The notes beneath the pieces are model-generated. The model had not been told where the DNA came from, made no database searches, and worked only from the letters and a program-made list of their open reading frames with translations. Below are positions 1 to 64,000 of a stretch of 64,000 nucleotides of DNA, piece after piece. Where the stretch lies: positions 1 through 64,000 of the IMG/VR virus record IMGVR_UViG_3300046170_000519; one strand, given 5' to 3'. Position 1 is the first letter of the stretch; the number at the start of each line of letters is the position of its first letter. The translations under genes were made by a program, and so were the position numbers.

Positions 1-349
1 CCCCGAATTTCGCCATAGCAGAATCCGTAGTTTCCATAACCACCTGGATATCTTTTAGAGACTTCTCGACTTCTGCCGCTGATTGAACTATATTAAAAAA
101 GGCATCAGATATTCCATTGATTACCCCCACTGCCGCACCAAAAGCAAATACTCTTGCAGCAGATGCGTCCATAGATTTTTGAAATTCTGAAGCTGAATTA
201 GTTATTTTTCCTAAAGGTTGAACTATTCCAGCTGGATTAAGAGTTGGAGACATGCGCATGCGATTAACTACCCTCTGAGCAGCAGCAGCTTCAGCAACAA
301 TACTTTCCCTATATCCGCTTGCGGATGTTGGTATATTTACAACACTCAT
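1..349 (-). CDS. Tail tape measure protein, N-terminal part (runs off the window start)
   Basis: Translated by hand from ATG at 349: MSVVNIPTSASGYRESIVAEAAAAQRVVNRMR...SASEFQKSMDASAARVFAFGAAVGVINGIS...AEVEKSLKDIQVV. Ala-rich helical sequence typical of tape measure N-termini; lies downstream of the tail tube and chaperone genes. Confidence 0.8.
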   Translation of the reverse strand, partial: MSVVNIPTSASGYRESIVAEAAAAQRVVNRMRMSPTLNPAGIVQPLGKITNSASEFQKSMDASAARVFAFGAAVGVINGISDAFFNIVQSAAEVEKSLKDIQVVMETTDSAMAKFG

Positions 350-375
350 AATCCTTAAACCTAATTAGGTTTACA

Positions 376-1371
376 CTATTTTTTATGAATTTTCAGTAAA
401 TCTTCCATATTCAACTCTTCTTTGCCTTGTTTTTTTGCTATCTCATGTATATCGACAGAACCTTCGGTATTAACACCCATTCTTTCTAAATCACTACGTT
501 TTGCTCTTGCGAAAGAAAATCCATCAGATGATTTAGATTTCTCTAACAGGTTTTTAGCTTTTTCTTTTTTATTGTTAGATTCCTCTACAAACCTTAATAT
601 AGCTTCAGCATCGTCTTGAATATCTTCTGGTACTTCATAATTTTCAAAAATATTTTGAAACATTTTTGCATAGTTTAATAAATTTACTTGAAAAAAAGTT
701 AACTCTAAAGGGGCGGCTTGAAAAAAATTTGATAAATCTTTATGAAATAAATTAAAATAACTTTTAAATAAAGGGTAGATTGAAACTTTTTTAATGTTTT
801 TATTTGAAAATTTTTCGTTAATAATTGAGTAACTATTGAATAGTTTAGATAATTCTAAATTATCTATATATTCAAAGTCTTCATCTGTAAAAAATAATTC
901 TTTAAGTTCACTATCTTTAAATAAGCTTTTTTTTAAGAAATTTTCATTACTTTTTCTGTCTGAATATTTTTCTGCTGTATTAAAAAATAAACTTTCTTTT
1001 TCTTTTGCTTTGCTATTTAAATCTTCTTCTATTGTTTTTATTTTTTTATCTATATTAGATATATCACTTTCTAAGAAAAGATTTTTTTTTGTTTTTTTTA
1101 AATTTTTTAATTCATTAGTTTTTAACTCTATAAGTACATCTTCATTAGGGCTCCATGCGCCCTGACTTATAAGATCTTGCTCTATTTCTTTTTTTGTTTT
1201 TAAACCCTTTTCTTTAGCTTTTTTTATGAATTTTTTTTTATCGTTTTCTATAAACTCTAAATCATTTATACAAAGATGTTTTATATATAAAACACTATCT
1301 TTATAATTTATTTTTGAAAATCCATTTTTAATATCGATAAATATACTATCAATATCTTCATCAAGCTTCAT
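376..1371 (-). CDS. Probable tail assembly chaperone (331 aa)
   Basis: Lys/Glu-rich coiled-coil ORF immediately upstream of the tape measure; assignment by synteny only. Confidence 0.45.
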   Translation of the reverse strand: MKLDEDIDSIFIDIKNGFSKINYKDSVLYIKHLCINDLEFIENDKKKFIKKAKEKGLKTKKEIEQDLISQGAWSPNEDVLIELKTNELKNLKKTKKNLFLESDISNIDKKIKTIEEDLNSKAKEKESLFFNTAEKYSDRKSNENFLKKSLFKDSELKELFFTDEDFEYIDNLELSKLFNSYSIINEKFSNKNIKKVSIYPLFKSYFNLFHKDLSNFFQAAPLELTFFQVNLLNYAKMFQNIFENYEVPEDIQDDAEAILRFVEESNNKKEKAKNLLEKSKSSDGFSFARAKRSDLERMGVNTEGSVDIHEIAKKQGKEELNMEDLLKIHKK

Positions 1372-2173
1372 CTAAAACTTCTTGATCTTTTTTCATTTCA
1401 TTCATTATTTTATCCACACCCTCCTGGTCTTGAGTGCCACCTATATACCAAATAGTTACTATAGATGATATTTTATCAATACAAGCTTCAAACAAGGGGT
1501 CGTTCATAGATTCTTTATCTAAGTAATCTGAGTATTTTTCTTCAAAACTATCTCCCTCAAAAAAGTCTTCTAGCGGATTATCCTCTTGATCTCCTTCTTG
1601 AAATCTTGATAAATGTAGAATATACCACATAATAGCTCTGTTTCTAGCTTTTACATCTGCCGTATGGTCAAATAAAGAATTTTGCACCATCTCGTATTCT
1701 GTTAGCTCTTTTTTAATGTCAGAAAGCTCTTGAATAAGTATATCTAATTTTTCTTTTTGCCTCTCAGATAATTTAGAGGAATCATTCAATATAGAAAATT
1801 GCTGAATATCTAATTGTTTTTTGTGCATTTTGTATATTAATTCAGCATAGATTTGTTGCTCTTTCTCTGACCAGACTCCACCCTGATTACCGTACTGTTT
1901 TGCGAGCATAGCTTTCGTCATTAAACCCATTTTTATGAATTTATTTAACTCTACACTGTAAAACATATCACCATCTTCCAGAATTGCTCTTCTAGGTTTT
2001 TCTATGATAATTTTAAACGGTACTTCTTTTTTGACCGATACAGTCTCCTTCGAGGTGACTACTTCCATTTTACCTGTTTCTTTATTTTTTCTTTTTGATT
2101 TTTTTTCAACTTCCTCTTCAATTTCTCTTTCTATGTTAATTGAAAAAGAGTATAGTATTTTTTTGTCGTTCAT
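1361..2173 (-). CDS. Probable tail assembly chaperone (270 aa)
   Basis: Helical acidic ORF between tail tube and tape measure; synteny only. Confidence 0.45.
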   Translation of the reverse strand: MNDKKILYSFSINIEREIEEEVEKKSKRKNKETGKMEVVTSKETVSVKKEVPFKIIIEKPRRAILEDGDMFYSVELNKFIKMGLMTKAMLAKQYGNQGGVWSEKEQQIYAELIYKMHKKQLDIQQFSILNDSSKLSERQKEKLDILIQELSDIKKELTEYEMVQNSLFDHTADVKARNRAIMWYILHLSRFQEGDQEDNPLEDFFEGDSFEEKYSDYLDKESMNDPLFEACIDKISSIVTIWYIGGTQDQEGVDKIMNEMKKDQEVLDEA

Positions 2174-2180
2174 ATTTGCC

Positions 2181-2468
2181 TTATTCCTTTTTAAAATTTA
2201 TATCAAAATTATTCATATATAATAATAACTCTCTTCTAGTATCATTTCCACAATCTAATATTTTTTTTCTTATGAAATTTAACCTACCTTCATCTAGATA
2301 TTGAGCTTGTATTAGAAGTTTTTCTTCTTCAGGTAAAGCGTTTTTAAGTTTCTCAAACTGATCGTCATGCTCCAAACTTAACTCTTCAACCATTTGCAAA
2401 AAAACTTTATACAAATTAGTCACAGACCTATGCACTTGAAATTCTAAAACTTCCCTTTCTTTTTCCAT
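2181..2468 (-). CDS. Hypothetical protein (95 aa, start revised to MEKEREV)
   Basis: The longer ORF-track start (2528) lies inside a terminator hairpin; a GTGTAA motif at 2498-2503 precedes the ATG at 2468. Confidence 0.7.
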   Translation of the reverse strand: MEKEREVLEFQVHRSVTNLYKVFLQMVEELSLEHDDQFEKLKNALPEEEKLLIQAQYLDEGRLNFIRKKILDCGNDTRRELLLYMNNFDINFKKE

Positions 2469-2503
2469 TATAATATATGCCTTATACCTATATGTGTTTA
2501 CAC

Positions 2504-2538
2504 AAAAAAACCCCAAGTGTGAAAACACTTGAGGTTTT
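2504..2538 (-). terminator. Rho-independent terminator after the tail tube gene
   Basis: Hairpin aaaaccccaagtgt-gaaa-acacttgaggtttt with a U-tract on the minus strand. Confidence 0.75.
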
Positions 2539-2565
2539 AGAGGGGGGATAATTAGAAATTAATTA

Positions 2566-3813
2566 TCAAATGGTTGGAGTATGCGGCGCACCTGAGTTCT
2601 CATCAACCTTATTGACAGCCTCCTGAATGACAAAAATACCATTTTCTGAATCATTTGCTCCACCAACTTGGGAAGAGAATGTCAGATCAACAGTTTTGTT
2701 ATCGCCAATAGATGCCGAAAATGCTTGAGTATCAAGGATAGCATTTTTCATCACGTATACCAGAGCATTTTTAGCTCCGCATCTTGTGTTTAACACAATA
2801 GCGATGTCTCGTTTTTGCTCACTTCCGCATAGCAATCCATCAAGACTTCCATCAGAAAATTCAGTCATGAGAGCTGAAACACTAAGTGTCATATTTACAG
2901 GAAAGTCAACCTTTCTAGAAAATGGATAAAGACTACCTAATCTATTTAAAGGACTTCTTCCAACAGGAACTTCTAAAGATACATTTTGAACATGAATACC
3001 TGTTTTTGCTTTTGTTTCGTCTACTCCTGGTAAAACAGCTCCACCTACACTTAATTTTCCTGCTTCACCACTACCAAGATAACCTTTAGCATCAAAATCT
3101 ATATAGATATCACCAGGTCTAATAGCAAAAACTTCATCTCCGCCGACCTGAATATCTCCATCATTTGAGGAAACCTGTGTAAGATCGACAGTATTGGCGA
3201 TTCTGCTTCCTGTTGTAGACTCTACATTAATAGCTGGATTATCGAATGCTGATGATATGTCATTTTTGAATACAATATTCGAACCTTCGACAGACAAACT
3301 TGCTGTAGCTAACTCTCCAACAGCAGCAGATATTCCATAACTTGTGATAAAACCGTTTCCAATCCCAATTACACCATGATCAGCTTGACCTACTTTTTCT
3401 GAAGAGTGATGAACATCTTCACCTTCAGGTACAGTTACTACATAGTAATTCTTTTCCTCATTAGTTCCTGAAAGCAAATCTTTAGTAAAGGAATCTGCTC
3501 CTGTGACAGGAAATGTGTTTTTTCCTGTTGTGTTGATATTGAACCCTAAACTTGACTCTTGGGTTCCATCTGTAATATAATATGAAAAATCAAGACTTAC
3601 TGTAGGTGGTTCAGTAACTTCTCTTGAAAGTGCAGCTAATTGACCAAACTCATTAATGTCTGTACGAGACACTTCGAGGTTGTAACTCATATCTTGAACT
3701 CTGTTTATCTCTTTTACATCGGATGCTACAATATTCTTTGCAGCTCCTGATGATCCATTAATATTACTAACGAAAAGAGATTCACTTTGATATATAACTC
3801 TGTCTGTTGCCAT
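2566..3813 (-). CDS. Probable major tail (tube) protein (415 aa)
   Basis: Ser/Gly/Thr-rich beta-type sequence (RVQDMSYNLEVSRTDINEFGQ, PPTVSLDFSYY); followed by a terminator; lies between tail completion and chaperone genes. Confidence 0.6.
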   Translation of the reverse strand: MATDRVIYQSESLFVSNINGSSGAAKNIVASDVKEINRVQDMSYNLEVSRTDINEFGQLAALSREVTEPPTVSLDFSYYITDGTQESSLGFNINTTGKNTFPVTGADSFTKDLLSGTNEEKNYYVVTVPEGEDVHHSSEKVGQADHGVIGIGNGFITSYGISAAVGELATASLSVEGSNIVFKNDISSAFDNPAINVESTTGSRIANTVDLTQVSSNDGDIQVGGDEVFAIRPGDIYIDFDAKGYLGSGEAGKLSVGGAVLPGVDETKAKTGIHVQNVSLEVPVGRSPLNRLGSLYPFSRKVDFPVNMTLSVSALMTEFSDGSLDGLLCGSEQKRDIAIVLNTRCGAKNALVYVMKNAILDTQAFSASIGDNKTVDLTFSSQVGGANDSENGIFVIQEAVNKVDENSGAPHTPTI

Positions 3814-3878
3814 AATTTATAAAATTTTAATTAATAATGCTTATTACAGTAAAAATATAGAAATGTGAAAAAATATTT

Positions 3879-4757
3879 TTATCTTTGAAAAATGGCTCTT
3901 GGGTTTCTGGGCTTAGATAAATCAAAGTCTAGGAAACCTATTTTATAATCTTGTGATGAAGTAATCCTTTCTCTTGACCTGTCTGTAAGTTTAGATGCTC
4001 TAACACATTCAATAAAAACATTTGAGGAAGATCCACTAATAACATCTGAATACTTATAAGGGTGAGATTTAACATGGAAAAACTCTCCAAATGGAAAATT
4101 TTCAAATTCGATTAAAGGAAACATAGTTTTTGCAGAATCTCTAAACATCGAAAGAACTCCATCTAATGTATAATTTGAATCTGCTACTACAACAGATCTC
4201 ATTCTGCATACCGTATTATCTAACCCTCCAAAAGCAAAAGGTTCATTTTCAGAATTTTCCAAAGTGATAAACATTGCTGGTACGGTATATATCGTGTCAG
4301 AAAAACCTCCATTGGTTTGTAAAAAAGTTTGATTTGTTGGCGATATAATAAAATCACTATTAATTATTACATTTTCTTCTGTTTCATCCGTAATATAAAG
4401 GTTTACTGTTTTATAAGCAAATTCTCCAGTTATGTTTAAAGTTTTGCTGGCCCCATGGATGGCGGTATCGACAAGAACCCTTCCATTATTAAAATCAATA
4501 TAAAGCCCATCTGTTTTATCAAATTTTTTTGCTCCATTAATTGATACAAAATTATTAACAGACACTTTGTCTGACGCTGCTACAAATTGCCTGTAAGGGC
4601 TATAATATCCGTGGTAATTCGCAGGAACATCCAGTGTATCAACATACTCAAAAGTGTGGCTAACTGGAGCTTTAAAAGCCTCAGCAAAATAACTCAACCT
4701 ATCGTCACACCAAAGAAAAAAGCTGGATAAAATTTTGTGATCAAAACCTGTTTTCAT
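3879..4757 (-). CDS. Probable tail terminator/completion protein (292 aa)
   Basis: Position directly upstream of the tail tube; synteny. Confidence 0.4.
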   Translation of the reverse strand: MKTGFDHKILSSFFLWCDDRLSYFAEAFKAPVSHTFEYVDTLDVPANYHGYYSPYRQFVAASDKVSVNNFVSINGAKKFDKTDGLYIDFNNGRVLVDTAIHGASKTLNITGEFAYKTVNLYITDETEENVIINSDFIISPTNQTFLQTNGGFSDTIYTVPAMFITLENSENEPFAFGGLDNTVCRMRSVVVADSNYTLDGVLSMFRDSAKTMFPLIEFENFPFGEFFHVKSHPYKYSDVISGSSSNVFIECVRASKLTDRSRERITSSQDYKIGFLDFDLSKPRNPRAIFQR

Positions 4758-5353
4758 TTTATATTCTTAAATATTTTTTCTTTCAAAGAAGAGATGATTT
4801 GTGAGATATACTTTGTATTTCTAAACCCACCACTCCTCACTCTATGATTAGCTTGAATACCCTGACCTGACCTGCTGGAAAATGACATTCTATTTATATA
4901 TTTTGCCAAGCCAGATATACCTCTTTCAATACCTTCAGCCCAACTTCTCCCCTGAATCCAAGGCATAGGGGTAGCTTGAAAAATCTCTTCTTTATCTGGA
5001 ACTTCAACCATGAATTTAATATTATTTGACTTATAGGAGCTAGGAACAGCTTTAACATTTAATTTTCTTTTAAAGAAATATTTTACTACATCTACAGGTC
5101 TCATGCCTTCTTCAAATCCTATAAACGAAAATAAATTGCCATACCCGCCCAATGTTCCACTTTGATTAAAACCATTTGGTCCAGATTCAATTTCTTTAGT
5201 TACTGGATGATCTTCAAGCTCTTGATAAGCCTCTCTTTGAGCCATTTCAGTAGCTTGTATAATTTTTTTTTCAATAACTCTCCCTATTACTGGACCAACT
5301 TGCGTAGCTTCAATTTGTTTTAATTTAGATTGATTGATTGAGATTTTTTTCAC
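4754..5353 (-). CDS. Probable neck/tail-completion protein (HK97 gp10-like position)
   Basis: GTG start; Gly-rich basic motifs (GNLFSFIGF, SWAEGIERGISG, SRSGQGIQ); synteny in the head-tail joining cluster. Confidence 0.45.
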   Translation of the reverse strand: MKKISINQSKLKQIEATQVGPVIGRVIEKKIIQATEMAQREAYQELEDHPVTKEIESGPNGFNQSGTLGGYGNLFSFIGFEEGMRPVDVVKYFFKRKLNVKAVPSSYKSNNIKFMVEVPDKEEIFQATPMPWIQGRSWAEGIERGISGLAKYINRMSFSSRSGQGIQANHRVRSGGFRNTKYISQIISSLKEKIFKNIK

Positions 5354-5800
5354 TTAACTCCTCCTTTTTAATAGTATATTATAATAATTGACGGAAAAAA
5401 TTCCTGATTTAGCTGCATCGGAAGATACATTAAATAATTCTCCATCAACTTCTATATCTGTTGCTTGTTTGATTAAATTATAACCTTGCAAATTAACTTT
5501 TATTCTTATATGGTCTGAAGGAATATCAATTCCAAGAATTTCATTCTCACTATTTTGCCTTAAAAATTCAAAATTCCCAGCATAAGCTATTCTAGCTTTT
5601 ATTTTTATTTCTTCAACTGTTTTACTATTTCCTTTTTCATTTTTAATTCTTGAATATAAGGCATTATAAGTATTATTTGTTGCAATAAAGATCTTTTTTT
5701 CTTTTTTAAATATTGTAATTTCTCTAGCAAAAGTATCATGTATATCATCAAATACTTTATCGTATTTATTCTTATCAGAGTTGGGTATTAAATTTGTCAT
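5354..5800 (-). CDS. Probable head-closure protein (148 aa)
   Basis: ATG at 5800 overlaps the stop of the upstream gene (TAATG coupling); small beta-rich ORF in the stopper position. Confidence 0.45.
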   Translation of the reverse strand: MTNLIPNSDKNKYDKVFDDIHDTFAREITIFKKEKKIFIATNNTYNALYSRIKNEKGNSKTVEEIKIKARIAYAGNFEFLRQNSENEILGIDIPSDHIRIKVNLQGYNLIKQATDIEVDGELFNVSSDAAKSGIFSVNYYNILLKRRS

Positions 5801-8757
5801 TATGTGTAGCAAGGTATAGTCATTTCACAAACCCCAGAAACAATTTTGCAACTAAAGCAAGTTGTAGAGCATGTGCATGCGCAGCACTCACTGCAAGTAT
5901 CAAATTTATCCGAAGATGTAAGTTCGCTATGTCTTGTAACGAACCCGCTGTTATATTCATTTTGATTTTTGAAATTAAAAGCTGAACCTCCGCAGTCTGC
6001 TGCAGAATTAGCCCCGCACAGTTCTGCATTTACGGTAATATCGTTTAAACTATAGCATCTTCCATTAATATAAACTCCATTGGAAGGAAGTTCTCCTTCC
6101 CCTAAAGCTATATAGAATTTCTCCAATTCACTGACTGTTGAAGGACATCTTGACGCATCATTACAGGGGTTATCTTTATATTCGTCAATATCACATAATG
6201 TGTATTCAGCGCACGTACCATAACCGCATGTAGTTTCTGTTGGCGATGATGTATATGTTGGAGGAATATATTCTTGAACTAAATCGAACAAGTTGGGGTC
6301 TGTATTTGCTAATACAACATCGTAACATTGCCCGCCTACATCAATAAAAATTATATGATTATTTTTAATTTTCTTTTTTGTCGTTACGGCGGCATTTAAG
6401 GTAAAAAATTGATTGTTTATATAATATGTTGTTGGGGTTATAGATTCATCTACGGTATCATAACAAATGTTCCAATTTTTCATTGAAACTGTGTTAAAAA
6501 AAGGATTTGTTTGAGTCAATTCTATTTCATTGTTTAACCAAGCCCCATTAACAGTTTCAGTATTAATTACATCTGACACATCTTTATTACTGCAACACAC
6601 GGAATTCCCTGAAGCTACAGACTCCATTGAAAAGCTATGCGCCCCACTTGATTCAAAAAGTTTATCCATATATATGGTTTCACCTTCTAGTGATCCATTT
6701 CCCTCTATAAGCATAAAATCTTTATTATTTACTTTTAATTGTACAGAATAACTTGAAGAGTTTCCTGTAGCTCTCGGCATACACATGCTAGCTCCTACAG
6801 CATCACTATGAATATTTTTTATAGTTGTTTCATTTGAGCTTTCAGAAGATGGTATTGTTATATTAGATTGCGAGCTAATACTTTGGGTTCTAAACCCATA
6901 TTCACAACATGGACCTGCAGGAGAAAATGTAAAACTAGTTGTGATTGTTTCTGTCTGAGTATTAGTCTCTGTCTCTGTTTGAGTCTGAGTATTAGTCTCT
7001 GTCTCTGTTTGAGTCTGAGTATTAGTCTCTGTCTCTGTTTGAGTCTGAGTATTGGTTATAGTCTCTGTTTGAGTCTGAGTATTGGTTATAGTCTCTGTTT
7101 GAGTCTCAGTATTAGTAGATGTCTCTGTTTGAGTCTCAGTGTTGGTAGATGTCTCTGTTTGAGTCTCAGTGTTGGTAGATGTATCTGTTTGAGTCTCAGT
7201 GTTGGTAGATGTATCTGTTTGAGTCTCAGTATTAGTAGATGTCTCTGTTTGAGTCTCAGTGTTGGTAGATGTATCTGTTTGAGTCTGAGTATTGGTTATA
7301 GTCTCTGTTTGAGTCTCAGTGTTGGTAGATGTATCTGTTTGAGTCTGAGTATTGGTTATAGTCTCTGTTTGAGTCTCAGTATTGGTTATAGTCTCTGTTT
7401 GAGTCTCAGTGTTGGTAGATGTATCTGTTTGAGTCTCAGTGTTAGTAGATGTCTCTGTTTGAGTCTCAGTGTTGGTAGATGTATCTGTTTGAGTCTGAGT
7501 ATTGGTTATAGTCTCTGTTTGAGTCTCAGTATTGGTTATAGTCTCTGTTTGAGTCTCAGTGTTGGTAGATGTATCTGTTTGAGTCTCAGTGTTGGTAGAT
7601 GTCTCTGTTTGAGTCTCAGTGTTGGTAGATGTATCTGTTTGAGTCTGAGTATTGGTTATAGTCTCTGTTTGAGTCTCAGTGTTGGTAGATGTATCTGTTT
7701 GAGTCTCAGTATTGGTTATAGTCTCTGTTTGAGTCTCAGTATTAGTAGATGTACCTGTTTGAGTCTCAGTATTGGTTATAGTCTCTGTTTGAGTCTCAGT
7801 GTTGGTAGATGTATCTGTTTGAGTCTCAGTGTTGGTAGATGTATCTGTTTGAGTCTCAGTGTTGGTAGATGTATCTGTTTGAGTCTCAGTATTAGTAGAT
7901 GTATCTGTTTGAGTCTCAGTATTGGTTATAGTCTCTGTTTGAGTCTCAGTATTAGTAGATGTATCTGTTTGAGTCTCAGTATTAGTAGATGTACCTGTTT
8001 GAGTCTCAGTATTGGTTATAGTCTCTGTTTGAGTCTCAGTATTAGTAGATGTATCTGTTTCGGTTTCAGTGTTGGTTTTAACTACAGTTTTTTTTTCCGT
8101 CTCAGTTATCGTTGGAGTGTGACCCTCGTGACACTCATGAGTTTTTGTTGGAGTATAAAATACTGTTTCTGTTTGAGTTTTTGTATAACATTTATATTCT
8201 TCAGTTTCGCATCCATGTTTGTTATTTAAACAAGAAGCTTTTCCTGAAAAACCTTCTTCAAGAACTTGTCTAGGTAAAGATTTATATATATTATAATATT
8301 GAACAAACTCTTTTATTTTTACGTCAGCTTCTGCAGATATGCTTTTATAAGCTTGAGCTGCTTGAATTTTTTGTTGAGGCGTTGAAATTAATGACTGTCT
8401 TTTTATCTGAGAATCTCCTTCTCTCAGTTCAATCCAATCAGACATTGAAAAAGATGATTCGCCAGTACTGACATCGCTTTCTGTAACATTCTTAAGTACA
8501 GCTTGACTTTTTCGCTTATAATATTCTTTTAAATATAACTGAATAAATATAGCTATTTCTTCTGGACCTAACCTAGGACAAACATCAAGGTTTTCAGTAA
8601 CCCGATATTCTGAATGTATTAATATATTAAGCTGGCCTATATTCGTCTCAAGCCAAGCAGAAATAGAGTTGATTAAGTTTTTTCCACCATCTTTAGATGA
8701 ATCGTCATAAAACTCTGTAGAATATATTTTTCGAGCGATATCATGAATTTGACTCAT
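5800..8757 (-). CDS. Putative head-tail adaptor fused to a Thr-rich repeat stalk and a Cys-rich C-terminal domain (985 aa)
   Basis: About 230-aa N-terminal region in the adaptor position (ELREGDSQIKR, YNIYKSLPRQV), then 37 x 10-aa T-rich repeats, then about 385 aa with 24 Cys. Confidence 0.6.
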   Translation of the reverse strand: MSQIHDIARKIYSTEFYDDSSKDGGKNLINSISAWLETNIGQLNILIHSEYRVTENLDVCPRLGPEEIAIFIQLYLKEYYKRKSQAVLKNVTESDVSTGESSFSMSDWIELREGDSQIKRQSLISTPQQKIQAAQAYKSISAEADVKIKEFVQYYNIYKSLPRQVLEEGFSGKASCLNNKHGCETEEYKCYTKTQTETVFYTPTKTHECHEGHTPTITETEKKTVVKTNTETETDTSTNTETQTETITNTETQTGTSTNTETQTDTSTNTETQTETITNTETQTDTSTNTETQTDTSTNTETQTDTSTNTETQTDTSTNTETQTETITNTETQTGTSTNTETQTETITNTETQTDTSTNTETQTETITNTQTQTDTSTNTETQTETSTNTETQTDTSTNTETQTETITNTETQTETITNTQTQTDTSTNTETQTETSTNTETQTDTSTNTETQTETITNTETQTETITNTQTQTDTSTNTETQTETITNTQTQTDTSTNTETQTETSTNTETQTDTSTNTETQTDTSTNTETQTETSTNTETQTETSTNTETQTETITNTQTQTETITNTQTQTETETNTQTQTETETNTQTQTETETNTQTETITTSFTFSPAGPCCEYGFRTQSISSQSNITIPSSESSNETTIKNIHSDAVGASMCMPRATGNSSSYSVQLKVNNKDFMLIEGNGSLEGETIYMDKLFESSGAHSFSMESVASGNSVCCSNKDVSDVINTETVNGAWLNNEIELTQTNPFFNTVSMKNWNICYDTVDESITPTTYYINNQFFTLNAAVTTKKKIKNNHIIFIDVGGQCYDVVLANTDPNLFDLVQEYIPPTYTSSPTETTCGYGTCAEYTLCDIDEYKDNPCNDASRCPSTVSELEKFYIALGEGELPSNGVYINGRCYSLNDITVNAELCGANSAADCGGSAFNFKNQNEYNSGFVTRHSELTSSDKFDTCSECCACTCSTTCFSCKIVSGVCEMTIPCYT
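6961..8070 (-). repeat. Coding tandem repeat, 37 x 30 bp (TETQTDTSTN / TETQTETITN variants)
   Basis: Units such as gttggtagatgtatctgtttgagtctcagt and attggttatagtctctgtttgagtctcagt are directly visible; 1110 bp = 37 units. Confidence 0.95.
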
Positions 8758-8770
8758 CTCATAATTAAGT

Positions 8771-9151
8771 TTAACTTAAGTTAAAAAGTTTTTTTTGCTC
8801 TTTAGATAATTTTGATTTATCTAGAATTGGCGCAGAACTAGAAAAAACCCTACCTTTACCAGAGAATTTTTCTTTCTTAAACTCTTTTTTTAATTTATTT
8901 TTTAACGTTGTTCTGTTCCCAGAAGGGAAAACGCCAGCTCCTACAGCTAAGGATTGAAGCTCTGGTAAAGACATTGATGCTATTTTTTCATCAAACTCTT
9001 CTTCACTTGAGCTTTTAAATTTTTCATATGTGCCTGGTGTGCGCATAAGATCTTCTAAACTCCTCACCCCATTAATTGAGTTACTGTTTTCATGGCTTTT
9101 GCCATCAATGTATTTTAATTCTTTTTTTGTATTGGCTTTTCTTTTTTTCAT
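8771..9151 (-). CDS. Hypothetical basic protein downstream of the major capsid gene (126 aa)
   Basis: ORF with its own GTGTAA motif at 9168-9173; short helical core (SLPELQSLAVGAGVFP). Confidence 0.75.
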   Translation of the reverse strand: MKKRKANTKKELKYIDGKSHENSNSINGVRSLEDLMRTPGTYEKFKSSSEEEFDEKIASMSLPELQSLAVGAGVFPSGNRTTLKNKLKKEFKKEKFSGKGRVFSSSAPILDKSKLSKEQKKLFNLS

Positions 9152-9194
9152 GAAATATTGTATTTGGTTACACTTTTATAATAAATCTGTGAAT

Positions 9195-9225
9195 AAAAAA
9201 ATCCACCCCGAAGGGTGGATTTTTT
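9195..9225 (-). terminator. Rho-independent terminator after the major capsid gene (bidirectional form)
   Basis: aaaaaatccaccc-cgaa-gggtggatttttt perfect hairpin flanked by A/T tracts. Confidence 0.9.
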
Positions 9226-9250
9226 AAATAGCCAGTACTTTTTGTAAGTA

Positions 9251-10471
9251 TTAAACTACAATACCAGTAAGAGCTCTAGAGTCAAGAACCATTCTTCCTT
9301 CCTCAATAGATCCGTAATATCCGATCTTTTGTTGGCGAACGGTGTATTGATCATCAGCAGCAAGTCTGAGTTCTTGACCTGTTTCAGAGTCAAGAGCTAC
9401 AGCTCTCATTAATGATTCTCTAGATCTATCAATACCAATAATAATTTGATCAGTAGCACTCGCAAATGCTGAGCCTCCATGACCAAAGTTTTTACTAGCT
9501 GCAGTAGCTACTGTAGCAAAAACATCATTGAATTTCTGACCATCACCAAGTTCATTCAACTCAGTAAAGGAAACTCCATAAAGCTCAGATGCCCCAGCAT
9601 TAGAATATAACTGATTACGCATCTGCTCAGTTGCAGGAATAACACCTGCGCCAGTACTTGAAACTGTTCCAGCTGTTACTGGATCTGTAGCTGTTCCACC
9701 TCTAGTATCAGCAGTCTGAGGGCTAACTGTTAATGTAGTATCAAGACCACGAGTATTGATGGGGTTGTAAGCCATAGCACGAATTTCACCCATAATTTCA
9801 GGAGAAATAAGTAAGTCTGTAACTCCACGATTTTGAGTTACTGGAGTGCCCTTATTCCAAGCTGTATTAATGCGCTTTGCATGAGTAATCAAACGATTTA
9901 CATCAGCGAGCAAGAATTGGTCAGCATTTACAGATTGAATAACATGATCTTTTTTATTTGAAGATCCACCTGAAGAAAACTCTGATTGAGCATTAGCTAA
10001 AACTCCTAAGATTAAGTTGGCAGATGTTACTTCCTGTTTAAGCATCAATTCTTGAGCTAAACGAGAAAATGTCTTGCTAACCACATCTAGACGAGAGCGA
10101 GCAGCATATCTGCGATCAAAATCCAAAGCGGTTTCCAACCTATAGGTTGTGAATTTCAATTCACTATGTGTTGGAGCAATGTTGTTTGAAGGCAATCCAC
10201 CAGGAGTATTTTGAGTATAAATCTCAATATAATCTTCATCTGTAATGTCATGGTAAAGATCCAATGGAATAGAAGGGTTATCATCCTCATTAAAAGAGAA
10301 ACTATTAAACATGTTACTCAAAGAAGGTGCGTTATTTATAACTTCAGCCAATACTGGGGAAATAAATTCAGCAGCAGCAGCTTGAGCTTCTTGAGCGACA
10401 TTTCTGTTCTTTGAAGCCATAGCTTTAATAAGCTCGACTTGTTCTTGTGTTCTTGTTAAAGTAATATTCAT
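9251..10471 (-). CDS. Major capsid protein (406 aa)
   Basis: Size, strongly biased codon use, position after protease and decoration genes, strong terminator downstream; C-terminal YTVRQQKIGYYGSIEEGRMVLD is consistent with an HK97 fold. Confidence 0.8.
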   Translation of the reverse strand: MNITLTRTQEQVELIKAMASKNRNVAQEAQAAAAEFISPVLAEVINNAPSLSNMFNSFSFNEDDNPSIPLDLYHDITDEDYIEIYTQNTPGGLPSNNIAPTHSELKFTTYRLETALDFDRRYAARSRLDVVSKTFSRLAQELMLKQEVTSANLILGVLANAQSEFSSGGSSNKKDHVIQSVNADQFLLADVNRLITHAKRINTAWNKGTPVTQNRGVTDLLISPEIMGEIRAMAYNPINTRGLDTTLTVSPQTADTRGGTATDPVTAGTVSSTGAGVIPATEQMRNQLYSNAGASELYGVSFTELNELGDGQKFNDVFATVATAASKNFGHGGSAFASATDQIIIGIDRSRESLMRAVALDSETGQELRLAADDQYTVRQQKIGYYGSIEEGRMVLDSRALTGIVV

Positions 10472-10492
10472 TATTGTTATCTTTCTTTTTGA

Positions 10493-11167
10493 TTATCCAA
10501 TTTTAACTAAAGCAACATTCTTGCCTGCATTCTTTCCTGTCGCAAGCACTCTTCCAACTACAGGTTTACCAGAACCAGCAATTCCAAGTTTTCCATCAGC
10601 AGCAGCCTGCAAATTAGCTCCTGGTATAATAGCTGAAGCGCTACCTAACTCTGTTGCATCAACAATTCCAGCTCCACTAGCAGCTAGTCCAACTGTTATT
10701 GTGAAAAATCCACGAGTCGCTACAGGCACAGTTTCTCCAGGGAGAACGGCTTGAAACTCATCTTTCTTTACTGGGTAATAAAGAAGCTTTTCATCATTTT
10801 CATCCCATGCCATTGTAGCACGCAATGTAATTCCTAAAATTTGGGCCTCAGCCGCAGCTACAGTAACATCATGAGCTGCAGTTGGATAAAAACTTCCTTG
10901 CTTTAATGCGTATTCTCCTTGATTGCTTCCGCCGATTTTACCAAGGTAATCATCATATGTGCGGGTAGGCTCGTCGCCTCCAAGGGTTAGTTTAGTACTG
11001 CTGTTATTTACTACAGCTGTTCCACTCCAGTTACCTCCTTTTGAGAAAGTTATGTCATCAGGACTTAAGGCTGTATATTTTGAAGCCTTAACTGAGGACA
11101 CATCTAAATTAAAAAGACCGATAACGTCATTTTCATCATATTGTCTAAATGGTAATAATTTATGCAT
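10493..11167 (-). CDS. Capsid decoration/cement protein (224 aa)
   Basis: Gly/Ala-rich, directly upstream of the MCP; motif ILGITLRATMAWDENDEKLLYYP...VLPGETVPVATRG. Confidence 0.6.
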   Translation of the reverse strand: MHKLLPFRQYDENDVIGLFNLDVSSVKASKYTALSPDDITFSKGGNWSGTAVVNNSSTKLTLGGDEPTRTYDDYLGKIGGSNQGEYALKQGSFYPTAAHDVTVAAAEAQILGITLRATMAWDENDEKLLYYPVKKDEFQAVLPGETVPVATRGFFTITVGLAASGAGIVDATELGSASAIIPGANLQAAADGKLGIAGSGKPVVGRVLATGKNAGKNVALVKIG

Positions 11168-11186
11168 GATTGTGTTTTGTTAAATA

Positions 11187-12758
11187 TTAAAATGTTATTG
11201 TTAAGTTTTCTTTAGCGAATGCTGTTGAAAATTTTTCTCTTAAAGATTGTGGCTCTTCTGAAGATTCAGTGTTGTTATTTGGAATAACTTCTTCTTCTTT
11301 AGCGCTAGCCAAAGCTTCTTCTACATTAACTTCATTCTCAGATTCTTCTGAAGAAGCTTCGCTCTCTCCTGAGATACGTTTTTTAACTTCTTCTTCCAAT
11401 CTTGTTTGAAATTCTTTTTCTTTTGCTTCAATGTACTCTTTATTTTTATGAGCCCACATTACAGAAATTTTTTCTTTATACTCATCAAACGAAGAATCTT
11501 CGATATCGAGAGATCCAACTTCTTTAGCTAAAAGCTCTCTATCCGAATCAGAAAGGTCATAATTCGCTTCAATTTCTTCCATTCTGGAATTGAATGCTGA
11601 ATCCTTTTTCGTTTCTAAAATTTCATTCTTTAGAGACTCAACACTAGCTTCAGAGTTTTCAAGCTGAGTTTTAAGCTCTTCGATATCTTTTTTCATCCGA
11701 GCTTCCGCTTCATCAAGGCTTTTCTTTTGATTAGCAAGATCGGATAATTCTTGTTCATATTGCTCACTTTTGGATTTAATTGCATCTCCAATTACTCTTC
11801 CAATGTTAGCAACAGCCTCTTGAGAAAAGTTATGCTCAGGCATCTTTTCTTCAAGCAAAGCTTTAAAATCTTCCATTAATTCTTTTTTTTCCATAGTTGT
11901 AGAAATTATATTTATAGACTCTGTTACATTATTTTTTTCGCTTTGTGAAATTTTTTTTAATTTTTTTTTATCAGAAGCTTTTTCCTGGTGTAGGTCTTTA
12001 TCTTGATTTTCGTTCTCTTCCGCCAAGATTATACCCTTCACATCTGCAGCTGGATTAGTTGTGAATCCGATTCCTAAAGGATAAACTTCTCCAACAACTA
12101 ACCTGTAAACAGGAGTTCCGTCTTCCATCTTTCCTTCTCCTTCAAAAGAAGTTAGGAATTCTGATAACTCAGATATTACTTTTGGATCTTCAACAATTTC
12201 AGCTTCTTTGAGGTTTTCACTACCAACAGCAATTACATAATCATTAAAACCAAGTTCCCAACTCGCAGAAACACTCATGTATAACTCATCTTGAGGATCT
12301 ATTGATTTTTTAACTATGTCGCCAAAATCTTGATGAGTATGAGTATACAATATAGAGCCGAAAGATAAATTAAAAACATCAAGCCCATAACTATCAATAT
12401 CAGTTATTATTTCATTAGTTTGCAAATCAGAAAAAGCTGAAGAAATGATATGCCCTACGATTTGTTTTTTGTTGTGCTCTATATTTGTTGGTTTATGGAT
12501 AAAATAATCTTTAATTTTTTTAGCTGTAGTGGTATCGATACCATCTCCATTTCTATTAAATTTATTAATCAACGCGCCATTAAAAGCTAAGCCAACAATA
12601 TCAATATTTTTATCATAATCTATATCACCACTTTTGATTAATTCTTTAAGTGGAGACAAATCACTTATTGAAGCTATAGATTCTTGTAAAAATTTATTTT
12701 TTTTAATTTGTGAAGCTTTAACTTCTGAAGAAAACTTTGTTTTATATTTAAAATTCAT
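11187..12758 (-). CDS. Prohead protease with C-terminal scaffold coiled coil (start revised to MNFKYK)
   Basis: N-terminal protease-like region (NIEHNKKQIVGHI; VSASWELGF; GIGFTTNPAADVKG), long acidic coiled-coil C-terminus; GTGTAA at 12775-12780. Confidence 0.75.
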   Translation of the reverse strand: MNFKYKTKFSSEVKASQIKKNKFLQESIASISDLSPLKELIKSGDIDYDKNIDIVGLAFNGALINKFNRNGDGIDTTTAKKIKDYFIHKPTNIEHNKKQIVGHIISSAFSDLQTNEIITDIDSYGLDVFNLSFGSILYTHTHQDFGDIVKKSIDPQDELYMSVSASWELGFNDYVIAVGSENLKEAEIVEDPKVISELSEFLTSFEGEGKMEDGTPVYRLVVGEVYPLGIGFTTNPAADVKGIILAEENENQDKDLHQEKASDKKKLKKISQSEKNNVTESINIISTTMEKKELMEDFKALLEEKMPEHNFSQEAVANIGRVIGDAIKSKSEQYEQELSDLANQKKSLDEAEARMKKDIEELKTQLENSEASVESLKNEILETKKDSAFNSRMEEIEANYDLSDSDRELLAKEVGSLDIEDSSFDEYKEKISVMWAHKNKEYIEAKEKEFQTRLEEEVKKRISGESEASSEESENEVNVEEALASAKEEEVIPNNNTESSEEPQSLREKFSTAFAKENLTITF

Positions 12759-12806
12759 AACAATGTTGTAATTGTTACACAATTTTATTTTTAAAATGAA
12801 AAACTT

Positions 12807-13382
12807 TTATCTTGTAATGTATCGGTATTTATCGTAATCATTATTTAATTCTAATAAATCGATATCATCACTAATCTTTAACATACAGAGCGAGTCTACA
12901 CTCTTAACTATACTAAAATATTTTTTTTCCAAAGTTAATTCAGATAAATACCTTTTAGCATCATGTATTAATACGATTGGGTCTACCCCCATATCTTTAG
13001 AGTATTTTATTGTGGCTAGAGCGCAAGCTATTCTAAACCTTCCATCTATTAATACAACCTCTGGTATATCTTCTGCATTGTTTATCGCTTGACTGTATGT
13101 AGGCCACAAATTTTTTCTTGCCTCATCGGTGGGGTAGCCATACGAATGGGTGGGCCCTAAATCAATATGCTCAAACTTGAATCTTTTTTCATCTTGAATT
13201 ATTTTTTCAACTTTATCCAACCATTTTCTATCAGTATCTATTGTGCGAACCTTTGCCGAAGAATTGTCGTATACAAAAACCGTACTACCTCCACATCCGT
13301 ATTCAAAGTAAGTATTAATGCTTTTTGTCGTTTCTAAAAGAAATTCAATTTCTTTTTCGTTCATTCCAACTTTCAATCGCAT
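12807..13382 (-). CDS. Class I SAM-dependent methyltransferase-like protein (191 aa)
   Basis: Motif I FEYGCGGST, acidic TIDTD, VLIDGRFR and VLIHD motifs, as in small-molecule/glycan O-methyltransferases. Confidence 0.65.
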   Translation of the reverse strand: MRLKVGMNEKEIEFLLETTKSINTYFEYGCGGSTVFVYDNSSAKVRTIDTDRKWLDKVEKIIQDEKRFKFEHIDLGPTHSYGYPTDEARKNLWPTYSQAINNAEDIPEVVLIDGRFRIACALATIKYSKDMGVDPIVLIHDAKRYLSELTLEKKYFSIVKSVDSLCMLKISDDIDLLELNNDYDKYRYITR

Positions 13383-13467
13383 TTTATTTTTTTTCTTTTG
13401 AGTTTTTTTGAGCTTTTTAAAGACTTTTCATCAGGGTAATCTTTATCTCCAGGTTTAGCTGGTTTGT
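13379..13467. repeat. Direct repeat copy A (89 bp)
   Basis: Identical to 14156-14246 except T5 vs T7 in one homopolymer; includes the start codon of the methyltransferase gene. Confidence 0.95.
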
Positions 13468-13484
13468 TAAAGGTTCTCTATGTC

Positions 13485-14159
13485 TCATACTATATCTATG
13501 TTAAAAATATTTCTCATATATTCATTAATCTCATCATTCTTAATGACATCTTTCCATTTATTTGGATTTGACTTTGCAATTGAATGATATCTACCATTAA
13601 CCTCATTAATATTCAGACTACCACCCGTGAATGATGATCCCTTGCCAATACCAGAGTTTGGCAACCCAGTAGGTACTACTTTATGTGACCAACCAAATCT
13701 ATTTTCTACCTTCATTGCATAATCACTATCTGAAACTAATTTATTATATAAAATGAACTTATTAGGGTATTTATCATATAACATACAATACTTTAAATAT
13801 ATTTCATCACACTTACCACCCCAACAAGTATCTCTATTCGATTTTATCCTAGATGCCCATATATTATACCAATCTCTAAGGATAATAATATCATTATCTA
13901 AAATATGTGTAGGTGCGACATCCTCATACGAGGAAATTAAAACATCATATTTCCCATCTGGTGGTTTCTTTAACTCAATTTTACCACCCAACCAAGTAAC
14001 ATGTTGCCCTACTTTACCATTTGTAATTGCATTTTTATGATAACCATATTCAAAATGCGAAAGTATCCATTCTATGATCATGTGATTACCTGATCTCCTC
14101 AATCCATATGTATTATACTCCACCATCTTAATAAACCCCTCTCCAACTTTCAATGGCAT
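13485..14159 (-). CDS. Sulfotransferase-like P-loop protein (224 aa)
   Basis: 5'-PSB-like YGLRRSGNH and 3'-PB-like IIILRDWYNIWAS motifs. Confidence 0.6.
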   Translation of the reverse strand: MPLKVGEGFIKMVEYNTYGLRRSGNHMIIEWILSHFEYGYHKNAITNGKVGQHVTWLGGKIELKKPPDGKYDVLISSYEDVAPTHILDNDIIILRDWYNIWASRIKSNRDTCWGGKCDEIYLKYCMLYDKYPNKFILYNKLVSDSDYAMKVENRFGWSHKVVPTGLPNSGIGKGSSFTGGSLNINEVNGRYHSIAKSNPNKWKDVIKNDEINEYMRNIFNIDIV

Positions 14160-14246
14160 TTTATTTTTTTTCTTTTGAGTTTTTTTGAGCTTTTTTTAAA
14201 GACTTTTCATCAGGGTAATCTTTATCTCCAGGTTTAGCTGGTTTGT
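14156..14246. repeat. Direct repeat copy B (91 bp)
   Basis: Covers the 3' end of ORF 14161-14745 and the ATG of the sulfotransferase-like gene. Confidence 0.95.
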
Positions 14247-14745
14247 AGTTTTTCCCCATCCTTTTTTTCTTTCTTCTAATGTTTTCCCAGAGTCCAGGTT
14301 TATTTTTCTTACCTTCTGATTCGTCCATTTCATCGAGTAAAATATCTTCAAGATCTTGTTCTGTAAATTCCTCTAAAGAACCTTCAACTTTTGAACCTCC
14401 TCGCCATTGCCTGCAAGACCAGTATCTAGCTTTCCATTTTGGCCCAGGGTTTCCGCAGTTATGCCTAGCTCTAAAAGATTTTCTTCTTGCAGGATCATCT
14501 CTTTTAATTTCCATGTTTGGATCTCCGAAGTTCACTTTTACAATATTCCCTTTGTCATTCTTTACATAAACAGAAAATTTCTTAGGCCCCTTTGGAGTTC
14601 TGAATGGCTTATTTAAAGTTTTACCTTTATTCTTTTCTTCAGCCCATATTTCCTCAGAAATCAATTCTTCACTTCCACAATCAGGACAGAATAAACTTTT
14701 AGCATTTATTATTTCAGAAAGATCTATATTTATATATTTTCTCAT
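14161..14745 (-). CDS. Basic Cys/His-motif protein, probably virion-associated (194 aa)
   Basis: Motifs KPFRTPKGPKKFSVYVKN...RKSFRARHNC...ARYWSCRQW and GLWENIRRKKKR; between portal and protease. Confidence 0.7.
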   Translation of the reverse strand: MRKYINIDLSEIINAKSLFCPDCGSEELISEEIWAEEKNKGKTLNKPFRTPKGPKKFSVYVKNDKGNIVKVNFGDPNMEIKRDDPARRKSFRARHNCGNPGPKWKARYWSCRQWRGGSKVEGSLEEFTEQDLEDILLDEMDESEGKKNKPGLWENIRRKKKRMGKNYKPAKPGDKDYPDEKSLKKAQKNSKEKK

Positions 14746-14753
14746 ATTTTATA

Positions 14754-16823
14754 CTACACAGGTTTTTCTCTGCTGTGAAAAAGAATTGCTGACGGGTAAT
14801 CAGATAATTGATGCTTGGCTGATATTTCTAGTATTTCTTGAAGGCTGGTTAACTTGTCAATACTTTCTGGGTCTTTTACGCACGCTTTTATGCTTTCCTC
14901 CCAATCTTCACTTAAGTTGGATACAACAACAGACTCTATTAACTTGTCTAAAATATTGTTTTGATCTTTACTTAATCTTTTAACTTTAAATTTTGATTTT
15001 AATTCTGACAAACCTAAAGATCTTAGTTTTTCTATTGATTGAATGGTAGACTGAATATCTTTCCTTGAATATAGTTGGTTGGCTGTAGCACCCGTTGGTC
15101 TTCCAACTTCTTTCGGTGGGTTATTTTTTTGCTGTTGATCTGTTTTAATCACTTGTTTTTGGTTGGCGGATTTATTAATCTGTTTTTCCTTGAGGTCTCT
15201 CTCTTCTTCAGCTCCAGGAGCTTCAACCAAAGGCACTCCCCCAATTAAGGGATTGTACATACCTTTCTCTCTGTCATCTAAGTATTTTTCTTGAGCTGGC
15301 TCTAATTCATCTGCATGAGGGAAAATACCTGTCCTTATCGCCTGCATACCTTGCTCTGGAGAGAGTACTCCTATTTCCAGAAGTCGTGTTATAACTCTTT
15401 GAAATTGAACTTCGTCTTTAATATCCACTTCTTGAAATTTCACTGTTGGGTATTGTTTAAATCCCATTTTTCGAGAAAGTATTTTTACTTGAGGCATGAT
15501 AAAATCATTAATAAAAGCGTTTCTCGCTTCTTTCAATCTTTCCAAGAAAATTTGAGCTTTAATTTGTGTGCTAGAATAATTTTCTTTACCTACAATAATA
15601 TTTTGCAATCCTTCTCTAATGTCTTGATTTACTATTTCGTATTTATTAGGCCCTAGTATTTTGTTCACATCAGGCATTACGAAATCAGCTTTTGTCGTGT
15701 AGTCGCTAACTAATACTCGACCAACACTTTCATTTTGAAACAAGCACTGCATAGCACTTAAACTATGGGGGTTAATTCCACCTTTATCTGGTTCCGTCCC
15801 CATTGTAATTAACAGTACAACATTTTCTATTGTTCGACTTATAGCCTGATCAATTTTTTTAAGTTCTATTTTCCAGTTCAGATCATCTAACACTGGAAAT
15901 CCAAAAGGGATTGCAAAAGGTTCATAATCTTGTTTTTTATAAAATGAAAAAATTAATTTTTCTGAATCTAATGGCACAAGTATTCCTGTGGTATTGAACT
16001 GCCCTTTTTTAATTGCTTTTTGAGTTTCTAAATCAAAAGAGTTGAATATATCTTGATCTTCTTTTGTGGCGGGATTTCTTAATCTTTCTAACTCATATTC
16101 TGATAATATTTTTTTATAAGCCCCAGAGTCAAAAGATGTTGCTCTGTTTGCTGTTATATCGTATGGATTCAATAATATATATCTAACAGGTATTTTACCA
16201 TCCTCTAAAAACTTATTTCCTTCAGCTCCATAGACTTTATTTAGATTTAACAGATCTTTTTTATTAAACTCTCCATCTATTCGATAAAAAAATATATTCC
16301 CACTTCTATAGTACTCTCTAAAATATTGATCCTTTAATTTCCATAGATTAATTTTTTCAAACCATTTATATATAAACTTTCTTGCAGTTTCACTGCCACC
16401 TTCTAAGTATATTTCAGAATTTGAAAACTCTGACATAACATCGATAGCGTTTCGGAATATTGGTATATTCGCATAAGCTTTTTGGCATAACTCTATAGTT
16501 TCCCTTACATCAATACCATCAACACTTACATTATAAGGTAGTATACCTTCAGATATATTTTTAAATTTATCCGCTTTAATTCTTGAGCCTAATCTCCCTC
16601 TAGATTTACTGCTTGAATCTGCTGATCGAAGAGCATCTGTTATTGGCCCGCCACAACTAGCTTTTGATTCGAACAGCTGAGGTTTTGTTTTACTTGAAGC
16701 TTCGCTAACATAATAATTATCTCCACACATTATAGGCTCAAAAGAACTTTGCTCCTGTGCGACATCTTTTTTTTCAAATCTATTCCAGTAGCTTGATTTT
16801 TTTGTATATTTTCTTTTACTCAT
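14754..16823 (-). CDS. Portal protein (689 aa)
   Basis: Directly after the large terminase; helical core (AYANIPIFRNAIDVMSEF, FYKKQDYEPFAIPFGFPVL). Confidence 0.8.
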   Translation of the reverse strand: MSKRKYTKKSSYWNRFEKKDVAQEQSSFEPIMCGDNYYVSEASSKTKPQLFESKASCGGPITDALRSADSSSKSRGRLGSRIKADKFKNISEGILPYNVSVDGIDVRETIELCQKAYANIPIFRNAIDVMSEFSNSEIYLEGGSETARKFIYKWFEKINLWKLKDQYFREYYRSGNIFFYRIDGEFNKKDLLNLNKVYGAEGNKFLEDGKIPVRYILLNPYDITANRATSFDSGAYKKILSEYELERLRNPATKEDQDIFNSFDLETQKAIKKGQFNTTGILVPLDSEKLIFSFYKKQDYEPFAIPFGFPVLDDLNWKIELKKIDQAISRTIENVVLLITMGTEPDKGGINPHSLSAMQCLFQNESVGRVLVSDYTTKADFVMPDVNKILGPNKYEIVNQDIREGLQNIIVGKENYSSTQIKAQIFLERLKEARNAFINDFIMPQVKILSRKMGFKQYPTVKFQEVDIKDEVQFQRVITRLLEIGVLSPEQGMQAIRTGIFPHADELEPAQEKYLDDREKGMYNPLIGGVPLVEAPGAEEERDLKEKQINKSANQKQVIKTDQQQKNNPPKEVGRPTGATANQLYSRKDIQSTIQSIEKLRSLGLSELKSKFKVKRLSKDQNNILDKLIESVVVSNLSEDWEESIKACVKDPESIDKLTSLQEILEISAKHQLSDYPSAILFHSREKPV

Positions 16824-16874
16824 GGCTGGGTTACTTTATGATTACACGCAAAAGTTTAAAAGTGACTTTTAAAG

Positions 16875-18731
16875 TTACTTTATAAACATTGGGGCAAAAG
16901 TTAAATGATTTTCTTGTTTATAGTTTTTGATGTCATGGTATATTTTAACCATCCAACTACCTAAAACTAAAGCAGAATAACAGTCTTTCCTCGCTTTACT
17001 TGGCCCAGTAGTCTTTTTTAAATTTAATGGCAAATCAAATGTTTGAGTTCCTTGTGGAGATGATCTCACTTCAATCAAAGCGCATTGCCCTTTAGTATAT
17101 GATATCATATCATTTTGATGTTCTATAAAATCAATCATTTTAGCCCCATCTGTTTGGCTAATTTCATCATCATTAAAATTCATAAATCTCAGTTTTTGAA
17201 TCGGGATTTGCTTTCTTCTCTGGGATTGAAAATGTTCATTTATACTTCTTGATGCGAACCAAACTCTTTTATGGTCAAAATTTGCTTGAAGCAATTCGTT
17301 GGCTCTTCGGATCCAATCTGATGTAGGCTTCCTTAAGCAGCAAGGTATTCCTTCGTTAGAAAACTCTCTTTTAGCTTTTGATAGTGATTTTTGGTAATTT
17401 TCTATATCATCAAATTCTGTTTCAATAATATTGATTTTATGTTTTGAGTTTTTGAATTCAATATTTTCTTGTAGAGCGTTAATAAATTGTACACCACCAT
17501 TATAATCGCCTACAATAGCTTTTATATTAAAATTATTTAATATATAATTAAAATATTGTATATGATTTTTTAAACTTTCTCCAGCCATTGCATAAACATG
17601 AACTAATGTACAAGTATTTTTTTCTGGATGTAATTTAAATACCTGCATGGCAAAGTCATCAGAGCTTTCTGATTCAGCCCAACTTGGGTCAAATGCCAAT
17701 AAATATTTAGCACCTTCTTCTCCTTTCACCTCGACACTCGGATGACTACCTTCTTCTACGGTGCAAGCTTTCATTGTTGAAATCTTAAAATAGCCTGAGC
17801 TATCATCAGTAAAAATTGCACCAAATTCTCGATCATATTGACTTTGACTCATGGTTGACTTCGCTTGTTCTACCAAATTCTGATCATATAGTTGTTTTGG
17901 AGCGCAGTCATAAGAGAAGTGCATAATAGATCTAGAAGCGTTATCATTTTCATTTTCTTTTAATATAGATTGCTCAAAGTTTTCGTAAAGCTTATATAGA
18001 TACTCAAATTTATAACTTGCAGACGAAAGCATAATTAGCTTATTGTTAGGCCAAACATATCTATCCTCTTCTTTCATTTCTCCGCTAGCTATTAGCTTTG
18101 TTTCAAGATTGTACATATCTTCTCTTTCTTTTGGATTTTGAACAACAGACAAGAATGGGACGATAACCTCATTATAAACTCTCTCTGGCATAAGTAACAT
18201 CTCATCGATAATAATCCTATGAAACCTAAACCCTCTAAGTTTTGATCCATCTCCCAAAGGTAATGCTCGAATAGAGCTGTCGCCTATTTCCATAACCCAT
18301 TCATCATTTTGCTTGGAAACTCTTGTAATACAATTTGATAAATATTTGGCTTCTGGTTTAGCAGCGATATCTTCAATTTTTTTAAAAATCATTTTTGCTT
18401 GTCGAAATGATTTAGAAAGTATACCAATATCTACCCCTTGATTCATTATTGCATCCATGAAGGCAAAAATTCCAGTAGTCCAGGATTTTGACATACCACG
18501 AGACCATATACCCAAAAAGTAATCGCTCTCAAACATTGCTTTTATAGCCATATGTTGAAATGGAAACAAATCCACCCCTGCAATTAAATTAGTACTGAAA
18601 GTTACATTCTCTTTCAAAAATTTATACAACAATATCTTAGCTTCCCTTTCTTCTAGAAAACCTTGTTTAGATTTTAGGATATCATTGATATCCTCTTTCT
18701 TTTTCTTTTTGTGTGGTTGCTCCCAAGCCAT
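16875..18731 (-). CDS. terL: Terminase large subunit (618 aa)
   Basis: Walker A-like WSRGMSKS, Walker B IIIDE, LRGFR motif, RNase H-like LAFDPS nuclease domain, C-terminal KDCYSAL. Confidence 0.92.
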   Translation of the reverse strand: MAWEQPHKKKKKEDINDILKSKQGFLEEREAKILLYKFLKENVTFSTNLIAGVDLFPFQHMAIKAMFESDYFLGIWSRGMSKSWTTGIFAFMDAIMNQGVDIGILSKSFRQAKMIFKKIEDIAAKPEAKYLSNCITRVSKQNDEWVMEIGDSSIRALPLGDGSKLRGFRFHRIIIDEMLLMPERVYNEVIVPFLSVVQNPKEREDMYNLETKLIASGEMKEEDRYVWPNNKLIMLSSASYKFEYLYKLYENFEQSILKENENDNASRSIMHFSYDCAPKQLYDQNLVEQAKSTMSQSQYDREFGAIFTDDSSGYFKISTMKACTVEEGSHPSVEVKGEEGAKYLLAFDPSWAESESSDDFAMQVFKLHPEKNTCTLVHVYAMAGESLKNHIQYFNYILNNFNIKAIVGDYNGGVQFINALQENIEFKNSKHKINIIETEFDDIENYQKSLSKAKREFSNEGIPCCLRKPTSDWIRRANELLQANFDHKRVWFASRSINEHFQSQRRKQIPIQKLRFMNFNDDEISQTDGAKMIDFIEHQNDMISYTKGQCALIEVRSSPQGTQTFDLPLNLKKTTGPSKARKDCYSALVLGSWMVKIYHDIKNYKQENHLTFAPMFIK

Positions 18732-19172
18732 TTAAATTATTTGTTGTATTGCTTCTTGTGATATTCCAGATGGAGTATGAATTGTTTTTATACCAACTTC
18801 ATTAGCATCGTCAATAATTGTTTGAAGATCATCTATTAATAATATGTTTTTATATTCACAATTAAACTTTTTTTTAGTTTCTTCTATGTGATATCTTTTA
18901 GATGGATAAGAGGGATGAATTACGATAATATCAAAAAATTTTTTTTCAAAGATATATGATAAATAATTTTTACAGATCTCTGCAGCTGGACTTGCTGAAG
19001 CTATTCCTACTTTATAACCTTTATTCTTTAAAGATTTGATTACATCTACAGCATTCGGCATCAACATGCTTTCAACTTGTTGTTTTGATAAAATCTTTGA
19101 AGCCCAACTGTCAAATCTCCATATAGTTCTATCTAGATCTATTAATACTATTTTTATTTCTTTTGTGTTCAT
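18732..19172 (-). CDS. HAD-superfamily phosphatase, MDP-1-like (146 aa)
   Basis: Motif I DLDRTIW, motif II IAS, K in motif III, motif IV LIDD. Confidence 0.75.
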   Translation of the reverse strand: MNTKEIKIVLIDLDRTIWRFDSWASKILSKQQVESMLMPNAVDVIKSLKNKGYKVGIASASPAAEICKNYLSYIFEKKFFDIIVIHPSYPSKRYHIEETKKKFNCEYKNILLIDDLQTIIDDANEVGIKTIHTPSGISQEAIQQII

Positions 19173-20098
19173 ATTTTTAAAATTCTTTTATCTATATAGT
19201 ATTGTATGTCGCAGTGCCACATTTCAGGTCCATATTCAAGAAGTATTGGAATTAGGTTTTCGGATCTTTTTCGCCCCCCTGAAAATATAAACTGACAACT
19301 TCTAGGGAACTCATGAGATAATACTCTCATTTGATGCCATACAAAAGTTAAATTTGATTTATGCGGAGAAAAGGAATTATTTCTAATAATTTTTTCAATA
19401 GAACTTTCCACAACAATATATAAAAATGAGTCGAAAGCTACAGCTCTTTCAAGTTCTTTTTTAAATCTTTCAAACCCTACAGTCATAGTAGATTTAAAAT
19501 CTGTTTCACTTTTCCTGTCAATGTATGTATGTTTATAATCCTCTCCTGATGCCGTGTAGTCTCCAAAGTCTAATTTTTGAAGTCTAGAATTAGGGAACTT
19601 TAATGGAGTTTGCTCTCTAGTGTCAATCAATATCTCTATGTCATTTAAATTTTTATTTTCTTTTAAAAATTTACTTTTAATAATTTTATTTAATAATGGC
19701 TCCACTTGGAGCCTCCTACAGGCTTCGCTGTAGGATTTAAAATATAATTTATATATTTCTATTTCAGGTAAATTAAGTAATTTTAATTCTAAATGATTTG
19801 GCGCGTATTGCAAATTTTTGCTAATTATTCTTTTTTGTAATATATCTAATAATATTTGTTGAACATGTTCATGGTCAGCTGTCGCTGCCCATTTTTCTAA
19901 TTCAACATTATTCGAAAAATAAGTAGAAAAATATTGATCTTTATTTTTAAAAGGAATTAATTCATTAGTATATAAATTATATCTAGGATAATATGTTGTA
20001 TAATATTCAGAAAGCAAAATTCCATGAGCTTTTATATGAGTGTGGAGAGAACGCTCACTTTTAAATTTTGACCCGCATATTTTACATGTTATACTCAA
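19169..20098 (-). CDS. C2H2 zinc finger + ERCC4 (XPF/Mus81-type) nuclease (309 aa)
   Basis: N-terminal CKICGSKFKSERSLHTHIKAH; ERCC4 signature IDTREQ...GDY...IDRKS..DF. Confidence 0.8.
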   Translation of the reverse strand: MSITCKICGSKFKSERSLHTHIKAHGILLSEYYTTYYPRYNLYTNELIPFKNKDQYFSTYFSNNVELEKWAATADHEHVQQILLDILQKRIISKNLQYAPNHLELKLLNLPEIEIYKLYFKSYSEACRRLQVEPLLNKIIKSKFLKENKNLNDIEILIDTREQTPLKFPNSRLQKLDFGDYTASGEDYKHTYIDRKSETDFKSTMTVGFERFKKELERAVAFDSFLYIVVESSIEKIIRNNSFSPHKSNLTFVWHQMRVLSHEFPRSCQFIFSGGRKRSENLIPILLEYGPEMWHCDIQYYIDKRILKI

Positions 20099-20757
20099 CG
20101 TCTAACCCACACTGACTGTTTTAAATTTAATAAACATATATATCCATCACTCTCCAATTGCCTCTTGGCAAGAAGAGTTTGAGAGCCGCCAGGATAATCG
20201 TTTCCTTCGAGTAACACGATAGAATGCTTACTTAGATTTGGTTTAAAGGTATTATACTGCTTTAAAACTCGTTTTTGACAAGGTTCTATTAAGTTACCAA
20301 AATGCTTTACCATGTCTTCTTCTGGATATCCTTTTAACATATTTAGACATTCTAATGTTGTTATATTTTTGTCTATCTTATTTTTAATTTCTTTTATTGG
20401 ATATGTTATATCATTTATTATTAATAAATCTATATTACTTGAATGATTTAATTTTATATCAGTAGATATAGATACTTTATTAATATCATAATTTTTATAT
20501 AATGTTGATTTTATGTTATTTAATCTACTTTGACTAATATTATTAGTATCTAAATAAAATTCATAAGTGCCCATTTCTATGTCTTCAATAAATTCTCCCA
20601 ATACTGAATAAAAATCTATAGGTGAATACTCGAAATCTCTTACCTGACCCCCAACTTGAACAATAGAAGTCAACCCATAGCTTTTAAAGAGATTTAGAGC
20701 TAATTGAGTGGTATAATAACGTTCACCCCACAAACTATAATCAGTTTTAAATTGCAT
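20095..20757 (-). CDS. Hypothetical protein, possibly degenerate methyltransferase fold (220 aa)
   Basis: Weak motif echoes IVQVGG, IDLLIIND, IVLLEG. Confidence 0.5.
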   Translation of the reverse strand: MQFKTDYSLWGERYYTTQLALNLFKSYGLTSIVQVGGQVRDFEYSPIDFYSVLGEFIEDIEMGTYEFYLDTNNISQSRLNNIKSTLYKNYDINKVSISTDIKLNHSSNIDLLIINDITYPIKEIKNKIDKNITTLECLNMLKGYPEEDMVKHFGNLIEPCQKRVLKQYNTFKPNLSKHSIVLLEGNDYPGGSQTLLAKRQLESDGYICLLNLKQSVWVRR

Positions 20758-21796
20758 CTTCTTTACTAATACCTAAAACTCTAGCCTTCCAGCTATCCAT
20801 TCTCTCAAGCGAATCAGCTTCTTCTTTTATTAATAATTTTTGTTTTTCTGCCATCTCTACCATTCTAGTTCTATCTTCTTCATTTTGAAACACCTTCACT
20901 AACGATAATATAGATGCATTATCTTTATGTTTATTTTTGACACGCTCTTTTCTATCACCATTTAAACGCGCGATTAATGTTTCTTGCCTCTTTTCGCATT
21001 GATTATATTCTTCGCTCTTTGTTTTTAATAATTCCGCTAATCTAACAGTCATATCTTGTTGGTCTTCACATTCTTCAAACATGCGATTTAATTTATCTAT
21101 TGCTTTACTGATATTTTTTAAATGTATATAATCCATACAAACATTTATATATAAATTTAATTCATCACTTGTTAAGTCTGGTTTATCCCATACAGATCTT
21201 ATATATTCAGCCTCAAAGAGTTTTCTATCATCTCCAGATGTATAAGTATTAATAACTTGAATAAAACGAGGAGCCGAAAGAAATTTCATCGAACTTTCTA
21301 AATTGTCTAAATCGCCTCTATTTAGCTTTTTTTCATCTAGATCCTCTTGGCAGTATTCATTTACCTTTTTAACTACCCTAGAGATTGATTTAGGGGCAAA
21401 ATATTGGCTATTTAAGGCTGTTTCTGAGGAATGTAATAACCTGAAGTCAACATCTTCGATGAATTTAGCAACCTCGGTAACTTCTTTACTTAAATTAGTT
21501 ACATTTATTTCTGGAAAAATAATTTTTGAAATTTCATAAGCCGTCATTCCTTCTTTCGCATATTGAATCATAAACTCTTTCTGTTCTTGAGAGAATGTTA
21601 TATCTTCTTTTTTTTCTTTTTTTGTTGTATTGTAATTTAACTCTCTATCAACCAAAAATTTTCTAACAGCTCTCCCCTCTTTTGTTCTTCCATCTAAGCT
21701 TTCATCATTGAATGTCAATCGGGTTAATTCTATTAGGTCAGGAACCCTATCATAATTCTCAATTATAAAATTAGCTTGTATTTCTGTAAGTTTCAT
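20747..21796 (-). CDS. Hypothetical helical protein, candidate terminase small subunit (349 aa)
   Basis: HTH-like N-terminus and coiled-coil C-terminus upstream of terL; function is inference only. Confidence 0.5.
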   Translation of the reverse strand: MKLTEIQANFIIENYDRVPDLIELTRLTFNDESLDGRTKEGRAVRKFLVDRELNYNTTKKEKKEDITFSQEQKEFMIQYAKEGMTAYEISKIIFPEINVTNLSKEVTEVAKFIEDVDFRLLHSSETALNSQYFAPKSISRVVKKVNEYCQEDLDEKKLNRGDLDNLESSMKFLSAPRFIQVINTYTSGDDRKLFEAEYIRSVWDKPDLTSDELNLYINVCMDYIHLKNISKAIDKLNRMFEECEDQQDMTVRLAELLKTKSEEYNQCEKRQETLIARLNGDRKERVKNKHKDNASILSLVKVFQNEEDRTRMVEMAEKQKLLIKEEADSLERMDSWKARVLGISKEDAI

Positions 21797-22524
21797 AATA
21801 TATCTTGTTTTTTAATCACTTGTTTTGCAATAATTTTAAATTGTTTTTCTGCATTTTTAATTTGTTTATAACCTGCAGATCTACCTTTTTCATTAGAGAT
21901 ATACCCTAATTTCTTAGCTATTTCATCATGTGGTAGATGAAGAATATAAAGCATTTCGTAAATTTTAAATTGCTTAGGGGTTAACTTGAGCTCCATAGCT
22001 TCATGCAATCTTTGAGCAGATAAATCTAAATTAAAACCATTAGAACATGTAATTCTATCTTCTTTATCTGTTATTGTGGCTGCCAAATTTATATCAAAAG
22101 AGCTTTTTTTTCCTACAAGCCATTTTTTATATAATGGACATGTTTTATCTTGGAGCCCCGATTTTGTCCAGCTGCAAAAATTTTCATTATCATTATAATT
22201 ATCTTGAGCTCCAGAAGAATTAAATGGACATTGAACACAGGGTTTAACAAAATTTCCATAATAATTTCTTAATAAATTTTTAAGCTGATTAGATATGATT
22301 CTATTCAACCATGGCTTCATAGGGCGTTTTTGATCCCACAAAGACCATTTTTTTTCAATATGCACTAATATTATTGACTTTATATCTTCCCACGATATCC
22401 AGCTAATGGCATTTAGAAACCACTTACCCCTCCTTTTCTCTACACAGGCTTCTACTTCTTCAAAACTCTCAATAAATGTTATTTTTCTAGGTCGTCCCCT
22501 CTTCTTCATTCTGTTTTGGCCCAA
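21793..22524 (-). CDS. Phage-encoded RNA polymerase sigma factor (ECF-like; 243 aa)
   Basis: Region-2-like EDIKSIILVHIEKKWSLWDQKRPMKPWLNRIISNQLKNLLR and region-4 HTH LTPKQFKIYEMLY...HDEIAKKLG. Confidence 0.75.
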   Translation of the reverse strand: MGQNRMKKRGRPRKITFIESFEEVEACVEKRRGKWFLNAISWISWEDIKSIILVHIEKKWSLWDQKRPMKPWLNRIISNQLKNLLRNYYGNFVKPCVQCPFNSSGAQDNYNDNENFCSWTKSGLQDKTCPLYKKWLVGKKSSFDINLAATITDKEDRITCSNGFNLDLSAQRLHEAMELKLTPKQFKIYEMLYILHLPHDEIAKKLGYISNEKGRSAGYKQIKNAEKQFKIIAKQVIKKQDIL

Positions 22525-22768
22525 ATATCTCCTCAGCCGAGAATGTTTTTCTTTGCATCGGGGAGACTGTGTAATTTAACTTTCTAATATTTGGGACAAA
22601 ATTAGAATCACTCTCAAAATCATTAAGCTCTTCACTAATTTCTACACTATTGCTTATGTTTTTTGAACTCGTAGCGCTGAAGTTTCCACCACAAAAACTA
22701 CAGAACTTTGGCTCAATTCCAAGGTATTGATTTTTTTTACCACATTTTTTGCAATATTTGTAGCTCAT
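22487..22768 (-). CDS. Zinc-ribbon protein (93 aa)
   Basis: CKKCG...FCSFCG motif. Confidence 0.75.
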   Translation of the reverse strand: MSYKYCKKCGKKNQYLGIEPKFCSFCGGNFSATSSKNISNSVEISEELNDFESDSNFVPNIRKLNYTVSPMQRKTFSAEEIFGPKQNEEEGTT

Positions 22769-22989
22769 TTTATGATATACACAGTTTTTTGTTGAGACCC
22801 TGTAGAGGTTTCTTTAAAGAACGGGCTGCTGTTAGATTCTATAATTACAATTTGACTGTTATCTATATGTAATTTTTTTTGTAAATTTTCTGCCAATAAA
22901 TCTCGCCTTTTATTCTCTCTCTTTTTATTTATTAGCGCAACGCAAATTGCCGAAAATGCTCCTATTAAAGCTGATATTACAATTTCCAT
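22765..22989 (-). CDS. Small protein with an N-terminal hydrophobic segment (74 aa)
   Basis: MEIVISALIGAFSAICVALI followed by a basic stretch. Confidence 0.55.
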   Translation of the reverse strand: MEIVISALIGAFSAICVALINKKRENKRRDLLAENLQKKLHIDNSQIVIIESNSSPFFKETSTGSQQKTVYIIK

Positions 22990-23015
22990 ACATACATTAT
23001 AATATGTACATATGT

Positions 23016-23213
23016 TTATTTTTCAATAATTTTTATTTCAGCAATTTTACAATCTATTACGCATTCAGAAAAAAGCCCCATGCAATTATCAAGAGATATG
23101 ACAGCTTTTTGGAAACCATGGTCAGAAAACCCTATTTGTGTATATATTTTTATTATTCTACCTGAAACTTCAGTATTGTTGTGGTAAAATCTTATATGCT
23201 CACCTTCTCTCAT
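23016..23213 (-). CDS. Hypothetical protein (65 aa)
   Basis: ORF track; co-oriented with neighbours. Confidence 0.55.
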   Translation of the reverse strand: MREGEHIRFYHNNTEVSGRIIKIYTQIGFSDHGFQKAVISLDNCMGLFSECVIDCKIAEIKIIEK

Positions 23214-23425
23214 AACACATTAAAACCAAGAGGTTGGGCATGTATTGTGTAATGGCCCCCCAACCACTGTTAAATTTTCTGCCCAACCTCTTTTGGTTAA
23301 ATTTTTTTTTAAATTTTCGCAAAACTTCCACGTTTATATTTACACTTTTAAAAGGTAAAGGGAAAAAGGACTGTGTTAAAAATATAGTCCACACAGGAAA
23401 TTTTTTTGGACTATTTTAATTTAAT

Positions 23426-24157
23426 TCAAGATTTTAATTCTTCTAGTTTTTTAACTATATATTTTAATATCTCGCTTCTTTTTATATCTTTATGATCAAA
23501 ATCAAAAGTATGTATCCCTTGCCTTTTAGAGCTTTCTTCATCAAAGAGTTCTTTAATTGGAGATAAACCACTCTTTCCGTTTATATCGCTTTGCATTATA
23601 TCTCCGCAAATAAACATTTTTGTGTTTTCTCCTATTCTCGTAATTAAAGTTACTAACTCTTTTAAACTGAAGTTTTGAGCTTCGTCGGCTATTACGATTT
23701 GATCGTTTAAGCTGGCTCCTCGTAAATAGTTGATTGGCATAGCTGTAATTACACCTTTGTCAACTAAATTTTTTGCTGTTGATATTGGTATTAACTCATA
23801 CAGTTTATCATTAAGCGGCATCATAAATGGGCAAAATTTCTCATCAACATTTCCTGGTAATGCGCCCATGCCCCTGTCAGCACTTTCAATGATTGTTCGC
23901 ACATAACTAATACTATAGTTATTATTCATATTAAATAATTGAAGAGCACCGTAAATAGCCATAAACGTTTTACTTGTTCCAGCAGGACCGTTTATAAAAA
24001 TTATCTTAGTATCTCTGTCAAATATTAACTTCAACAACTCTTGTTGTTTATCAGAAAAATCTATTTTTTTGAGCTTCACTTTTGTCTTAGACATGGAGCT
24101 CATGATTTTTTCTATTTCTTGATCGTCTTCTATTTCAGATTTTTTGCGTCTTGGCAT
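23426..24157 (-). CDS. phoH: PhoH-family ATPase (start revised to MPRRKK)
   Basis: GPAGTSKT Walker A, GALPG, YLRGASL, IADEAQN, GDIMQSD, DIKRS motifs. Confidence 0.93.
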   Translation of the reverse strand: MPRRKKSEIEDDQEIEKIMSSMSKTKVKLKKIDFSDKQQELLKLIFDRDTKIIFINGPAGTSKTFMAIYGALQLFNMNNNYSISYVRTIIESADRGMGALPGNVDEKFCPFMMPLNDKLYELIPISTAKNLVDKGVITAMPINYLRGASLNDQIVIADEAQNFSLKELVTLITRIGENTKMFICGDIMQSDINGKSGLSPIKELFDEESSKRQGIHTFDFDHKDIKRSEILKYIVKKLEELKS

Positions 24158-24373
24158 GTCTATCAAAGATATACTATATGATACACAATTAAAATTCAAG
24201 TGTCGCCGATTTTTTTTTGAAAAATGTTATTCACAAAAGATCGAAGCTTTGATTTTTTGAGAAAAACCACCCCCCCGCCAAATCTGTCAAGCTTAATCTG
24301 TAAAAAATTCAAAAAACGGGGGACATCCTTAAATTTTTAAAAATAAAAATAATAGTTTTTTTTTTGAATTAGT

Positions 24374-24408
24374 TTGACGTGAAGCTCTTTTTTGTTTAGT
24401 TTGTATAT
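24374..24408 (+). promoter_or_regulatory. Leaderless sigma70 promoter (type example)
   Basis: TTGACG-N17-TAGTTT-N6-ATG(24409); the same geometry recurs at about 20 genes. Confidence 0.85.
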
Positions 24409-25117
24409 ATGAACATTACTAAAGGATTAAAAGTCGGAAGCCTTTACCACTCAAAGGTTAATAATAAAGTTGTTCGTCTCGTGTCTATCGACAGAGTCGG
24501 ATCTCAACGGATCGCAACGATCAAGCATCATGCGCAAAATCATCTTTTCGAGTCAGAGGTTTTTATCTCTGACCTAATCAAGGCAACTGCCGATCAAGTC
24601 AAGGCTTACTTTAAAAGGTAAGTCTTGACACAACACACAAGGAAAGGTAAAAAAGAAATGATTAAAATACTACGAAACCCTAACTTTTCAAATTGGTTTG
24701 ACATTCGCCTTTTTGGGGAACTAATAGACAACGCAAAATCACAAGCAAAAGCCTTGCAAATTGCAAAACAAATAAAACGAAACAATCCACATTTTCAAAT
24801 CGTAACAGAGGGAGAAACAAATGCGTAAAGTAACAGAAAGAATTAAACAAGCCTTTGAGCAAGGCACTTCTCTAAAGGTCGGCAACACAAGAACAGACGG
24901 CACAAGCGTCTTCTTGCATGGTAACGAGATAATCAAACGAGATGAAAGCGGGCTTGTAATGGCTACGCTTGCAGGATGGAACACGCCAACCACAAGGGAA
25001 AGAATCAACGGCATAACAGGATTGGGCATCTACCAAAAGAACTTTGCTCCTATGCTAAACGGGCAAGAAATTGACGAATACGATTGGGTGACGCATACAG
25101 AGGAGGTGTATGTATGA
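24409..25117 (+). CDS. Three small early genes (24409-24621, 24658-24828, 24821-25117), hypothetical
   Basis: Tightly packed co-oriented ORFs after a leaderless promoter; the third has the motif HGNEI...TLAGWNTPTTRERIN. Confidence 0.7.
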
Positions 25118-25175
25118 CTTGCATAATCCTCTTATCCATTGCATTATACTTCTACTCTAAATAAAATAAGCCGCC

Positions 25176-25248
25176 TAAGTGACTGAATAACAAGCACTTA
25201 GAGCGCGGCGCTGCCGCGTGACCTAAGTACTTAATAAACAACAACTTA
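25176..25248. repeat. Double-arm IHF-consensus element E1 (25+23+25 bp)
   Basis: TAAGTGACTGAATAACAAGCACTTA-gagcgcggcGCTGCcgcgtgacc-TAAGTACTTAATAAACAACAACTTA. Confidence 0.9.
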
Positions 25249-25364
25249 CGAAAGTCTCGTACAGAAATCATGCCAATTCATGTAATAGAATAATGCAATA
25301 AAATAGTTGCCAAATAATTCAAAATAAATTTGACTTTAGTTAATAGATGCTTTAGTTTATATAT

Positions 25365-26273
25365 ATGAAATCAATATACAATACAGACACAGAAGAATTT
25401 ACTTTTAACTTTTTAATGAGCATCGAGGGTGCAACTTATAGAATCGAAGCCGTAGCTTGTCAAGATGACATCTTGCTGAGCGAACAATATCGTCCCGAAT
25501 ATATCGACGTTTATATGGCTAAATTAATAAATGACAAAACAGGTGAATTTATAGAATCAAGCATCTATAAAAACACAGATCTTTTAAAGGTTGTGAGCGA
25601 CAAGCTCACAGAAAGGCTAATTACAAATGCAAGCAAAACTTGGTTTGTTACTGATGCGCCAAGGCTTTTCCGTGAGCAATTCGACACTTGCCTTGAAATA
25701 ATGTTTCAAAAATAATTCAAAATAAATTTGACAAAAGTTAAAAAATAGACGATAGTAAGGTATGACAGAAATAAAAATAGAATTCGACGAAGTAAACAAT
25801 GAAGAGTTTTCCGCCTATGCTGAAGTAGGCGAGGAATACTACGAACTGCAAGGCACAACATGGACAGATGAGCAAGAGTCTCTTTATGGAGATCAAGTCT
25901 CAGCCGTTCACTTAGTGGCTTACTTTGATACTCTTGAAAGCGTGAAGCGCTTCGATGGCAACGGCAAACAAATTGATTCAATGAACTTGGATCTTATCAA
26001 AGCAATTAAAAAAGAACTTAATAAAAACATGGATGAAGAGATAGGATCACACTCTTGCCGTGTTGACTACTCGCCACAATACTACGACCTAATCTAATCA
26101 TGGAATACATAAAAAACACGATCAACAAATTAAGAACTCAAATCATGGCATTGAATAGCGAAAGAATCAAGGCAATGAAATTGAACAATAAAAAGAAGGC
26201 TTCAGACATTGAAGCTATACAAATAGAATTAGACAATCAAATAGCACGATTGGAAGGTCTCGCACACCGATAA
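25365..26273 (+). CDS. Early genes 25365-25715, 25762-26097, 26100-26273, hypothetical
   Basis: Leaderless promoters TTGACT-17-TAGTTT-6-ATG and TTGACA-17-GATAGT-5-ATG, each preceded by the identical 23-mer aaataattcaaaataaatttgac; the last ORF (57 aa) was translated by hand. Confidence 0.75.
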
Positions 26274-26284
26274 GATCAGCCCCC

Positions 26285-26357
26285 TAAGTTACTGATAACC
26301 AAGCACTTAGGTCAGGGCGCCGCGCTGCGCTGTAAGTGCTTAATAAGCAACTACTTA
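26285..26357. repeat. Element E2 (25+23+25 bp)
   Basis: TAAGTTACTGATAACCAAGCACTTA-ggtcagggcGCCGCgctgcgctg-TAAGTGCTTAATAAGCAACTACTTA. Confidence 0.9.
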
Positions 26358-26455
26358 TATAACTCCATAAATCTAGTTTAAAATTGCATAATCCCGCCAC
26401 CACTAAAAAGTTGCACTATTTGACTATTTGGTATTTAAATAAAAAAACAAAAAAA

Positions 26456-27236
26456 ATGAAAATAAATCCGTATTTGCTTGCAAAACACGCACTACTAGTT
26501 TACCTTGTTTTTATGGATAAGATCAGAATCAATCATGTAATCGGAGTCAATGGACTTCTTGAATTTTCACGCGACGAAAAGTCGGGCATATCCCTGTGGG
26601 AAGATGTTGCAAATAATGTTTGGACTTGGGATCAAATAGTCGAAGCATCTAAAGATGTAACAAATAAAGAAATCATCGACGCCATGAAAGTAGATGGACA
26701 CATCACTGAGCCATGCGTAAATGATCTTTTAAATATACTAAAATAAAATTTGCAATTATATCATAACTCGTTTACCTTATATATATGAAAGCTAATACAG
26801 ACACCATCTCAATCGTTGACCTAATCGAAAACGAATCATATAAAAATCACCAAGCTTACAACTTAGCAAAAGCTCTCTTGGACATTGCGGTTCAAGCAAG
26901 ATCCATAAAAAACACAGTTTCAGAAAACATTTCAGGCGATGGAAAAGTGTTCAATGAAAATGTTGATAAATGGATGACCGAAATCAACAACATTGCAAAC
27001 AATGTGGTAAGGGAAGAAATGTTAACCAAATAAGGAGGGAATAAAATATGAATAAACAACAAATACTAGAAAAAATTTCCGCCCTTCACGAAAAACTCAA
27101 GAACTCTGTTCTTGCTCCTGCTGATGCCGTTGCTATCCGCAATGAAATCGGAGAGCTTGAGGATAAGGTCTCTCTTCTCGACTTTTACAACGACGAAGGG
27201 GATTATGATTATGGCTACCACTCCCAATGGGAGTAA
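26456..27236 (+). CDS. Early genes 26456-26746, 26785-27033, 27048-27236, hypothetical
   Basis: 26785 has TTGCAA-17-TACCTT-6-ATG; 27048 has an SD (aggagg). Confidence 0.7.
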
Positions 27237-27305
27237 GCCTTTGATAATCAACTACTTACATCGCCGCGCAGCCAAGCACCTAAGTGCTTGGCAGTCAACA
27301 ACTTA
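27234..27305. repeat. Element E3 (25+22+25 bp) at the convergence point
   Basis: TAAGCCTTTGATAATCAACTACTTA-catcgccgcGCAGCcaagcacc-TAAGTGCTTGGCAGTCAACAACTTA; both ends are stop codons of converging genes. Confidence 0.92.
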
Positions 27306-27716
27306 CTCTTCTAGTAGCCATGCATCGAGAGCTTCTGTGTCGATGTCTGGGTCATCATATTGAGCCCCATCAGGTGTGGACTCGAATCCATATTCAACTT
27401 TAAGATGTTCAACTAAATCTTTATAATATGCAAACCTGCGAGATAAAAAATAAAGATGTTCATCATTCCCTAACCAAAGAGCAACATTCCAGGTCGCCCA
27501 GTTTTTCCAGCCGTTGTAAGTATCCATAATTTAATAAACGAGTTGTGAGTTAATAGCTAATTGATCAATCATATCTTGAATATGTTCTTTTTCATTTTCT
27601 GCATTGATTACTAACTGCATCGAGTTAATACAACCTTGATCTGCGGCATCTGTCTCATTGTTAATAATCTGCTGAAGTTCGTTAATTCTGTTAAATAAAT
27701 CTTTTAATGTTTCCAT
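27303..27716 (-). CDS. Early genes 27303-27527 and 27531-27716, hypothetical
   Basis: Leaderless promoter TTGCAA-17-TATCTT-6-ATG(27716); first has the motif NGWKNWATWNVALW. Confidence 0.75.
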
Positions 27717-27759
27717 GATAGTAAGATAATTAAAAATAGAAATAATTGCAAGAAAAAAA

Positions 27760-27966
27760 TTAAAATTTTAATGCTTTTAGCGATGTGTTTCTTTTTAACC
27801 ATCTACGCAATGGGTGAAATGCTCTTGCACTAAAATGAGCGAGATACTGCTCTCCGTTTTTGGCAAGGATCATATGCCCGCTTGCAGTTTCACGGATCTT
27901 TTCGATTTCAGGGCATTTCCGTAATTGTTTTAACACTTTGCGAGTTCCACTTTCTGAATGTTTCAT
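27760..27966 (-). CDS. Small basic protein, possibly HicA-like (68 aa)
   Basis: Leaderless promoter TTGTGT-17-TAGCTT-6-ATG; RETASGHMIL...H pattern. Confidence 0.6.
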   Translation of the reverse strand: MKHSESGTRKVLKQLRKCPEIEKIRETASGHMILAKNGEQYLAHFSARAFHPLRRWLKRNTSLKALKF

Positions 27967-28027
27967 AAGTACAAGCTAAAGCAAAAAATAAAAATACACA
28001 AGAAAAAAGTGAATAAAAATGCTTTCG

Positions 28028-28100
28028 TAAGTCTTTGATTATAAAGCTTTTAAGGGTTAACGCAGCCGACTGCCCTAAGTGCTTGATAATCAACTACTTA
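28028..28100. repeat. Element E4 (25+23+25 bp)
   Basis: TAAGTCTTTGATTATAAAGCTTTTA-agggttaacGCAGCcgactgccc-TAAGTGCTTGATAATCAACTACTTA. Confidence 0.92.
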
Positions 28101-28300
28101 GGACAGCCACACATGCAGACTACGACAACTAATACGACTAAAAAATTATTTGCGAGTTTTCGTATTTGCTATTTTTAGTTTTAATCTTTTGTATATATAT
28201 ATAATAGTATTGACAAGATAATAATTATTGGAATCATTCTTCTTTTAAATCTTGCCACATTAAGTAAAAAACAAAAAGCCAAGGAGTGAAAAATAATAAT

Positions 28301-28984
28301 TCAACTATCATAATATATTCCTTTCATTTCATCGGATAATCCGATTTCTTCATCTTCCTCATCAACATCTTCAGCGACATCAGTAAGTAAGAATTGAGTT
28401 TCATCTGTAATGTCATCTCTCTCGACATCTTTTAATCCATGCTCGACAACTAATTGTTCTGCTTGTAAGTCTGCGACTAATTCTAATACTGAGGAATCAG
28501 TTGGCAAACCTTTGGATTCACGATGTGCGTTAGCGATAACTGCGAGTCTTTGTTCTTCTGTCATAGTAATAATATAGTTTAGTTTTGTTTAGTCGTCAAG
28601 CCCTAATTCTCTTCTAAATTCTGCTTTGTCTTCAATTAGCTCATCAACCCAAACGCTTCCTTCGACTTGAGCTTTTGCCATTAGGATAGATACTTGAGCA
28701 GGAGATTGCCAACCGACAACATCATCAGAAGGAGAAAGAGGAATCATGCCGTTTTTATCGTAGATTGCAACTTCGTACAAACCTTCTTTTAAGCTTCCAT
28801 ATAATCCTTTATAGTCATCTTTACCTGCAATAACAGAAATTTCTAGTCCGTTGCCAAAGTCAAGTTTTGCATGGACTGCTTCATCATGATAACGATGTGG
28901 TTTAAAATCAAGATCGTCAAAGTCTAGCATTGAAGGTTTTGGTTGAAATTGTGAGATTGAGTTTGGTATGTCGTAGTTAATCAT
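28301..28984 (-). CDS. Early genes 28301-28564 and 28589-28984, hypothetical acidic proteins
   Basis: Each has a leaderless promoter (TTGACG-17-TATATT-6-ATG; TTGCGT-17-TAATGT-6-ATG). Confidence 0.8.
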
Positions 28985-29046
28985 ATAAACACATTAAACT
29001 CTTTTAACAATTAACGCAAGAAAAAACTTAAATAAAAATGCTTTCG

Positions 29047-29118
29047 TAAGTCGTTAACTGTTAGGCAGTTAGCTTTGGCGGCAGCCAGCCACCTAAGTGA
29101 TTGACTATAAAGGATTTA
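29047..29118. repeat. Element E5 (25+22+25 bp)
   Basis: TAAGTCGTTAACTGTTAGGCAGTTA-gctttggcgGCAGCcagccacc-TAAGTGATTGACTATAAAGGATTTA. Confidence 0.88.
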
Positions 29119-29119
29119 C

Positions 29120-29890
29120 CTATCTTAATACTGTTGTCAACTCATTTTGAAATTTTTTTGCTTCAACTAAATCTTTTAAGTCAAAACTAATTGCAACAAG
29201 ATTGTCGTTAATATTCTTCATTACCTTGACAAGGTCGTCCATGTTTGCATAACGTCTATGCTCTAACATCTCATCTGATAATCCGTCAATGGCTTGTTTA
29301 ATTCCTTTTAATTCTTCTTTCATTTTAATGTTTACCTTTCTTTATAAAATTTTCTAAATAATATGCAACCCACTCAATAGCTTCATTTTGTTTTGATGCC
29401 TCCTCTTTCATTTCAGGATCGTCAATAACGTTTTGATTGGCTAGGTCTAATACAATTTCTAATGCTGTTGTGATATTCATGATATATAAGCTGTTACTTT
29501 GTTGTGTGTTAATAAAACTTCGTCCGCATAGTACGCAAACCTTTCGGTGTCCTTCTCAACGAAAGTTTCATACTTGTAGGGATTGTACGTTACCTCGACT
29601 TCCCTAGTGGCAACTTGTGGATTACGAGATACATTTTCTGCATCTTGAAGATACCCTTTGACAAAAGCATGAACATTCTTACGCTTCTCTCGAAGAACTT
29701 TTTCTCTGCCCTTAATATCGACATGAAAATAGCAATCCCATAATCCAATAGCATGATCCTTTGGGATATGAGCTTTGACTAATCCATGTTGCTTAATGCT
29801 CCAACAATCTTTGTGAAGATTCTTGTAAACATAAACAGGGCGATTCTTTTTAATTCTATATCGTGGGTCTTGCTGGTTTCTTAGTATCAT
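29120..29890 (-). CDS. Early genes 29120-29323 and 29477-29890 (a short ORF probably lies between), hypothetical
   Basis: 29890 has TTGCTA-17-TAGTAT-6-ATG; motif VYVYKNLHK...KRKNVHAFVKG...VTYNPYK. Confidence 0.75.
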
Positions 29891-29952
29891 GTAGACATAC
29901 TAAGCCATTTTTTTAATTATAGCAAGAAAAAAGTTTAGTAATTTTACTTACC

Positions 29953-30024
29953 TAAGTATCTTGTATTCAAGTACTTATGTTTTTGCGCAGCCGCCGCCAC
30001 AAGTGCTTGATAATCAAGGCTTTA
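29953..30024. repeat. Element E6 (25+22+25 bp)
   Basis: TAAGTATCTTGTATTCAAGTACTTA-tgtttttgcGCAGCcgccgcca-CAAGTGCTTGATAATCAAGGCTTTA. Confidence 0.9.
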
Positions 30025-30201
30025 GTACCCTAACCACTCAAGAACTTTTTGGGCTGAGTACCCTTCCTTGTCACCCATGTCTTCAAAAAATTCAATAATT
30101 TCCTCACTGGAAGTAATGCCGTGCCTGGCTAATTCCTCTAAGGCACGATCTTGTGAAATGTCAATTCCTTGGGCTGAGTCAAAATAAGTTTCTTCATTCA
30201 T
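30022..30201 (-). CDS. Hypothetical acidic protein (59 aa, below the ORF-track cutoff)
   Basis: MNEETYFDSAQGIDISQDRALEELARHG...QKVLEWLGY*; its stop is the last 3 bp of E6. Confidence 0.7.
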   Translation of the reverse strand: MNEETYFDSAQGIDISQDRALEELARHGITSSEEIIEFFEDMGDKEGYSAQKVLEWLGY

Positions 30202-30216
30202 GGCTTTAATTATAGA

Positions 30217-30942
30217 TTAATGAGCTAAATATGCAATACCTTTTTTGCATCCTTTGATAAAACATAAGTTGCAATTATGAGCTTTACAAGTTGCAAGAAC
30301 CTTGCCGTCTTCGCCCTTAACATAAGTTGCGGGGCAAACAAAATGACCATCTTGCTCGGCTTGCTCTTTTGAGCTATAGACGGAAGTTCCCGCATCTAGA
30401 CCATCGATTTGTGGAGCGGGTTCATCAACATACAAGGCACTTGGTTTTAAGCATACATTCTTTAAACTTGCGAGCTTGCGAAGTGAAGGTAATTGACTAT
30501 CCCTTGCCCACTCACGAGTTGGAAACCAAAAGCGAATGGTGGGAAAGTTTTCGCAAATCTTAATCCACGCCTCAATATACTTTGGGGAAAACAAGTCGCC
30601 TGAATCATGAACGCGAAAAAGATCTGTGTTGACATTCTTTAAAACTTTTTTGTTGCCTTGCTTGTCAAAATACTTTGCGGTAATTTGCTTGGATATCTCA
30701 TTTACAAAAGTTTGCCCATTGTCTCGATGCAAAGACTTGGTGACAAAATTTGCCTTGTCTTGCAAACTTTGTTTAACATTGTTAAACATATAAAAACCTT
30801 TGCAAGCATAACAAGCATCACAAATAAACTTTTTTGCTTTGTCTTTGACTTTTGCCATAAGTTGAGCTGCTGGGCAATACTTGAAAGCGGGAATGTTAAA
30901 GCCTAAGCAAGGCATTTTAGAAGGATTTGATAGTAAGTTCAT
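30217..30942 (-). CDS. Gp88-like phage protein (241 aa)
   Basis: SKMP...CP...CDACYA and FRVHDSGDLF...FWFPTR motifs; leaderless promoter TTGCAT-17-TAGTTT-6-ATG. Confidence 0.65.
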   Translation of the reverse strand: MNLLSNPSKMPCLGFNIPAFKYCPAAQLMAKVKDKAKKFICDACYACKGFYMFNNVKQSLQDKANFVTKSLHRDNGQTFVNEISKQITAKYFDKQGNKKVLKNVNTDLFRVHDSGDLFSPKYIEAWIKICENFPTIRFWFPTREWARDSQLPSLRKLASLKNVCLKPSALYVDEPAPQIDGLDAGTSVYSSKEQAEQDGHFVCPATYVKGEDGKVLATCKAHNCNLCFIKGCKKGIAYLAH

Positions 30943-30969
30943 AATAGTAAACTAAAATAATTTTAACAA

Positions 30970-31170
30970 TTATGCAAGCGAAAAAATAAGATCTTCAAAG
31001 AAATCTGGTTCTAAGCCGAATTCGCTGGTAAATGTCTCTTCCCATTCAAACGGATCTCCGCCCATTGCAATGTCTTCAGACATTTCACGAAAAAAGGTTG
31101 CGGTTTGGTGAATAGCATCTTCACGGGAAAGCCCGTCACGCTCCATAAGTATCTTGATTATTCTTTTCAT
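30970..31170 (-). CDS. Hypothetical protein (66 aa)
   Basis: TTGCGT-17-GATATT-6-ATG; motif ILMERDGLS...EFGLEPD. Confidence 0.75.
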   Translation of the reverse strand: MKRIIKILMERDGLSREDAIHQTATFFREMSEDIAMGGDPFEWEETFTSEFGLEPDFFEDLIFSLA

Positions 31171-31231
31171 GATAACAATATCTCACAAAAAATAATTTAA
31201 CGCAAGAAAAAATGAATTAAAAATACATCCG

Positions 31232-31303
31232 TAAACCCTTGATGCTTAAGCAGTTAGCTCGCGCCGCAGCCGCTTCCATAAGTGCTTAATAATCAAATAC
31301 TTG
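31232..31303. repeat. Element E7 (25+22+25 bp)
   Basis: TAAACCCTTGATGCTTAAGCAGTTA-gctcgcgccGCAGCcgcttcca-TAAGTGCTTAATAATCAAATACTTG. Confidence 0.88.
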
Positions 31304-31322
31304 TGAAACACTAAATCAACCC

Positions 31323-31350
31323 AAAAAAAAAGCCCCCCAATCGGGGGGCT
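31323..31350 (-). terminator. Rho-independent terminator
   Basis: agcccccc-aatc-ggggggct hairpin with a 9-nt U-tract on the minus strand. Confidence 0.9.
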
Positions 31351-31373
31351 AAAACGAAACAACAAACCAATAT

Positions 31374-32246
31374 TTAAACCTCTATCAATTCGCCCTCAGC
31401 AACTTCTATGTCAATAGTATTATCAACATGATTATCTATATCGAAATCGACATAACTATCGAGAACAGAATGAAGAGCGTCTGAACGATTTGGCAAGGCA
31501 ACTAAGTTACCTTTATAAATTTCAGTAAAAGCATTATAGAGAGAATTTACATTACGATCCTTAAATTCTAAATGGTCACTTGACTCCCATTGATCTGCCA
31601 CATCAAGAATTTTTGACTTAGGTAAAGCCCCTGCACGAACTGCTTTGATGATTAAATCATGAGCAAGAACATTCCCGATAGAATGATTTTTATAAGCATT
31701 GATTCTTTCATCTTGTCCATGCCAAAAGCCAAACAATTTACCCAAAGCACGATTGATCATAAAATCAAGATCGTTAAGTATGTTGCGAGTATGTCTACGA
31801 GCAAGTTTAATAGTGTTTGTGAAAATTAAATTATCGCAAACAAATGGAGCATCACCTGCGCAAAGTCCTGCAGGAAAAGTTTTGTCATGAGAATTGCGAA
31901 CTCCTACGACACAACCACGATCTGATTCGTCACGATCAGGATGATCAACAGAGAATAGACCAAAGTAATGTTGGTTATCTCTAGCGAGAGAATGTAATTC
32001 GTCTTGAATAGTAAACCCTCTCTTGACAAGAGAATCTTTAGTACGAACAACAAGCTCGTCATGAGCAATGGGCTGATGAGAAACGGCAAGCTCACCTGTT
32101 CTCTTGTTTGGTTTGTTGCGCATTGTAGGTAATGGAGTTGGTACTGCTTGTACTTGATCAAAATCTACGATTGTGCGATTGCCTCCACAAATGTGTAAAT
32201 CTACGGATTTGCGAGGAGCGGTATTAGTGTTTTCTTCTGTATTCAT
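31374..32246 (-). CDS. DUF932-family protein (290 aa)
   Basis: YFGL...VGVRNSHDKTFPAGLCAG...FVCDNLIF...RRHT motif; TTGACA-17-TATATT-6-ATG. Confidence 0.7.
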   Translation of the reverse strand: MNTEENTNTAPRKSVDLHICGGNRTIVDFDQVQAVPTPLPTMRNKPNKRTGELAVSHQPIAHDELVVRTKDSLVKRGFTIQDELHSLARDNQHYFGLFSVDHPDRDESDRGCVVGVRNSHDKTFPAGLCAGDAPFVCDNLIFTNTIKLARRHTRNILNDLDFMINRALGKLFGFWHGQDERINAYKNHSIGNVLAHDLIIKAVRAGALPKSKILDVADQWESSDHLEFKDRNVNSLYNAFTEIYKGNLVALPNRSDALHSVLDSYVDFDIDNHVDNTIDIEVAEGELIEV

Positions 32247-32284
32247 GATAGTAATATAATAGTTTTAATGTTTTTTGTCAAGAG

Positions 32285-32518
32285 TTAATTTTTAGAATAT
32301 TGGTTTTCTTCTGAGGTTAGCATTTCAAATGCATAAGCTTTTTTAGCTATATCTCGTAAGGCTAAACCAACCCAACTAATTTCATCTAAATCTTCTACGG
32401 AAAGATTTTTAGCATGAGGTGTTACTAGAATATCCCAAATGGATTTCATGCAATCTTTGTTTAGCTCTAAAGAGTTGAAATCGGGCAACTCATCCACATT
32501 TTGTTTAATTACATACAT
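32285..32518 (-). CDS. Hypothetical protein (77 aa)
   Basis: ORF track; SD aaggag upstream. Confidence 0.65.
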   Translation of the reverse strand: MYVIKQNVDELPDFNSLELNKDCMKSIWDILVTPHAKNLSVEDLDEISWVGLALRDIAKKAYAFEMLTSEENQYSKN

Positions 32519-32633
32519 AGTTTAGATTCTCCTTGTGTTTTAGTTTTCTGTGTATCGTTTTAGTTTTGACTTTGTGAGGTCTTGATTTAGTGAAAAGAAT
32601 GGTTTTTCTGATCTTAATGTCTCTCGCTTTCAT
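32505..32633 (-). CDS. Very basic 42-aa peptide, ArfA-like pattern
   Basis: MKARDIKIRKTILFTKSRPHKVKTKTIHRKLKHKENLNYVCN*; dedicated promoter TTGCTA-17-TAGTAT-6-ATG. Confidence 0.65.
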   Translation of the reverse strand: MKARDIKIRKTILFTKSRPHKVKTKTIHRKLKHKENLNYVCN

Positions 32634-32696
32634 GTAAACATACTAAGCTAATTTTTTAATTATAGCAAGAAAAATAACAAATAATTTTAACTTTTT

Positions 32697-32768
32697 TAAT
32701 TCCTTGTGTATCAAGCACTTAGAGCGCGCGGCAGCCAGCCACATAAGTGACTGATAATCAAAAGGTTA
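32697..32768. repeat. Element E8 (25+22+25 bp)
   Basis: TAATTCCTTGTGTATCAAGCACTTA-gagcgcgcgGCAGCcagccaca-TAAGTGACTGATAATCAAAAGGTTA. Confidence 0.9.
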
Positions 32769-32927
32769 TGATCTACCTGAATAAAGCTTATATAATAGAT
32801 TGTCGTGCATCGCTCTTTTTTCCTTATAATCTTTCGATTGGTCCCCCGCTTGCTCTCTAATGGCTAGCATGTGACCTAATTTTCTTACAATTTGCTTTAA
32901 GGTTAAGACTTCTTTATTTTTTTTCAT
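32766..32927 (-). CDS. Hypothetical protein (53 aa, below the ORF-track cutoff)
   Basis: MKKNKESLTLKQIVRN...LYKLYSGRS*; its stop is the last 3 bp of E8. Confidence 0.6.
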   Translation of the reverse strand: MKKNKEVLTLKQIVRKLGHMLAIREQAGDQSKDYKEKRAMHDNLLYKLYSGRS

Positions 32928-32929
32928 AA

Positions 32930-33160
32930 TTAGATTTTATTAAGAGATATAATTTGGTCGTATCGAAAGGATCGTATGCCGTCCCTATTTAGACAAAAAG
33001 ATCTAAAGCCAACAACCCCCCTTCCTTCTTGTTGATTGCCAAACTCATTTTCGTGCTGAGGTTTGGTTATTGTGTACATTTCAGTTCTGCCGTCTTTAGT
33101 CTGATAAACAACTTGATATAACGGATTAAACCAACGATAAATTTTAGTCAATAATTTCAT
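32930..33160 (-). CDS. Small WYL-like (SH3-fold) protein (76 aa)
   Basis: VVYQTKDG...GFRSFCLNRDGIRSFRYDQI resembles the WYL RxFRxDRI signature. Confidence 0.5.
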   Translation of the reverse strand: MKLLTKIYRWFNPLYQVVYQTKDGRTEMYTITKPQHENEFGNQQEGRGVVGFRSFCLNRDGIRSFRYDQIISLNKI

Positions 33161-34205
33161 CTTCGACATCCTCTCTTGCGGGGTTTTGGTTGTAGTGATT
33201 GTAAGCATCGCAAGCTGAATCTGCCGACTCGAAACTCACGGATAGAATATCTCTTGGAATATCGTACGGAAACCAAGGTGTTTCTGATTCTTCAAAAAAT
33301 AATTCCCATTGCTCAGTATCTTCGTTGTATTCAGGTAAATCTAGCGGACTGCCGATGCAGGTTGCTTCTATGTAATTATTCATTTTCATTATCCTCTATG
33401 TTATAGACTCCGAAGTGAGACGCAAGCTCTAAAATCATTTTATCTTTGTTAAAATAACGATAGGCAAAAGAAAGTAAATCCTCTTGTTGTTTTCTCGTAT
33501 GCCCATCTCTAAGTTCATCATAAATCTCAAAGATATTCATGTTCCAATTCCAACTCTCTACTCTCGCTTCTACTTGTGATGCTGTCATTATACTGCCCTT
33601 TCGTTTACTTGTTCTAACATAAGTTTAAATTGATCAAAAACTTTTTGCTTGCTACCTTTGAGACCAAACTCTTGTTTGATGATAGAATAGCAAGATCTGC
33701 CTCGACTCATTTGCATACCTAAAGTCTCAAGCCTTAAACCTCTGAGAAGAGTTTTGTAGCGAAACATTTCGATTTGTTCGGGTGTGTCTAATACTGCTGT
33801 CATAATTTTCCTTGTGTTATAGTTGTGCTGATTGAAAAGATGATTCTATTCTACGTTCATCTTGTAATGCTGTCAAGTCCCTAATGATATCTTCTAAAGA
33901 TTCATCCTCCGATTGGAATGAGCTACCCTTCGGGAACTTGTCAGGGTGGCGTTCGCATTGGTCGAGACAAACTGTTGACATGGGATCCGACCATGCGAGG
34001 TTGCCTCTAACGATATCCATAATTGATTCTGATAATGTCATTGTTTTGCCCTTTCGTTTTGGTCGTCTACAATCTTTGCGAGGCGAAGTAATTCTTGGGT
34101 TACTTCTGCTTTTGCGGTGTTGTTTGCTTGTGGGCTTTTCAACACCTCGACCATAACAGGAACGAGTGCTGACCATGTTGGTGTGATATCTATTGTTTCT
34201 TGCAT
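33144..34205 (-). CDS. Early operon of small hypothetical genes: 34038-34205, 33817-34041, 33588-33803, 33376-33588, 33144-33389
   Basis: Leaderless promoter TTGACA-17-TAGTGT-6-ATG(34205); ATGA overlaps couple the genes. Confidence 0.7.
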
Positions 34206-34266
34206 ATAAACACACTAAGGGAATTTTTAGTTGCTGTCAAATAAAAAGAAAATAAAAATGCTTTTG

Positions 34267-34339
34267 TAAGTTGTTGAATTTTAAGCAGTTAGGGTTTATC
34301 GCAGCGCTCCGCTTTAAGTGCTTGACTATCAACACTTTA
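34267..34339. repeat. Element E9 (25+23+25 bp)
   Basis: TAAGTTGTTGAATTTTAAGCAGTTA-gggtttatcGCAGCgctccgctt-TAAGTGCTTGACTATCAACACTTTA. Confidence 0.9.
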
Positions 34340-34704
34340 TACAATCACCTTGTTCCTAACATTACTTAATAATTCTTCATAATTTTTATTATATTTATAT
34401 TATTTGTTATTTATTATTTGTTATTATTTATACTAATGTTATTTATTATATATCCAGGACTGGGTAGTAATTTATTATTTTGGTAATACATATTATCCCA
34501 TGTACATTCTATTTGATATGCGTCAAGATACCAAGGTATTAACCAATGGTAAGCAAGAAAGAATGCAAAATATATAAAAATAAACATAAAAAAATAATTT
34601 ATTATTTTAAATGAGAATTTAAGAATCATAATCCATAAGTAATTTAAAACCAAGAACGATAGACATTATTATCACTATTTCCATATTATATATTGTTATT
34701 ATTG

Positions 34705-34959
34705 TTATTTGGCTATAGCAAAAACTGTTCTTAAGAGATCCATCTCTCGACCCCTGAAGAAAACATTACGACAGTAATCGATATCGTTTTTTTCTACTTC
34801 AGTGATGCGAGCAGCTGCCCTCCAAGCTTCGATAACCTCTCTCTCCATGGCTCCCCACTTAATAACTACTTTAGTGCAGGGAAAGTGCTCTGCGAGCTCA
34901 GTTAACTGTTTTTTGTTCATATAACCATATGATGATAGAATTTCTTTTATTGTTTCCAT
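34705..34959 (-). CDS. Hypothetical protein (84 aa)
   Basis: TTGACC-17-TAGAGT-6-ATG leaderless promoter. Confidence 0.75.
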   Translation of the reverse strand: METIKEILSSYGYMNKKQLTELAEHFPCTKVVIKWGAMEREVIEAWRAAARITEVEKNDIDYCRNVFFRGREMDLLRTVFAIAK

Positions 34960-34995
34960 AATAATACTCTAGTATAAAATATTAATATGGTCAAA

Positions 34996-35035
34996 CAAAA
35001 AAGCCCCCCTCGATCATCCATGGATCGAGGGGGGC
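34996..35035 (-). terminator. Strong Rho-independent terminator after the candidate ncRNA
   Basis: gcccccctcgatc-atccatg-gatcgaggggggc 13-bp stem, U-tract on the minus strand. Confidence 0.9.
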
Positions 35036-35052
35036 GAGTGTTCAGAGGAAAT

Positions 35053-35240
35053 TGGTGTGGGGAGGGATTACTGTATACCCTCAAGTTTTCGGCGTGAACA
35101 TCAGTTCATGGTGTACCTACTTCCAACCACAAATTAGACATGGTATTTGTCATCGGCTCATTCGATTGAACTCTACCGCCCCACCACAGGGAATTTGCAT
35201 ACCTTAACCCGCTCACGACAGGTTTATTCGGTCACCCACA
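35053..35240 (-). ncRNA. Candidate tRNA-like structured RNA (~188 nt, 3' ACCA)
   Basis: TATAAT 6 nt upstream; 5' GUGGG pairs with 3' CCCAC-A-CCA; T-arm-like GAGGG/CCCUC; several internal hairpins; terminator downstream; no ORF. Confidence 0.65.
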
Positions 35241-35364
35241 GGAAGGATTATAAGCCCTTCCAAAGTGATAAAAAATATTAAAGAACAAAAATTTTGAGGC
35301 TATTTTATTTATTTGAGTCGCCTCTTCTCAATCATGGATGATACTTACTATAATACTAAAAAAA

Positions 35365-36057
35365 TTACCTTTTGTCAACTATTAAATGGTTTCTATCAAA
35401 TATAATTGTATTTTCATCGATTAGTTTTTTATACTTTATTTCCTTTTTAAAATCTTCGAGTAATAAAAATTTGTAACCTAATTTAGATTCTTCTTTTGTT
35501 CTGTAAGCATGATATTCACTTTCCACTATAGGCAAGCTTCTGCACATCAATGCTTCATAAAATCTGAAACTCCAAGTAGCATCACCTGCTGGACACAGGC
35601 AGTATTTACTTTGACACATTATTTGAAGATATTCTTTATCATTTTCTAAGGGGTTGTATCTTAAATTTTGCAAATCTTTAGTGAGGGTGCGATTATTTCT
35701 AGGGTTATATCCTTTACCCGAATTTGTATAATCAAATGAACCTAAACTTTTCCAATTAGGTTCATCATCTGTATTTAAAAAATACGATTTGTTTGTAAAA
35801 TTTTTTTTTGCAAATTCTATAACCCACTGTCTGTTATTTTTAATTCCTTTTGAATTTATTGTCCCCATAAAGCAATAGTCATAAATCTTTTTTCTTGGCA
35901 ATTTGTGGACTTGTTGGTAAAATCTCTTCGAGAATTTAGCTATCGGAGGGTTTGCAACCACATTTTCAGGATTTAACCCCTCTTCCCTTAAAGCTTCTTC
36001 CATCTGATATTTAAACTCTAAATATCCAGAACCTCCTTGAAATTTGCTAGGACTCAT
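35365..36057 (-). CDS. Exostosin-like (GT47) glycosyltransferase (230 aa)
   Basis: MCQSKYCLCPAGD..WSFRFYEAL.C..LPIV signature. Confidence 0.75.
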   Translation of the reverse strand: MSPSKFQGGSGYLEFKYQMEEALREEGLNPENVVANPPIAKFSKRFYQQVHKLPRKKIYDYCFMGTINSKGIKNNRQWVIEFAKKNFTNKSYFLNTDDEPNWKSLGSFDYTNSGKGYNPRNNRTLTKDLQNLRYNPLENDKEYLQIMCQSKYCLCPAGDATWSFRFYEALMCRSLPIVESEYHAYRTKEESKLGYKFLLLEDFKKEIKYKKLIDENTIIFDRNHLIVDKR

Positions 36058-36290
36058 TGAGTTTTTGACCTTATTATCCTTAATGCTCTTGATTTCGCAT
36101 CATCGTTAAATCTATTTGATCCTTCTATATCTTCAAAATAAGGATGGAGATGAGCGAGGTCTTCATCACACAAATAGCAAGGTCCGTGACCTGCCTTCGG
36201 GCAACTATGAGAGGTTGGAGCATGAGGGTCACTATAATCGCAATGGTTGCATCCTGTTAAAAATAATAAGATAAGAGTTATATACTTCAT
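36054..36290 (-). CDS. Putative lipoprotein, Cys/His-rich (78 aa)
   Basis: Lipobox-like MKYITLILLFLTG-C. Confidence 0.55.
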   Translation of the reverse strand: MKYITLILLFLTGCNHCDYSDPHAPTSHSCPKAGHGPCYLCDEDLAHLHPYFEDIEGSNRFNDDAKSRALRIIRSKTQ

Positions 36291-36308
36291 TTATATTAAA
36301 TAGTAATA

Positions 36309-36779
36309 TTATTTATATAATTTTTCAAATTCTTTTGAGAACATTTCTTTAGTATCTTCTATATTTAAAACTAAATCTTGATGTGCCGAATTAGTTTTCA
36401 ATGAAGAACCCAAACCATTATTAAAAGTAGATATATATTCTTCTATACCATTAAAGGGCATTAATACTATTTTAGTTTTATATCTATCTTGATAAATAGC
36501 AAACTTAACTTTATCTTTATCTAATTTTTGTTTAACTATTTTGATGAGTTTTTTTACATCGTAACTTCTTTTAAGCTTAACTCCATTAAGTTCATATCTA
36601 TATTTAGAAACAACTTCCAACTGATATGGTGGATGTTGCTTCCATGTTTTGGGGCAAAGTATTTTTACCTCATTGCCATGTTTGTCAGTATAAAACCTAG
36701 GATTTTTTAACCAAGTTAAATCGCAACAAGCAAAACTTTTAGTTGCAATTAAAAATGTAATAAATGTAATGTATTTCAT
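36309..36779 (-). CDS. Putative exported protein (156 aa)
   Basis: Signal-peptide-like MKYITFITFLIATKSFA-C. Confidence 0.55.
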   Translation of the reverse strand: MKYITFITFLIATKSFACCDLTWLKNPRFYTDKHGNEVKILCPKTWKQHPPYQLEVVSKYRYELNGVKLKRSYDVKKLIKIVKQKLDKDKVKFAIYQDRYKTKIVLMPFNGIEEYISTFNNGLGSSLKTNSAHQDLVLNIEDTKEMFSKEFEKLYK

Positions 36780-37816
36780 AATAGATTATCCTTGTTTAAT
36801 TCGCGTAACTCTTTTAATAATTCTTTTATTTTAAACCAACTTTTATCCGCAGGAAACAATTCTGCATGATAATTACTCTCAGTAGACCTATATAAATCAT
36901 CTGCAAACTCTTCTAGTTTAACTAATTTAATCAACATTAATTCTTTTGGAGTTAATTTCTCGTATAGTTCTTCATTGGTTGCGAAGAGACTAACATCGGG
37001 GTGATCACCGATTTTCTTGATTGATGCGTCCATTATGCTACCCCCTTTGCTAATCTTTTAGCTTGTATTTGTTTCAACCTGCGATCTGCTTCTCGTTGTT
37101 GGGCGAGAATACCTTCTGTCGCCTCATTATAACCTAAGAACCTGCGAGTGAAAGCGAATGGGTCTTTGCCCTTTACTTTATTCATTACTGATGTTGCTCT
37201 TGCGCATTTTGCTATATTAGCCATAATTTTTCCTCCTATTTGAATGTTATGATTACATCCTAGTCTAAATTCTACCCCTTGTCAAACTTTTTTTAATTGA
37301 ATTGTTCTTTTTCCTTCTTCAGTTTGTATTCTAATTAATTCTTGCTTTTGTTTTCTAGCAATTCGAGAGGCTTTTCTTATTGCCATTGCCTCGCCTCGAT
37401 ATTCGTCAACGATTTTGCCGAAATTTAAAACTTGAAAAAATTCTTTAAAATTAGAGTGTTGAATTATTTTAATCATTTTAATTTAATTCTATATTATTTG
37501 GTTGATTATTATTTAGCATATTATTTGTTTCAATTTCAGCGCAAATCTTATCTTGCATAAAATCATTTATATAATATTTATTTGTAAAAATATTTTTAAC
37601 ATTTAATCCGTTATTTGTTATTTGATTTAATTCATTTTTTACTTCATCTATCATACCCTCAACTATTTCTAATGCTTGTTGCTTATTTTGCTTCTCTCCT
37701 GTTTGAATATTACTCAATATTTGATTATCATCTAAATCGTGATCCATACGATTTGCTTCATGGCGAATGAATAATATTTGATCTAATTTTTCATTGATTT
37801 CTTTTGCTAGATTCAT
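36776..37816 (-). CDS. Small hypothetical genes 36776-37033, 37033-37224, 37282-37476, 37478-37816
   Basis: Packed co-oriented ORFs; TTGACA-17-TAGGAT promoter with an SD-containing leader upstream of 37224. Confidence 0.65.
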
Positions 37817-37974
37817 AATTTTCCTTTTTTAACACTTTTCACGCTTTATTTGGCTTTGAATAAGTTCAATCTAAATAAAAATTATTATAAAGTCAAGTGT
37901 AAAATTAAATTATTTATTATTTAATAAAATTTTGTATTAAATTATTTTGCCTTTATAGTGTACTATATGTTGGG

Positions 37975-38252
37975 ATGAATAGAGAAATATATAATTACAT
38001 TATTAAAGATTTAGAGAATTCAAATACTTTTTATTGGGTAAATGGAACTCCCGAAAAAAGATTAATGAGAATAAGAGAGTATGCTTGGCACTTATTAACA
38101 AATATGAGTGATGAAAGATACAAGCATTACGAATTATTAATAGAAACAATTAAAAAAAATAAAAAATGACATTCTTAGAACTTTGGGACGCGTTTTTATT
38201 AACGACAATAATTATTTTAATTATTTTTATTTTACTTCCAGATAAAAATTAA
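37975..38252 (+). CDS. Plus-strand pair: 37975-38169 (64 aa) and 38166-38252 (28-aa hydrophobic peptide)
   Basis: ATGA coupling; GTGTAC 11 nt upstream of the first ATG. Confidence 0.5.
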
Positions 38253-38267
38253 TCAAGTTATTTCGCG

Positions 38268-38477
38268 CTAATTATCTATCGGGGTGAATGGTGGAAATAA
38301 TGCTATTAAGTTATTTGACGATTCATCATTTACATCAAAAAGAGTAGCAACACATCGCGCACCTATTTCCGTATCTATCCAATACATATCTTTAATAAGT
38401 TGCTTCTCCATTACTTTTCTGAATTTATCATCTAAATGACCTTCAATAAAATTGACGCTCTGATCACCAATATCCAT
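38268..38477 (-). CDS. Hypothetical protein (69 aa)
   Basis: ORF track; SD gagg upstream. Confidence 0.5.
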   Translation of the reverse strand: MDIGDQSVNFIEGHLDDKFRKVMEKQLIKDMYWIDTEIGARCVATLFDVNDESSNNLIALFPPFTPIDN

Positions 38478-38989
38478 TTTTATTCCTCTTTTTTTTATTT
38501 TTTATTATTTCGCGCAAATTTAATTCAATTTTTTATGCTTTTAAATTATTTTAAATTATTGCATTATTTTTTATTTTCAATTATTATTTTTTATTTTTTG
38601 CTATTTTTCTTTATTTTGAAGCGAAAAAAATCCATATTTATTTCGCACATATTTTAAATTATTTTGTTTTGAATTATTTTGAATTTGTTTTTCTTTTTTA
38701 TTTAATATAAAATTTTTTATAATTGCAAATATTTTTAATCTCATCTTATTTTTATATAATTAATTCGCGTACTCTACAATTATTATATTTATAATTCATT
38801 ACATTTCAATATATTTATTATTTCTTGTGTTATTTATTATATTATCTCTTATATTCTCTCTCTATATATATTGTATTATGTTATATATACTAATAGATAA
38901 TGATATATAAAGCAAGCACAAAGTAAAAACTATTTGAAATTATCATTTTCCTGTGTGAATTAATGTTTTAAAAGATTATTTGTAATTAT

Positions 38990-39030
38990 AAAAATGATCC
39001 GCTTTTATGTGATTACGGATCGGGTGATGA
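38990..39030 (-). terminator. Probable terminator after the rII block
   Basis: gatccg...cggatc stem followed by a T-tract on the minus strand. Confidence 0.5.
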
Positions 39031-39224
39031 AAGCATTACCAAGGTAAAGAGAAAACCTCGCCACAATACCCAAAATCATTTACTTTTCCCAAGTTTACAA
39101 AGATATTCGCTAATAGCTTTTTGCTCTTTTTTGCTATAAGACCTATAAGGGTTAGCGAAAAGTTTTTTTAAGAAACTCATTTCTTCTACTGATATTTTTT
39201 TATCTTTCTTTTTTTTATCCATTA

Positions 39225-40409
39225 TTAAAAGGGAGTATCTTCAATAACTATTTGACGAGAACCTAAAGGTAAGAGAGAGGCATCATAGCTAGAGTCAACC
39301 ATCACATCGTCTAATTTTGAAACTATTTTAGCGACGCCATTATACCCCACATGATTATTTTTGCATATCCTTAAATCAGCAATTTGTTTAATAGTTGGAT
39401 TTATATTTGATAAATGTTTTTTATTAATATAATTTTTTATAGAAATCTCTACTAAATCTGAATCTTTTACTAAATCATCATCATCATCATCATCATAATT
39501 ATCATGTTCATCAAGATCATATTCAATACCCGAACCATCATCAACATTTGATTCCATATCTACATAATCTGAATCATCATCGTAATTTTCATCATCATTA
39601 TCATCATCTGATCCATAAATAGGCTTATTAGCCTCGTAGACAGGTTTATTTAACTCTTTTCTTGCATCAGTAATATCAGAGATTACCTTATACTTAGAAA
39701 CTCTAAGTTTTTGAAAATCGCAATCAGTTGGTACAGATACTGCATCAGCAGGATCAAACTCTACTAGAAGCAACTTTCCACCTTCTCCTGCCCAACTATC
39801 AGCATAATCAAATGAACCAACATGAAGACCAAAAGAGCAATGATTATCCTTATTATCATCTACACATCTGCGAGCAACTTCAATTGTTGCACCAACCTCA
39901 TTGAGAATTTGATGGCGAGCATTGGTTTTGCCTTGCAATACGATAGTGTCAGCATTGCCTGTTGTACTCCAATAATCGGATTGTACACCTTTGTAGCCCA
40001 AAACTTTACCTTCGGGAGTATTCGCAAGAGACTTATAACTCATAAAAGAATAAAGTTCATTTACTGAATTTGCACTTGGATTAGCTTGTAAGCGAGTAAT
40101 AAAATTGGTGAGGGGGGCAGAATCTTTCATTCCTGCACGAAGCATATCGAGCAATTTATCAACAACAACGCCATGTAAACGATGACCTTTATAATAAACA
40201 ACTTCGTCTTTGACTTCAATATCGCCTTCAACAAAATTTTCAACCGCCTTAACAACATCAATAAGATCACCAAGATCGTCATACCTAGCATCAAGAATAG
40301 CTTTCTTGGCAAGTTGGAAGTTCACATGATCCTTGCGGATTGTGTGGGGTTTACCTTCCCAAAAGATTGTAATTGAATTTTCTGTTAACTGATATGGTAC
40401 TTGATTCAT
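39225..40409 (-). CDS. rIIB: RIIB-like protein (394 aa)
   Basis: FITRLQANPSANSVNELYSF...TPEGKVLGYKGV...RRCVDDNKDNHCSFGLHVG...DAVSVPTD....KLRVSKYKV; adjacent to rIIA. Confidence 0.85.
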   Translation of the reverse strand: MNQVPYQLTENSITIFWEGKPHTIRKDHVNFQLAKKAILDARYDDLGDLIDVVKAVENFVEGDIEVKDEVVYYKGHRLHGVVVDKLLDMLRAGMKDSAPLTNFITRLQANPSANSVNELYSFMSYKSLANTPEGKVLGYKGVQSDYWSTTGNADTIVLQGKTNARHQILNEVGATIEVARRCVDDNKDNHCSFGLHVGSFDYADSWAGEGGKLLLVEFDPADAVSVPTDCDFQKLRVSKYKVISDITDARKELNKPVYEANKPIYGSDDDNDDENYDDDSDYVDMESNVDDGSGIEYDLDEHDNYDDDDDDDLVKDSDLVEISIKNYINKKHLSNINPTIKQIADLRICKNNHVGYNGVAKIVSKLDDVMVDSSYDASLLPLGSRQIVIEDTPF

Positions 40410-40506
40410 CTTTTCTCCTTTTTTTTGTTTAATATATCTATATCTTATATTGATTGTTAGTTATTGTCAAGTTTTTTTTAAAAAAGTTTTGAGGGGAGAG
40501 AATAGC

Positions 40507-42795
40507 TCAATTCTCCCCCCCCTTTACATCACACAAGGAAATATATTCTAAAATAGTTTCGTTGGTTACATTTTTGTCATTGTCTTTTAGACTGACCCAA
40601 TTGCTAACACTACCTGTAACGACTTTAAGTAAAGGGTAATTTTTATCAAGTAATTTAAAATCTTGCATGACCGATTCAGCGTCAACTTTTGTGTCTAATA
40701 CATTATCCAACCATACTTCATCACCCAACTTAACTACATTGATAGCAACACTAAATTTACGATCATCTGTATTCTCTTCCATAAGAAGTTTCCAATTTTC
40801 TGCACAACGAGCAAATAAATGACCATCAAAAAGAGAAAGATCAAATGTATTATTAGTAAACACTTGACCATAAGTCCAACGATATTCAGCGAAATTATTA
40901 TCGGTAGATTTTTTGAATTGAATTATTTTGTATGCTGATTGACATTCTTTTTTATTGTTACGAATGATGTTTTTGCAATAGTCAAGGTAAAAATCAAAGA
41001 ATGATACCCATGTGCTTTTGTCTAATTTTTTGACATCTGCTGAACGCACACCGAATAATTGAAGATTTTTTTCGTCTGAATTATCTTCAGCATTTCTACG
41101 AATACCTTGAGTGATTTTGTAAACTCTGTCAAGATCATAAGATTCACTATCAACTTTGTAGTTCTTGATTGGAACATAAATGATTTTACCATTGACAGAA
41201 CCTTCAACTTCGTCTAGCTCAAGTGAATTGATTGGTTCGTTGACATTTTGCCAATAGTCTGCATTGCGATAAGCATAAGAAGATTTATCCATTCTCATTT
41301 TGAACAATGGAATAGAAGCACGACTTGTACCCGACACTTTACTGCGCACAATCTTTTCTTTCTCTACTAGAGAAGAGTATCTAATATGTTTTGCATCAAC
41401 AAGATCGAATTGCCAATTATCGTAAACTTCTGACTTAGCAGACTCGTTAGTAGGATGAACAATATAAACTCCTTGAAGGTCGGGCAAGTTATTCATTAGA
41501 GTGCGAACTCTAAGATTATTGCCATGAGATGAATCAATATCTTGCATCATCACAAGATAATTCTCTTGACAATAAATACGATTGGTTTTATCTGCTCTTA
41601 CCTTGAATCCATTGCGCGAATCTTTATCTTCAACTTTTTCGTAGTGAGTAATGATAAGATCATCTTGTAATTGATAATCTCTTTGAAATGTCGAATTATC
41701 AATTTTAATACCTTTCCACTCGAAACTATTCTCGAAAACACTTCTTACTTGATAAGGTAAGGCATTAATAACTTGAGCAAAATTTTTCTTAGCTTCCCAC
41801 AAATCTTCACTATCAGCAAGTTTTTCTTTTGCAATAGTTTGAATATCTTGACTAACTTTGTAAAGAATCGCACAAATTTCTTTTTGAGTTGTTTTGTTGT
41901 ATTCTAACGACTCACGACTATGATGCAATCTTACTGCACCAAGAGGCATACGAAAGTAGAAATTACTTTGTTGTAAAAGTTGTTGAATTATATTGCGAGA
42001 TGATTCGTTAGAAATAAAGTTGCTGACATTAATTGCATTTGGATCAATTGGATATGCAACTCTACCCATAAGAACATAAGAATAGTAATGATTATATCCA
42101 TGTCTATTTTCTTCTACAAAGAACCATTCATCAGTTTTACTTGATAAAACTTTTTTAGGAGTTTGAATAAAATCTTCTTCAACTCCAAGAAATTTTGGCA
42201 TATCAGAGTCAGAAAAGAAACGAAAGAAATTTTGCACAACATTTCTAAATTCATCTCTATCATCATCAGAAACTGCAACTTCAATAGATAAACCTGTTGG
42301 TTCATTGCTTGGTTCTTCAAACAACTTTGTGATCTTGGTATCATCATTTTCATCAACAAATACATTGTAAGAAGTTTTTGTACCATCGTGATAAGAAACG
42401 CAAGTAAAGTTATCGCCATAAGAAAGTGGAGCAAACTTACCGATACCAAAAGCACCAATATAATTGTTGGATGTACGTTTAGTTGATTTGCCATACTTAG
42501 AGTAAAGCCCAAAAACATCTTCTTGGCTAAGTCCACCTCCGAAATCACGAACTGCAAAAGTTGGATTCATTGCAGTTGGTAATTTGATCTCTATGGGGCG
42601 AGTGACTCCTGCTTCAGCATTTGCATCTAGTGCATTTGCACTAATTTCGCGTACTACTGCAAGTCTTGTGTTTGAATAATTGTTGCGAAGAAGGGATGCA
42701 ACATAACGCATATCTTCGGCATCAATTGTGCAGTTTACCTGCTCAAAGTCATGCGAGCTAATTACTTCTTTTGATCTTTCTTGTGTGATTATCAT
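40507..42795 (-). CDS. rIIA: RIIA-like protein with GHKL/Hsp90-like ATPase N-terminus (762 aa)
   Basis: YSNTRLAVVREISANALDA, VRDFGGGLS, YGKSTK...IGAFGIG motifs. Confidence 0.88.
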   Translation of the reverse strand: MIITQERSKEVISSHDFEQVNCTIDAEDMRYVASLLRNNYSNTRLAVVREISANALDANAEAGVTRPIEIKLPTAMNPTFAVRDFGGGLSQEDVFGLYSKYGKSTKRTSNNYIGAFGIGKFAPLSYGDNFTCVSYHDGTKTSYNVFVDENDDTKITKLFEEPSNEPTGLSIEVAVSDDDRDEFRNVVQNFFRFFSDSDMPKFLGVEEDFIQTPKKVLSSKTDEWFFVEENRHGYNHYYSYVLMGRVAYPIDPNAINVSNFISNESSRNIIQQLLQQSNFYFRMPLGAVRLHHSRESLEYNKTTQKEICAILYKVSQDIQTIAKEKLADSEDLWEAKKNFAQVINALPYQVRSVFENSFEWKGIKIDNSTFQRDYQLQDDLIITHYEKVEDKDSRNGFKVRADKTNRIYCQENYLVMMQDIDSSHGNNLRVRTLMNNLPDLQGVYIVHPTNESAKSEVYDNWQFDLVDAKHIRYSSLVEKEKIVRSKVSGTSRASIPLFKMRMDKSSYAYRNADYWQNVNEPINSLELDEVEGSVNGKIIYVPIKNYKVDSESYDLDRVYKITQGIRRNAEDNSDEKNLQLFGVRSADVKKLDKSTWVSFFDFYLDYCKNIIRNNKKECQSAYKIIQFKKSTDNNFAEYRWTYGQVFTNNTFDLSLFDGHLFARCAENWKLLMEENTDDRKFSVAINVVKLGDEVWLDNVLDTKVDAESVMQDFKLLDKNYPLLKVVTGSVSNWVSLKDNDKNVTNETILEYISLCDVKGGEN

Positions 42796-43131
42796 TTTGT
42801 TTTTCCTTGTTGTGTGTGAAAATTTAAATTATGATGTTATACTAAATTACACATGAGCTTGTGTCAATACTTTTTTTTGTTTTTTATTCAGAAAGTTCTT
42901 TTGCTACTCTAAGTAACTGATTTAAACAACCAACCTCAAGGATATGAAGTTGCTCTTCTTCTTGTGTTGTGATTGGGTAATTTTTAATGTTTTGAATTTT
43001 TTCTTCAATTAATTGTATTACTTCTTTCATTTTTCTTGTAATTTTTATTTTAACAATTTATTAAATAAATTAATTTGAATATTAAAATTTATTTTAATAA
43101 AGAATTAATTTAAATCTCTAAATATTTTTAT

Positions 43132-45703
43132 TTAATTATAATGTTTTTCGTGTTCTTCTATACCATTTAAAATATCTTCTAAATAATCAGTCATTGTTTC
43201 ACGATCATAAAGCCTTTTACCTTCATCTGTCAAGCTAAAAAGAACAGGCAATTCAATTTTATCGTGATAATCATATCCACTAACTTTATGACATTGTATT
43301 TGGCGAACAGGAGTATGACTCCACTCTACTTTATCTCTAGTATTCATTATTTGCTACCCCCCATTAATATTTTCTAGTCTATTATATTTCACTTCTCTTA
43401 ATTTACTTGCTTTAATTTCTTCCTCAATTAAATTATGTATATTAGTTGTATCTTCTATTGCAGTACCGAAATACATATCAATAAGATCAGCAATTTGATC
43501 AACGCACTCGTACATTCTATATTGATCTCCACCATTTTGTGGAACTCTAAAAGTGACTTTGTCTGTAATGTAATTCATGTCGATATTTTCCTCTTTTGTA
43601 AACATATAGCTATTAATATGTCGATACTCTAAACAGGTTTATTCCATGTGTCAACAACTAAATTCATTTGCTCTGATAAAGTTGCATCTTCACTAATTGG
43701 CTTGAAATGAACGCTAATCTTATCTTCGTAATCAGTATCATCAGTTGGTAAAAAGTGAAGTGTTGACATTTCTCCGTTGAGAATAGCTTCAATGTCGCTT
43801 GGAGTCAAGCCTATTTCTACATTATACTCTTTCGCAGTATTCATTTAAATAAATTCCTTCATTAATTAATTCGTCAGCAGTAAACTCTCTTGGTTCTTCC
43901 CACTCTTCATCTTGCAACCAATAAGTGCCTGTGAAAGAATCATAATCTAACTTATTTAAGTTTTCTTCTATATAATCATCTATGTAATCATTCATATTTG
44001 TACTCTATCTCCTTTTTGTTTTTGTGTCAAGAATTATTTTCGTATGCGTCAATTAAATCTTCTAAATCCCATTCAGTATATTCTTTAATTAATTTTTTTA
44101 AATCTCCATCTACATAAGTTGCTCCACCTGTGCCATCATTGCATATTTGAATATCTTTGATATTAGTTTTGCATTGATAACCAATTCCTTTATTTGTTTC
44201 AAAATATCTAACGCTTGTTACTTTCATAGTTTTAATTCTTTTGTGATTGTTACATCTAGCACTCCATGATTAACTGCACTTTCAACATTAAAACCTAAAT
44301 CAATTAACTTGTCAATAATAGAATGTCTATAATTCCAAATATCTTTATCCCATCCACTATAATCACAAGTAGAAAATGATGATGAGCCTTTTTCGTTTAC
44401 CCTATCTACATGATAGGAAATGTTTTTATTTAATTTTTCTTTAAGTTCTTTCATCTTATATATTCTCTCTCTTGTAAATATTCTTTAAAATTAACTTTAA
44501 ACTCTGCCAACCAATTAGGACATTCCTCTGCTATTTCTGCGACAATCTTCCAAGGATCACCTATAAAGTTATCAATGTCAACATCATAATAGAATTTAAT
44601 TTGCTCTACTAATGGCATATCTTTTATATATTCTTCGTATTTTGGTAAGTCCATGATTACATTATCATAATATTCACACTCATCTTCGTTTGTGCCATCG
44701 TATATTGGTTGTTTCATGTGTTTAAATACTCCTCTCTAACTCTTTCTTTAAATGTCTCAAATTGAGAAACAGATAATTTCAACCATTCCAATTCAAGTTC
44801 TGTATATTTTTCTGCTAAACCCTCATTAAGAACATAATCTTGTAAGAATTTAAGAACATCTTCTAAATTTGTAACATCTTGTTTGTGAATAATCATATTA
44901 GTAAACTAGGTTAATTTGCATGATATGTCAAGCATTTTGATGGTTTTTTAATGAAAAGTTTGTGTTTGTATAGTTAAACAATTATTTTGCATCTTTTATC
45001 ATGCTAAATCTGTTGTGAATCATTTTTGTAATTTTTGATTAACAATTTGATTTATCCATTATCCATGATGCACAAAATGTCTTCTAGGATAGTTTGAAGA
45101 ATGTAAGATGGAATTTCGGGATGATCTTCCACAACTTTATCTATATAATTAATTATTTCGTTTTCTAAGTTCATTGTAATCTACCCCCTGCATCTAATAC
45201 ATTGCGAAGACAACTTGATTGACCTGCTCTTGCAGTAACTTTCTTAGCATGGGCAAACGCACTAGGATCATTAAATGTTTGCATGACCATAGTTGATTTG
45301 TCAAGATAAACATTAAGACCCTTCTTGGGGATCGAGTTTGCTATCTTCTCCGCGCTTGCAATAGACTTTTGTATATCTGCTAAAAATGCTTCTGTTGTGT
45401 TCATGATCGTTACATTAAATTAGTTTTGGTTTTGTGTCAATACTATTTTGAATATTTTTGTAATTCTCCGCTTTTTAAGCCTAACTCTCTTTCTGATTCC
45501 TTTGCAATATTTTCTTTGATTGATATTTCATGGTCTTTGGACAAACAATCTAATAATTCTACAATATTTTTTCCTGTTTTATTTCTATACTCTTCTCCTG
45601 CAAGAAATAAGTTTTCAGTAGTCATTAAAGTAAGATCATCTATTTTTATTAAAATATGATTGACTGCATCTGAACTTCCTCGTAATCCTAATTTTATTTT
45701 CAT
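43132..45703 (-). CDS. Cluster of small hypothetical genes (43132-43347, 43354-43605, 43629-43844, ~43837-43995, 44027-44227, 44224-44454, 44451-44717, 44714-44896, 45171-45404, 45443-45703)
   Basis: Packed ORFs; leaderless promoters at 43995, 44896 and 45404. Confidence 0.65.
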
Positions 45704-45837
45704 AGTTTAAATATTTGCATGGAGAGTATCCATGACTAACTCCGATATAGTAGTAATCGAATTACTTTCTAGTCTTTTTTAGTTGATCAGACAGGGTAGT
45801 TCCGTAGGAATAGGATCAGAAAGAGGTGAACCCAAAA

Positions 45838-45912
45838 TGGACGCATGGATCAGAATCGAACTGACGAATGGGAGTTTTGCAGACTCCTGCCTTACCACTT
45901 GGCTACCATGCG
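45838..45912 (-). tRNA. trnC: tRNA-Cys (GCA)
   Basis: Cloverleaf: acceptor CGCATGG/CCATGCG, U73 plus encoded CCA, D-arm GCC-AAGTGGTAA-GGC, anticodon arm GGAGT-CTGCAAA-ACTCC, T-arm GTCAG-TTCGATT-CTGAT. Confidence 0.95.
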
Positions 45913-45942
45913 AATTAAATTGTTTTGTATTAATATTTGATG

Positions 45943-47007
45943 TTAACTCCCCACTTCTTCTTTCATTTCTTTTTTTATTTCTTCGTATATTTTATATAAT
46001 AAATCTTTTTGAGCATGATAAATCGTCTGTTGTTCCTGCCAAGGTATTTCGTCAAGTTTTCCATGAGTTTCGGGATGCTCTATATTTTTATCAACATTTC
46101 TAACTGCATACAATGCCATGTTAAAACCATGCCTTGCTCCACTATTAAATTCATCGTGTGTCATTATTTATCCCCCCAAAATCCGCAAACACAAGGCTTA
46201 TCGGATACTTTATCAAATAAATTAAATAAAATTTTTTGATTATTAAATATTCTTTTAGCTAATGAATTAATTTGATCGTCACTTAGAACTAAATTATCAT
46301 CACCAATAGGCTCATCTATTTCATAGAGAAAGTTTTGTATTTGTGTTTCTGTAATCATATCAATACCAACAACTATAAAACACTCGATAACCTTTGTCAA
46401 GCATTTTATGAGCTTCTGCGACAAAATTTAAATCTTGTTCTTTGTAATAGTATTCATTTTCGGGGTATGGAACACCTTCTTCTTTTTCCCAAAAATATGA
46501 ATCACTACCCCAAAAGAATCCATTTGATTCGGGTAATTCAAAATTACGAATAGCATCTTCAAGATTATAAAGGTCATCCCTAGTTAGTTGCAACTCAACA
46601 GAGTTAAAGTCACCACTAAAGTCATTTTCGTCTTCAGATGGTTTCCAATTTGGTCTACCCTTACTTTCCCAAAGGTCTTCCATCCAACCTTGCAAGCGGT
46701 TGTGTTTTCTCCAATCGCAAATTGAAACATCTTCGTCACCATTTCTCTTGCGAGGTGGACGAGCATAAGCGTACATATCTAATCCCATAATATTTTCTCC
46801 TTATTTATAATATCCTAATTGTTTTAAGTTGTAATTCATTTTTCCCATTTGAACAACGACTCTATAATTAACCTCTTGTTTTTTTTCTTCAGTTAAATCT
46901 TGAAAATTTTTATATTGTTCTTTAGTCCATTTATCGAAGGCATCCTCGATAGCTTTTGGCATAAGTTTTGGGTCTACTCGATCCGCTCTATTCCATATAT
47001 AAGTCAT
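45943..47007 (-). CDS. Hypothetical genes 45943-46164, ~46164-46424, 46360-46788 (MGLDMY...WRKHN motif), 46801-47007
   Basis: ORF track; TTGACA-17-TAGGAT-6-ATG at 47007. Confidence 0.65.
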
Positions 47008-47038
47008 ATCATTATCCTAATATAAGTTTTAAATTGTG

Positions 47039-47542
47039 TCAAGCACTAAATATTTCATTTACTAATTCCGCTGTTACACGATCTATCTTTTTTTGTTTCT
47101 CGCTAATGAATAAACCAACATGACATTTTGGACAAGAGTAAGATACATTTTTTTTCAACCTATGCCTTTTAAAAGTTAACCCACAACAAGTGTCGATATA
47201 TTTATAGTGGTTGTTTGGATGATTTAATTTTGCCTTTGTGCAAGCCCTTGGTTCTGCACCAATTTCTCTACAAATTGATTTCCAAATTTTACCATGACCA
47301 ATGCCTTTTCGACCATATCTTTCATAAGATAAAGCATGAGCAATTTCATGTAAAATTGTATCTTTTACCTGTGATTGATCATTTAATTCTGTATACCATT
47401 TCGCTAAATAAATTATTTTTTTAACATAACTGCAAGTACCAAGTGAGCGTTTTTTATTATGCCAACGAAATTTCCAATGCCCAAGTAAACCATGCTTGTG
47501 CATTAATATGTGAGTAAGTGCTTGTGCTTTTTTAAGTTCCAT
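47039..47542 (-). CDS. SprT-like zinc metalloprotease (start revised to MELKKAQ)
   Basis: TILHEIAH...GHG..WK motif and C-terminal Cys ribbon; TTGACA-17-TATTGT-6-ATG. Confidence 0.88.
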   Translation of the reverse strand: MELKKAQALTHILMHKHGLLGHWKFRWHNKKRSLGTCSYVKKIIYLAKWYTELNDQSQVKDTILHEIAHALSYERYGRKGIGHGKIWKSICREIGAEPRACTKAKLNHPNNHYKYIDTCCGLTFKRHRLKKNVSYSCPKCHVGLFISEKQKKIDRVTAELVNEIFSA

Positions 47543-47687
47543 AATGAGACAATAAAACACGAATTATGCAATGTCAAGTTTTTAATCAGAATCTATGCTT
47601 AAAATGATTAATATAAATAAAGAAACCAAAACACAACCAATTAAAATATTAAGAGCATAAAAAACATCGGGTAAACTTTCTAATAAT

Positions 47688-49623
47688 TTAATCATCTTTT
47701 ATATTTGTTGGATTTAATTGTTTATTTACATTATGTTGCATACGAAGCATGATGCCATCTACATACCCAAGATTATTAAAATCTGCTTGTTCGATATTTG
47801 CCCCATTTTCCATATCATCTAGTATGGACTCGCAAGAACTAATAATATTATACAAATAAAATTCTTCTTTACTTATGTCTTCTCTATTTACTTCTTCTTT
47901 CATTTCTTTTAATTCTGATTCTTTTAAATAATCTTTATATGATTCTAAAGAATTATCACCAACATATAATAATATATTATCGTTACAATAAATTGGCATT
48001 ATGCTACTAACAAATCTTCTTCAATCAATTCACCATTCTTTGTGGGAATAATAACATCAACAAGAAAATCTCTGATCATTTCTGTTATTTGAACCATCTC
48101 ATGGAATTCGTCAAAGTCTAAAGCATTAGCATCACCTTGTCCACCATAACACATACGATAACCTTCTCGTAATGGTGCAGGATTACCTGTGCTTTTTCTG
48201 ACCCAATTTCCTGTTTGAGGACATTTAACATATTGCCAAGGTTGATGAAAAGAATTTAAATAAACTAAAATATCTAAAGCACCTTTTGGGTTACCAACAC
48301 TATCCTTTCTCTCTGTCCAATCAATAAAGTCAATATTAGCAGATGGAAAATCATCTTTTACATCTTTTAATTGAACCATAATTCCTTTATAGTTTTCTTT
48401 GGTATAATATGTAAATGGTTGTCCACCATGCGGACTATGTTGGATTGCTTTGCAACCTGTCATCTCGCACATTTTTCGGTCACGATCACCTTTACTCTTC
48501 CATGACAAAATATGTTCAGAGGGTAAAACCTTCTTTACTAATTGATTACTTTTAAAGATAACATTTTCGGGCGACCATGTTTTCCAACGGACATTTGTGT
48601 TTGTAAAATAGTTCATTTCATCTCCTTTGTTTAATTATTAAAACTAAATCCTAGGAAACTTTTTCAACATTGTCAACAGAAAAATTTGCAAAATGATGAC
48701 CATGCTCATCGTAAAACGCTTGAACAACTTCAATTGCATCAAGCACATCGCTACCATCATCACCAAGAGCAGAGGTTTCTGCTTCATTTAAAACTAATTC
48801 TATCGCTTTTTCTAATTTCATTATTTTGTCTCCCAATTTTTAAATTCTCCGAAAAGTTGCTCCCATTCTTCTTTTATTTCGATGTCGGGCAAATTGTCTA
48901 ATCCTTCAAATCCATTTATTATATATTCAATAATTTGACTGACATTCATGTTCATTGCCTCATATTCTGCAAGGTCGTATCTCATTTCGTCATAATCGGG
49001 ATTACCTTCTCTTGATTCTCTTCGTGTGGTTCTCATATTTTAATCTCCTTCGTTAGTTGCTACTACCAATAGTTTGACATCTTCACCATCTCCTGTCAAC
49101 CCAAAAACATCAAGACAGGCTTGAAAAATTTCTCCATCTTCGGGAGCAATGCTAATCCATGCACAATTTTCTCCATTTTTAGTTGTGATTACATCCCATT
49201 CGTGTTCAAGTAATCTAGCTTTTTGATATTTAGTTAGTTTCATCTTCTAATTCTTCTAATTGTTTGTATAAATTATCTATATCTTTTTCTAATTGCATTA
49301 TATATTTTATATTATGAGGTTCTTTAGCTTCAATATAATCTAATTCAATCTCTAGTTTACGAATTTCTTTATTTAATTTTTCTTTATTCATATTTTCTAT
49401 CAAAATTTTTGGGATCAATCTTTTTCCAATCAACTTCATTGGATTTTATTTTCCATGCGATTTCTCCATTTGTAGGATCAGCATATTCAATACTAAAATC
49501 ACAATCGTCAAGAGTTTTATATGGATCATACTCTCTGACTATTTGCTCTGCTTCGTCTCGACTTTCTGCCTCTACATAGAACATATTGATGATTTTTATT
49601 CCTACTGCATATTCTTTCTTCAT
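47688..49623 (-). CDS. Small hypothetical genes (47688-47999, 47999-48616, 48651-48836, 48821-49036, 49040-49243, 49230-~49400, 49384-49623)
   Basis: Packed, often overlapping ORFs with SD-like aggag. Confidence 0.6.
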
Positions 49624-50138
49624 TTATTTAATTCTCCTTTATACCATTTTAAAAAAACATTAATATCTGCTAAATCTTTATACTGAACTTCATATCTTGA
49701 TTGATCATATACAAAATTTTGTGTTTTTGTTCCTTTAGGTTTTAATTTAGCAATTTTAAAAAATTTAATTTTTGATATAATCCCACATATCCAAACTTTT
49801 GAAAAATCTTTTTTTACTCTGCTGAATATATAATAATCTGTTTTCCTTTTTTTTTGTTCTTCATAAAGTGTTGCGCTATAATAATCAAGAGGTTTTGAGT
49901 TGCAACCTTGAGCTTTAGAATCTATCGTATTATCATCCAATAAAAAGTCAACATTAAAATGATCACTATATGAAAAATCATTAAAACGATCATTAATGCA
50001 AGCCTCGGCTAAATAACCTGTCATTCTTTGTTCTTTGTTCTCTCTATGAGTTCCACTATTTCCAAACTTAACAAAAAATTCTTGATTGCGAGATTTTGCC
50101 TCATCTAAAATATTTTTATTTACAGAAACTTCAATCAT
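49620..50138 (-). CDS. Putative PD-(D/E)xK nuclease-fold protein (172 aa)
   Basis: GYLAE...DF...IDSK spacing of acidic/Lys residues; TDYYIF. Confidence 0.45.
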   Translation of the reverse strand: MIEVSVNKNILDEAKSRNQEFFVKFGNSGTHRENKEQRMTGYLAEACINDRFNDFSYSDHFNVDFLLDDNTIDSKAQGCNSKPLDYYSATLYEEQKKRKTDYYIFSRVKKDFSKVWICGIISKIKFFKIAKLKPKGTKTQNFVYDQSRYEVQYKDLADINVFLKWYKGELNK

Positions 50139-50421
50139 TTTCTAATGCAATTAGCTTTTCTTTTATTGCTCTCTCGCAAAGCTCATTAAATGTAATATTT
50201 TGCTCATGTGCAAGCATCATATACTTTAATAATTCTTCATTATCAAAATCAAGCTCAATTGTTTCGTATTTCACTTTTTTAATAATAAACGCTTCGTCTT
50301 GCGGGATAAACTTTAGCTCATCCCCCACTTTCCATCCTAATCTATCTAGCAAATCATCGGGTAACCGAAAATACAATTCACCATCAAAACTTTCTTTAAC
50401 TTCTAATTCTGTTACTTTCAT
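50131..50421 (-). CDS. AbrB/MazE-like DNA-binding domain protein (96 aa)
   Basis: GELYFRLPDDLLDRLGWKVGDELKF swapped-hairpin signature. Confidence 0.7.
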   Translation of the reverse strand: MKVTELEVKESFDGELYFRLPDDLLDRLGWKVGDELKFIPQDEAFIIKKVKYETIELDFDNEELLKYMMLAHEQNITFNELCERAIKEKLIALEND

Positions 50422-50438
50422 TATTTTTCTACCTCTGT

Positions 50439-51684
50439 TCAGTTTCTTGATTTAATTGACCTAACAATACATTTTGCTCCATGTTCATTATCTGTCATTA
50501 ATGCCTCACCATTTATAAGCATTATTTTATACATCATTTTCCCCATGTGCATCCTCTCTTTAACATAAATGACTTGCTTCGGATTTATGTGATACTTTTC
50601 TTGATTTGCGTCTTCTATTTGAATCATAATTTTATTCAGTTATGTTCTCCATCAATGTTTTTATACAAGTCATCTTGAAACTTTTCTACTTTTTGATTAT
50701 GGAGAGCATCATCCCAACCTTTTGCATAACCTTCGTTAAATTTGTCGTTTTTAAGATGACCTTGCATATTATCATTTTTTTCTTCTTCCGTGAACCATGT
50801 ATATTCCACATTGAATACATCATCTACATTACTAGGATGAAATCCTGCACATACAAGTAAACCTTTAAACATTTCTACCGCCTCATCGACGCTTGTGGAG
50901 TCGAAACCGAATTCATCTTCCACGCTAAATACTTTATTATTTGTTGTAATTGATATTTTCATGATTTATATACATCTTTCCATATTTTACCATCTTTGTC
51001 AAGTTTAGAACTTAAAATCATTATTTTTTTATAGCAGGGGTACAAAAAACTAAAACAATTAAAATATAAAAATTTACTAATAAAGTTCCCGAAATAAAAT
51101 AACACTTTAGAAAGCAAAATTATCATAAATCTTTATTTAAGTTGTCAAGTTCTGCTTGTTTTAAGTTTTCGTCAAGCAAATGGTCTAGCAAATGAACAAT
51201 GCCCCAACCCATTTCTTGATCAAGTAATCCATAAATACCTTCACCTTTATCATCATGCCATAAAATTGATAGCAAATGATTTCTTTGTTCTTCTAGTAAT
51301 TTGTAATCAATGTTCATTTTTAACTTTACTGCCCCACTCTAATGGTTCGTCATCATTTAAATCGCAAGCAATTTGCACATTAGTAATATTATGCCATGCT
51401 TGTTCAGCAAAGACACTACCATCCTTATTGCGACTTGGTCTTTTAAATCTTTTATTGCAATTATTTTGGATATGCCTGTCGATAATTTCAATATCATCAG
51501 CAATACAAGATAAACGATGTCTAAGTTCAAAATTTTCTTTCATTAATCTTTCGATATTTTGCTTGTTAATCTCATGCTCTACTTCCGTCATGTAAGCATA
51601 AGCTGAATCTTTTTTTTGTTCAGCTAAACTCATGTTTACAGATTCTTCGTAAGTTGGATAATCGTCTCCTATAATTTCTTTCAT
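50439..51684 (-). CDS. Hypothetical genes 50439-50627, 50636-50962, 51123-51317, 51307-51684
   Basis: ORF track; co-oriented. Confidence 0.6.
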
Positions 51685-51698
51685 GTCTATACCTTATA

Positions 51699-52562
51699 TT
51701 AGTCAATTGATGTTGTCAACTCTTTTTTAAAGAAAAAATCAAAACCTAACTTTTCATTAAATTCTTTCAATGATTCTTCATCTAATATGTCATTTAAATA
51801 AGAAATGAAATTATCACCTTTATCTTCGATTAAAGATTTGATATTTTTTATGTTATTTATATTTGCTAAAGCCTCTGATTGAAGATTAGCTTGCCCTTGA
51901 CTAAATTCACCTTCTTGTTTGAAATGAAGACCAACTTGAGTTATTGCGTCAATGTAATACATAATCCAATCCCATACTTCAGATGTTGCAAACATAAGTT
52001 CTACATTTTCTTCGTCAAAAGAATCGACATTCACAGGATTAGGTTTTTTTTTATTAACTAAACGATGAAATTGAAGACTTAATTTAGCTTTTTCTTTAAT
52101 TATATTAAAATCAAAATCTCTTATACCTATTTCTATAACTTTTAAGTTCCAAAAATTTCCTCTTTGCCCTTTTGGGGGATAAGAACCCAACATATTCCAA
52201 TATCCTGCACCATTTTCATTTAAATATTGCTCTAATGATCGTCTTGAATTCTTCATCCAATTAAAAAAATCTTCAGCAGTAGCATTTGATACATTAGGAG
52301 CATCATTATGGCAATCTCTGCATAATAATAATAGATTACTAGGTTCATCTTTTCCCTCTTGAGAATGTGGAATTATATGACATCTTTGAATATTTTTTGT
52401 CGTTCCACATCTCCAACACCTACCCCCATCTACATCTAAATCAGCTTGATCTATTGCCATTCCAACCTCGTCACCATTTGCATATTTTGGCGAATTCATC
52501 CAATATTCTATAATGTCTTTTATAGATGTTTTAATAGAACCTCTTTTCTTTTTCATGCTCAT
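51699..52562 (-). CDS. HNH endonuclease (287 aa)
   Basis: CWRCG...HIIPHSQEG....NLLLLCRDCH. Confidence 0.88.
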   Translation of the reverse strand: MSMKKKRGSIKTSIKDIIEYWMNSPKYANGDEVGMAIDQADLDVDGGRCWRCGTTKNIQRCHIIPHSQEGKDEPSNLLLLCRDCHNDAPNVSNATAEDFFNWMKNSRRSLEQYLNENGAGYWNMLGSYPPKGQRGNFWNLKVIEIGIRDFDFNIIKEKAKLSLQFHRLVNKKKPNPVNVDSFDEENVELMFATSEVWDWIMYYIDAITQVGLHFKQEGEFSQGQANLQSEALANINNIKNIKSLIEDKGDNFISYLNDILDEESLKEFNEKLGFDFFFKKELTTSID

Positions 52563-52747
52563 CCCTTATGTGAATTATTTATTATTGTCAAGCGTTTATT
52601 TTTTCGGTGGAAATCTACCATAGTTTCCCATGCCATCGTAATCCATGAAGTCGCCATTAACTTCACTCATTATTTTATCCATTTTCTTTTTAGATGAACG
52701 AGTATCTTTTCTGCGATAAAACCAATTAATTATTGTGCGAATCATTT

Positions 52748-55508
52748 TCATCTTTTTGCTTCCACTTGTTCTTGCGTCATTTCGCCTCTAATAAATGCAC
52801 CAAAATCATCATTATTTAAATGAGATGTATCGGGTGGAGCAACACCAAACTCTCCACCTATACCTAAAAGTTTTGCTCTGTCATTAAGTCTCTTGTTCAT
52901 CTCCTCTTTTAATTGAAACATTTTTTCCACAAGGTCTTCAATGAGAGGATAACCCGCCAACTCAAAAAGGCGAGTATCTAATCCACTTTCAACTTCAAAC
53001 AAACTATCTATTTTTTGTGCTTCTTCGTATTTATTCATATCTTTACCTTATAAGTCTTGGTTTAATTTGTCAAGCTCCGAATCATCTTTAGGCTTTTCTC
53101 TCTCTTCTATAAAACTAACTTCAGCATTTTGTCTCCATGCTTTGCTTACTTCATAATCAGCATCCATCTCATTAAAAGCTTTAATAACTGCATCATCTTC
53201 CGATTCCGAATCAACAAGATAAGTGCGATAAGTTGTGCTTGCTATTTCTATTTCAAATGTTTTCATAGCTAAAATACTATTATAGCTATTCTAATTTGTC
53301 AAGTATATTTTTAAACTCTTCATAAGTTATAGCTTCGCTTTTTTCAAAGTCTTCACATGGCTTTGCGAATTTTATTTTGCCAAGTTTTAATATTTTTTCC
53401 TCATTAATTTCACACGGAAAGAAATAATTAAAATGTTTTTTTACATCTTTAAGCATTAATTGCAAAGATTCAAGTAAATCTTCGGGGCTTTCACCTATTA
53501 TTTCGGGTTTTTCAGAATGAGCAAAAATTTCTCCATCGTCATTATACATAACTTCATAAAGACCATAGCCATTTTCGTCTTTAATTATTCTGTAATTCCA
53601 CATTAGTTATTCCTCATACATATAAATTGGAGTGTATTCGCCAACATAAGCGCCTTCAATATTAAAATGGAAAAAATCTCTTGCGTCTTCTTCACTCATG
53701 CCTTCATTTATTAATCCCCCTATGATTTGGTCAGTAGAATAAACAACTCTGCCATCGCTAGAATAACCCATAATTGCATGATCATGCCCATCTGCGAGCA
53801 ATGCTTCGGGGTTGAATTCACGAATGTTTTCTTTTAATTGCTCTACTCGTTCAGATCGAATTTTTCTAATTTTATCTATTGTGTCCATATTTTTATTTTT
53901 ATTATCATTACAAACGCAATTCTCATCTTTACAAGCCATATCAAGAATAATTTTCTAACAACCAATTTAAATATATTTTTAATTCATAAAAAAACCTATC
54001 AGAATTATTCTGCTCAAACCAAAAAGAAAGATTTTCAATTAAATCACCCATTCTGTTGGAAACCCTTTGTAATTCTTCAACTGAAAGATTTCCATTATTA
54101 AGCATATCTTCAATGATAAGTATGTTTGCATCAACAATAGACTTTATATGTTCCTCATTCATGAACTTCTCCTACATAATCTCCATTTGATAAAATAATA
54201 TCTTCAACTATTTGCATTGTTTCATTTTGAACAAAAGGCTCTAGTTTGTCAAGTAATTTATTAGCAATCATTTCTTGAGCAGATTCGGATTGCAAATTAA
54301 TTTGACAAGTACCTGTGTTGGCACAAGCTATTTCCTTTAAAGTATTAAGTATTATCTCTTTCATTGTTTATAGGTATTTCAAGGGATTTAACAAATTGAT
54401 TCAATGTCTCTAACCTGCTTTCGGCATCATCTAATAATGATAGAGATTCTTCCGCATTTTTATAAAAATCAGTAGTTGAATGATCTCCAATACCAATTGG
54501 TATTTCCCCTAATAATTTCAAACTTAATTTTGCTTTAGCTATATCAGCTTCCGCTGAAGTTTTTAACATATTATATAATTCTTTATTCATTACCTGTTAG
54601 TATATACTATATTTGAAAGCAAATCAAGAGAAAAAACACCCCTAATGCTCCAAATAGAACTTTTATTTCGTTAATTTTATTTTTCAATTTTTTTTCTACA
54701 CTCCCAATTTGATTTTGCCATTTCTCTTTGCCTTCTAAGTTCATTGCCTTGATTTTTTAATATTGCAATAGCTTTGTTTTCATTCATGTCACCATAAAGA
54801 ACTTTTTGAACGCAAACTTGCACTTCTCTTGCGGTAACTCGATAGGGGAAGTTTCTGTAAAGAAACTTATAAAACTTGCCACTTATTTTGCCGTGCTTTA
54901 ATTTTTTGTGCAAAAATCTTCTGTAATTGCAATTTTTAGTATTATGTAAGGTTTTCATGTTGCGGAAGTATAATATACAAAATATCATACAGAGAGTCAA
55001 GACTTTCTTTTACCTTTATTGTCATACTTACGTTTCCAAAACCTTCCACACTCTCTCAAGGACGAATTAGCTTCTCTAATGTACTCAAGAGTGTCATTTA
55101 CTAATTGTATTTGAGAATCTATTGTTTCTGATTTAGATTTATTTTTTATTTGTTCAAGAACTTCTTGAATGAAATTTATATATGGACACGTATCGGGCGG
55201 TACTTCGGGTTCTCTTTTGTTTGGAAAAAGAGGATTCATTTTTTTATCGGTTGTATTTCCATCCAATATTCCGCTGAATTATCTTTTGAGGGATTTAAAC
55301 CGCAAATAAAATAACCATCTTTTTTGGAATAAAAAACCAAAAGAGAGTTATTTGGTGGAGACTCTTCTTCTGTGGAGCGCCAAAAATAATTAAATTTAAA
55401 ATCTTTGATGATGGAATTATACTTTTTAGAAAGATTTTCTTGAGCGTCGGAATAACCTTTTGAGTAACCTCTTCCAAAGAAAATATCTTCAGACATTTGC
55501 TCAATCAT
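52748..55508 (-). CDS. Cluster of small hypothetical genes (52748-53038, 53048-53266, 53286-53603, 53607-53939, 53941-54162, 54155-54364, 54345-54590, 54677-~54958, 54997-55266, 55236-55508)
   Basis: ORF track; packed co-oriented genes. Confidence 0.6.
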
Positions 55509-56182
55509 AAATTATCATCCATATCAAAAAGATTTTCAAAATTAAAGATTTCAAAATCTTTACTTAGCAGTTTTCTTAAATGTTTTTTAGCCTCTTTGGA
55601 GAAATTAACAGAAGATTTTTTTGTTTTTGTTGTGTTAACCTTCTTCTGTTCCAAATTAATTGGATAACCTAACTCATTAGATATTTTAGCTAAATCTTCT
55701 TGAAGGGTTTTCATTGTTAAGATTCTGTCAACAATCAGATTATCCTTATCATCACAAACAAAAATATGTTGATGAATTGGATTGTAATTAGAGTCTCTTC
55801 TTTTGTTTAAAGGGAAAGAATACTTTGAATAAAAAGTACCATTTTGAAAACCCCAATGATGGGGGCAATCAGCTAAAATCCAATTATTAAAGTTTAAAAT
55901 AGTATAAGGTTTAGCCCCTAATTCTTTATGATAAAGATACCAACTCTTTGCTCTTTCGTAAGGATCACGTATAACACAAAACTTTAAGGAGTTGTCAAAA
56001 TGCACTCCATACCTCTCCTTCATTACAGAAGCTCTGCAATGATTATCTGATATGAAATTTTGCTCTAAAACTTGAGCGATAACTTTTTGTGAGTTTCCAT
56101 CTACTAATGCACAATTTAACATTCTTTGAATAGTTCTTGAGGCATTTTTTGGAATACTAATGAATAGACCTTTTTTTTTCAT
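55505..56182 (-). CDS. Sulfotransferase family 2 protein (225 aa)
   Basis: FISIPKNASRTI (5'-PSB) and FCVIRDPYERAKSWY (3'-PB) motifs. Confidence 0.85.
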   Translation of the reverse strand: MKKKGLFISIPKNASRTIQRMLNCALVDGNSQKVIAQVLEQNFISDNHCRASVMKERYGVHFDNSLKFCVIRDPYERAKSWYLYHKELGAKPYTILNFNNWILADCPHHWGFQNGTFYSKYSFPLNKRRDSNYNPIHQHIFVCDDKDNLIVDRILTMKTLQEDLAKISNELGYPINLEQKKVNTTKTKKSSVNFSKEAKKHLRKLLSKDFEIFNFENLFDMDDNL

Positions 56183-56236
56183 ATATAATATAGTTGTTAT
56201 ATTATATAATAATTAATAAACTTTAAAAATCAAAAT

Positions 56237-58063
56237 TTAATTCCAATCAAAATCCGCTGATATTGCAAAAGCTAATCTATCTTTCCAAGGGTTGCCATAT
56301 TGATCTTTTTGAGTGGGATCAGTAATCTTTACTATAATATTTGCACCCCAATCATTTAACTCTTCTCCATCCGTACAATAATCGCAATCAATATCTAATG
56401 TAGGAGTATCTTCTACATGAGTATCTTCTTTGTAATCAAGAAACCAAACAGGTACGGACAAACCTTCTTCAACTAAATCTTCTCTAATTGTTAAATGACT
56501 ATTTTTTGCACTCATTTTTGTTTACGTTTTTTAAGGTTAATGCAAGTTCTTCTCTAACATATCTTTTCTTTTCGCCATTTAATAATAATTGCTTATTTAA
56601 ATTAAATGCTTCCCATTTTGTTAATAGGATTGGTCTTTTAGGTAAAATTGGATTTGGTTTATCCCAATCAACTGCAATGTAAGAGATAAGACTCATTTTA
56701 CTTCCATTAATTCTTTTATTTTGTCTCTAGCTTCATACCAAAGTTCAGATTCAACTTTCTCATCAAATGCTTGTAATTTCATTACTCCATAACGATACCA
56801 TACATCACATATCTTGTCGATGTTTTTATCATCGGGTTTTACATTATAATGATTCCAATGTTTTTCTCCATCAATAGTTTCTTGCTCTATCCATTCAGCA
56901 GGAAAACCATCGGGAAAATACATAAGAGCATTATCGTTCGCAAACTTTCTAGCAAGAGATACAAAGCTATCTTCTCTCTCATGTGACTCGTAAAGATCAA
57001 CATCTTCATACCAAGACTCACAAACACTAATCTCAAATTGAAAAGTATCTTTGATTGCAACATATTTTTGTTGCCATTTTGGTCGATTATCGTCACCATG
57101 CTCTAATATGTCAACACTATGATCTTTGCCATACCATTTCATGTGCCTAGTGACAAGACTCGCATAGATAATCTTTTGAAACTCTTTAAGAAGTTCTTGA
57201 TTAGACTTTGCAGTCATTGATGTTCTTTTAAAACTTACTGATAAACCTTCTCCGCTCATAACAAACTAAATATTATAGAAAAAATAGAGTACGTCAACAA
57301 AAATATCTTTTAAATACCCGCTTTAATAAGAAAAAAAGTTATAAATAAAATAATAAAAAGCTCAAGAAGGATATAATCATTATAAGAAATAATATAAGCC
57401 AACCTTCCGAATCCATTTTTTAATTTTAATAAAACTTTTATATAATTATATTAATCTTCAAATATAATTTTTCCACTTCCATCTTTATTATAATTAAATA
57501 AATAATTTGTTCTATCTGTATCTATTTGATGATAAGGATTATCTTCAGTTGGTGGATCAACTGCATAGCAAGCAACATCCCAAGACCATTCGCTAGGATC
57601 AGTATATTTATACTCATTATTCCAATTAAATTCTCCAACATTATCACCACAATAAATATTGTAATCTATGTAAGTACCATCTTCTAGTTGGTAACTATTC
57701 CAATAGTCAAAATTATCTCCATCGGTTTCGACTTCGGGATTAGCTTCAACTTTTTTAATATGAGTTAGTGCTAGATCAATTATTGCTAAAGCAACTTCTT
57801 TGGGTGCTTGCCAAGGTTTTTCTAGTTCAATCATTTTGTGTTTCCTTATTTGATATTGTTCCATTTTTAATTAAAGACTCAAATATGCTCCACATTTTTT
57901 GATAGCGAGTTTCGTGCATTTGCTTCATGCCGATCAACATATTTAATAGTTGGTCTTCAGTATGCTTGATAGGGGAGTCCCCAATGGCATATATAATTGT
58001 TTCTATATCTTCACCTATTTGGTGAAGGTCACTCATTGCATCTTCTAAATCAAATCTATTCAT
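56237..58063 (-). CDS. Hypothetical genes 56237-56515, 56499-56696, 56693-57259, 57451-~57835, 57827-58063
   Basis: ORF track; overlapping starts and stops. Confidence 0.6.
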
Positions 58064-58535
58064 GGTATCTAACTATATAGGTTTTAAATTTTCTGTCAAT
58101 CAAAATATCATTTATCATAGAAAAAATTACATTCCAACTTCCCCCTGCAAGTCCACAAGAAATACCCCAAGGTAAACCAAGAGTCTTTTCTGCCCCCTCA
58201 TGCTTGGATTGCCATTCAATATGAACCGCCACTTTACTTAATGCAACATAAAATGCTTCGTAATTAACTGACCTTTCATCTCCAATCTTCGATTGGGTAT
58301 ACATATTATAAATACCTTTATTTTGGGTAGCATCAGTCACCGCAAAACTATAATCTCCTAAAACATTATCGCCTTTCATCATTGCATGGCAATCGGCAGA
58401 GTAAGCATTAGGGTAGCGATATTTTATTTCCCTAGCGATTCCTGCACCCATAACATTATGAGTGTTACATGAATGAGCTATAAAGTCAATACCATTTGGA
58501 AAATCAAGAAGATTGCCATCTATTATTTGCACCAT
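58056..58535 (-). CDS. Macrodomain (ADP-ribose binding/hydrolase) protein (159 aa)
   Basis: IDGNLL...IAHSCNTHNVMGAGIA...NMYTQ...LPWGISCGLAGGSW; TTGACT-17-TAAGGT-6-ATG. Confidence 0.88.
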   Translation of the reverse strand: MVQIIDGNLLDFPNGIDFIAHSCNTHNVMGAGIAREIKYRYPNAYSADCHAMMKGDNVLGDYSFAVTDATQNKGIYNMYTQSKIGDERSVNYEAFYVALSKVAVHIEWQSKHEGAEKTLGLPWGISCGLAGGSWNVIFSMINDILIDRKFKTYIVRYHE

Positions 58536-58573
58536 ACCAACACCTTAATAAATTATTAATCAAGAGTCAAGCA

Positions 58574-61378
58574 TTATTTAAGACTTAAAAAATCATCCCA
58601 ACTTTTCCAAGTACCTAATCTTTCAAAAACCTTTTGAGGCTCTTTAGGGATAAAAGAAGGGAAATTACTTTTATCAAGAGTACGCTTCCAATAATTAGCA
58701 CTAGGACATTTTAATGGAGCAACCCAAATTTTGCATTCTTCATAAGAACCAAATTTTTCATTTCCTAAAAAATAAGTCCATCCTTGCCATTCATTCTTGT
58801 AAACACAATCGGGGTTTTTAGGGACGCCAAGAGGTAATTCTATACTTTTGTATTCCTTATGAGATTTAATTTTCATTGCTCTGACTTTTTTAACGGCAAC
58901 TGAAAAAGGAAGCCATTCTTGGAGTCTATTGGTATAACCCAAGAAATGACCCCAATTTTGCCAACACCCTTGTCTTTTGTAAACACTTTCGGGAGATTTT
59001 GGAAAATCATGTGGAGGAACAAGTAAATCTGGCATTTTACCTCTCACCCATTGCGAGAATTGCTTATTACTTGTAAAATTTAAAGGTTGAACTATCTTCA
59101 TCGCCTCTTCCATACTCATTATTTCTCGCAAATGACTTTCCGTTTTAAGAAAAACATTCCAACCTTGCCATTCTTTTTTATATGTAGAATGAGGAAAGTT
59201 GGGTACATTATCAGGCTTCACAGGAAAACCTTTAAGTTCACCTTTTTTCCATTTTGTAAATTGGGAACTGCTAGTAATGCCAATATTTATTAAATAATTT
59301 TGACATTCCGAGTAGGATAAATAGACAATAGCTTTCTTGCTTAAGAAATCATTCCAACCTTTCCACCCCTTATTTAAATAAGCTATTTGAGGATTTTTAG
59401 GTAAATTAAAATCTAAAGAAAGTGCATTTTCTTGCCACCAAGCTTTATATCCCTCAATACTTTGAAAATTTAAAGTTGCAACAAATTTTTTCGCAAATTC
59501 TATGGACACAAAATCCCCTTCGGCTTTACCTAAAAAATGAGCCGAACTTTTCCAATCGTCATATACCCCATTGGGATGCTTAGGTATATTAATTGGTCTT
59601 GGGGGCAAATGAGGCATATCACCATCCCACCATTTATGATAATCAATCATGCTTTCAAAACCTAAACTACGGACAAGTTTACAAAGCTCTTCAAAATTTA
59701 ACCAATCTTGTCTTTGACTAATATAACCAAAGAAATCTGCCGACCCTTTCCAATCTTTATGCCAAGGATGAGTTTCGGACTTTGGTTGCTCTATATGTTT
59801 AGGTAAACCTTTGGGGTAATTTTCGTCATAGTAATCGTGCCATTCTTTAAGACTTTTAATATTTAAAGGAGCAACATATTCTTTGGCTAAATGAAAAGGC
59901 ATAATACTACTCGCTCTATCAAGGGTAAGCTTAATTAAACCATCTTGGAGAAATTGAGGCAAATTTTGAAACAAAATCGTTTCACGAACTCCATCAAGAG
60001 CACCAACATTATTCATAAAAACATACTGATTAATATTCTCCACAATTCTTTCGTCATGACTCATTATTGCACTAATGACATTCATAACTGACTTATAATT
60101 TTTTTCGTCAACAAGCTCATCTACCAATTGATTATCAGATTGCAATAAGGGGAGCATTATTTGACTAACCTTTTCTCCACCTCTCAATGCTCTACCAATA
60201 CCTTGAACAATATCAACGACTGATTGCTTGGGGTCATTATAAATCACACAATCAATACCTGGAACATCGACGCCCTCAGTCAAACATCTAGCGTTAGTGA
60301 TAATTGCCTTTGGAGCATCTTCAAATCGCTTCAAAATATCACTTTTATTGGGTAAATTTCCATTTATATGAAAGATTTCATAACCCTCTAAATTAATATT
60401 ATCTGAGAAAAATTTAGCTCTCTCAATGCTTTGACAAAAAACAAGAACATGAGAACACCCACTTTCGTAAATAAAGCGTTCCGCAATTTTAATCTTAGCA
60501 TTTTGCTCGTCTTGATCTCCTAACAAACCATCCGCTTTCTTGTGACCACAAATTTGCACTTGAAAATCAGAAAGAAAACCGCTATCAATGCCTTGATTGA
60601 AAGACATATAGGTTAATTCTTCACCATAAATTGCAGGGTCATTCATGGAAGCAAAATCCTCATCATATAATCGACTCATTTTTGGAGTTGCAGTCATATA
60701 TAATCTGCGTTGACATCTAATTTTAGCGTCAAAATGGATGTCAGTTGATTGCTTGTCTATTTTTCCTGCGGTTCTATGTGCCTCATCGCAAATAGCTAAA
60801 TTAAATTGAAAGTTTTTACCTAAATAACTAAACGATTCTGTTATACGAGGCGAACTTTGGTAAGTGGAAATAATAATAAATTTTTGATGACGAGACATAT
60901 AGCCCGATTTACCTCTTCTTTTTTCCATACCTTGCTTTGGAGACTTTATGAAATTAGCTATTTCTTTTGGGTCTGTTGTAGGATTTAAATCATCAATAAA
61001 TTCTTTAGGATTCCATTGGTCAATACCATTGCCTAAATCATCCTTTGAGGAACAAACACATAAAACTTGAATGTTTTTAGGCAAATTTTTAGCAAAGAAT
61101 TTATAAATTTGATTAACCAAAAACAAACTAGGGCAAAGCATTAGTGTAGACTTTGATTGGAGAGCTTCGATTGCCCAAAGAGCTATAGCTGTTTTTCCTG
61201 CACCACAAGGTAGAATCGCTTGACCTCGATCAACTTTATTAACCATGAAGCCATGCATAATTTCATTCAACGCTTTTCGTTGATATGGTCGTGGGAAATA
61301 CTTTTTTTTATCTTCCCCAAAACTAAGTTTACGCAAGCGGTATTTAGGGACTTTTCTGACCTTTTGTTTTTTTGTCAT
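58574..61378 (-). CDS. Superfamily II (DEAH) helicase/ATPase with seven C-terminal P..P...Y..W.GW.DFLG repeats
   Basis: PCGAGKT, DEAHR, MTATP, EGVDVP, QGIGRALR motifs; start revised to MTKKQK from promoter geometry. Confidence 0.88.
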   Translation of the reverse strand: MTKKQKVRKVPKYRLRKLSFGEDKKKYFPRPYQRKALNEIMHGFMVNKVDRGQAILPCGAGKTAIALWAIEALQSKSTLMLCPSLFLVNQIYKFFAKNLPKNIQVLCVCSSKDDLGNGIDQWNPKEFIDDLNPTTDPKEIANFIKSPKQGMEKRRGKSGYMSRHQKFIIISTYQSSPRITESFSYLGKNFQFNLAICDEAHRTAGKIDKQSTDIHFDAKIRCQRRLYMTATPKMSRLYDEDFASMNDPAIYGEELTYMSFNQGIDSGFLSDFQVQICGHKKADGLLGDQDEQNAKIKIAERFIYESGCSHVLVFCQSIERAKFFSDNINLEGYEIFHINGNLPNKSDILKRFEDAPKAIITNARCLTEGVDVPGIDCVIYNDPKQSVVDIVQGIGRALRGGEKVSQIMLPLLQSDNQLVDELVDEKNYKSVMNVISAIMSHDERIVENINQYVFMNNVGALDGVRETILFQNLPQFLQDGLIKLTLDRASSIMPFHLAKEYVAPLNIKSLKEWHDYYDENYPKGLPKHIEQPKSETHPWHKDWKGSADFFGYISQRQDWLNFEELCKLVRSLGFESMIDYHKWWDGDMPHLPPRPINIPKHPNGVYDDWKSSAHFLGKAEGDFVSIEFAKKFVATLNFQSIEGYKAWWQENALSLDFNLPKNPQIAYLNKGWKGWNDFLSKKAIVYLSYSECQNYLINIGITSSSQFTKWKKGELKGFPVKPDNVPNFPHSTYKKEWQGWNVFLKTESHLREIMSMEEAMKIVQPLNFTSNKQFSQWVRGKMPDLLVPPHDFPKSPESVYKRQGCWQNWGHFLGYTNRLQEWLPFSVAVKKVRAMKIKSHKEYKSIELPLGVPKNPDCVYKNEWQGWTYFLGNEKFGSYEECKIWVAPLKCPSANYWKRTLDKSNFPSFIPKEPQKVFERLGTWKSWDDFLSLK

Positions 61379-61476
61379 GTCATGAATATTGCACAAAAAA
61401 TGTCATGAGTCAAGCATTAATAAACAACTAAATGCTACAATCGCTAAAATTAATAAAATATTTATTAAATAATTAA

Positions 61477-62530
61477 TCATACATCAAGTTTTCTTGGTAT
61501 TATTGAATTGCCATGCTCATCTTTATCTAAAGGAAGGACTATTTTAGCTTTAGAAGGGTCGGCAATAAAAATACGAGGATGGTTTTCTTCATCTAGTATT
61601 CTTTTTAAATTATTTGGATTAATCTCAACGCATTCTAGTAAGTCTTTTCCATTATGCTTATGAAGATCATAAGATTTTGGATACAAGCCTTCTTCTTGAT
61701 TGAGATAACAAATTATTCTTCCATATTTATAACGAGTTTTCCCTTTATAATAAATGTAACTTCCAATTTCAAAAGATTTTTTTTCAAACAATTTATGGCG
61801 AGGCACATAATATTTAGTGTTGTCTCTTTTTATTTTAAATGTTTTATATTCTCCATAAAAACTTTCAATAGGCAATAAAGTTTTAGAGTTAACTAAAATA
61901 CATTCTAGTGTTGGATTTTTTTTAACATCATCAAGAATAGATACAATTTGACCTACTCGCCTCTTTAATTTTAAAGATTTTTCTTTTATATAATCTCCTA
62001 TTTCTAATTTGCTATTATTTTTTTTCATTTGCATTTAAATCTTTTTTAAGTTTCTTTTCAATAGAAAAACTGCAAAAGGGGCTATGTCTATATATACCAA
62101 CCATAAAAGATTTTGCTTTATTAGCTTTTGCTCCAAAACTATGTGGGGTTACTCGTGACCCACAATTTCTGCAAGGAGCAAGACCTTTATGCAAAGCCTT
62201 TTTTAAGACGTGGTCTTTAGGAAGATGCCAATCAAGGTAGTTAATAATATACCTCTCTTCTTTTTCAGAAAAAGCATTTGTTTTATTTTTCTTTCTAAAA
62301 TCTAATTTTAATGAGTAAAGTTTTTCATGAAGCTTTGGAAACTCACTATCAATACGCACATCTAAAATCTCATGCATCTCGACCCCAAAGGGCGTTCCAA
62401 AATCTTTACCCCCTTTTCGATCATAAGTTGATTTATGATGTCCATGAGCCAAATTTAAAAAAAGTAACGAAATAAGTATTTTTATAATTTTCATAATAAC
62501 CAAACTAAAAGAAAAGAAAGGAGATGTCAA
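61477..62530 (-). CDS. Hypothetical genes 61477-62034 and 62015-62530 (the second has a signal-peptide-like start)
   Basis: ORF track. Confidence 0.55.
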
Positions 62531-63531
62531 GCTTTTTGGAAATTTTGTTTAAGAAGTCTAATAGCTTTATCTTTCTGCTTAACTTCACACTCCCATTTAA
62601 CTTGTTTGCTTGGCTCTATCGCTATAATAGGCGGAGTGTTACCAAGGGCAAAATAATCGGCATGGGCGCGAGGTTTTTGTGGAGTCCCCTCAGACCAATG
62701 AAACACAGGAGCAATAAAATTGTTATCACCATCTCCTTGATTAACCCACGTGTAGGCACAACGTTCTGCTTGAAATGCGACATTGTGATCTTCTGATGGA
62801 TTGCAAAAATCATGAAGATTATCATAGCAGACAGGGATATTTGCACCAAATGTTTCAAACAAATACTCGCTTAATTTAATGCAATTATCCACATTAAAAA
62901 AACCTTTGTCTTCATTCTCGATAGTAAGACGCTTGTAAACACCTTTATCGCACATAGAAAGATTGCGAAAAAATCTAGTCGCAACTATTTCTAAGCTTTC
63001 ATCCATTTTTGGGGTGTAATTGATATGAATGTTCATTGGCGCAGTATGATCTTGCGGAAGACCTAACATATCAAGAACACTCGCTTGAAAATTTAATTCT
63101 TTAATGGTTCTAGCTACCGCATCTCTATTGGTAGAAGCAAGAACATTGAATTGGTCGGGGTGAGAACCAATTGTAAGATTGAATTTTTTGGCAATTTTAC
63201 CTGCGAATTTTAATTCTTCTTTTATTGAAACTCTATCGGGCAAATCTTCATAGTTGACATCTGTATTATCATCTGTAATGAGCGGAAAAAGAGCAGAACT
63301 AAGACGATAATGTAAAATACCATTGTTAATGCAATGACGAATAATGTAACGAGTGACGCGAGCATTGTGAAGAATTCTGCTAGACAAATCTTTGATAGCT
63401 TGATCTCTGCCATTTTGTAAGGAAAGATCGCTAAATCTTTTTCTAGTCATTGTTCTAAAAGAATACTTTTTTTTATCTTTATCTTTTAATTCTTCGCTAA
63501 TGCAAGTTAAGCCTAGTATTTGATCAGTCAT
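62527..63531 (-). CDS. uvsE: UV damage endonuclease UvsE/UvdE (334 aa)
   Basis: YRLSSALFP, SHPDQF, NIH, TIENED, YDNLH, FHWSEG, AHADY metal-binding motifs. Confidence 0.93.
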   Translation of the reverse strand: MTDQILGLTCISEELKDKDKKKYSFRTMTRKRFSDLSLQNGRDQAIKDLSSRILHNARVTRYIIRHCINNGILHYRLSSALFPLITDDNTDVNYEDLPDRVSIKEELKFAGKIAKKFNLTIGSHPDQFNVLASTNRDAVARTIKELNFQASVLDMLGLPQDHTAPMNIHINYTPKMDESLEIVATRFFRNLSMCDKGVYKRLTIENEDKGFFNVDNCIKLSEYLFETFGANIPVCYDNLHDFCNPSEDHNVAFQAERCAYTWVNQGDGDNNFIAPVFHWSEGTPQKPRAHADYFALGNTPPIIAIEPSKQVKWECEVKQKDKAIRLLKQNFQKA

Positions 63532-63617
63532 AGTATATAATATGACATAAAATTAAAAAACGTCAATAATAAAAAAAGATTTGACTTTCAAAAAAAGATT
63601 TGTAAGATTAAGGCATT

Positions 63618-63863
63618 ATGAAAAGAGGTAGACCAAAAGGATATAGTCCGTACACTGAAATTACTTACGAAGAATTAGCTGATTGGGTCGGGAGGAAGGC
63701 AAAAATACCCGTCTCAAAAAAATGGCTTCAAGCTCTTATGGGCGAAAATACAAATGAGGAATCAAGCGATTTTTTTGTTGACGACAGTTCAATGAAAGAT
63801 TATGATACACCTCAATTAGAATCCAAAATAGAATACACCTTAACCCATTTTGAAAATGAATAA
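63618..63863 (+). CDS. Small protein with an AT-hook-like N-terminus (81 aa)
   Basis: MKRGRPKG; divergent sigma70-like promoter TTGACT...TAAGAT. Confidence 0.7.
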   Translation: MKRGRPKGYSPYTEITYEELADWVGRKAKIPVSKKWLQALMGENTNEESSDFFVDDSSMKDYDTPQLESKIEYTLTHFENE

Positions 63864-64000
63864 TTATTTCTCTCATTTAGTTGGACAACAAGCAGTAAAA
63901 AAGAAATTATCTTTTTATTTAGACGCCTTTAATAAGACTTCTCAAGCTCCTTTTTTGCTCATGTCGGGAGCAAAAGGTTTAGGTAAAACTGAATTTGCGA
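63856..64000 (+). CDS. ruvB: RuvB-like AAA+ ATPase, N-terminal fragment (runs off the window end)
   Basis: MNNYFSHLVGQQAVKKKLSFYLDAF...PFLLMSGAKGLGKTEFA: 'VGQ' and Walker A as in RuvB. Confidence 0.7.
   Translation, partial: MNNYFSHLVGQQAVKKKLSFYLDAFNKTSQAPFLLMSGAKGLGKTEFA

What the first reader, a model, noticed from the sequence alone, without database searches (positions are those of the whole stretch)
5800..8757. Head-tail adaptor-position protein extended by a mucin-like Thr stalk and a Cys-rich tip
Seen: an N-terminal ~230 aa in the adaptor slot and translationally coupled (TAATG) to the head-closure gene, then 370 aa that are about half Thr with Ser/Glu/Gln/Asn, then ~385 aa with 24 Cys (ending TCSECCACTCSTTCFSCKIVSGVCEMTIPC). 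Established: adaptors (SPP1 gp15/HK97 gp6 class) are usually small ring proteins. Inference: the neck would display a collar of long flexible stalks tipped by a disulfide- or metal-stabilised binding domain, i.e. an adhesin mounted on a core structural protein. The adaptor identity rests on synteny.
Basis: partly seen in the sequence, partly recalled or inferred. Interest (0 to 1): 0.72.

Follow-up and report, generated by a model that had tools for sequence, protein, structure and literature searches.

The report
Phage neck adaptor with Thr-stalk tip
In an uncultured 206-kb seawater phage, the ring protein that joins head to tail has grown a 380-residue stalk in which every second residue is threonine, capped by a cysteine-rich domain of unknown fold, so the neck probably carries twelve tethered, possibly adhesive, tips.

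Summary
Window 5800-8757 (-) is one 985-aa ORF with four parts:
- a 166-aa N-domain;
- a 61-aa Cys/His linker;
- a perfect (Thr-X)190 stalk, residues 228-607;
- a 378-aa C-terminal region with 24 Cys.

Its TAA stop overlaps the ATG of the next gene (TAATG).

The N-domain is a head-to-tail adaptor at fold level. [quoted passage not shown] The only full-length structural matches are phage adaptors: DEV gp83, Moo19, cyanophage A4 and phage 812. No Pfam or PHROG adaptor family matches by sequence.

Of 169 family representatives, most are stand-alone proteins of 140-200 aa. In 19 syntenic viral contigs this slot holds either a short gene (179-218 aa) or a long one (594-985 aa). On the capsid-protein tree the long forms make one clade.

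The fusion is real: a relative with a 44-aa, non-repetitive stalk carries the same three parts. Only the repeat copy number is unverified.

The tip has no recognisable fold, so an adhesin role is inferred, not shown. Its last module recurs behind a ~20-kb (TX)n gene in the same genome. That genome's only two tRNAs are Thr and Cys.

Verdict: a new variant of a known kind.

The parts
8260..8757 (-). Adaptor core, residues 1-166: helices 3-15, 22-38, 40-47, 65-92 and 127-159, a beta-hairpin at 110-119, then a C-terminal arm ending in the conserved YNxY...PRQV motif
8401..8430 (-). Beta-hairpin, residues 110-119 (ELREGDSQIK), holding near-invariant G114 and D115. By analogy it is the hairpin that forms the DNA-channel tube inserted into the stopper ring.
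   Evidence: The analogy is to phage 812 gp96 (PMC12886913) and is inference.
8077..8259 (-). Linker, residues 167-227, with C176, C183, C190 and C209 plus several His. Short-form orthologues also carry 1-3 Cys directly after the PRQV arm.
6937..8076 (-). Stalk, residues 228-607: a perfect (Thr-X)190 built from 38 ten-residue units (TNTETQTETI, TNTETQTDTS and similar). It has 69 acidic and no basic residues. Copy number is uncertain.
   Evidence: Alleles of 865, 935 and 985 aa differ only here. Short-read unitigs break at 6982 and 8031.
6658..6909 (-). Tip module A, about residues 617-700. It starts with a CC pair and is beta-rich. It is conserved in all long forms and is the only module in the 278-279-aa variants.
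   Evidence: Alignment A2. Model pLDDT 77-92 over this part.
6229..6657 (-). Insertion, about residues 701-843, shared only with the 655-aa relative P0003 and poorly modelled
5803..6228 (-). Tip module B, residues 844-985, with 12 invariant Cys (CGYGxC...C...C...CY...C...CGG...CxxCCxC...). A second copy lies behind the giant (TETQ)n stalk at genome 145060-145479 (-).
   Evidence: Alignment A3. tblastn E=2e-7 and blastp E=5e-9.
5354..5800 (-). Downstream 148-aa gene, translationally coupled (TAATG), stopper/head-closure-like
   Evidence: Atlas features 0.92-0.93 to E217 gp28 collar, DUF6093 and Phage_attach, which is a lead only. No PDB sequence match.
9251..10471 (-). Putative major capsid protein (406 aa), assigned by its place in the module; two genes upstream of the adaptor and 62-79% identical across relatives
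45838..45912 (-). tRNA-Cys(GCA), one of only two tRNAs in the genome. The other is tRNA-Thr(UGU) at genome 82631-82706.

Best explanation
The gene encodes the phage's only head-to-tail adaptor, the ring protein expected to sit as twelve copies under the portal and to dock the stopper.

Its C-terminal arm has been lengthened, once in an ancestor of this clade, by three parts:
- a short Cys/His linker;
- a perfectly alternating (Thr-X)190 stalk, low in complexity, lacking a hydrophobic core and probably extended, up to about 125 nm if fully stretched;
- a 378-aa beta-rich tip with 24 Cys, made of two conserved modules and one insertion.

Because there is no second adaptor gene, every ring subunit should carry the extension. 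The neck would then display a collar of twelve tethered tips.

The most likely use is reversible first contact with host surface polymers or particles, which would raise the encounter rate before the tail engages.

**Shown:** the ORF, its regularity, the adaptor fold, the short and long orthologues, the single clade, and the shared tip module.

**Inferred:** the twelve-fold display, stalk extension or glycosylation, disulfide or metal stabilisation, and adhesion.
For: **Anatomy.**

**Adaptor fold.** The model has pLDDT 87. Among the top 50 VIA matches, the only ones covering more than 110 of 175 residues are phage adaptors:

The AFDB search hit a DUF1320 (Mu gp36 family) protein at TM 0.52/0.59.

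**Published precedent.** DEV gp83 and 812 gp96 have the same elements plus outward-facing extra domains.

**Synteny.** The slot is fixed in 19 contigs, and the next gene is stopper-like.

**One adaptor gene.** The N-domain matches the genome only once.

**Family as display platform.**
- About a fifth of representatives are longer than 230 aa (my count from the table).
- Their extra domains are binding-type: Calx-beta, LamG, InlB B-repeat and PKD.

**Single origin.** Long forms make one clade on the capsid-protein tree, support 87/87.

**Stalk conservation.** Stalks of 44-406 aa in relatives all keep the T-X register.

**Reused tip.** Module B also sits behind a giant (TX)n stalk in the same genome.

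**Distribution.** The phage occurs in 14 or more seawater runs.
Against: - No sequence-level match to any adaptor family.
- Foldseek against the PDB gave nothing with E below 1.
- The stopper identity of the neighbour is only a language-model lead.
- The tip has no fold match, and its model is mediocre at pLDDT 63.
- In P22 gp4-type adaptors the C-terminal arm is buried between portal protomers. It is unproven that a chain can exit outward from there.
- The protein has not been shown to be in virions.
- The repeat number is not verified by any spanning read.
Confidence: 0.6

Rival explanations
1. Same adaptor fusion, but the extension is structural or regulatory rather than adhesive. The tips would bind back onto the capsid, the tail or other (TX)n fibres as guy-wires or cement. 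Alternatively they would act like T4 whiskers, as assembly helpers or environmental sensors for other fibres.
For: - Module B is shared with a giant (TX)n protein of the same genome, so the tips could be a self-association or docking module.
- Phage 812 neck decoration proteins reinforce the neck, and whiskers surround its adaptor.
- The tip has no lectin-like or Ig-like fold match.
Against: - Other family members carry classical binding domains (PKD, LamG, InlB B-repeat, Calx-beta) at the same ends.
- A 380-residue tether is far longer than local cementing needs.
- Stalk length varies about nine-fold among relatives, which fits reach better than a fixed brace.
Confidence: 0.17
2. The extension is a passive hydrophilic brush, possibly glycosylated. 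It would keep virions dispersed, shield the neck, or reduce non-productive sticking or grazing. The Cys-rich end would be merely a cap.
For: - The window's stalk has 69 acidic and no basic residues.
- 12% of the genome encodes (TX)n.
- The genome holds GT2 and sugar epimerase/dehydratase genes.
Against: - Relatives' stalks are not acidic (3-15% acidic residues) yet keep the alternating Thr, so charge is not the conserved feature.
- The tip modules are conserved, with 12 invariant Cys. That argues for a specific fold and function rather than a cap.
Confidence: 0.12
3. The N-domain is not the adaptor. It is another neck- or vertex-associated protein, such as a decoration or head-fibre anchor. 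The real adaptor would be the 126-aa upstream protein or another gene.
For: - No sequence membership in adaptor families.
- Both N- and C-terminal extensions are tolerated in the family, which is unusual for a tightly packed ring protein.
Against: - All full-length structural matches are adaptors, and the model shows the canonical core, hairpin and arm.
- The near-invariant GD in the hairpin fits a channel-lining element.
- Published adaptors with outward domains exist.
- The upstream 126-aa protein is highly basic and Lys-rich, which does not suggest an adaptor core; this is my reading of the sequence and no fold was predicted for it.
Confidence: 0.08
4. Assembly artefact: two genes were joined across a collapsed or chimeric repeat.
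For: No short-read unitig spans 6982-8031. Assemblies give 865, 935 or 985 aa.
Against: - P0003 (655 aa, 68% identical N-domain) has only a 44-aa non-repetitive stalk and the same tip.
- Five other divergent long forms with different repeat units stay in frame.
- Depth is equal on both flanks (11.9 vs 11.9, 28.1 vs 27.8).
- All length variants differ by multiples of 10 residues.
Confidence: 0.03

Closest known systems
Pseudomonas phage DEV gp83 head-to-tail adaptor (N4-like; PDB 9bgm, PMC10925440)
   Different: - The DEV extra domain is a 101-aa insertion between helices, not a C-terminal stalk with a tip.
- Sequence identity is about 7%.
- DEV is a podophage. This phage probably has a long tail; a tape-measure-like ORF lies at window 2-349, which is my reading and was not tested.
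Staphylococcus phage 812 gp96 adaptor (PDB 8qje, PMC12886913)
   Different: The 812 whiskers and neck decorations are separate proteins. Here the fibre is covalently part of the adaptor, and it is about 815 aa long.
Neck fibres of long-tailed phages: T4 fibritin whiskers and the lactococcal neck passage structure (from general knowledge)
   Same: Appendages radiate from the head-tail junction and have sensing or adhesion roles.
   Different: Those are separate trimeric proteins docked on neck proteins, coiled-coil or beta-structured. None is known to be a dipeptide-repeat stalk fused to the adaptor.
Staphylococcal Ser-Asp repeat (Sdr/Clf) surface proteins (from general knowledge)
   Same: A long, strictly alternating dipeptide repeat with a hydroxyl amino acid at every second position acts as a stalk that projects a binding domain. 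In staphylococci the Ser residues are glycosylated.
   Different: They are cell-wall-anchored bacterial proteins with no sequence relation to this one, and glycosylation here is untested.
Mucin PTS domains, and glycosylated C-terminal extensions of mycobacteriophage capsid and tail proteins (from general knowledge)
   Same: Thr-rich tandem repeats or extensions on exposed virion proteins. The phage encodes glycosyltransferases.
   Different: There is no Pro in 380 residues, the T-X register is strict, and no evidence links the GT2 genes to this protein.

Membership tests
Head-to-tail adaptor (P22 gp4 / Mu gp36 / DEV gp83 / 812 gp96 kind) | [quoted passage not shown] | tested here: met
Head-to-tail adaptor (P22 gp4 / Mu gp36 / DEV gp83 / 812 gp96 kind) | Gene lies between the major capsid gene and the stopper/head-closure gene | tested here: met
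   Gene order is conserved in 19 contigs. The neighbour is stopper-like by Atlas features only.
Head-to-tail adaptor (P22 gp4 / Mu gp36 / DEV gp83 / 812 gp96 kind) | Sequence match to a curated adaptor family (PF24175 SU10_adaptor, PF07030 Mu gp36, PF20459, or any Pfam or PHROG family) | tested here: not met
   No hit for the protein or for 81 relatives. No hit of these HMMs in the genome. hhalign against Mu gp36 gave probability 0.2%.
Head-to-tail adaptor (P22 gp4 / Mu gp36 / DEV gp83 / 812 gp96 kind) | Binds the portal clip as a dodecameric ring | tested here: inconclusive
   The portal (residues 90-570) plus N-domain co-fold gave no verdict.
Head-to-tail adaptor (P22 gp4 / Mu gp36 / DEV gp83 / 812 gp96 kind) | Present in virions at the neck | not testable with these tools
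   The phage is uncultured and known only from metagenomes.
   The full Pfam scan gave no hit at E<=0.1. The core is about 166 aa. The fold-level matches are to other adaptor lineages.
Mucin-like O-glycosylated stalk | Ser/Thr-rich tandem repeats | tested here: met
   50.3% Thr in 38 ten-residue units.
Mucin-like O-glycosylated stalk | Pro-rich PTS composition | tested here: not met
   0 Pro in 380 residues. Relatives have 2-9% Pro.
Mucin-like O-glycosylated stalk | O-glycans on the Thr residues | not testable with these tools
   The only leads are two GT2 genes and two NAD epimerase/dehydratase genes in the genome. Such genes also occur in a short-form relative, so there is no clean co-occurrence.
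Neck whisker / collar fibre proteins (T4 fibritin type) | A separate trimeric fibre protein docked on neck proteins | tested here: not met
   The stalk and tip are in the same reading frame as the adaptor.

The most novel reading that the evidence does not exclude
The neck collar may be one element of a phage-encoded, possibly O-glycosylated, 'hair' system built from strictly alternating (Thr-X)n stalks with Cys-rich tips.

Several observations fit this reading:
- 12% of this 206-kb genome (25 kb, including one block of about 20 kb) encodes (TX)n.
- The genome's only two tRNAs are Thr and Cys.
- Sugar-nucleotide enzymes lie next to the giant genes.
- The same tip module is mounted both on the adaptor and on a giant fibre.

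It would be a bacteriophage counterpart of the glycosylated fibril coats of giant viruses, and the stalk would be a new kind of structural polymer.
Probability: 0.25. Interest if true: 0.85.

Novelty: new variant of a known kind. Interest (0 to 1): 0.66.

Why it matters
**For phage structure.** Adaptors are treated as compact, conserved plumbing of the phage neck. This family shows the adaptor used repeatedly as a mounting point for binding-type domains. This clade is the extreme case: a stalk and tip of about 815 residues fused to each of the twelve expected ring subunits. If the tips bind host or particle surfaces, the neck is an overlooked determinant of adsorption in abundant marine phages.

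**For protein chemistry.**
- The perfect (Thr-X)190 repeat keeps its register across relatives whose X residues differ.
- The tip domain has 12 invariant Cys and no known fold.
- Both are tractable targets, and each may be a new protein material or binding fold.

**For annotation.**
- The result gives a fold-based name to a family of at least 169 clusters of unnamed viral proteins.
- It also shows that very long low-complexity ORFs in viral contigs can be real.

Tried and rejected
**Family and sequence searches that found nothing**
- Pfam and PHROGs on the protein, its parts and nine neighbours gave nothing usable.
- The same libraries on 81 family members gave nothing.
- tblastn of the capsid protein against 50,697 phage records found no match, so there is no cultured relative.
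- The profile of the N-domain family against PDB sequences gave only chance hits.
- The neighbour profile and single proteins against PDB sequences gave nothing.
- The HMMs PF24175, PF07030 and PF20459 have no match in the genome.
- hhalign of the family against Mu gp36 and gp35 single sequences gave no signal.

**Fold searches**

**Searches for more tip relatives**
- The tip was searched in 5.8 billion proteins, alone and as an alignment. Only the same clade came back.

**Other tests**
- The portal plus N-domain co-fold gave no verdict. It is evidence neither for nor against binding.
- Laying Logan unitigs on the gene found none that spans the repeat, so copy number stays unverified.
- A test of whether glycosyl or sugar genes occur only with long forms failed. 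A short-form relative also has an epimerase, and the contigs are fragments.
- A search for a viral sulfhydryl oxidase (PF04777) found none. There is only an ordinary thioredoxin.

**Ideas considered and set aside**
- The stalk as a beta-solenoid or ice-binding array. It has too few hydrophobic residues (13 Ile in 380) to form a core.
- The stalk as a purely polyanionic brush. Relatives' stalks are not acidic.
Full report
**1. What is there**

Window 5800-8757 on the minus strand is a single 985-aa ORF. It starts 13 nt after the stop of a 126-aa gene that itself follows the 406-aa putative major capsid gene. Its TAA shares an A with the ATG of the next gene, giving TAATG. Relatives' tblastn matches to that gene begin at this ATG.

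The protein has four parts:

| Part | Residues | Features |
|---|---|---|
| N-domain | 1-166 | Folded core |
| Linker | 167-227 | Four Cys and several His |
| Stalk | 228-607 | Every odd residue is Thr (190 of 190); even positions are E, Q, N, S, D, I, G, T only |
| C-terminal region | 608-985 | 378 aa with 24 Cys |

The stalk is encoded by a 30-nt repeat with 36.9 copies. The large + strand ORF at 6868-8229 is only the antisense of the repeat.

**2. Is the fusion real?**

The genome is an IMG/VR virus record of 205,857 bp, and the window is its first 64 kb. Words from this stretch occur in at least 14 seawater DNA runs and in some metatranscriptome runs.

Short-read unitigs stop at 6982 and 8031, so none spans the array. 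Depth is the same on both flanks. Near-identical assemblies give 865, 935 and 985 aa, and they differ only inside the array by multiples of ten residues. The copy number is therefore unverified.

The architecture does not depend on this array:
- P0003 (655 aa, N-domain 68% identical) has a stalk of only 44 non-repetitive residues followed by the same tip.
- Five further relatives with quite different repeat units (TPTTTVTETATI, TLTHTSTS and others) also read through in frame.

Misassembly is rejected as an explanation of the fusion.

**3. The N-domain is an adaptor by fold, not by sequence**

Sequence searches found nothing. No Pfam or PHROG family matches the protein, its neighbours or 81 relatives.

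An exhaustive HMMER search found 169 cluster representatives, most of them 140-200 aa and matched end to end. An AF2 model on 81 of them has pLDDT 87. It shows five helices, a beta-hairpin at 110-119 that carries the near-invariant G114 and D115, and an unstructured C-terminal arm with the conserved YNxY...PRQV motif.

|---|---|---|
| Moo19 tail (9d80_B) | 8.9 | 121 |
| DEV gp83 (9bgm_b) | 8.7 | 122 |
| Cyanophage A4 (9k09_d) | 8.6 | 116 |
| Phage 812 neck (8qje_W) | 8.1 | 135 |

I take 8qje_W to be the 812 adaptor gp96. The chain range 40-302 fits the adaptor residues the paper names, but the chain label itself was not checked.

AFDB clusters add a DUF1320 protein, the Mu gp36 family. The Atlas feature search puts SU10_adaptor among the nearest named clusters.

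The published descriptions fit the model:
- DEV gp83 is a helix bundle with a C-terminal arm that inserts between portal protomers, plus an outward lectin-like domain.
- The 812 adaptor is a helical core, a beta-hairpin that forms the channel tube, and an outer beta-sandwich.

**4. Short and long forms**

Nineteen viral contigs carry a perfectly syntenic module. Its gene order is:
1. scaffold-like 531-aa gene
2. 224-aa gene
3. capsid gene
4. 126-aa gene
5. this slot
6. 148-aa gene
7. 199-aa gene
8. 292-aa gene
9. 415-aa gene

The slot holds a gene of 179-218 aa in ten contigs. In the other nine it holds a long form: six complete ORFs of 594-935 aa and three cut off by the contig end. The tip is found nowhere else in the short-form loci or contigs.

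On a capsid-protein tree the long forms make one clade (87/87) nested among short forms. That fits a single gain, although the root is only a midpoint.

Short forms already end in a few Cys and a PT-rich tail just after the PRQV arm. This suggests that the end of the arm is exposed and was the seed of the stalk.

By my count from the table, about one fifth of family representatives are longer than 230 aa. Their extra parts sit at either end:

| Position | Extra domains or repeats |
|---|---|
| N-terminal | Calx-beta, LamG |
| C-terminal | InlB B-repeat, PKD, Mtd_N-like repeats, (SGIN)n repeats |

The adaptor is thus a recurrent display platform.

**5. The stalk**

The conserved property across relatives is Thr at every second position. 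Thr makes up 36-55% of stalks that range from 44 to 406 aa. Charge is not conserved: the window's stalk is 18% acidic and others are 2-15%.

The window's stalk has only 13 Ile among its 190 X positions, no other hydrophobic residues and no Pro. A folded solenoid is therefore unlikely, and an extended or disordered thread is the default reading. Fully stretched it would be about 125 nm, taking 0.33 nm per residue (my estimate).

**6. The tip**

Alignment of the long forms shows three parts:
- Module A begins with a CC pair and is beta-rich. It is the only module in the 278-279-aa variants.
- An insertion of about 140 aa is shared only with P0003.
- Module B, the last 142 residues, has 12 invariant Cys.

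The AF2 model reaches pLDDT 77-92 in module A and in parts of module B, but only 63 overall. It matches nothing in the PDB, AFDB, BFVD or the ESM Atlas.

Disulfide bonding and metal binding cannot be told apart here. The genome has an ordinary thioredoxin and no Erv-type oxidase.

**7. Genome context**

Module B recurs at genome 145060-145479, directly behind a block of about 19.6 kb of (TETQ)n-type coding sequence (E=5e-9).

In all, 25.4 kb (12.3%) of the genome encodes (T-X) runs of 16 residues or more, all on the minus strand. ORFs of 2983 and 4049 aa carry 163 and 274 Cys. The giant block changes frame several times, which may be assembly error.

Two NAD-dependent epimerase/dehydratase genes abut this block. 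Two GT2 glycosyltransferases lie elsewhere in the genome.

The genome has exactly two tRNAs: tRNA-Cys(GCA) in the window and tRNA-Thr(UGU). A short-form relative's contig carries the same pair. The pair therefore belongs to the lineage rather than to the adaptor extension specifically.

**8. Mechanism and rivals**

The best reading is a dodecameric adaptor ring whose arms continue outward as twelve threads ending in Cys-rich tips. These would serve reversible first contact with host or particle surfaces (confidence 0.6 for the whole statement; adhesion itself about 0.45).

The rivals are:
- tips that dock onto the virion's own parts, or that act like T4 whiskers (0.17);
- a passive hydrophilic or glycosylated brush (0.12), weakened by the non-acidic stalks of relatives and by the conserved tip;
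- the N-domain is not the adaptor (0.08);
- assembly artefact (0.03).

A portal plus N-domain co-fold gave no verdict.

**9. Comparison and novelty**

Adaptors with outward accessory domains are published (DEV gp83, 812 gp96). Neck fibres are known too, as separate proteins. The literature searches here found no adaptor fused to a long dipeptide-repeat stalk and tip. I also know of no description of a (Thr-X)n stalk system in a phage.

This is a new variant of a known kind. The tip domain has no known relatives, and the genome context could make the finding considerably more interesting.

Noticed in passing
G000 (own genome) 117855-172837, minus strand, outside the window; loci L024-L026: A block of about 55 kb holds giant Thr- and Cys-rich ORFs.
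- 2983 aa with 163 Cys.
- 4049 aa with 274 Cys; its N-terminus looks LysM-like and its C-terminus has a GDSG motif (my reading, not tested).
- About 19.6 kb of nearly pure (TETQ)n, split over three frames.
- Three more ORFs of 521-946 aa with 22-38% Thr.

In total 12.3% of the genome encodes (T-X)n runs, all on one strand.
   Followed up: partly
window 45838-45912 (-) and G000 82631-82706 (-) (L027 18631-18706): The genome's only two tRNA genes are tRNA-Cys(GCA) and tRNA-Thr(UGU). These are the two residues massively over-used by the stalk and tip proteins. The same pair is present in the contig of a short-form relative (G001), while two other relatives' contigs have none.
   Followed up: partly
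G000 172910-174788 (-), 75826-76269 (+), 67541-67882 (-): Two NAD-dependent sugar epimerase/dehydratase genes lie directly next to the (TX)n gene block, and two GT2 glycosyltransferases lie elsewhere. Relatives carry an epimerase inside the head module, between the portal and scaffold genes. This is a possible virion glycosylation system, but no clean co-occurrence with the long adaptor was found.
   Followed up: partly
Proteins P0012-P0119 (metagenomic relatives): The adaptor family carries varied extra domains at either end.
- N-terminal: Calx-beta and LamG.
- C-terminal: InlB B-repeat, PKD, Mtd_N/DUF2793-like repeats, and (SGIN)n or (PSGIS)n repeats.

This marks the adaptor as a general display platform in uncultured phages.
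   Followed up: partly
window 8077-8259 (-) and the tails of short orthologues in L014-L020: One to four Cys spaced 5-7 residues apart follow the conserved PRQV arm in most family members of this lineage, including the short forms. With twelve copies in a ring they could cross-link neighbouring subunits or bind metal. This was not tested.
   Followed up: no
window 12807-14745 (-): Three ORFs without any Pfam match (191, 224 and 194 aa) sit between the portal and the scaffold-like gene. In relatives this position holds an NAD-dependent epimerase/dehydratase (L031, L032).
   Followed up: no
G005 (contig of L008, 80,842 bp): CheckV calls this relative 100% complete at 81 kb, although it is syntenic with a 206-kb genome and lacks tRNAs and giant (TX)n genes. 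Either genome size varies 2.5-fold in the lineage or the completeness estimate is wrong.
   Followed up: no
window 6868-8229 (+): A 453-aa Cys/Leu/Ser-rich ORF lies on the opposite strand of the repeat. It is an antisense artefact that gene callers may report. Similar antisense ORFs of 1263-1923 aa lie over the giant repeat block.
   Followed up: yes

What the first reader, a model, noticed from the sequence alone, without database searches (positions are those of the whole stretch)
12807..56182. Dispersed glycan-tailoring set (GT47, two sulfotransferases, O-methyltransferase) alongside a Thr-rich virion protein
Seen: a methyltransferase (12807-13382) and a sulfotransferase-like gene (13485-14159) in the late head operon, an exostosin-like GT47 (35365-36057) and a family-2 sulfotransferase (55505-56182). 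Established: GT47, sulfotransferases and O-methyltransferases build and decorate polysaccharides, and phage-encoded virion glycosylation is known in some mycobacteriophages. Inference: the phage may put sulfated/methylated glycans on its virion, with the Thr/Ser stalk as an obvious acceptor, or remodel the host surface. A PAPS donor would have to come from the host.
Basis: inference. Interest (0 to 1): 0.62.

Follow-up and report, generated by a model that had tools for sequence, protein, structure and literature searches.

The report
Marine jumbo phage sulfated-glycan toolkit
A 206-kb marine phage really does carry sulfotransferase, methyltransferase and glycosyltransferase genes, as part of a much larger sugar-building toolkit, next to long threonine-repeat fibre proteins that they may decorate; no experiment has tested this.

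Summary
All four ORFs exist at the stated coordinates and are the stated kinds of enzyme. 35365-36057 is a short GT47/RXYLT1_C-like protein and 55505-56182 a Sulfotransfer_2; both pass Pfam's curated cut-offs. 12807-13382 is a class-I SAM methyltransferase of the 3CVO/Methyltransf_24 type. 13485-14159 is a divergent sulfotransferase with intact PAPS-binding motifs, from a large family with no Pfam model.

The set is bigger than reported. The 205,857-bp genome holds 5 sulfotransferase-fold genes, 5 glycosyltransferases, another methyltransferase, a UDP-sugar dehydrogenase and 3 epimerase/dehydratases. None has a membrane segment.

The Thr-rich protein (5800-8757) is a conserved 170-aa adaptor-like domain, then 37 tandem 30-nt repeats with Thr at every second residue, then a Cys-rich end domain. 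About 29 kb more of such (TX)n proteins lie outside the window.

Only one clade has (TX)n tracts. In it, every locus with the relevant DNA held has a sulfotransferase gene inside the virion module; about 50 shorter-adaptor loci have none. That is one evolutionary co-gain plus one replacement.

GT and sulfotransferase sets also occur in relatives without (TX)n tracts, so the dispersed genes are not tied to the stalk. Virion glycan tailoring is my best reading (about 0.4). Host-surface remodelling is a serious rival.

The parts
12807..13382 (-). P0001, a 191-aa class-I SAM-dependent methyltransferase (3CVO / Methyltransf_24-like). Motif I reads EYGCGGST and a DGRFR motif is invariant. The substrate is unknown.
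   Evidence: It is present next to the terminase only in three near-identical contigs and absent from 77 relatives.
13485..14159 (-). P0002, a 224-aa divergent PAPS-type sulfotransferase fold from a large family without a Pfam model. RRSGN matches the 5'-PSB motif. RD..N...S matches the 3'-PB motif, with R-to-S spacing of +8 as in SULT and TPST enzymes. An invariant SYED Glu and a GSSF motif are also present.
   Evidence: It starts 1 nt after the upstream gene ends.
35365..36057 (-). P0003, a 230-aa short GT47 / RXYLT1_C-like glycosyltransferase with no membrane anchor. It stands alone among small accessory ORFs.
   Evidence: The closest homologues (46-56% identity) lie mostly in marine giant-virus contigs.
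55505..56182 (-). P0004, a 225-aa Sulfotransfer_2 with intact 5'-PSB (IPKNASRT) and 3'-PB (RDPYERAKS) motifs and no membrane anchor.
5800..8757 (-). P0005, a 985-aa virion appendage protein. A conserved adaptor-like N-domain of about 170 aa (about 8248-8757) is followed by the (TX)n stalk and a Cys-rich C-domain of about 380 aa with 29 Cys (about 5800-6940). There is no signal peptide.
   Evidence: In most relatives the N-domain alone is the whole 150-220-aa protein.
6970..8076 (-). Tandem repeat of 30 nt x 36.9 copies encoding TNTETQTETI / TNTETQTDTS, with Thr at every second residue. This is the proposed O-glycan or sulfate acceptor. A near-identical contig has 50 aa fewer.
   Evidence: The plus-strand 'ORF' 6868-8229 is an antisense shadow of the Thr codons.
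14161..14745 (-). 194-aa Zn-ribbon-like gene directly upstream of P0002. It marks one edge of the lineage-specific insertion.
11187..12782 (-). 531-aa conserved head-module gene directly downstream of P0001. It marks the other edge of the insertion.
9251..10471 (-). 406-aa probable major capsid protein, inferred from position, conservation and the highest RNA-library contig depth. It has no family hit.
14754..18731 (-). Portal-sized 689-aa gene (14754-16823, assignment inferred) and the large terminase (16875-18731).
   Evidence: phrog_2, E 1e-23.
1361..2528 (-). The junction between genes 2181-2528 and 1361-2173. At this spot the sister lineages carry a Sulfotransfer_2 gene inside the virion module. 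It is empty here (7-nt gap).

Best explanation
The four ORFs are genuine enzymes. They belong to a large, soluble, phage-encoded toolkit for making and tailoring sulfated, and possibly methylated, glycans in the infected cell's cytoplasm.

Proposed mechanism (inferred):
1. Phage nucleotide-sugar enzymes (a UDP-sugar dehydrogenase and three epimerase/dehydratases) supply uronic-acid or deoxy-sugar donors.
2. GT2, Fringe-like and GT47-like transferases O-glycosylate phage-made proteins before lysis.
3. The dense Thr-every-second-residue stalks are the acceptors. These are the adaptor appendage at 5800-8757 and about 29 kb of similar proteins at roughly 144-173 kb of the genome.
4. Sulfotransferases using PAPS that is largely or wholly host-made, and SAM methyltransferases, then cap the glycans. 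Some may sulfate Thr directly.
5. The pair in the head module (13485-14159 and 12807-13382) is made with the virion proteins and acts on the adaptor stalk. The result is a polyanionic, mucin-like brush on fibres at the head-tail junction.

Shown: the enzyme families, their motifs, the lack of membrane anchors, the anatomy of the stalk, and the clade-level co-occurrence.

Inferred: the acceptor, the order of steps, and the virion location.
For: - Enzyme identities.
- Toolkit beyond the window. A plus-strand cassette at 75.8-82.6 kb holds GT2, three Sulfotransfer_2 genes (one found only by profile iteration) and a Fringe-like GT. A second cassette at 64.8-69.6 kb holds a GT47-like gene, a GT2 and a Methyltransf_11. 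A UDP-Glc/GDP-Man dehydrogenase and three epimerase/dehydratases lie at 172.9-181 kb, directly abutting the (TX)n block.
- No hydrophobic segment in any enzyme and no signal peptide on the (TX)n proteins, so both stay in the cytoplasm until lysis.
- Among 80 adaptor loci, Thr-rich extension occurs only in one clade, and the MCP tree needs a single change (SH-aLRT 88). All four non-window members with enough DNA carry Sulfotransfer_2 3.65 kb downstream, inside the virion module. The window lineage instead carries P0002 and P0001 4.7 kb upstream. About 50 short-adaptor loci with enough DNA have none of the three families within 10 kb.
- Runs of 12 or more (TX) units occur in all 4 contigs of that clade, at two or more loci in G001 and G016. 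They occur in 0 of 11 other relatives, including two complete 147-kb genomes. Reversed-pattern controls give 0.
- Repeat units differ between lineages but keep Thr at every second position. What is conserved is the Thr spacing, not a particular sequence.
- A P0002 homologue also lies 5.6 kb from the gp23-type capsid gene of an unrelated T4-like phage, beside a weak GT25 hit.
- Contigs from four metatranscriptome libraries cover P0001 and P0002 at depths similar to the portal-sized gene. The capsid-sized gene is about 20-fold deeper, which even DNA carry-over would not give.
- Precedent: giant-virus fibril-glycan clusters with a sulfotransferase and an APS kinase (PMC10117803). Homologues of P0001, P0002 and P0003 occur in giant-virus contigs.
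Against: - No direct observation of any modification.
- The co-occurrence amounts to one gain plus one replacement, so it could be hitch-hiking.
- Relatives without any (TX)n tract carry GT2, GT47 and Sulfotransfer_2 sets: G004, G019, and G034:C4 with 5-6 sulfotransferase genes. Those enzymes must have another acceptor there.
- P0003 and P0004 sit in the early/accessory region, not with virion genes.
- No glycosyltransferase lies in the head module itself.
- There is no GT1/GT4 enzyme of the kind that primes the bacterial Ser-repeat glycoproteins.
- Strict TXTX periodicity could equally mark an unmodified beta-rich or spacer structure.
- The virion location of the adaptor-like domain rests on gene order and a weak SU10_adaptor lead of 0.87; no PDB sequence matches it.
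- The length of the (TX)n block may be mis-assembled from short reads.
- The RNA evidence is from contigs only and does not prove transcription.
Confidence: 0.4

Rival explanations
1. Host-surface remodelling. The toolkit acts on lipid-linked or nucleotide-activated precursors of the host's own envelope polysaccharide (LPS, capsule or EPS). This changes the infected cell's surface, for example to block superinfection or to stop progeny from sticking to debris. On this reading the Thr-rich stalk is just a flexible spacer.
For: - GT, sulfotransferase and nucleotide-sugar sets occur in relatives with no (TX)n tract.
- PHROG files the Sulfotransfer_2 family under 'moron, auxiliary metabolic gene and host takeover'.
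- The GT2 resembles bacterial teichuronic-acid and colanic-acid transferases, though far below their cut-offs.
- P0003 and P0004 lie among early/accessory genes, and the main cassette is on the opposite strand to most genes.
Against: - None of the candidate ORFs checked has a membrane segment, and no flippase, polymerase or initiating transferase was among the genes scanned; most of the genome's about 233 ORFs were never scanned against a family library.
- It does not explain why a sulfotransferase gene sits inside the virion module only in the clade with (TX)n proteins.
- The host is unknown, so a sulfated host polymer cannot be checked.
Confidence: 0.3
2. No common pathway. The genes are independent accessory 'morons' with unrelated substrates (small molecules, RNA, proteins). 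Their shared glycan flavour comes from broad family names. The (TX)n tracts are unmodified structural repeats.
For: - The four window genes are up to 43 kb apart.
- The substrate of P0001 is unknown, and its structural neighbours include RNA and catechol methyltransferases.
- The fold neighbours of P0002 include small-molecule and tyrosyl-protein sulfotransferases.
- The genomic contexts of P0001 homologues are uninformative.
Against: - About 17 glycan-type genes are in one genome, many in two tight cassettes that mix GTs with sulfotransferases.
- Nucleotide-sugar genes abut the (TX)n block.
- Similar mixed cassettes recur in relatives.
Confidence: 0.12
3. DNA hypermodification. The transferases glycosylate (and further tailor) modified bases in phage DNA to evade restriction.
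For: - Phage glycosyltransferases often do this (the literature cited in PMC12619734).
- A C5 cytosine methylase lies next to the main cassette.
Against: - There is no thymidylate-synthase-like hydroxymethylase anywhere in the genome.
- From my own knowledge, GT47, Fringe-like and Sulfotransfer_2 families are not known to act on DNA.
- It does not explain the link to (TX)n proteins.
Confidence: 0.03

Closest known systems
Mycobacteriophage virion glycosylation (Freeman et al. 2023, as cited in PMC12619734)
   Same: Phage-encoded transferases that modify the phage's own virion proteins in the cytoplasm before lysis.
   Different: There, glycosyltransferases sit beside the capsid and tail genes, and glycans are attached at the C-termini of the capsid and tail-tube subunits; this was shown experimentally. 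Here the head module holds a sulfotransferase and a methyltransferase but no glycosyltransferase. The proposed acceptor is a repeat stalk, sulfation is added, and nothing is shown experimentally.
Fibril glycosylation clusters of Megavirinae giant viruses (PMC10117803)
   Same: Virus-encoded nucleotide-sugar enzymes, many GTs, sugar methyltransferases and, in B-clade viruses, a sulfotransferase with a SAT/APS kinase, proposed to decorate virion fibrils. Homologues of P0001, P0002 and P0003 occur in giant-virus contigs.
   Different: Those are eukaryote-infecting viruses with one compact cluster. This is a tailed phage with dispersed genes plus cassettes, five sulfotransferases, no full SAT/APS kinase, and dipeptide-repeat acceptors.
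Serine-rich repeat glycoproteins of Gram-positive bacteria (Fap1, GspB; from my own knowledge)
   Same: Very long (SX)n dipeptide-repeat stalks that carry a terminal binding domain. They are O-glycosylated in the cytoplasm by soluble transferases and form surface fibrils.
   Different: The repeats here use Thr instead of Ser. There is no GtfA/GtfB-type GT4 priming pair and no accessory Sec export. The system is phage-encoded and adds sulfotransferases.
Phage auxiliary sulfotransferase genes (PHROG 3347; a sulfotransferase annotated in Synechococcus phage S-SCSM1)
   Same: Sulfotransfer_2-type genes already occur in marine phage genomes.
   Different: Elsewhere they are single, uncharacterised accessory genes. 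Here there are five copies, one of a new family, with one placed inside the virion module of a clade that has (TX)n proteins.

Membership tests
PAPS-dependent sulfotransferase superfamily (P0002, 13485-14159) | Sulfotransferase alpha/beta fold over the whole domain | tested here: met
   The AF2 model has pLDDT 86.6. The top 21 of 48,161 chains are all sulfotransferases, Z 10.9-6.6, with 170-200 of 224 residues aligned. Foldseek alone is weak (E about 1e-2).
PAPS-dependent sulfotransferase superfamily (P0002) | 5'-phosphosulfate-binding loop and 3'-phosphate-binding R...S motif | tested here: met
   RRSGN is invariant, as in TPST's RSGTT. R95, D96 and S103 are invariant or nearly so in 72 sequences, with R-to-S spacing of +8. 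The profile aligns this motif to RNPKDTAVS of SULT7A1 at E 1.3e-3.
PAPS-dependent sulfotransferase superfamily (P0002) | Match to a curated sulfotransferase family model | tested here: not met
   No Pfam, PHROG or NCBIfam hit for P0002 or its 8 closest homologues. It belongs to an unnamed family of at least 2,730 clusters.
PAPS-dependent sulfotransferase superfamily (P0002, P0004) | Sulfuryl transfer from PAPS to an acceptor | not testable with these tools
   Needs an enzyme assay.
Pfam Sulfotransfer_2 (P0004, 55505-56182) | Full-length profile match above the curated cut-off, with PAPS-binding motifs | tested here: met
   41 bits against a cut-off of 22, profile positions 12-251 of 252. IPKNASRT and RDPYERAKS are present.
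Pfam Sulfotransfer_2 (P0004) | Type-II membrane anchor of the eukaryotic Golgi members | tested here: not met
   The highest 19-residue hydropathy is 0.73, so there is no membrane segment. The protein is predicted soluble.
GT47 exostosin family (P0003, 35365-36057) | Profile match above the curated cut-off | tested here: met
   42.3 bits against 33.4, plus RXYLT1_C at 36 bits against 27. The whole 177-member family carries both hits.
GT47 exostosin family (P0003) | Complete two-domain GT-B architecture | tested here: inconclusive
   Only profile positions 162-259 of 293 are matched. 230 aa is short for a GT-B enzyme but is the family norm.
Class-I SAM methyltransferase (P0001, 12807-13382) | Rossmann-like methyltransferase fold with a glycine-rich motif I | tested here: met
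   PDB 3CVO at E 2.5e-58 by profile and TM 0.81 by fold. E27, G29, G31, S33 and T34 are invariant.
Sugar O-methyltransferase (P0001) | Methylation of a glycan hydroxyl | not testable with these tools
   3CVO has no known function. The next structural neighbours mix sugar (MeT1), catechol, tRNA and rRNA methyltransferases. Genomic contexts are uninformative.
Phage-encoded PAPS supply | ATP sulfurylase (or CysD/CysN) plus APS kinase | tested here: not met
   No ATP-sulfurylase hit above cut-off and no PAPS_reduct/CysD hit. Only an APS-kinase-like N-domain is present: Pfam 42 bits against 21, but far below the NCBIfam equivalog cut-offs. It is fused to a NadM-like nucleotidyltransferase. That fusion is common in phages generally.
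Serine-rich-repeat glycoprotein system | GtfA/GtfB-type GT4 priming glycosyltransferases | tested here: not met
   No Glycos_transf_1 match in the whole genome, while the control rings in 14 of 14 genomes.
Serine-rich-repeat glycoprotein system | Long dipeptide (hydroxy-amino-acid, X)n stalk with a terminal globular domain | tested here: met
   A (TX)n run of 380 aa in P0005, and runs of up to about 1,850 aa elsewhere in the genome. The residue is Thr, not Ser.
Virion glycosylation (any virus) | Glycan detected on a virion protein | not testable with these tools
   Needs purified virions.

The most novel reading that the evidence does not exclude
The phage builds a fucoidan-like, sulfated and methylated deoxy-sugar or uronic-acid glycan brush on very long (TX)n fibres. 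It uses this as bait: it mimics the algal sulfated polysaccharides that its host forages for, so the host's own glycan-capture machinery binds the virion.

The hint for such a host is a phage DUF1501 (sulfatase-like family) gene that is 63-73% identical to genes of marine Opitutales/Puniceicoccaceae. These bacteria specialise in sulfated fucose- and rhamnose-containing polysaccharides (PMC8857213).

A sub-variant is that the head-module sulfotransferase O-sulfates the stalk's Thr residues directly.
Probability: 0.08. Interest if true: 0.9.

Novelty: new variant of a known kind. Interest (0 to 1): 0.66.

Why it matters
Virus-made virion glycans are established for a few mycobacteriophages and for giant viruses. 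Sulfated glycans have not been shown on any phage particle.

This genome pairs an unusually rich sulfotransferase and glycosyltransferase set with roughly 15% of its coding capacity in Thr-every-second-residue proteins. That gives a concrete, testable candidate for mucin-like, polyanionic phage fibres in seawater.

If true, it would bear on three things: how phages stick to marine gels, particles or hosts; phage stability and decay; and sulfur and carbon flow through viral particles.

The work also gives a fold and motif assignment to a large unnamed protein family (at least 2,700 clusters at 50% identity).

Tried and rejected
- **Complex prediction.** P0002 with stalk residues 221-300 of P0005 gave 'no answer' (score 0.00). 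This is no evidence either way.
- **Promoter and terminator scan**, 5000-19500: counts equal the shuffled expectation, so it is uninformative.
- **PHROG and Pfam on the virion-module genes** gave nothing except the terminase. Capsid, portal and adaptor labels are therefore inferences.
- **PDB sequence searches** of the adaptor N-domain profile and of two fusion proteins of the P0002 family gave nothing. The context of fusion protein P0186 was uninformative.
- **Contexts of P0001 homologues** (a planctomycete-like chromosome and a giant virus) do not reveal a substrate.
- **ESM Atlas structure library** was not available.
- **Host search.** 20 kb of the window against 301 Opitutales genomes gave only chance-level short matches. 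The host hint rests on one gene.
- **'Moraphage' lineage** (PMC12619734) was considered as the phage's group. Membership was not tested.
- **P0003 as a truncated gene** was considered and rejected, because 220-240 aa is the family norm.
- **A minimal PAPS synthase** (the APS-kinase-like fusion plus pyrophosphatase) was considered. It is left open because the fusion family is widespread in phages and its C-domain is closest to NMN adenylyltransferases.

Full report
**Setting**

The window is the first 64 kb of a 205,857-bp IMG/VR virus record (CheckV 100%, about 31% GC). It carries a large terminase, rIIA/rIIB, PhoH and a helicase. Its virion genes match no PHROG or Pfam family. No GenBank phage is close; the best terminase identity is about 26%. 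Near-identical DNA occurs in seawater metagenomes of many studies and in six metatranscriptome libraries.

**The four enzymes**

All four ORFs are open on the minus strand at the stated coordinates.

- P0003 (35365-36057) passes Pfam's curated cut-offs for Exostosin_GT47 and RXYLT1_C, but only over profile positions 162-259 of 293. Its 177 detected homologues are nearly all 220-240 aa with the same two hits, so it is not truncated. The two contexts inspected are giant-virus-like.
- P0004 (55505-56182) is a full-length Sulfotransfer_2 that keeps the IPK..S/T and RDPxxRxxS motifs.
- P0001 (12807-13382) has no direct family hit. A 35-sequence profile hits PDB 3CVO at E 2.5e-58. A pLDDT-94 model superposes on 3CVO at TM 0.81, followed by a sugar 1-O-methyltransferase (MeT1), catechol O-methyltransferases and RNA methyltransferases. 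Four homologues hit Methyltransf_24. The fold is settled; the substrate is not.
- P0002 (13485-14159) has no Pfam, PHROG or NCBIfam hit. Its model (pLDDT 86.6) has sulfotransferases as all 21 best matches among 48,161 PDB representatives (Z 10.9-6.6). The family is large: 2,730 clusters at E<=1e-3. A 72-sequence profile aligns its invariant RD..N...S, YN and GSSF motifs to the 3'-phosphate-binding and following motifs of SULT7A1 at E 1.3e-3. An invariant RRSGN loop resembles the 5'-phosphosulfate loop of tyrosylprotein sulfotransferases (that comparison is from my own knowledge).

**The set is larger than reported**

- A plus-strand cassette at 75.8-82.6 kb reads GT2, a 244-aa protein with no family match, Sulfotransfer_2, a 274-aa protein with no family match, Sulfotransfer_2, a fourth Sulfotransfer_2 paralogue (found by profile iteration, motifs intact) and a Fringe-like GT.
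- A second group at 64.8-69.6 kb, just past the window's end, holds a sub-threshold GT47-like gene, a second GT2 and a Methyltransf_11.
- A UDP-Glc/GDP-Man dehydrogenase and three epimerase/dehydratases lie at 172.9-181 kb.
- None of these proteins has a hydrophobic segment.
- The genome has no ATP sulfurylase, no CysD-type gene, no GT1/GT4 and no thymidylate-synthase-like gene.
- A 269-aa fusion of an APS-kinase-like P-loop domain with a NadM-like nucleotidyltransferase sits next to an inorganic pyrophosphatase. This fusion family is common in phages, so a role in PAPS supply is only a possibility.

**The Thr-rich protein**

P0005 (5800-8757) has three parts. The first is a conserved N-domain of about 170 aa. 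In most relatives that domain is the entire 150-220-aa protein encoded just after the capsid-sized gene. A weak SU10_adaptor lead, and a relative family that carries PKD domains on the same N-domain, fit a surface-display adaptor.

The second part is 36.9 copies of a 30-nt repeat encoding Thr at every second residue. The third is a C-domain with 29 Cys. A near-identical contig has five repeat units fewer.

Outside the window, roughly 144-173 kb encodes more such proteins. Three have globular ends (891, 946 and 521 aa). About 20 kb is almost pure (TE/TQ)n and is open in several frames. The Cys-rich plus-strand 'ORFs' there, and 6868-8229 in the window, are antisense shadows of ACA codons. The length of this block should be treated as uncertain until long reads confirm it.

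**Comparative test of the stalk idea**

- Next to the terminase, P0001 and P0002 occur only in three near-identical contigs and in none of 77 relatives.
- Among 80 loci found with the adaptor N-domain, the Thr-rich extension is confined to one clade. The capsid-gene tree needs one change (SH-aLRT 88), and the sister group has a short adaptor.
- In all four non-window members with enough downstream DNA, a Sulfotransfer_2 gene lies 3.65 kb downstream, between homologues of window genes 2181-2528 and 1361-2173.
- The window lineage, sister to one of those four, lacks that gene and has P0002 and P0001 4.7 kb upstream instead.
- About 50 short-adaptor loci with enough DNA have none of these families within 10 kb.
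- A codon pattern for 12 or more (TX) units hits all four contigs of the clade, at more than one locus in two of them. It hits none of 11 other relatives. The reversed control gives zero.
- The repeat units differ by lineage but keep the Thr spacing.

This is a real association. In evolutionary terms it is one co-gain and one non-orthologous replacement.

**Counter-evidence**

- Relatives without (TX)n tracts carry glycan sets. G004 has two GT2 genes, a weak GT47 hit and a sulfotransferase inside a 20-gene plus-strand island. G019 (a complete 147-kb genome) has adjacent GT2 and GT47 genes.
- A 210.8-kb contig binned in a Cellvibrionales MAG is a related phage with 68% nucleotide identity over the core genes. 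It has 5-6 Sulfotransfer_2 genes and no (TX)12 run.
- The dispersed enzymes therefore have, at least in those phages, some other acceptor.

**Expression**

Contigs of four metatranscriptome libraries lie on P0001 and P0002 at depths of about 6-12, like the portal-sized gene. The capsid-sized gene is at 186 and the scaffold and 531-aa genes at 86. This unevenness argues against pure DNA carry-over. Contigs cannot prove transcription or operon structure.

**Reading**

I rank virion tailoring first at about 0.4. The enzymes and the (TX)n proteins are both cytoplasmic until lysis. A sulfotransferase is kept inside the virion module exactly where (TX)n proteins exist. Nucleotide-sugar genes abut the (TX)n block. 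Giant viruses offer a precedent, with sulfotransferase and APS-kinase genes in fibril-glycan clusters (PMC10117803). Bacterial Ser-repeat glycoproteins are the nearest mechanistic analogue for a cytoplasmically glycosylated dipeptide-repeat stalk (from my own knowledge), though their GT4 priming pair is absent here.

Host-surface remodelling is next at about 0.3, because the same kinds of genes occur without (TX)n proteins. Unrelated accessory functions come third at about 0.12, and DNA modification is a minor alternative at about 0.03.

**Host hint**

The phage's DUF1501 gene is 63-73% identical to genes of marine Opitutales/Puniceicoccaceae genomes. These bacteria specialise in sulfated fucose- and rhamnose-containing algal polysaccharides (PMC8857213). 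A search of 301 Opitutales genomes with 20 kb of the window gave only chance-level matches. The host remains unassigned.

**Verdict**

This is a new variant of known virus-encoded glycosylation, worth an experimental test.

Noticed in passing
Outside the window: G000:C1 about 144000-173000, minus strand: A block of about 29 kb of proteins with Thr at every second residue. Three have globular ends (170165-172837, 167329-170166, 165716-167278). About 20 kb is nearly pure (TE/TQ)n, open in several frames and ending in a globular domain near 144.1 kb. Its length may be an assembly artefact. The giant proteins at 130263-142409 (4048 aa, 274 Cys) and 117852-126800 also contain TXTX runs.
   Followed up: partly
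Outside the window: G000:C1 75775-82622 (plus strand; locus L084) and 64786-69603 (minus strand; locus L086): Two glycan cassettes. The first reads GT2, unknown, Sulfotransfer_2, unknown, Sulfotransfer_2, Sulfotransfer_2-like, Fringe-like GT. The second holds a GT47-like gene, a 488-aa ORF, a GT2, a 327-aa ORF and a Methyltransf_11. A C5 cytosine DNA methylase lies at 74285-75376.
   Followed up: partly
Outside the window: G000:C1 172907-181040 (locus L181): Three NAD-dependent epimerase/dehydratases and a UDP-Glc/GDP-Man dehydrogenase flank a class-I ribonucleotide reductase, directly next to the (TX)n block.
   Followed up: partly
Outside the window: G000:C1 98165-101088 (locus L085): A 269-aa fusion of an APS-kinase-like domain with a NadM-like nucleotidyltransferase (GRYQPFHVGH), then an inorganic pyrophosphatase, then a DUF1501 protein. 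The fusion family is widespread in phages and its function is unknown. It could serve PAPS, NAD or nucleotide-sugar supply.
   Followed up: partly
Locus L085:7808-9088 (DUF1501) against loci L186-L217: The phage DUF1501 gene is 63-73% identical to genes of marine Opitutales/Puniceicoccaceae genomes. This is a single-gene hint that the host is a verrucomicrobial degrader of sulfated polysaccharides. No CRISPR-like or prophage match was found in 301 Opitutales genomes.
   Followed up: partly
G034:C4 (locus L185; 210,818-bp contig of a 'Cellvibrionales' MAG): This contig is a related jumbo phage: 68% nucleotide identity over the terminase, portal and capsid genes, and 92% amino-acid identity for DUF1501. 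It was probably binned wrongly into a bacterial MAG. It has 5-6 Sulfotransfer_2 genes and no (TX)12 run.
   Followed up: partly
window 6868-8229 (+): The 453-aa plus-strand ORF is an antisense shadow of the Thr-codon repeat (ACA read as TGT). It should not be annotated as a gene. The same applies to the Cys-rich plus-strand ORFs at G000 149265-158149.
   Followed up: yes
window 5800-8757 against locus L095:10001-12808: Repeat copy number varies between otherwise identical phages (985 aa against 935 aa).
   Followed up: yes
window 13378-14226: Contigs of two RNA libraries join 13378 to 14226 with 7 other letters between, which would remove P0002. The shorter side is only 28 nt, so this may be a related strain or an artefact. 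In locus L005 the gap between P0002 and P0001 is about 575 nt, against 102 nt here.
   Followed up: no
Loci L182, L183, L176 and the unplaced contig of P0009: The closest homologues of P0003, and more distant ones of P0001 and P0002, lie in contigs with giant-virus marker genes (D5 primase, Rpb2, TFIIB, Evr1/Alr, ubiquitin). This suggests gene exchange between marine giant viruses and phages, or a common source.
   Followed up: partly
window 18732-19172, 19169-20098, 30217-30942, 45838-45912, 47039-47560, 58056-58535, 62527-63531: Other annotations met on the way: a HAD/polynucleotide-kinase-like gene, an ERCC4-type nuclease, a GP88 family protein, tRNA-Cys, a SprT-like protease, a weak Macro domain and the UV endonuclease UvdE.
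   Followed up: no

What the first reader, a model, noticed from the sequence alone, without database searches (positions are those of the whole stretch)
25176..34339. Nine copies of a 72-73 bp element with four IHF-consensus sites punctuate the early region
Seen: E1-E9 share a fixed 25 + 22/23 + 25 bp geometry. Each 25-bp arm is an imperfect palindrome (best copy TAAGTGCTTGATAATCAACTACTTA) that equals two inverted 13-bp matches to the E. coli IHF consensus WATCARNNNNTTR sharing one central base. Arm centres are 47-48 bp apart (~4.5 helical turns). The elements occur only in the 25-34 kb early region. Six (E4-E9) end about 25-35 bp upstream of an early promoter's -35 box; E3 sits at the convergence point. 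Established: IHF bends DNA sharply and scaffolds site-specific recombination, promoter activation and packaging complexes. Inference: a dispersed nucleoprotein platform that could be early-promoter enhancers, an IHF/HU sponge, a DNA-entry pacing signal, or recombination sites for shuffling small genes (functionally like T4-type PeSL repeats or integron attC sites). I know no named element with this architecture.
Basis: partly seen in the sequence, partly recalled or inferred. Interest (0 to 1): 0.88.

Follow-up and report, generated by a model that had tools for sequence, protein, structure and literature searches.

The report
Double-palindrome boundary repeats in a phage
Nine copies of a conserved 73-bp double palindrome mark the ends of small gene units in the variable early region of an uncultured phage; they look like protein-binding boundary sites, and relatives gain, lose and swap gene cassettes at them, as T4-type phages do at their PeSL cassettes.

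Summary
Nine 72-73 bp elements (25-bp arm, 22-23 bp GC-rich spacer, 25-bp arm) lie at the stated coordinates and nowhere else in the 64 kb. The same element occurs in related uncultured phage contigs. There are 92 distinct copies in 29 loci, usually 6-10 per ~10 kb. Arms are always 25 bp and spacers 21-23 bp, with a fixed central GCNGC. No full copy was found in bacterial genomes, Rfam or the searchable literature.

The invariant arm bases (TAA..TTG..CAA..TTA) coincide with the key bases of the IHF consensus. Pairing shows no covariation, which favours recognition as double-stranded DNA by a dyad-symmetric protein over an RNA hairpin.

The elements are polar and sit at gene ends, often supplying the stop codon. 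A quarter lie between convergent genes. E4-E9 are fused at a fixed 61-63 nt to a promoter for a leaderless mRNA. Promoters occur without elements and elements without promoters, so the element is a boundary module, not an obligatory enhancer.

Relatives differ by whole cassettes whose junctions are chimeric elements, at varied crossover points. This matches PeSL-type homologous shuffling, not site-specific recombination.

Verdict: a new variant of a known kind. The binding protein and host are unknown.

The parts
25176..25248 (+). E1: 25 + 23 + 25 bp element, sense orientation +. Class II downstream context (conserved CGAAAGTCTCGTACA.., next ATG 116 nt away).
26285..26357 (+). E2: 25 + 23 + 25 bp element, sense orientation +. 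Lies 11-12 nt after the stop of 26100-26273.
27234..27305 (.). E3: element between convergent genes. Its first TAA is the stop of 27048-27236 (+). Its last TTA is the stop of 27303-27527 (-). Contains a local perfect hairpin CCAAGCAC/GTGCTTGG. Orientation ambiguous.
28028..28100 (-). E4: element holding the best arm copy (28076-28100).
27967..28027 (-). Class I promoter module fused to E4: AT-rich tract, TTTTTTCTTG -35, 17 bp, TAnnnT -10, 6 nt, then the ATG of 27760-27966 (leaderless by geometry).
29047..29118 (-). E5: element, 1 nt after the stop of 29120-29323.
28985..29046 (-). Class I promoter module fused to E5 (62 nt to the ATG of 28589-28984).
29119..29885 (-). Variable cassette (three small genes: 29477-29890, 29325-29480, 29120-29323) bounded by the E6 and E5 units. 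Absent from relative L030, which has one E5-left/E6-right chimeric element instead.
29953..30024 (-). E6: element whose terminal TTA is the stop codon of 30022-30201.
29891..29952 (-). Class I promoter module fused to E6 (62 nt to the ATG of 29477-29890).
31232..31303 (-). E7: element, preceded in the sense direction by a canonical intrinsic terminator.
31171..31231 (-). Class I promoter module fused to E7 (61 nt to the ATG of 30970-31170).
31331..31350 (-). Canonical intrinsic terminator (8-bp GC stem plus T8) between gene 31374-32246 and E7. Shows that the element is not the phage's ordinary terminator.
32697..32768 (-). E8: element whose terminal TTA is the stop codon of 32766-32927.
32634..32696 (-). 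Class I promoter module fused to E8 (63 nt to the ATG of 32505-32633).
34267..34339 (-). E9: element, the last copy in the cluster.
34206..34266 (-). Promoter module fused to E9 (TTGACA, 17 bp, TAGTGT, 6 nt, ATG). It points to the 55-aa ORF 34038-34205 as the first gene, not the GTG start at 34215.

Best explanation
The 73-bp elements are the boundary module of duplicated regulatory cassettes. These cassettes divide the phage's variable, presumably early, region into units of one to seven small genes.

Shown:
- Each element lies at the 3' end of a unit, is co-oriented with transcription, and often supplies the stop codon.
- In E4-E9 the element is fused at a fixed distance to an AT-rich tract and a sigma-70-type promoter for a leaderless mRNA. 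This gives a repeated unit of about 135 bp.
- Related phages differ by insertion, deletion and replacement of the cassettes between elements, with chimeric elements at the junctions.

Inferred:
- The element works as double-stranded DNA. Each 25-bp dyad arm is bound by one dimer of a DNA-bending protein. An IHF/HU-type protein of the host or the phage is the simplest candidate, because the invariant bases are the mirrored CAA-N4-TT of the IHF consensus.
- The two bends, 46-48 bp apart, flank a stiff GC-rich core with a fixed central GCNGC.
- The resulting compact complex marks and insulates the end of a transcription unit in either direction, as a roadblock or topological barrier, and in the fused copies may also help the next promoter.

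Because the copies are 65-80% alike and equally oriented, ordinary homologous recombination between them shuffles the cassettes. This is a by-product that evolution exploits, as with PeSLs.
For: Reality and confinement:
- Nine copies occur in the window and none elsewhere.
- On the 205,857-bp contig that contains the window, the search pattern hits only this region.

Family and geometry:
- 92 distinct copies occur in 29 viral or metagenome loci.
- In the 90 aligned, the arms are always 25 bp without indels and the spacer is 21-23 bp. Eleven columns are invariant, including the G of the central GCNGC.

DNA-level recognition:
- Whole-element hairpin pairing is no better than column shuffles, and in fact lower: 496 of 500 shuffles reach the observed value.
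- Arm-hairpin pairing is not significant (40 of 500).
- Arm positions 6 and 7 are non-complementary in 83 and 66 of 90 copies of the promoter-proximal arm.
- Folding energies are modest and the predicted structures are inconsistent between copies.
- Canonical GC-stem/T-tract terminators exist alongside the elements, one directly upstream of E7.
- The IHF consensus is enriched about 66-fold inside the elements.

Boundary role:
- In 50 of 90 copies a sense ORF stops within -3 to +13 nt. In 19 the arm's own TAA is the stop. In 24 a convergent ORF ends at the other arm.
- Class I promoters occur without elements.

Shuffling:
- L030 lacks the three-gene cassette 29119-29885 and has an E5-left/E6-right chimera.
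- L025 joins the E4-side gene to the E6-side gene through one element.
- Seven mosaic breakpoints fall in or at the edges of elements.
- PeSLs in T4-type phages behave the same way (PMC2839356, PMC4122927).
Against: - No binding protein is identified. A regex for the HU/IHF signature finds nothing in the window.
- The host is unknown, so it is not known whether it has IHF.
- The IHF consensus is short and AT-rich. Only 13 of 36 half-sites match exactly.
- The family also conserves bases that the consensus leaves free (G4, T5, G6 of TAAGTG and the mirrored CACTTA). A different, more specific protein may therefore be the reader of the site.
- One base pair flanking the promoter-distal arm does covary (46 Watson-Crick pairs against 31 expected). 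This hints that the arm sometimes pairs with itself.
- In an unrelated 42%-GC contig (L002/L019), a related motif is the base of a canonical GC-rich terminator hairpin with a T tract, followed by a promoter. An RNA-level origin or role is therefore not excluded.
- The insulator or roadblock function is pure inference.
Confidence: 0.45

Rival explanations
1. RNA-level element. The transcribed palindrome folds into a long imperfect hairpin. It acts as a terminator or attenuator, a 3'-end stabiliser (REP-like), or an RNase III-type processing site between units (like the T7 early RNase III sites).
For: - Position immediately after stop codons and polarity with transcription.
- About 69% of the proposed pairs are standard pairs.
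- Several copies fold with z about -3 to -5.
- The L002/L019 variant is a canonical terminator built on the same inner half-sites.
- PeSL stem-loops are proven terminators (PMC2839356).
- One flanking pair covaries.
Against: - No covariation beyond column composition for either fold.
- No T tract follows the element; the nearest is 8-9 nt away.
- Mismatches are consistent in the stems.
- The sense strand pairs slightly worse than the antisense strand (74.6% against 78.2%).
- Predicted structures differ from copy to copy, and one has z=+0.5.
- Canonical terminators are used next to the elements.
- No Rfam family matches at E<=1.
Confidence: 0.2
2. Upstream activating sequence only. IHF-type bends centred about 75 and 122 bp upstream of the start bring upstream DNA to RNA polymerase and boost the early promoters.
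For: - Fixed 61-63 nt from element to ATG in E4-E9, and in 34 of 90 family members.
- An AT-rich tract lies between the element and the -35 box.
- Enrichment of the IHF consensus.
Against: - Class I promoters occur without an element upstream of 27531-27716 and 30217-30942.
- E1 and E2 lie 98-116 nt from the next ATG.
- E3 and 24 of 90 family members sit between convergent genes with no promoter.
- The fixed distance is explained equally well by duplication of the composite unit.
Confidence: 0.1
3. Selfish or mobile palindromic repeat (MITE- or REP-like). It spreads by transposition or template switching and has no function for the phage. The cassette shuffling is incidental.
For: - Small size, terminal inverted symmetry, TA-rich ends, many dispersed copies, intergenic location.
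- The elements diverge faster than neighbouring genes between close relatives (44-84% against 90-100% identity).
Against: - No transposase or RAYT-type gene was seen in the window.
- No clean empty-site/filled-site pair or target duplication was found.
- Strict confinement to one region.
- Constant orientation relative to genes.
- Eleven invariant positions and rigid arm length kept across divergent phages.
- No copies in the sampled bacterial genomes.
Confidence: 0.1
4. Site-specific recombination site (integron attC-like, or an att site with flanking IHF bends around a GC core) used by a dedicated recombinase to capture and excise gene cassettes.
For: - Cassettes are bounded by elements.
- The layout of a GC core with a fixed GCNGC flanked by two IHF-like sites recalls IHF-assisted recombination sites.
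- The L030 chimera switches parent near the centre of the element.
Against: - Seven mapped breakpoints are scattered: alignment columns -7, 34, 58, 84 (three times) and 90.
- No recombinase was identified among the proteins searched.
- There is no structure-preserving covariation of the attC type.
- Other exchanges in the same region use repeated promoters or gene bodies, not elements.
Confidence: 0.05
5. Titration 'sponge' for host IHF/HU, or a pacing signal for DNA entry.
For: Only the clustering of many consensus-like sites in the presumably first-expressed region.
Against: - Eighteen arms cannot titrate an abundant nucleoid protein.
- Regular placement at gene ends and polarity with transcription are not needed for either role.
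- Nothing is known about which end of the genome enters first.
Confidence: 0.03

Closest known systems
PeSL (promoter-early stem-loop) regulatory cassettes of T4-type phages (Arbiol et al. 2010, PMC2839356; Comeau et al. 2014, PMC4122927)
   Same: - Repeated ~100-135-bp intergenic units in a hyperplastic region of small orphan genes.
- A palindromic module lies directly after the upstream stop codon, followed by an AT-rich tract and a sigma-70-type early promoter.
- Cassettes flanked by two units in one phage are replaced by a single chimeric unit in a relative.
- Crossover points vary within the unit.
   Different: - PeSL stem-loops are simple G/C-rich hairpins shown to terminate transcription. 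Here the palindromic module is a rigid 25 + 21-23 + 25 bp double dyad with sequence-specific invariant bases, no T tract and no covariation.
- It also occurs alone between convergent genes.
- The promoters here give leaderless mRNAs, whereas PeSLs carry a Shine-Dalgarno sequence.
- The phage is not recognisably T4-type.
BIME-1 / RIP (RIB) elements of E. coli: two inverted REP palindromes flanking an IHF site (from my own knowledge; not checked here)
   Same: - Dispersed intergenic mosaics at the 3' ends of operons, frequent between convergent genes.
- They combine GC-rich palindromes with IHF binding.
- Proposed roles are in supercoil management, mRNA 3' ends and recombination.
   Different: - The order is inverted: here two AT-rich IHF-like dyads flank one GC-rich core.
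- The elements here are phage-borne and confined to one region.
- There is no sequence similarity, and no full copy in the sampled bacterial genomes.
RNase III processing sites of the T7 early region (from my own knowledge; not checked here)
   Same: Sequence-conserved imperfect hairpins of about 60 nt between early genes, co-oriented with transcription, directly after coding regions.
   Different: - T7 sites lie within one long transcript without intervening promoters.
- Here most elements are followed by their own promoter.
- Pairing is poorly kept, especially on the sense strand.
Integron attC sites
   Same: Imperfect palindromes of 57-141 bp at the 3' end of each mobile gene cassette, with conserved ends and a variable middle.
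   Different: - attC is conserved in structure rather than sequence and recombines at one fixed point through an integrase.
- Here sequence is conserved, junctions are scattered and no integrase was seen.

Membership tests
PeSL regulatory cassettes | Repeated composite intergenic motif concentrated in a hyperplastic region of small orphan genes | tested here: met
   - Nine copies lie in 9 kb of small genes, mostly without family matches.
- Relatives carry 6-10 copies per ~10 kb.
PeSL regulatory cassettes | Sigma-70-like early promoter with an upstream AT-rich tract inside the motif | tested here: met
   E4-E9 and 34 of 90 family members carry TTTTTTCTTG(-35)-17-TAnnnT at a fixed distance. This rests on sequence only; promoter activity was not tested.
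PeSL regulatory cassettes | Stable stem-loop that terminates or attenuates upstream transcription | tested here: inconclusive
   - A palindrome is present.
- It has no T tract, modest and inconsistent folds and no covariation.
- A canonical terminator precedes E7.
PeSL regulatory cassettes | Cassette flanked by two motifs in one phage, replaced by one chimeric motif in a relative | tested here: met
   - Window compared with L030: alignment A1.
- Window compared with L025: alignment A2.
PeSL regulatory cassettes | Host genome is a T4-type myovirus | tested here: inconclusive
   - rIIA, rIIB, PhoH and a Kyanoviridae Gp96 domain are present.
- The structural ORFs searched have no PHROG match.
- The terminase resembles Bacillus and Clostridium phage terminases at 22-26% identity.
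IHF binding site | Match to WATCARNNNNTTR | tested here: met
   - 13 of 36 half-sites match exactly and 14 have one mismatch.
- Enrichment over the rest of the window is 66-fold.
- The family-wide invariant bases coincide with CAA and TT.
IHF binding site | Specific binding and sharp bending by IHF of the host | not testable with these tools
   Needs a gel shift or footprint. The host is unknown.
Intrinsic (Rho-independent) terminator | GC-rich hairpin immediately followed by a T tract | tested here: not met
   - The consensus scan reports no terminator-like site with a T tract at any element. The only element hit is a weak 5-pair stem in E1's spacer with no T run.
- It does find the two canonical terminators nearby.
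- The sequence after the elements is CGAAAGC.., TATAAC.. and similar.
Integron attC | Structure conserved with covariation, and recombination at one fixed point by an integrase | tested here: not met
   - No covariation.
- Scattered breakpoints.
- No recombinase among the proteins searched.
REP/BIME or other bacterial intergenic repeat | Many copies in a bacterial chromosome | tested here: not met
   The 120 pattern hits in genome contigs are at about the number I calculate for chance matches. None is a full element by profile search.
Any Rfam RNA family | Covariance-model match | tested here: not met
   No match at E<=1 in 24800-34800.

The most novel reading that the evidence does not exclude
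The element is a dedicated protein-DNA boundary device, not a hairpin. Two dyad sites, each wrapped by one IHF/HU-type or phage-encoded dimer, flank a rigid GC core. Together they form a bidirectional, sequence-specified insulator that ends transcription units or blocks supercoil spread without an RNA terminator. This device would have been recruited as the standard junction for exchanging early-gene cassettes in a lineage of marine phages.
Probability: 0.25. Interest if true: 0.75.

Novelty: new variant of a known kind. Interest (0 to 1): 0.5.

Why it matters
The finding extends PeSL-type modular shuffling beyond T4-type coliphages and vibriophages. In that process, small regulatory cassettes both organise expression and serve as exchange points for orphan genes. 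Here it appears in an unrelated, uncultured and apparently marine lineage of large phages.

The finding also shows a version in which the palindromic half looks like a rigid, sequence-specific protein platform rather than a terminator hairpin. If a nucleoid protein or a phage factor binds it, it would be a compact, portable boundary element. That would be of interest for how phages insulate densely packed early units, and possibly useful as a synthetic-biology part.

The 92-copy alignment gives a ready motif for finding this phage lineage and its variable regions in metagenomes.

Tried and rejected
1. Canonical terminator. Rejected: there is no T tract and canonical terminators lie nearby.
2. 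Whole-element RNA or DNA hairpin and arm hairpins. Tested on 37 and then 90 distinct copies. No covariation was found beyond column composition, and an unbiased mutual-information scan shows no pairing diagonal. RNAalifold gave no consensus structure on either strand.
3. Bacteroidota-type promoters. This was my first reading. I dropped it after seeing TTGACA -35 boxes and AGGAGG ribosome sites for internal genes.
4. Host repeat family. The genome-contig scan gave only chance-level hits.
5. Known RNA family. None matched.
6. Literature search for the core motif and for IHF-type phage intergenic repeats. Nothing relevant was found.
7. Phage-encoded reader of the site.
   - A regex for the HU/IHF signature found nothing in the window.
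   - The most conserved basic early protein (27760-27966, 68 aa) has no Pfam or PDB sequence match.
   - Its model (pLDDT 71, helix, three strands, helix) has no significant structural neighbour. I thought it looked HicA-like, but that remains unconfirmed.
   - The protein 24409-24621 also gave nothing.
8. Fixed central crossover. Rejected because the breakpoints are scattered.
9. A repeated AAAGTTGCAC motif near E2. It is not above chance.
10. Host identification through cultured relatives. The terminase, helicase and rIIA have only distant matches, and the 689-aa ORF 14754-16823 has none.
11. GCNGC avoidance outside the elements. The total count equals the shuffle expectation, so there is no clear signal.

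Full report
**1. The observation**

A repeat search of 24-36 kb returns families of direct and inverted repeats that all belong to one element. Each has a 25-bp arm, a 22- or 23-bp GC-rich spacer and a second 25-bp arm.

The quoted best arm is present exactly at 28076-28100. Four places match it with up to three mismatches, against none in 100 shuffles. A profile built from the nine copies finds those nine places and nothing else in the 64 kb, even at E<=10.

Each copy scores 67-77 bits in one orientation and 24-47 in the other. The spacer carries an asymmetric motif (CGCAGCC on the + strand in E3-E9, its complement in E1 and E2). The elements are therefore polar, and their polarity follows the direction of the flanking genes. 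E1 and E2 lie among rightward genes, E4-E9 among leftward genes, and E3 at the convergence.

**2. The IHF claim**

Of the 36 half-sites, 13 match WATCARNNNNTTR exactly and 14 have one mismatch. Match density is 19.8 per kb inside the elements and 0.30 per kb outside. The formal observation holds, but no single copy has four exact sites. The two sites of one arm overlap, so at most one dimer per arm could bind.

**3. What the window is**

The window is part of a large uncultured phage.
- It has a large terminase subunit, rIIA, rIIB, a helicase, PhoH, an HNH endonuclease and a tRNA-Cys.
- It has no close relative among 50,697 deposited phage genomes.
- GC content is about 32%.
- The 24-34 kb stretch holds about 30 small genes, almost all without family assignment.
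- It is 100% identical to part of IMG/VR contig 3300046170_000519, which is 205,857 bp long.

The host is unknown. A manA RNA motif and the names of the metagenome records suggest a marine or estuarine origin.

**4. Position and context**

On the leftward strand the elements cut the region into units of one to seven genes.
- E5 starts 1 nt after a stop codon.
- In E6, E8 and on both sides of E3, the terminal TAA/TTA of an arm is itself the stop codon.
- E4-E9 are followed at a fixed 61-63 nt by an ATG. Between them lie an AT-rich tract, TTTTTTCTTG as the -35 box (TTGACA in E9), 17 bp, a TAnnnT -10 box and 6 nt. By geometry the transcripts are leaderless. The repeated unit is therefore about 135 bp: element plus promoter.

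The two parts are separable.
- The same promoter type precedes 27531-27716 and 30217-30942 without an element.
- E1 and E2 are 98-116 nt from the next ATG.
- E3 has no promoter.
- Two textbook terminators (GC stem plus T run) lie at 31331-31350, directly upstream of E7, and at 35003-35035. The phage therefore uses ordinary terminators as well. The elements lack a T tract.

**5. The family outside the window**

A degenerate pattern of the two inner half-sites was scanned against IMG/VR, metagenome contigs and one genome per prokaryotic species. Profile search of the fetched loci then separated real elements from chance hits.
- In viral and metagenome contigs there are 124 hits, 92 of them distinct, in 29 loci. 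Typical density is 6-10 per ~10 kb: L167 has 9, L169 has 10 and L277 has 9.
- The 120 hits in bacterial and archaeal genomes are about as many as I calculate for chance, and none is a full element.
- On the 205-kb contig the pattern hits only the window's region. Four of the nine window copies match the pattern, so a second cluster of similar size would very probably have been seen.

In an alignment of 90 distinct copies:
- both arms are 25 bp in every copy, with no indel;
- the spacer is 21 bp in 28 copies, 22 bp in 41 and 23 bp in 21;
- eleven columns are invariant: A2, A3, T9, A17, T23 and T24 of one arm, A2, A3, T9 and A17 of the other, and the G of a central GCNGC;
- the central GCNGC sits at position 35 of all nine window copies.

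**6. Structure or sequence?**

I tested two folds on 37 and then on 90 distinct copies: the whole element as one hairpin, and each arm as its own hairpin.
- About 69% of cells form standard pairs in both folds, but this is what the column compositions give by themselves.
- For the whole hairpin, 496 of 500 shuffles reach or exceed the observed pairing, and 493 of 500 the covariation score.
- For the arm hairpins the figures are 40 and 53 of 500. The tool's own notes put this within what unconstrained alignments give.
- Positions 6 and 7 of the promoter-proximal arm are non-complementary in 83 and 66 of 90 copies.
- An unbiased mutual-information scan shows no pairing diagonal.
- Only the base pair that flanks the promoter-distal arm covaries: 46 Watson-Crick pairs against 31 expected.
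- Minimum free energies of the window copies are modest. They range from -16.7 to -34.5 kcal/mol for about 97 nt, with z from +0.5 to -5.3. The predicted structures differ between copies.
- The sense strand would pair slightly worse than the antisense strand, 74.6% against 78.2%.
- No Rfam family matches.

Together this favours recognition of a conserved dyad sequence in duplex DNA over a selected RNA or DNA fold. The invariant bases are the mirrored CAA-N4-TT of the IHF consensus. The family also conserves G4, T5 and G6, which the consensus leaves free.

**7. Where the family sits in genomes**

Among the 90 copies:
- 50 have a sense-strand ORF stopping within -3 to +13 nt of the distal arm, and in 19 of these the arm's TAA is the stop;
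- 24 have a convergent ORF ending at the other arm;
- 34 have the class I promoter at the fixed distance;
- 11 have the E1-type downstream sequence.

The constant feature is the end of a transcription unit, in either direction. It is not a promoter.

**8. Cassette exchange**

Relatives are mosaics of the window.
- L030 has gene 30022-30201, one element, then gene 28589-28984. The window has E6, a promoter, three genes and E5 between those two genes. The L030 element is E5-like on its left and E6-like on its right (alignment A1).
- L025 joins the gene next to E4 to the gene next to E6 through one element (A2).
- Seven pairs of elements are over 90% identical on one side and under 60% on the other. 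Their switch points are at alignment columns -7, 34, 58, 84 (three times) and 90, that is, inside or at the edge of the element but not at one point.
- Between close relatives the elements, especially their spacers, diverge faster than the neighbouring genes.
- Other exchanges in the same region use repeated promoters or gene bodies. For example, gene 25365-25715 is 68-88% identical in L042 amid roughly 92-100% identical flanks.

This is the behaviour described for PeSL cassettes of T4-type phages. In those, an orphan gene flanked by two PeSLs in RB49 is replaced by a single PeSL in phi1, and crossovers occur at different points of the motif (PMC2839356; PMC4122927).

**9. A possible distant variant**

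Contigs L002 and L019 have 42% GC and no protein similarity to the window. They carry four copies of a unit made of the same inner half-sites flanking a GC palindrome, followed by a T run and a GCTTGAC promoter. That is a canonical terminator plus promoter. It may be convergent or may show the ancestry of the element. Either way, it keeps an RNA-level role on the table.

**10. Explanation and rivals**

Best supported: the elements are the boundary module of PeSL-like cassettes. The position, polarity, fusion to promoters and role as exchange points are shown. Recognition as duplex DNA by a dyad-symmetric bending protein, one dimer per arm, and an insulating or roadblock function are inferred. 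Confidence is 0.45.

Rivals:
- an RNA hairpin acting as attenuator, 3' stabiliser or RNase III site (0.2);
- a pure promoter enhancer (0.1);
- a selfish repeat (0.1);
- an attC-like site (0.05);
- a sponge or entry-pacing signal (0.03).

**11. Comparison and novelty**

The composite unit works like a PeSL and meets three of its five defining features. The stem-loop/terminator feature and the T4-type host genome are inconclusive. In layout the element is the inverse of E. coli BIME-1/RIP, which has an IHF site between two REPs (my own knowledge, not checked here).

The rigid double dyad with IHF-like invariant bases, the central GCNGC and the use between convergent genes are not described in anything I could search. 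I rate it a new variant of a known kind, of moderate interest. The interest would rise if a specific binding protein and an insulator function were demonstrated.

**12. Limits**

- No binding, transcription or recombination was measured.
- The host and two thirds of the phage genome were not available.
- The family was collected with a pattern anchored on the inner half-sites, so conservation of those 18 bases is partly built in.
- Many of the 90 copies are orthologues, so counts are not independent.

Noticed in passing
window 35052-35261 (-): A full-length manA RNA motif (Rfam RF01745, 88 bits against a gathering score of 55). A strong intrinsic terminator follows it at 35003-35035. The motif is known from marine bacteria and phages (my own knowledge), so this hints at a marine host.
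   Followed up: no
window, many genes, e.g. upstream of 27531, 27760, 28589, 29477, 30217, 30970, 31374, 44714, 45171, 46801, 47039, 58574, 62015, 62527: A -35 box (CTTGAC or TTCTTGC), 17 bp and a TAnnnT -10 box end 6 nt before the ATG, with no Shine-Dalgarno sequence. By geometry these genes are expressed from leaderless mRNAs. Genes inside operons do have AGGAGG-type ribosome sites. The same geometry holds in relatives.
   Followed up: partly
window 25365-25715 (+) compared with L042: The body of this 116-aa gene is only 68-88% identical to that of an otherwise roughly 92-100% identical relative. Its promoter and the next promoter are essentially identical. This is a gene-body swap or rapid diversification between repeated promoters (AAATAATTCAAAATAAATTTGAC at 25312 and 25710).
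   Followed up: partly
window 13383-13422 and 14160-14199 (-): Two adjacent, unrelated genes (12807-13382 and 13485-14159) are preceded by nearly the same ~36-nt A-rich sequence (AAAAAGCTCAAAAAAACTCAAAAGAAAAAAAATAAA). This may be a second class of repeated regulatory sequence in the non-early part.
   Followed up: partly
window 34340-34700: Next to E9 lies an extremely AT-rich, repetitive stretch (TTATT-type runs). It overlaps a very hydrophobic 79-aa ORF with a TTG start (34414-34653). It is unclear whether this is a membrane protein gene or non-coding DNA.
   Followed up: no
window 28101-28300: A 200-bp stretch between E4 and the stop of 28301-28564 has no ORF of 40 aa or more on the sense strand. 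It contains a TTGACA-type promoter-like site on the + strand (28210). It could hold a small RNA or a very small gene.
   Followed up: no
window 27760-27966 (-): The most widely conserved small basic protein of the region (68 aa, 61-97% identical in five relatives). It is predicted as helix, three strands, helix (pLDDT 71). It has no Pfam, PDB sequence or structural match. The order of secondary-structure elements recalls HicA-type proteins, but this is unconfirmed.
   Followed up: yes
window 21793-22524 (-) and 23426-24199 (-): A weak match to a phage sigma-factor family (E 5e-5) and a clear PhoH-like ATPase lie just left of the variable region. Gene 24821-25117 carries a Kyanoviridae Gp96 domain.
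   Followed up: no
L002 and L019 (IMG/VR contigs 3300006802_002899 and 3300025818_001121): An unrelated 42%-GC phage carries four terminator-promoter units. The base of each hairpin is the same ATCAAG..CTTA / TAAG..CTTGAT motif as the inner half-sites of the element. A T run and a GCTTGAC promoter follow.
   Followed up: partly

What the first reader, a model, noticed from the sequence alone, without database searches (positions are those of the whole stretch)
25201..34314. Invariant GCNGC pentamer at the centre of every element spacer
Seen: the spacers are GC-rich in an AT-rich genome and otherwise vary, but positions 10-14 read GCAGC (E3-E9), GCTGC (E1) or GCCGC (E2, which has GCTGC right after). 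The GCAGC/GCTGC orientation follows the strand of the flanking genes. Established: GCWGC/GCNGC are common 5mC methyltransferase/restriction targets (TseI/ApeKI, Fnu4HI types). Inference: the two bent arms could present a central site for methylation sensing, cleavage, strand exchange or binding of a phage factor. A simple restriction-decoy role is weakened because GCWGC is not avoided in the structural genes.
Basis: partly seen in the sequence, partly recalled or inferred. Interest (0 to 1): 0.6.

Follow-up and report, generated by a model that had tools for sequence, protein, structure and literature searches.

The report
Crossover core of phage cassette boundaries
The GCAGC at the middle of nine 73-bp repeats in this large phage is real, is kept as GCNGC in many related phages, and sits where small early-gene cassettes have been swapped between genomes, so it is more likely a break-and-rejoin core of a gene-shuffling element than a methylation decoy.

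Summary
Nine elements lie at window 25176-34339 and nowhere else in the 205,857-bp phage. Each is a 25-bp arm, a 22-23-bp GC-rich spacer and a second 25-bp arm. Eight carry GCAGC and one GCGGC at the exact centre (p < 5e-5 by shuffling).

Ten related phage contigs each hold one syntenic cluster of 6-11 such elements between phoH and rIIB/rIIA. A central GCNGC, usually GGCNGCC, is kept in 58 of 63 elements in seven contigs, although spacer length (21-25 nt) and sequence drift freely. Four contigs use other centres (GGGGC; CARGGGAGG).

Arms and spacers show no compensatory changes, so they act as duplex-DNA protein sites, not hairpins. The arm palindrome also occurs as single sites in Bacteroidota and WOR-3 genomes, which points to a host factor.

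The cassettes between elements are permuted among three genomes. The junction elements are chimeras, and the parental switch falls at the centre in four of five mapped cases.

Best reading (confidence about 0.42): the pentamer is the cleavage or exchange core of PeSL-like cassette boundaries. The enzyme is unknown. Methylation was not testable.

The parts
25176..25248 (+). E1: arm 25176-25200, spacer 25201-25223, arm 25224-25248. Central GCTGC at 25210-25214. Sits in the rightward (+) gene array.
26285..26357 (+). E2: arm 26285-26309, spacer 26310-26332, arm 26333-26357. Central GCCGC at 26319-26323, with GCTGC directly after at 26324-26328. Its orthologue in G001 has a central GCAGC.
27234..27305 (-). 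E3: arm 27234-27258, spacer 27259-27280, arm 27281-27305. GCAGC at 27268-27272. Fills the gap between convergent genes. Its terminal TAA and TTA serve as the stop codons of 27048-27236(+) and 27303-27527(-). No promoter follows it.
28028..28100 (-). E4: arm 28028-28052, spacer 28053-28075, arm 28076-28100. GCAGC at 28062-28066.
29047..29118 (-). E5: arm 29047-29071, spacer 29072-29093, arm 29094-29118. GCAGC at 29081-29085. Boundary between cassettes B and A.
29953..30024 (-). E6: arm 29953-29977, spacer 29978-29999, arm 30000-30024. GCAGC at 29987-29991. Boundary between cassettes C and B.
31232..31303 (-). E7: arm 31232-31256, spacer 31257-31278, arm 31279-31303. GCAGC at 31266-31270. A separate canonical terminator (31350-31331, minus strand) lies just upstream in the direction of transcription.
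32697..32768 (-). E8: arm 32697-32721, spacer 32722-32743, arm 32744-32768. GCAGC at 32731-32735. Boundary between cassettes E and D.
34267..34339 (-). E9: arm 34267-34291, spacer 34292-34314, arm 34315-34339. GCAGC at 34301-34305.
27964..28001 (-). Promoter-like module TTGnnn-17-TAnnnT-6-ATG, 26 nt beyond the E4 arm. Equivalent modules begin at 29019, 29925, about 31205, 32668 and 34240 (all minus strand), 26-28 nt beyond E5-E9.
29120..29890 (-). Cassette B (three small genes, including an L5 gp82-like protein at 29477-29890). It occupies three different array positions in G000, G001 and G002.

Best explanation
The pentamer is the conserved core (GGC-N-GCC) of a 71-75-bp, dyad-symmetric, double-stranded DNA element. 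The element forms the boundary between independently promoted small-gene cassettes in the phage's hyperplastic early region. The two 25-bp arms are binding sites for a host-lineage protein, probably architectural and IHF/HU-like. The GC-rich spacer is a sequence-free, stable duplex that holds the core exactly midway between the arms. The core is where DNA is broken and rejoined when cassettes are excised, inserted or swapped.

Shown: the anatomy of the elements; conservation and exact centring of the core; absence of base-pair covariation; the arm motif in bacterial genomes; cassette permutation among relatives; chimeric junction elements that switch parent at the centre.

Inferred: that a protein recognises the core; that breakage is site-specific rather than homology-driven; that the single asymmetric central base pair (a pyrimidine on the coding strand in 29 of 32 elements) gives the exchange its polarity; and that the arms bend DNA. 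The enzyme is not identified.
For: (1) GCAGC or GCGGC sits at the exact centre in 9/9 elements, p < 5e-5.
(2) Ten related contigs each carry one cluster of 6-11 elements in the same place, between phoH and rIIB/rIIA.
(3) Central GCNGC is present in 58/63 elements of seven contigs against about 0.3 per contig in shuffles. It stays centred with spacers of 21, 22, 23 and 25 nt. Offsets -3 and +3 also carry 1.1-1.2 bits.
(4) Between orthologous elements of G000 and G001 (flanks 85% identical) the spacers differ in length and sequence apart from the core.
(5) There is no intra-arm or inter-arm covariation, and spacers are no more self-complementary than shuffles (mean z -0.16).
(6) The arm pattern gives at least 120 hits in bacterial genomes where about 1-10 are expected, mostly Bacteroidota and WOR-3. 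There it is a single arm in AT-rich flanks with no covariation.
(7) Cassette order differs: F,E,D,C,B,A in G000; F,E,B,D,C,A,X in G001; F,B,E,D,new,C in G002.
(8) The parental switch in junction elements maps to (-3,+4), (-3,+13), (-1,0) and (+3,+5) relative to the central base. These come from two different lineages.
(9) The stretch of identity at the core is only 7-9 bp. It is shorter than in the arms or the promoter, where homology-driven exchange would be expected, and where PeSL crossovers were mapped (PMC2839356).
Against: No tyrosine recombinase, serine recombinase or GIY-YIG nuclease gene was found in the genome. The two HNH genes and the methyltransferase have no homologue in five related contigs.

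One mapped junction (G004 e10 against G006) switches at the arm/spacer border, not at the centre. A further junction is ambiguous.

Only about three to four independent rearrangement events were mapped, with few informative sites per half-spacer.

G006, a close relative of G004, has lost GCNGC in 8 of 10 elements yet keeps the elements. The exact pentamer is therefore not indispensable.

The pyrimidine polarity could be inheritance plus transition bias.

In G000-G002 the element lies a fixed 26-28 nt from a promoter, which also fits a purely regulatory role.
Confidence: 0.42

Rival explanations
1. Regulatory operator or upstream activating/insulating site. A phage or host transcription factor binds the GC core between two host nucleoid-protein sites and controls, or insulates, the adjacent early promoters. 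Crossovers at elements are then a by-product of repeated DNA.
For: In G000, G001 and G002 six elements per genome lie 26-28 nt upstream of a TTGnnn-17-TAnnnT-6-ATG promoter module. The elements are duplex protein sites. The arm motif lies about 104 nt upstream of an orthologous gene in two Pedobacter species.
Against: E3 and its orthologue have no promoter. E1 and E2 sit 81-120 nt from the next promoter. The fixed spacing is absent in G003-G005. This reading does not explain why parental switches cluster at the core.
Confidence: 0.25
2. Restriction-modification link. The central GCWGC/GCNGC is a target of a host or phage 5mC methyltransferase or a Fnu4HI/TseI-type endonuclease. It would be kept as a methylation-sensing site, or as a deliberate cut site whose breaks seed recombination.
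For: GCNGC and GCWGC are palindromic words of type II kind (established knowledge). The genome is under strong pressure against short palindromes: CCGG 0 observed against about 160 expected, and GGCC 59 against about 136. The 35-72 kb block has 0 GCWGC against 14-18 expected. In 24-72 kb, 9 of the 12 GCWGC are the element centres. A C5-methyltransferase gene lies at 74.3-75.1 kb. A cut at the centre would also give centre-mapped junctions.
Against: There are 150 GCWGC genome-wide, above expectation. The methyltransferase has no homologue in G001-G005, which keep the pentamer. The central base varies (A, G, C) within single genomes such as G002, which fits GCNGC but not GCWGC. No methylation data could be obtained.
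Confidence: 0.15
3. Single-strand structure. The element folds in RNA or in replicating single-stranded DNA into one long hairpin with the pentamer at the tip. It would act as a terminator, an RNA-processing site, or a hairpin-tip target for an SbcCD/gp46-47-type nuclease.
For: As single strands, six elements fold into an arm1:arm2 hairpin with the pentamer at or next to the apical loop, z from -3.7 to +0.1. All nine lie at the 3' ends of genes, and E3 lies between convergent genes. Tip cleavage would place breaks in the spacer.
Against: There are no compensatory changes at variable arm positions. For example, G4/C22 is broken in 22 of 75 arms without compensation. Spacers are not self-complementary. 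No U-tract follows the arms. Canonical GC-hairpin plus T-run terminators exist separately, one directly before E7. Rfam has no match. A loop sequence need not be conserved for tip cleavage.
Confidence: 0.1
4. No function of its own. The pentamer is a relic of common descent, or of gene conversion among copies, in a spacer selected only for G+C richness.
For: All copies descend from one ancestor. Identical half-element patches shared by two elements within G001 show that conversion occurs. G006 has largely lost the pentamer.
Against: The rest of the spacer is randomised between orthologues at 85% flank identity, while the core is kept in 58/63 elements across seven contigs and four spacer lengths.
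Confidence: 0.06

Closest known systems
PeSLs (promoter-early stem-loops) of T4-type phages (Arbiol et al. 2010, PMC2839356; Comeau et al. 2014, PMC4122927)
   Same: Repeated composite intergenic modules in a hyperplastic region of small ORFans. Each is coupled to a sigma-70-like early promoter and an AT-rich upstream tract. Insertions, deletions and relocations of ORF cassettes between close relatives have their end points in the modules. The authors themselves speculated that a protein might target the GGGG...CCCC stem.
   Different: The upstream part here is a 73-bp, sequence-conserved, two-arm element with no stem covariation and no U-tract, not a short terminator hairpin. It is conserved across distant relatives and shares its arm with host-lineage genomes. 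Switch points map mostly to the 7-bp core, whereas PeSL mini-circle crossovers were mapped in the promoter/AT-rich part. The phage is not a recognisable T4 relative, although it has rIIA, rIIB and PhoH.
Integron gene-cassette arrays (attC sites)
   Same: An array of small gene cassettes, each bounded by an imperfect inverted-repeat element whose outer parts are conserved and whose middle is variable. Cassette order is permuted between relatives.
   Different: There is no intI-type integrase (PF00589 absent). Cassettes carry their own promoters. There is no attC-type single-strand fold signature or covariation. Exchange is at the centre, not at an R-box at one end.
IHF binding sites and IHF-containing repeats (RIP/BIME-1, Correia elements)
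   Same: Each arm reads as two inverted copies of WATCAANNNNTTR (consensus as in PMC10380432). The repeated intergenic elements combine palindromes with an architectural-protein site.
   Different: The arrangement is inverted: two IHF-like sites flank a GC core, rather than palindromes flanking one IHF site. Binding is untested. The host lineage appears to be Bacteroidota, where a heterodimeric IHF is not established.
Core sites of site-specific recombinases (loxP, FRT, dif, serine-integrase att sites)
   Same: Dyad symmetry around a short central region whose asymmetry sets polarity. Exchange occurs at the centre.
   Different: The conserved arms lie 8-10 bp away from the core, not next to it. 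No known recombinase gene is present. The element is much longer.
Type II restriction/modification words GCNGC (Fnu4HI type) and GCWGC (TseI/ApeKI type)
   Same: The sequence of the pentamer; an odd-length palindrome.
   Different: There is no evidence of cleavage or methylation here. The word is common elsewhere in the genome.

Membership tests
PeSL | Located in a hyperplastic region rich in small ORFans | tested here: met
   25-35 kb holds about 30 ORFs of 50-290 aa, mostly without family matches. The region is flanked by conserved phoH and rIIB/rIIA.
PeSL | Stem-loop that terminates transcription, placed directly upstream of the promoter | tested here: not met
   No covariation in arms or spacer and no U-tract. 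Separate canonical terminators are present. Terminator activity itself was not assayed.
PeSL | Strong sigma-70-like early promoter as part of the module | tested here: met
   In 6 of 9 elements a TTGnnn-17-TAnnnT module begins 26-28 nt beyond the arm. E1-E3 lack it at that distance.
PeSL | Indels and replacements between close relatives end in the modules | tested here: met
   Cassette B relocation and cassette X insertion between G000 and G001. Further permutation in G002, G005/G007 and G004/G006.
PeSL | Exchange by homologous recombination in the promoter/AT-rich part | tested here: not met
   4 of 5 mapped switches lie at the 7-bp core, and one at the arm/spacer border.
Integron attC array | Adjacent tyrosine-recombinase integrase | tested here: not met
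   PF00589 has no match in the 205,857-bp genome.
Integron attC array | attC folds as single strand, with structure conserved and sequence not | tested here: not met
   Sequence-conserved arms without compensatory changes.
IHF-type binding site | Match to WATCAANNNNTTR | tested here: met
   The arm consensus matches on both strands. 11 exact matches fall in the 9 elements, out of 46 in the genome against 31 in shuffles. Consensus from PMC10380432.
IHF-type binding site | Bound and bent by an IHF/HU-family protein | not testable with these tools
   No HU/IHF gene in the phage (PF00216). A host protein would be required.
Intrinsic terminator | GC-rich hairpin followed by a U-run | tested here: not met
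   The scan finds such sites at 31350-31331(-) and 35035-35003(-), but not in the elements.
Type II R-M target (GCNGC/GCWGC) | Word avoided or methylated in the phage genome | tested here: inconclusive
   150 GCWGC against 100-113 expected overall, but 0 against 14-18 expected in 35-72 kb. Methylation is not testable.
REP/REPIN | Inverted doublet of a genome-specific palindrome mobilised by a RAYT transposase | not tested
   The doublet architecture resembles a REPIN. The arm is multi-copy in some MAGs (22 or more contigs of one Microscillaceae MAG) but is shared across phyla. No RAYT search was made.

The most novel reading that the evidence does not exclude
These phages carry an integron-like, site-specific cassette-exchange system of a new kind. 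Its parts would be a GGCNGCC core (CARGGGA in a sister lineage) held between two host-nucleoid-protein sites; a single asymmetric central base pair that sets polarity; and cutting and rejoining by an enzyme of no recognised recombinase family, or by a host enzyme.
Probability: 0.22. Interest if true: 0.85.

Novelty: new variant of a known kind. Interest (0 to 1): 0.62.

Why it matters
How large lytic phages reshuffle accessory early genes without wrecking essential ones is an open question. So far PeSLs are the only described device, and their mechanism (homologous or targeted) was left open. This phage family offers a sharper case. It has a long, sequence-defined boundary element conserved over distant relatives. 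The cassette order can be read in several genomes. The exchange point can be mapped to a few bases. That makes the question 'is there a dedicated recombination activity?' directly testable. The result also links a phage element to a palindrome that is widespread in Bacteroidota genomes and whose binding protein is unknown.

Tried and rejected
I did not pursue it by other means, so no read-level evidence exists.
- Megablast of the region against named phages found no match.
- Rfam found no family for the elements; the only hit was a manA RNA next to the cluster.
- Literature search by arm sequence strings found nothing relevant. The only resemblance was the streptococcal FabT operator TTGATTATCAA.
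- A phage HU/IHF gene is absent.
- Tyrosine recombinase, serine recombinase and GIY-YIG genes are absent or insignificant.
- Two HNH genes and the C5-methyltransferase are present but not shared with relatives.
- The cluster-resident 290-aa protein gave a weak TorI/excisionase hit (E 0.07; 0.47 with a profile). It resolves to DUF932, so I rejected it as a lead.
- The L5 gp82-like and GP88-like proteins have no solved relatives.
- The protein atlas gave no host information.
- Spacer-hairpin, intra-arm hairpin and inter-arm hairpin models were rejected for lack of covariation.
- A fixed element-to-promoter distance as a family-wide rule was rejected.
- The T4 MotA-box resemblance of TGCTT in the arms and a sigma-54 reading of the spacer were considered from memory only and not pursued.

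Full report
**Observation.** The window is the first 64 kb of a 205,857-bp IMG/VR virus record with 34% G+C. Nine elements lie between 25176 and 34339. Each has a 25-bp arm (consensus TAAGTnnTTGATwATCAAnnACTTA), a 22-23-bp spacer of 73% G+C, and a second arm. A profile search finds no other copy in the genome. The finding's coordinates run from the first base of the E1 spacer to the last base of the E9 spacer. When E1 and E2 are turned to the orientation of the others, GCAGC occupies one register in 8 of 9 elements and E2 has GCGGC there. Shuffling each spacer 20,000 times never gave more than 4 identical pentamers at one offset. On the coding strand the pentamer is GCTGC in all seven elements with co-directional neighbours.

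**Surroundings.** The region is a run of about 30 small genes, nearly all without family matches. It is bounded by phoH (23426-24199) on one side and by rIIB and rIIA homologues (39225-42795) on the other. Genes 24409-27236 run rightward and genes 34959-27303 run leftward. E3 fills the gap where the two arrays meet, and its terminal TAA and TTA are the two stop codons. Six elements (E4-E9) are followed, 26-28 nt beyond the arm, by an AT-rich tract and a TTGnnn-17-TAnnnT module whose ATG comes 6 nt after the -10 hexamer. Canonical GC-hairpin plus T-run terminators exist separately, one directly upstream of E7.

**Duplex site or folded strand.** As single strands the elements fold into one long arm-to-arm hairpin with the pentamer near the tip (z from -3.7 to +0.1). 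Across 75 distinct homologous elements, however, the variable arm positions pair no better within an arm or between arms than in shuffled controls. Frequent one-sided changes are left uncompensated. Spacers are no more self-complementary than shuffles (mean z -0.16). Rfam has no match. I therefore read arms and core as sites on double-stranded DNA. Each arm equals two inverted copies of the IHF-type consensus WATCAANNNNTTR. The phage has no HU/IHF gene.

**The arm is a host-lineage motif.** Of the 80 listed, 51 are in Bacteroidota (22 in one Microscillaceae MAG), 24 in WOR-3/Hydrothermia MAGs and 3 in Verrucomicrobiota. In those genomes the motif is a single arm in AT-rich flanks (26% G+C), again without covariation and without a T-run. 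Only one 1.8-kb unassigned contig shows the two-arm, GC-spacer form. The arms therefore look like sites for a protein of the host lineage, and the promoter style also fits Bacteroidota. The GC spacer with its core is the phage-specific part.

**Relatives.** An 18-mer from the arm recovered 66 viral loci. Ten further contigs (G001-G010) each carry one cluster of 6-11 elements over about 10 kb, at the same place between phoH and rIIB/rIIA wherever those genes lie on the fetched part of the contig (checked in G001-G005).

Central GCNGC, by contig:

| Contig | Elements with central GCNGC |
|---|---|
| G000 | 9/9 |
| G001 | 10/10 |
| G002 | 9/11 |
| G003 | 4/6 |
| G004 | 9/10 |
| G008 | 7/7 |
| G009 | 10/10 |
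| Total | 58/63 |

Shuffles give about 0.3 per contig. The pentamer stays at the exact centre with spacers of 21, 22, 23 or 25 nt. Positions -3 and +3 add G and C, giving GGCNGCC. Between orthologous elements of G000 and G001, whose flanks are 85% identical, spacer length and sequence differ but the core is kept. The pentamer is not universal. G006, a close relative of G004, has GGGGC or CGGGC in 8 of 10 elements. G005, G007 and G010 have CARGGGAGG (0 of 25). On the coding strand the central base is a pyrimidine in 29 of 32 elements. That could reflect function, or inheritance combined with transition bias.

**Cassette shuffling.** The segments between elements behave as units. In the direction of transcription the order is F,E,D,C,B,A in G000; F,E,B,D,C,A,X in G001; and F,B,E,D,new,C in G002. 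In G001 the three new junction elements are chimeras of the G000 elements, as reciprocal exchange within the element predicts:
- A|C is the left half of E5 plus the right half of E6.
- D|B is the left half of E8 plus the right half of E5.
- B|E is the left half of E6 plus the right half of E8.

Informative sites place the parental switch at (-3,+4) and (-3,+13) around the central base. The third junction is ambiguous. In another lineage, one element of L027/G007 is the left half of one G005 element joined to the right half of the next. The switch falls inside the central pentamer (-1,0), and the roughly 160-nt piece between them sits elsewhere in the array. Two G001 elements share an identical arm plus half-spacer patch that ends at (+3,+5). 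One counter-example, G004 e10 against two G006 elements, switches at the arm/spacer border. So four of five mapped switches fall on a 7-9-bp core. That core is a shorter stretch of identity than the arms or the promoter tract, where PeSL crossovers were mapped. This is why I favour a break targeted to the core over plain homologous exchange. The number of independent events is small, about three to four.

**Enzymes and restriction.** The genome has no tyrosine recombinase, serine recombinase or GIY-YIG gene. Its two HNH genes and single C5-methyltransferase have no homologue in G001-G005. GCWGC is not avoided overall (150 observed, 100-113 expected). It is absent from 35-72 kb (14-18 expected), and in 24-72 kb nine of the twelve sites are the element centres. 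That block is also depleted in GGCC, TCGA and ACGT, and CCGG is absent from the whole genome and from G001-G004. A restriction-type cut at the core therefore remains a live sub-hypothesis.

**Comparison and verdict.** The closest known kind is the PeSL of T4-type phages. It shares the hyperplastic setting, the coupling to early promoters and indel end points in the modules. The element here differs in anatomy (a two-arm, sequence-conserved duplex site, not a terminator hairpin), in breadth of conservation, in sharing its arm with host-lineage genomes, and in where exchange occurs. It is not an integron: there is no integrase, the cassettes have their own promoters, and there is no attC fold. 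I rate it a new variant of a known kind. Methylation is untested, and the enzyme is unknown.

Noticed in passing
window 35052-35261 (-): Full-length manA RNA motif (RF01745, 88 bits), followed by a strong intrinsic terminator at 35035-35003(-). It lies downstream of a GT47-like glycosyltransferase gene (35365-36057). It is 97% identical to G001, against about 85% for the flanks.
   Followed up: partly
whole genome G000 (window included) and contigs G001-G004: CCGG is completely absent (0 against about 160 expected in G000) and GGCC is strongly depleted (59 against about 136). This is a lineage-wide restriction-avoidance signature.
   Followed up: partly
window 35000-64000, continuing to about 72 kb of the genome: A 37-kb block of small leftward genes has no GCWGC (14-18 expected), 2 GGCC (about 20 expected), and few CCAG/CTGG, TCGA and ACGT. 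The matching blocks next to the cluster in G002, G004 and G005 are also depleted. It resembles the site-free first-entering DNA of phages such as T5 (from memory).
   Followed up: partly
window 20000-64000, e.g. 24374(+), 25330(+), 26750(+), 28001(-), 29925(-): Promoter-like modules TTGnnn-17-TAnnnT with the ATG only 6 nt after the -10 hexamer, which implies leaderless or near-leaderless mRNAs. There are 107 in the genome, concentrated at 20-70 kb. The -10 often reads TAnnTTTG, as in Bacteroidota promoters (from memory).
   Followed up: partly
window 27234-27236, 27303-27305, about 30022-30024, about 32766-32768: The terminal TAA/TTA of element arms serves as the stop codon of the neighbouring gene (both sides of E3; also E6 and E8). 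Elements and genes are therefore packed without any spacer.
   Followed up: yes
window 28028-52 versus G001 element at G001:11475-11558: The promoter-side arm of E4 and the corresponding arm in G001 are reverse complements of each other (23 of 25 positions). A whole quasi-palindromic arm has been flipped in place.
   Followed up: no
genome G000 about 145,000-164,000 (outside the window): About 19 kb of TCTGAG-type short repeats at 45% G+C, with T 44% and A 10% on the + strand. It is open in several frames for 1,300-2,000 codons, so it is either a giant repetitive gene or non-coding repeat DNA.
   Followed up: no
L162:7829-7853 and L173:7071-7095 (Pedobacter miscanthi, P. aquatilis): In both species the single arm motif lies just downstream of mnmG/gidA and 104 nt upstream of an orthologous Big_5/CarboxypepD_reg protein gene. 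This is a conserved chromosomal site for whatever binds the arm.
   Followed up: partly
L102, L107, L108, L119, L129, L135 and others (WOR-3/Hydrothermia MAGs): In these genomes the arm motif is embedded in a longer repeat of about 120 nt (a GGGGGG...CCCCCC stem on one side, ...TTATTGGACAAAGC on the other) that is present on many contigs. It looks like a MITE-like family built around the same palindrome.
   Followed up: no
window 21793-22524 (-): A 243-aa protein conserved next to phoH in all six compared contigs has a weak match to phage sigma factors (phrog_1740, E 5e-5). It may be a phage-encoded sigma factor.
   Followed up: no
window 51699-52562 (-); genome 74285-75097 (-) and 83906-84514 (-): Two HNH endonuclease genes and one C5 cytosine methyltransferase gene. 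None has a homologue in G001-G005.
   Followed up: partly
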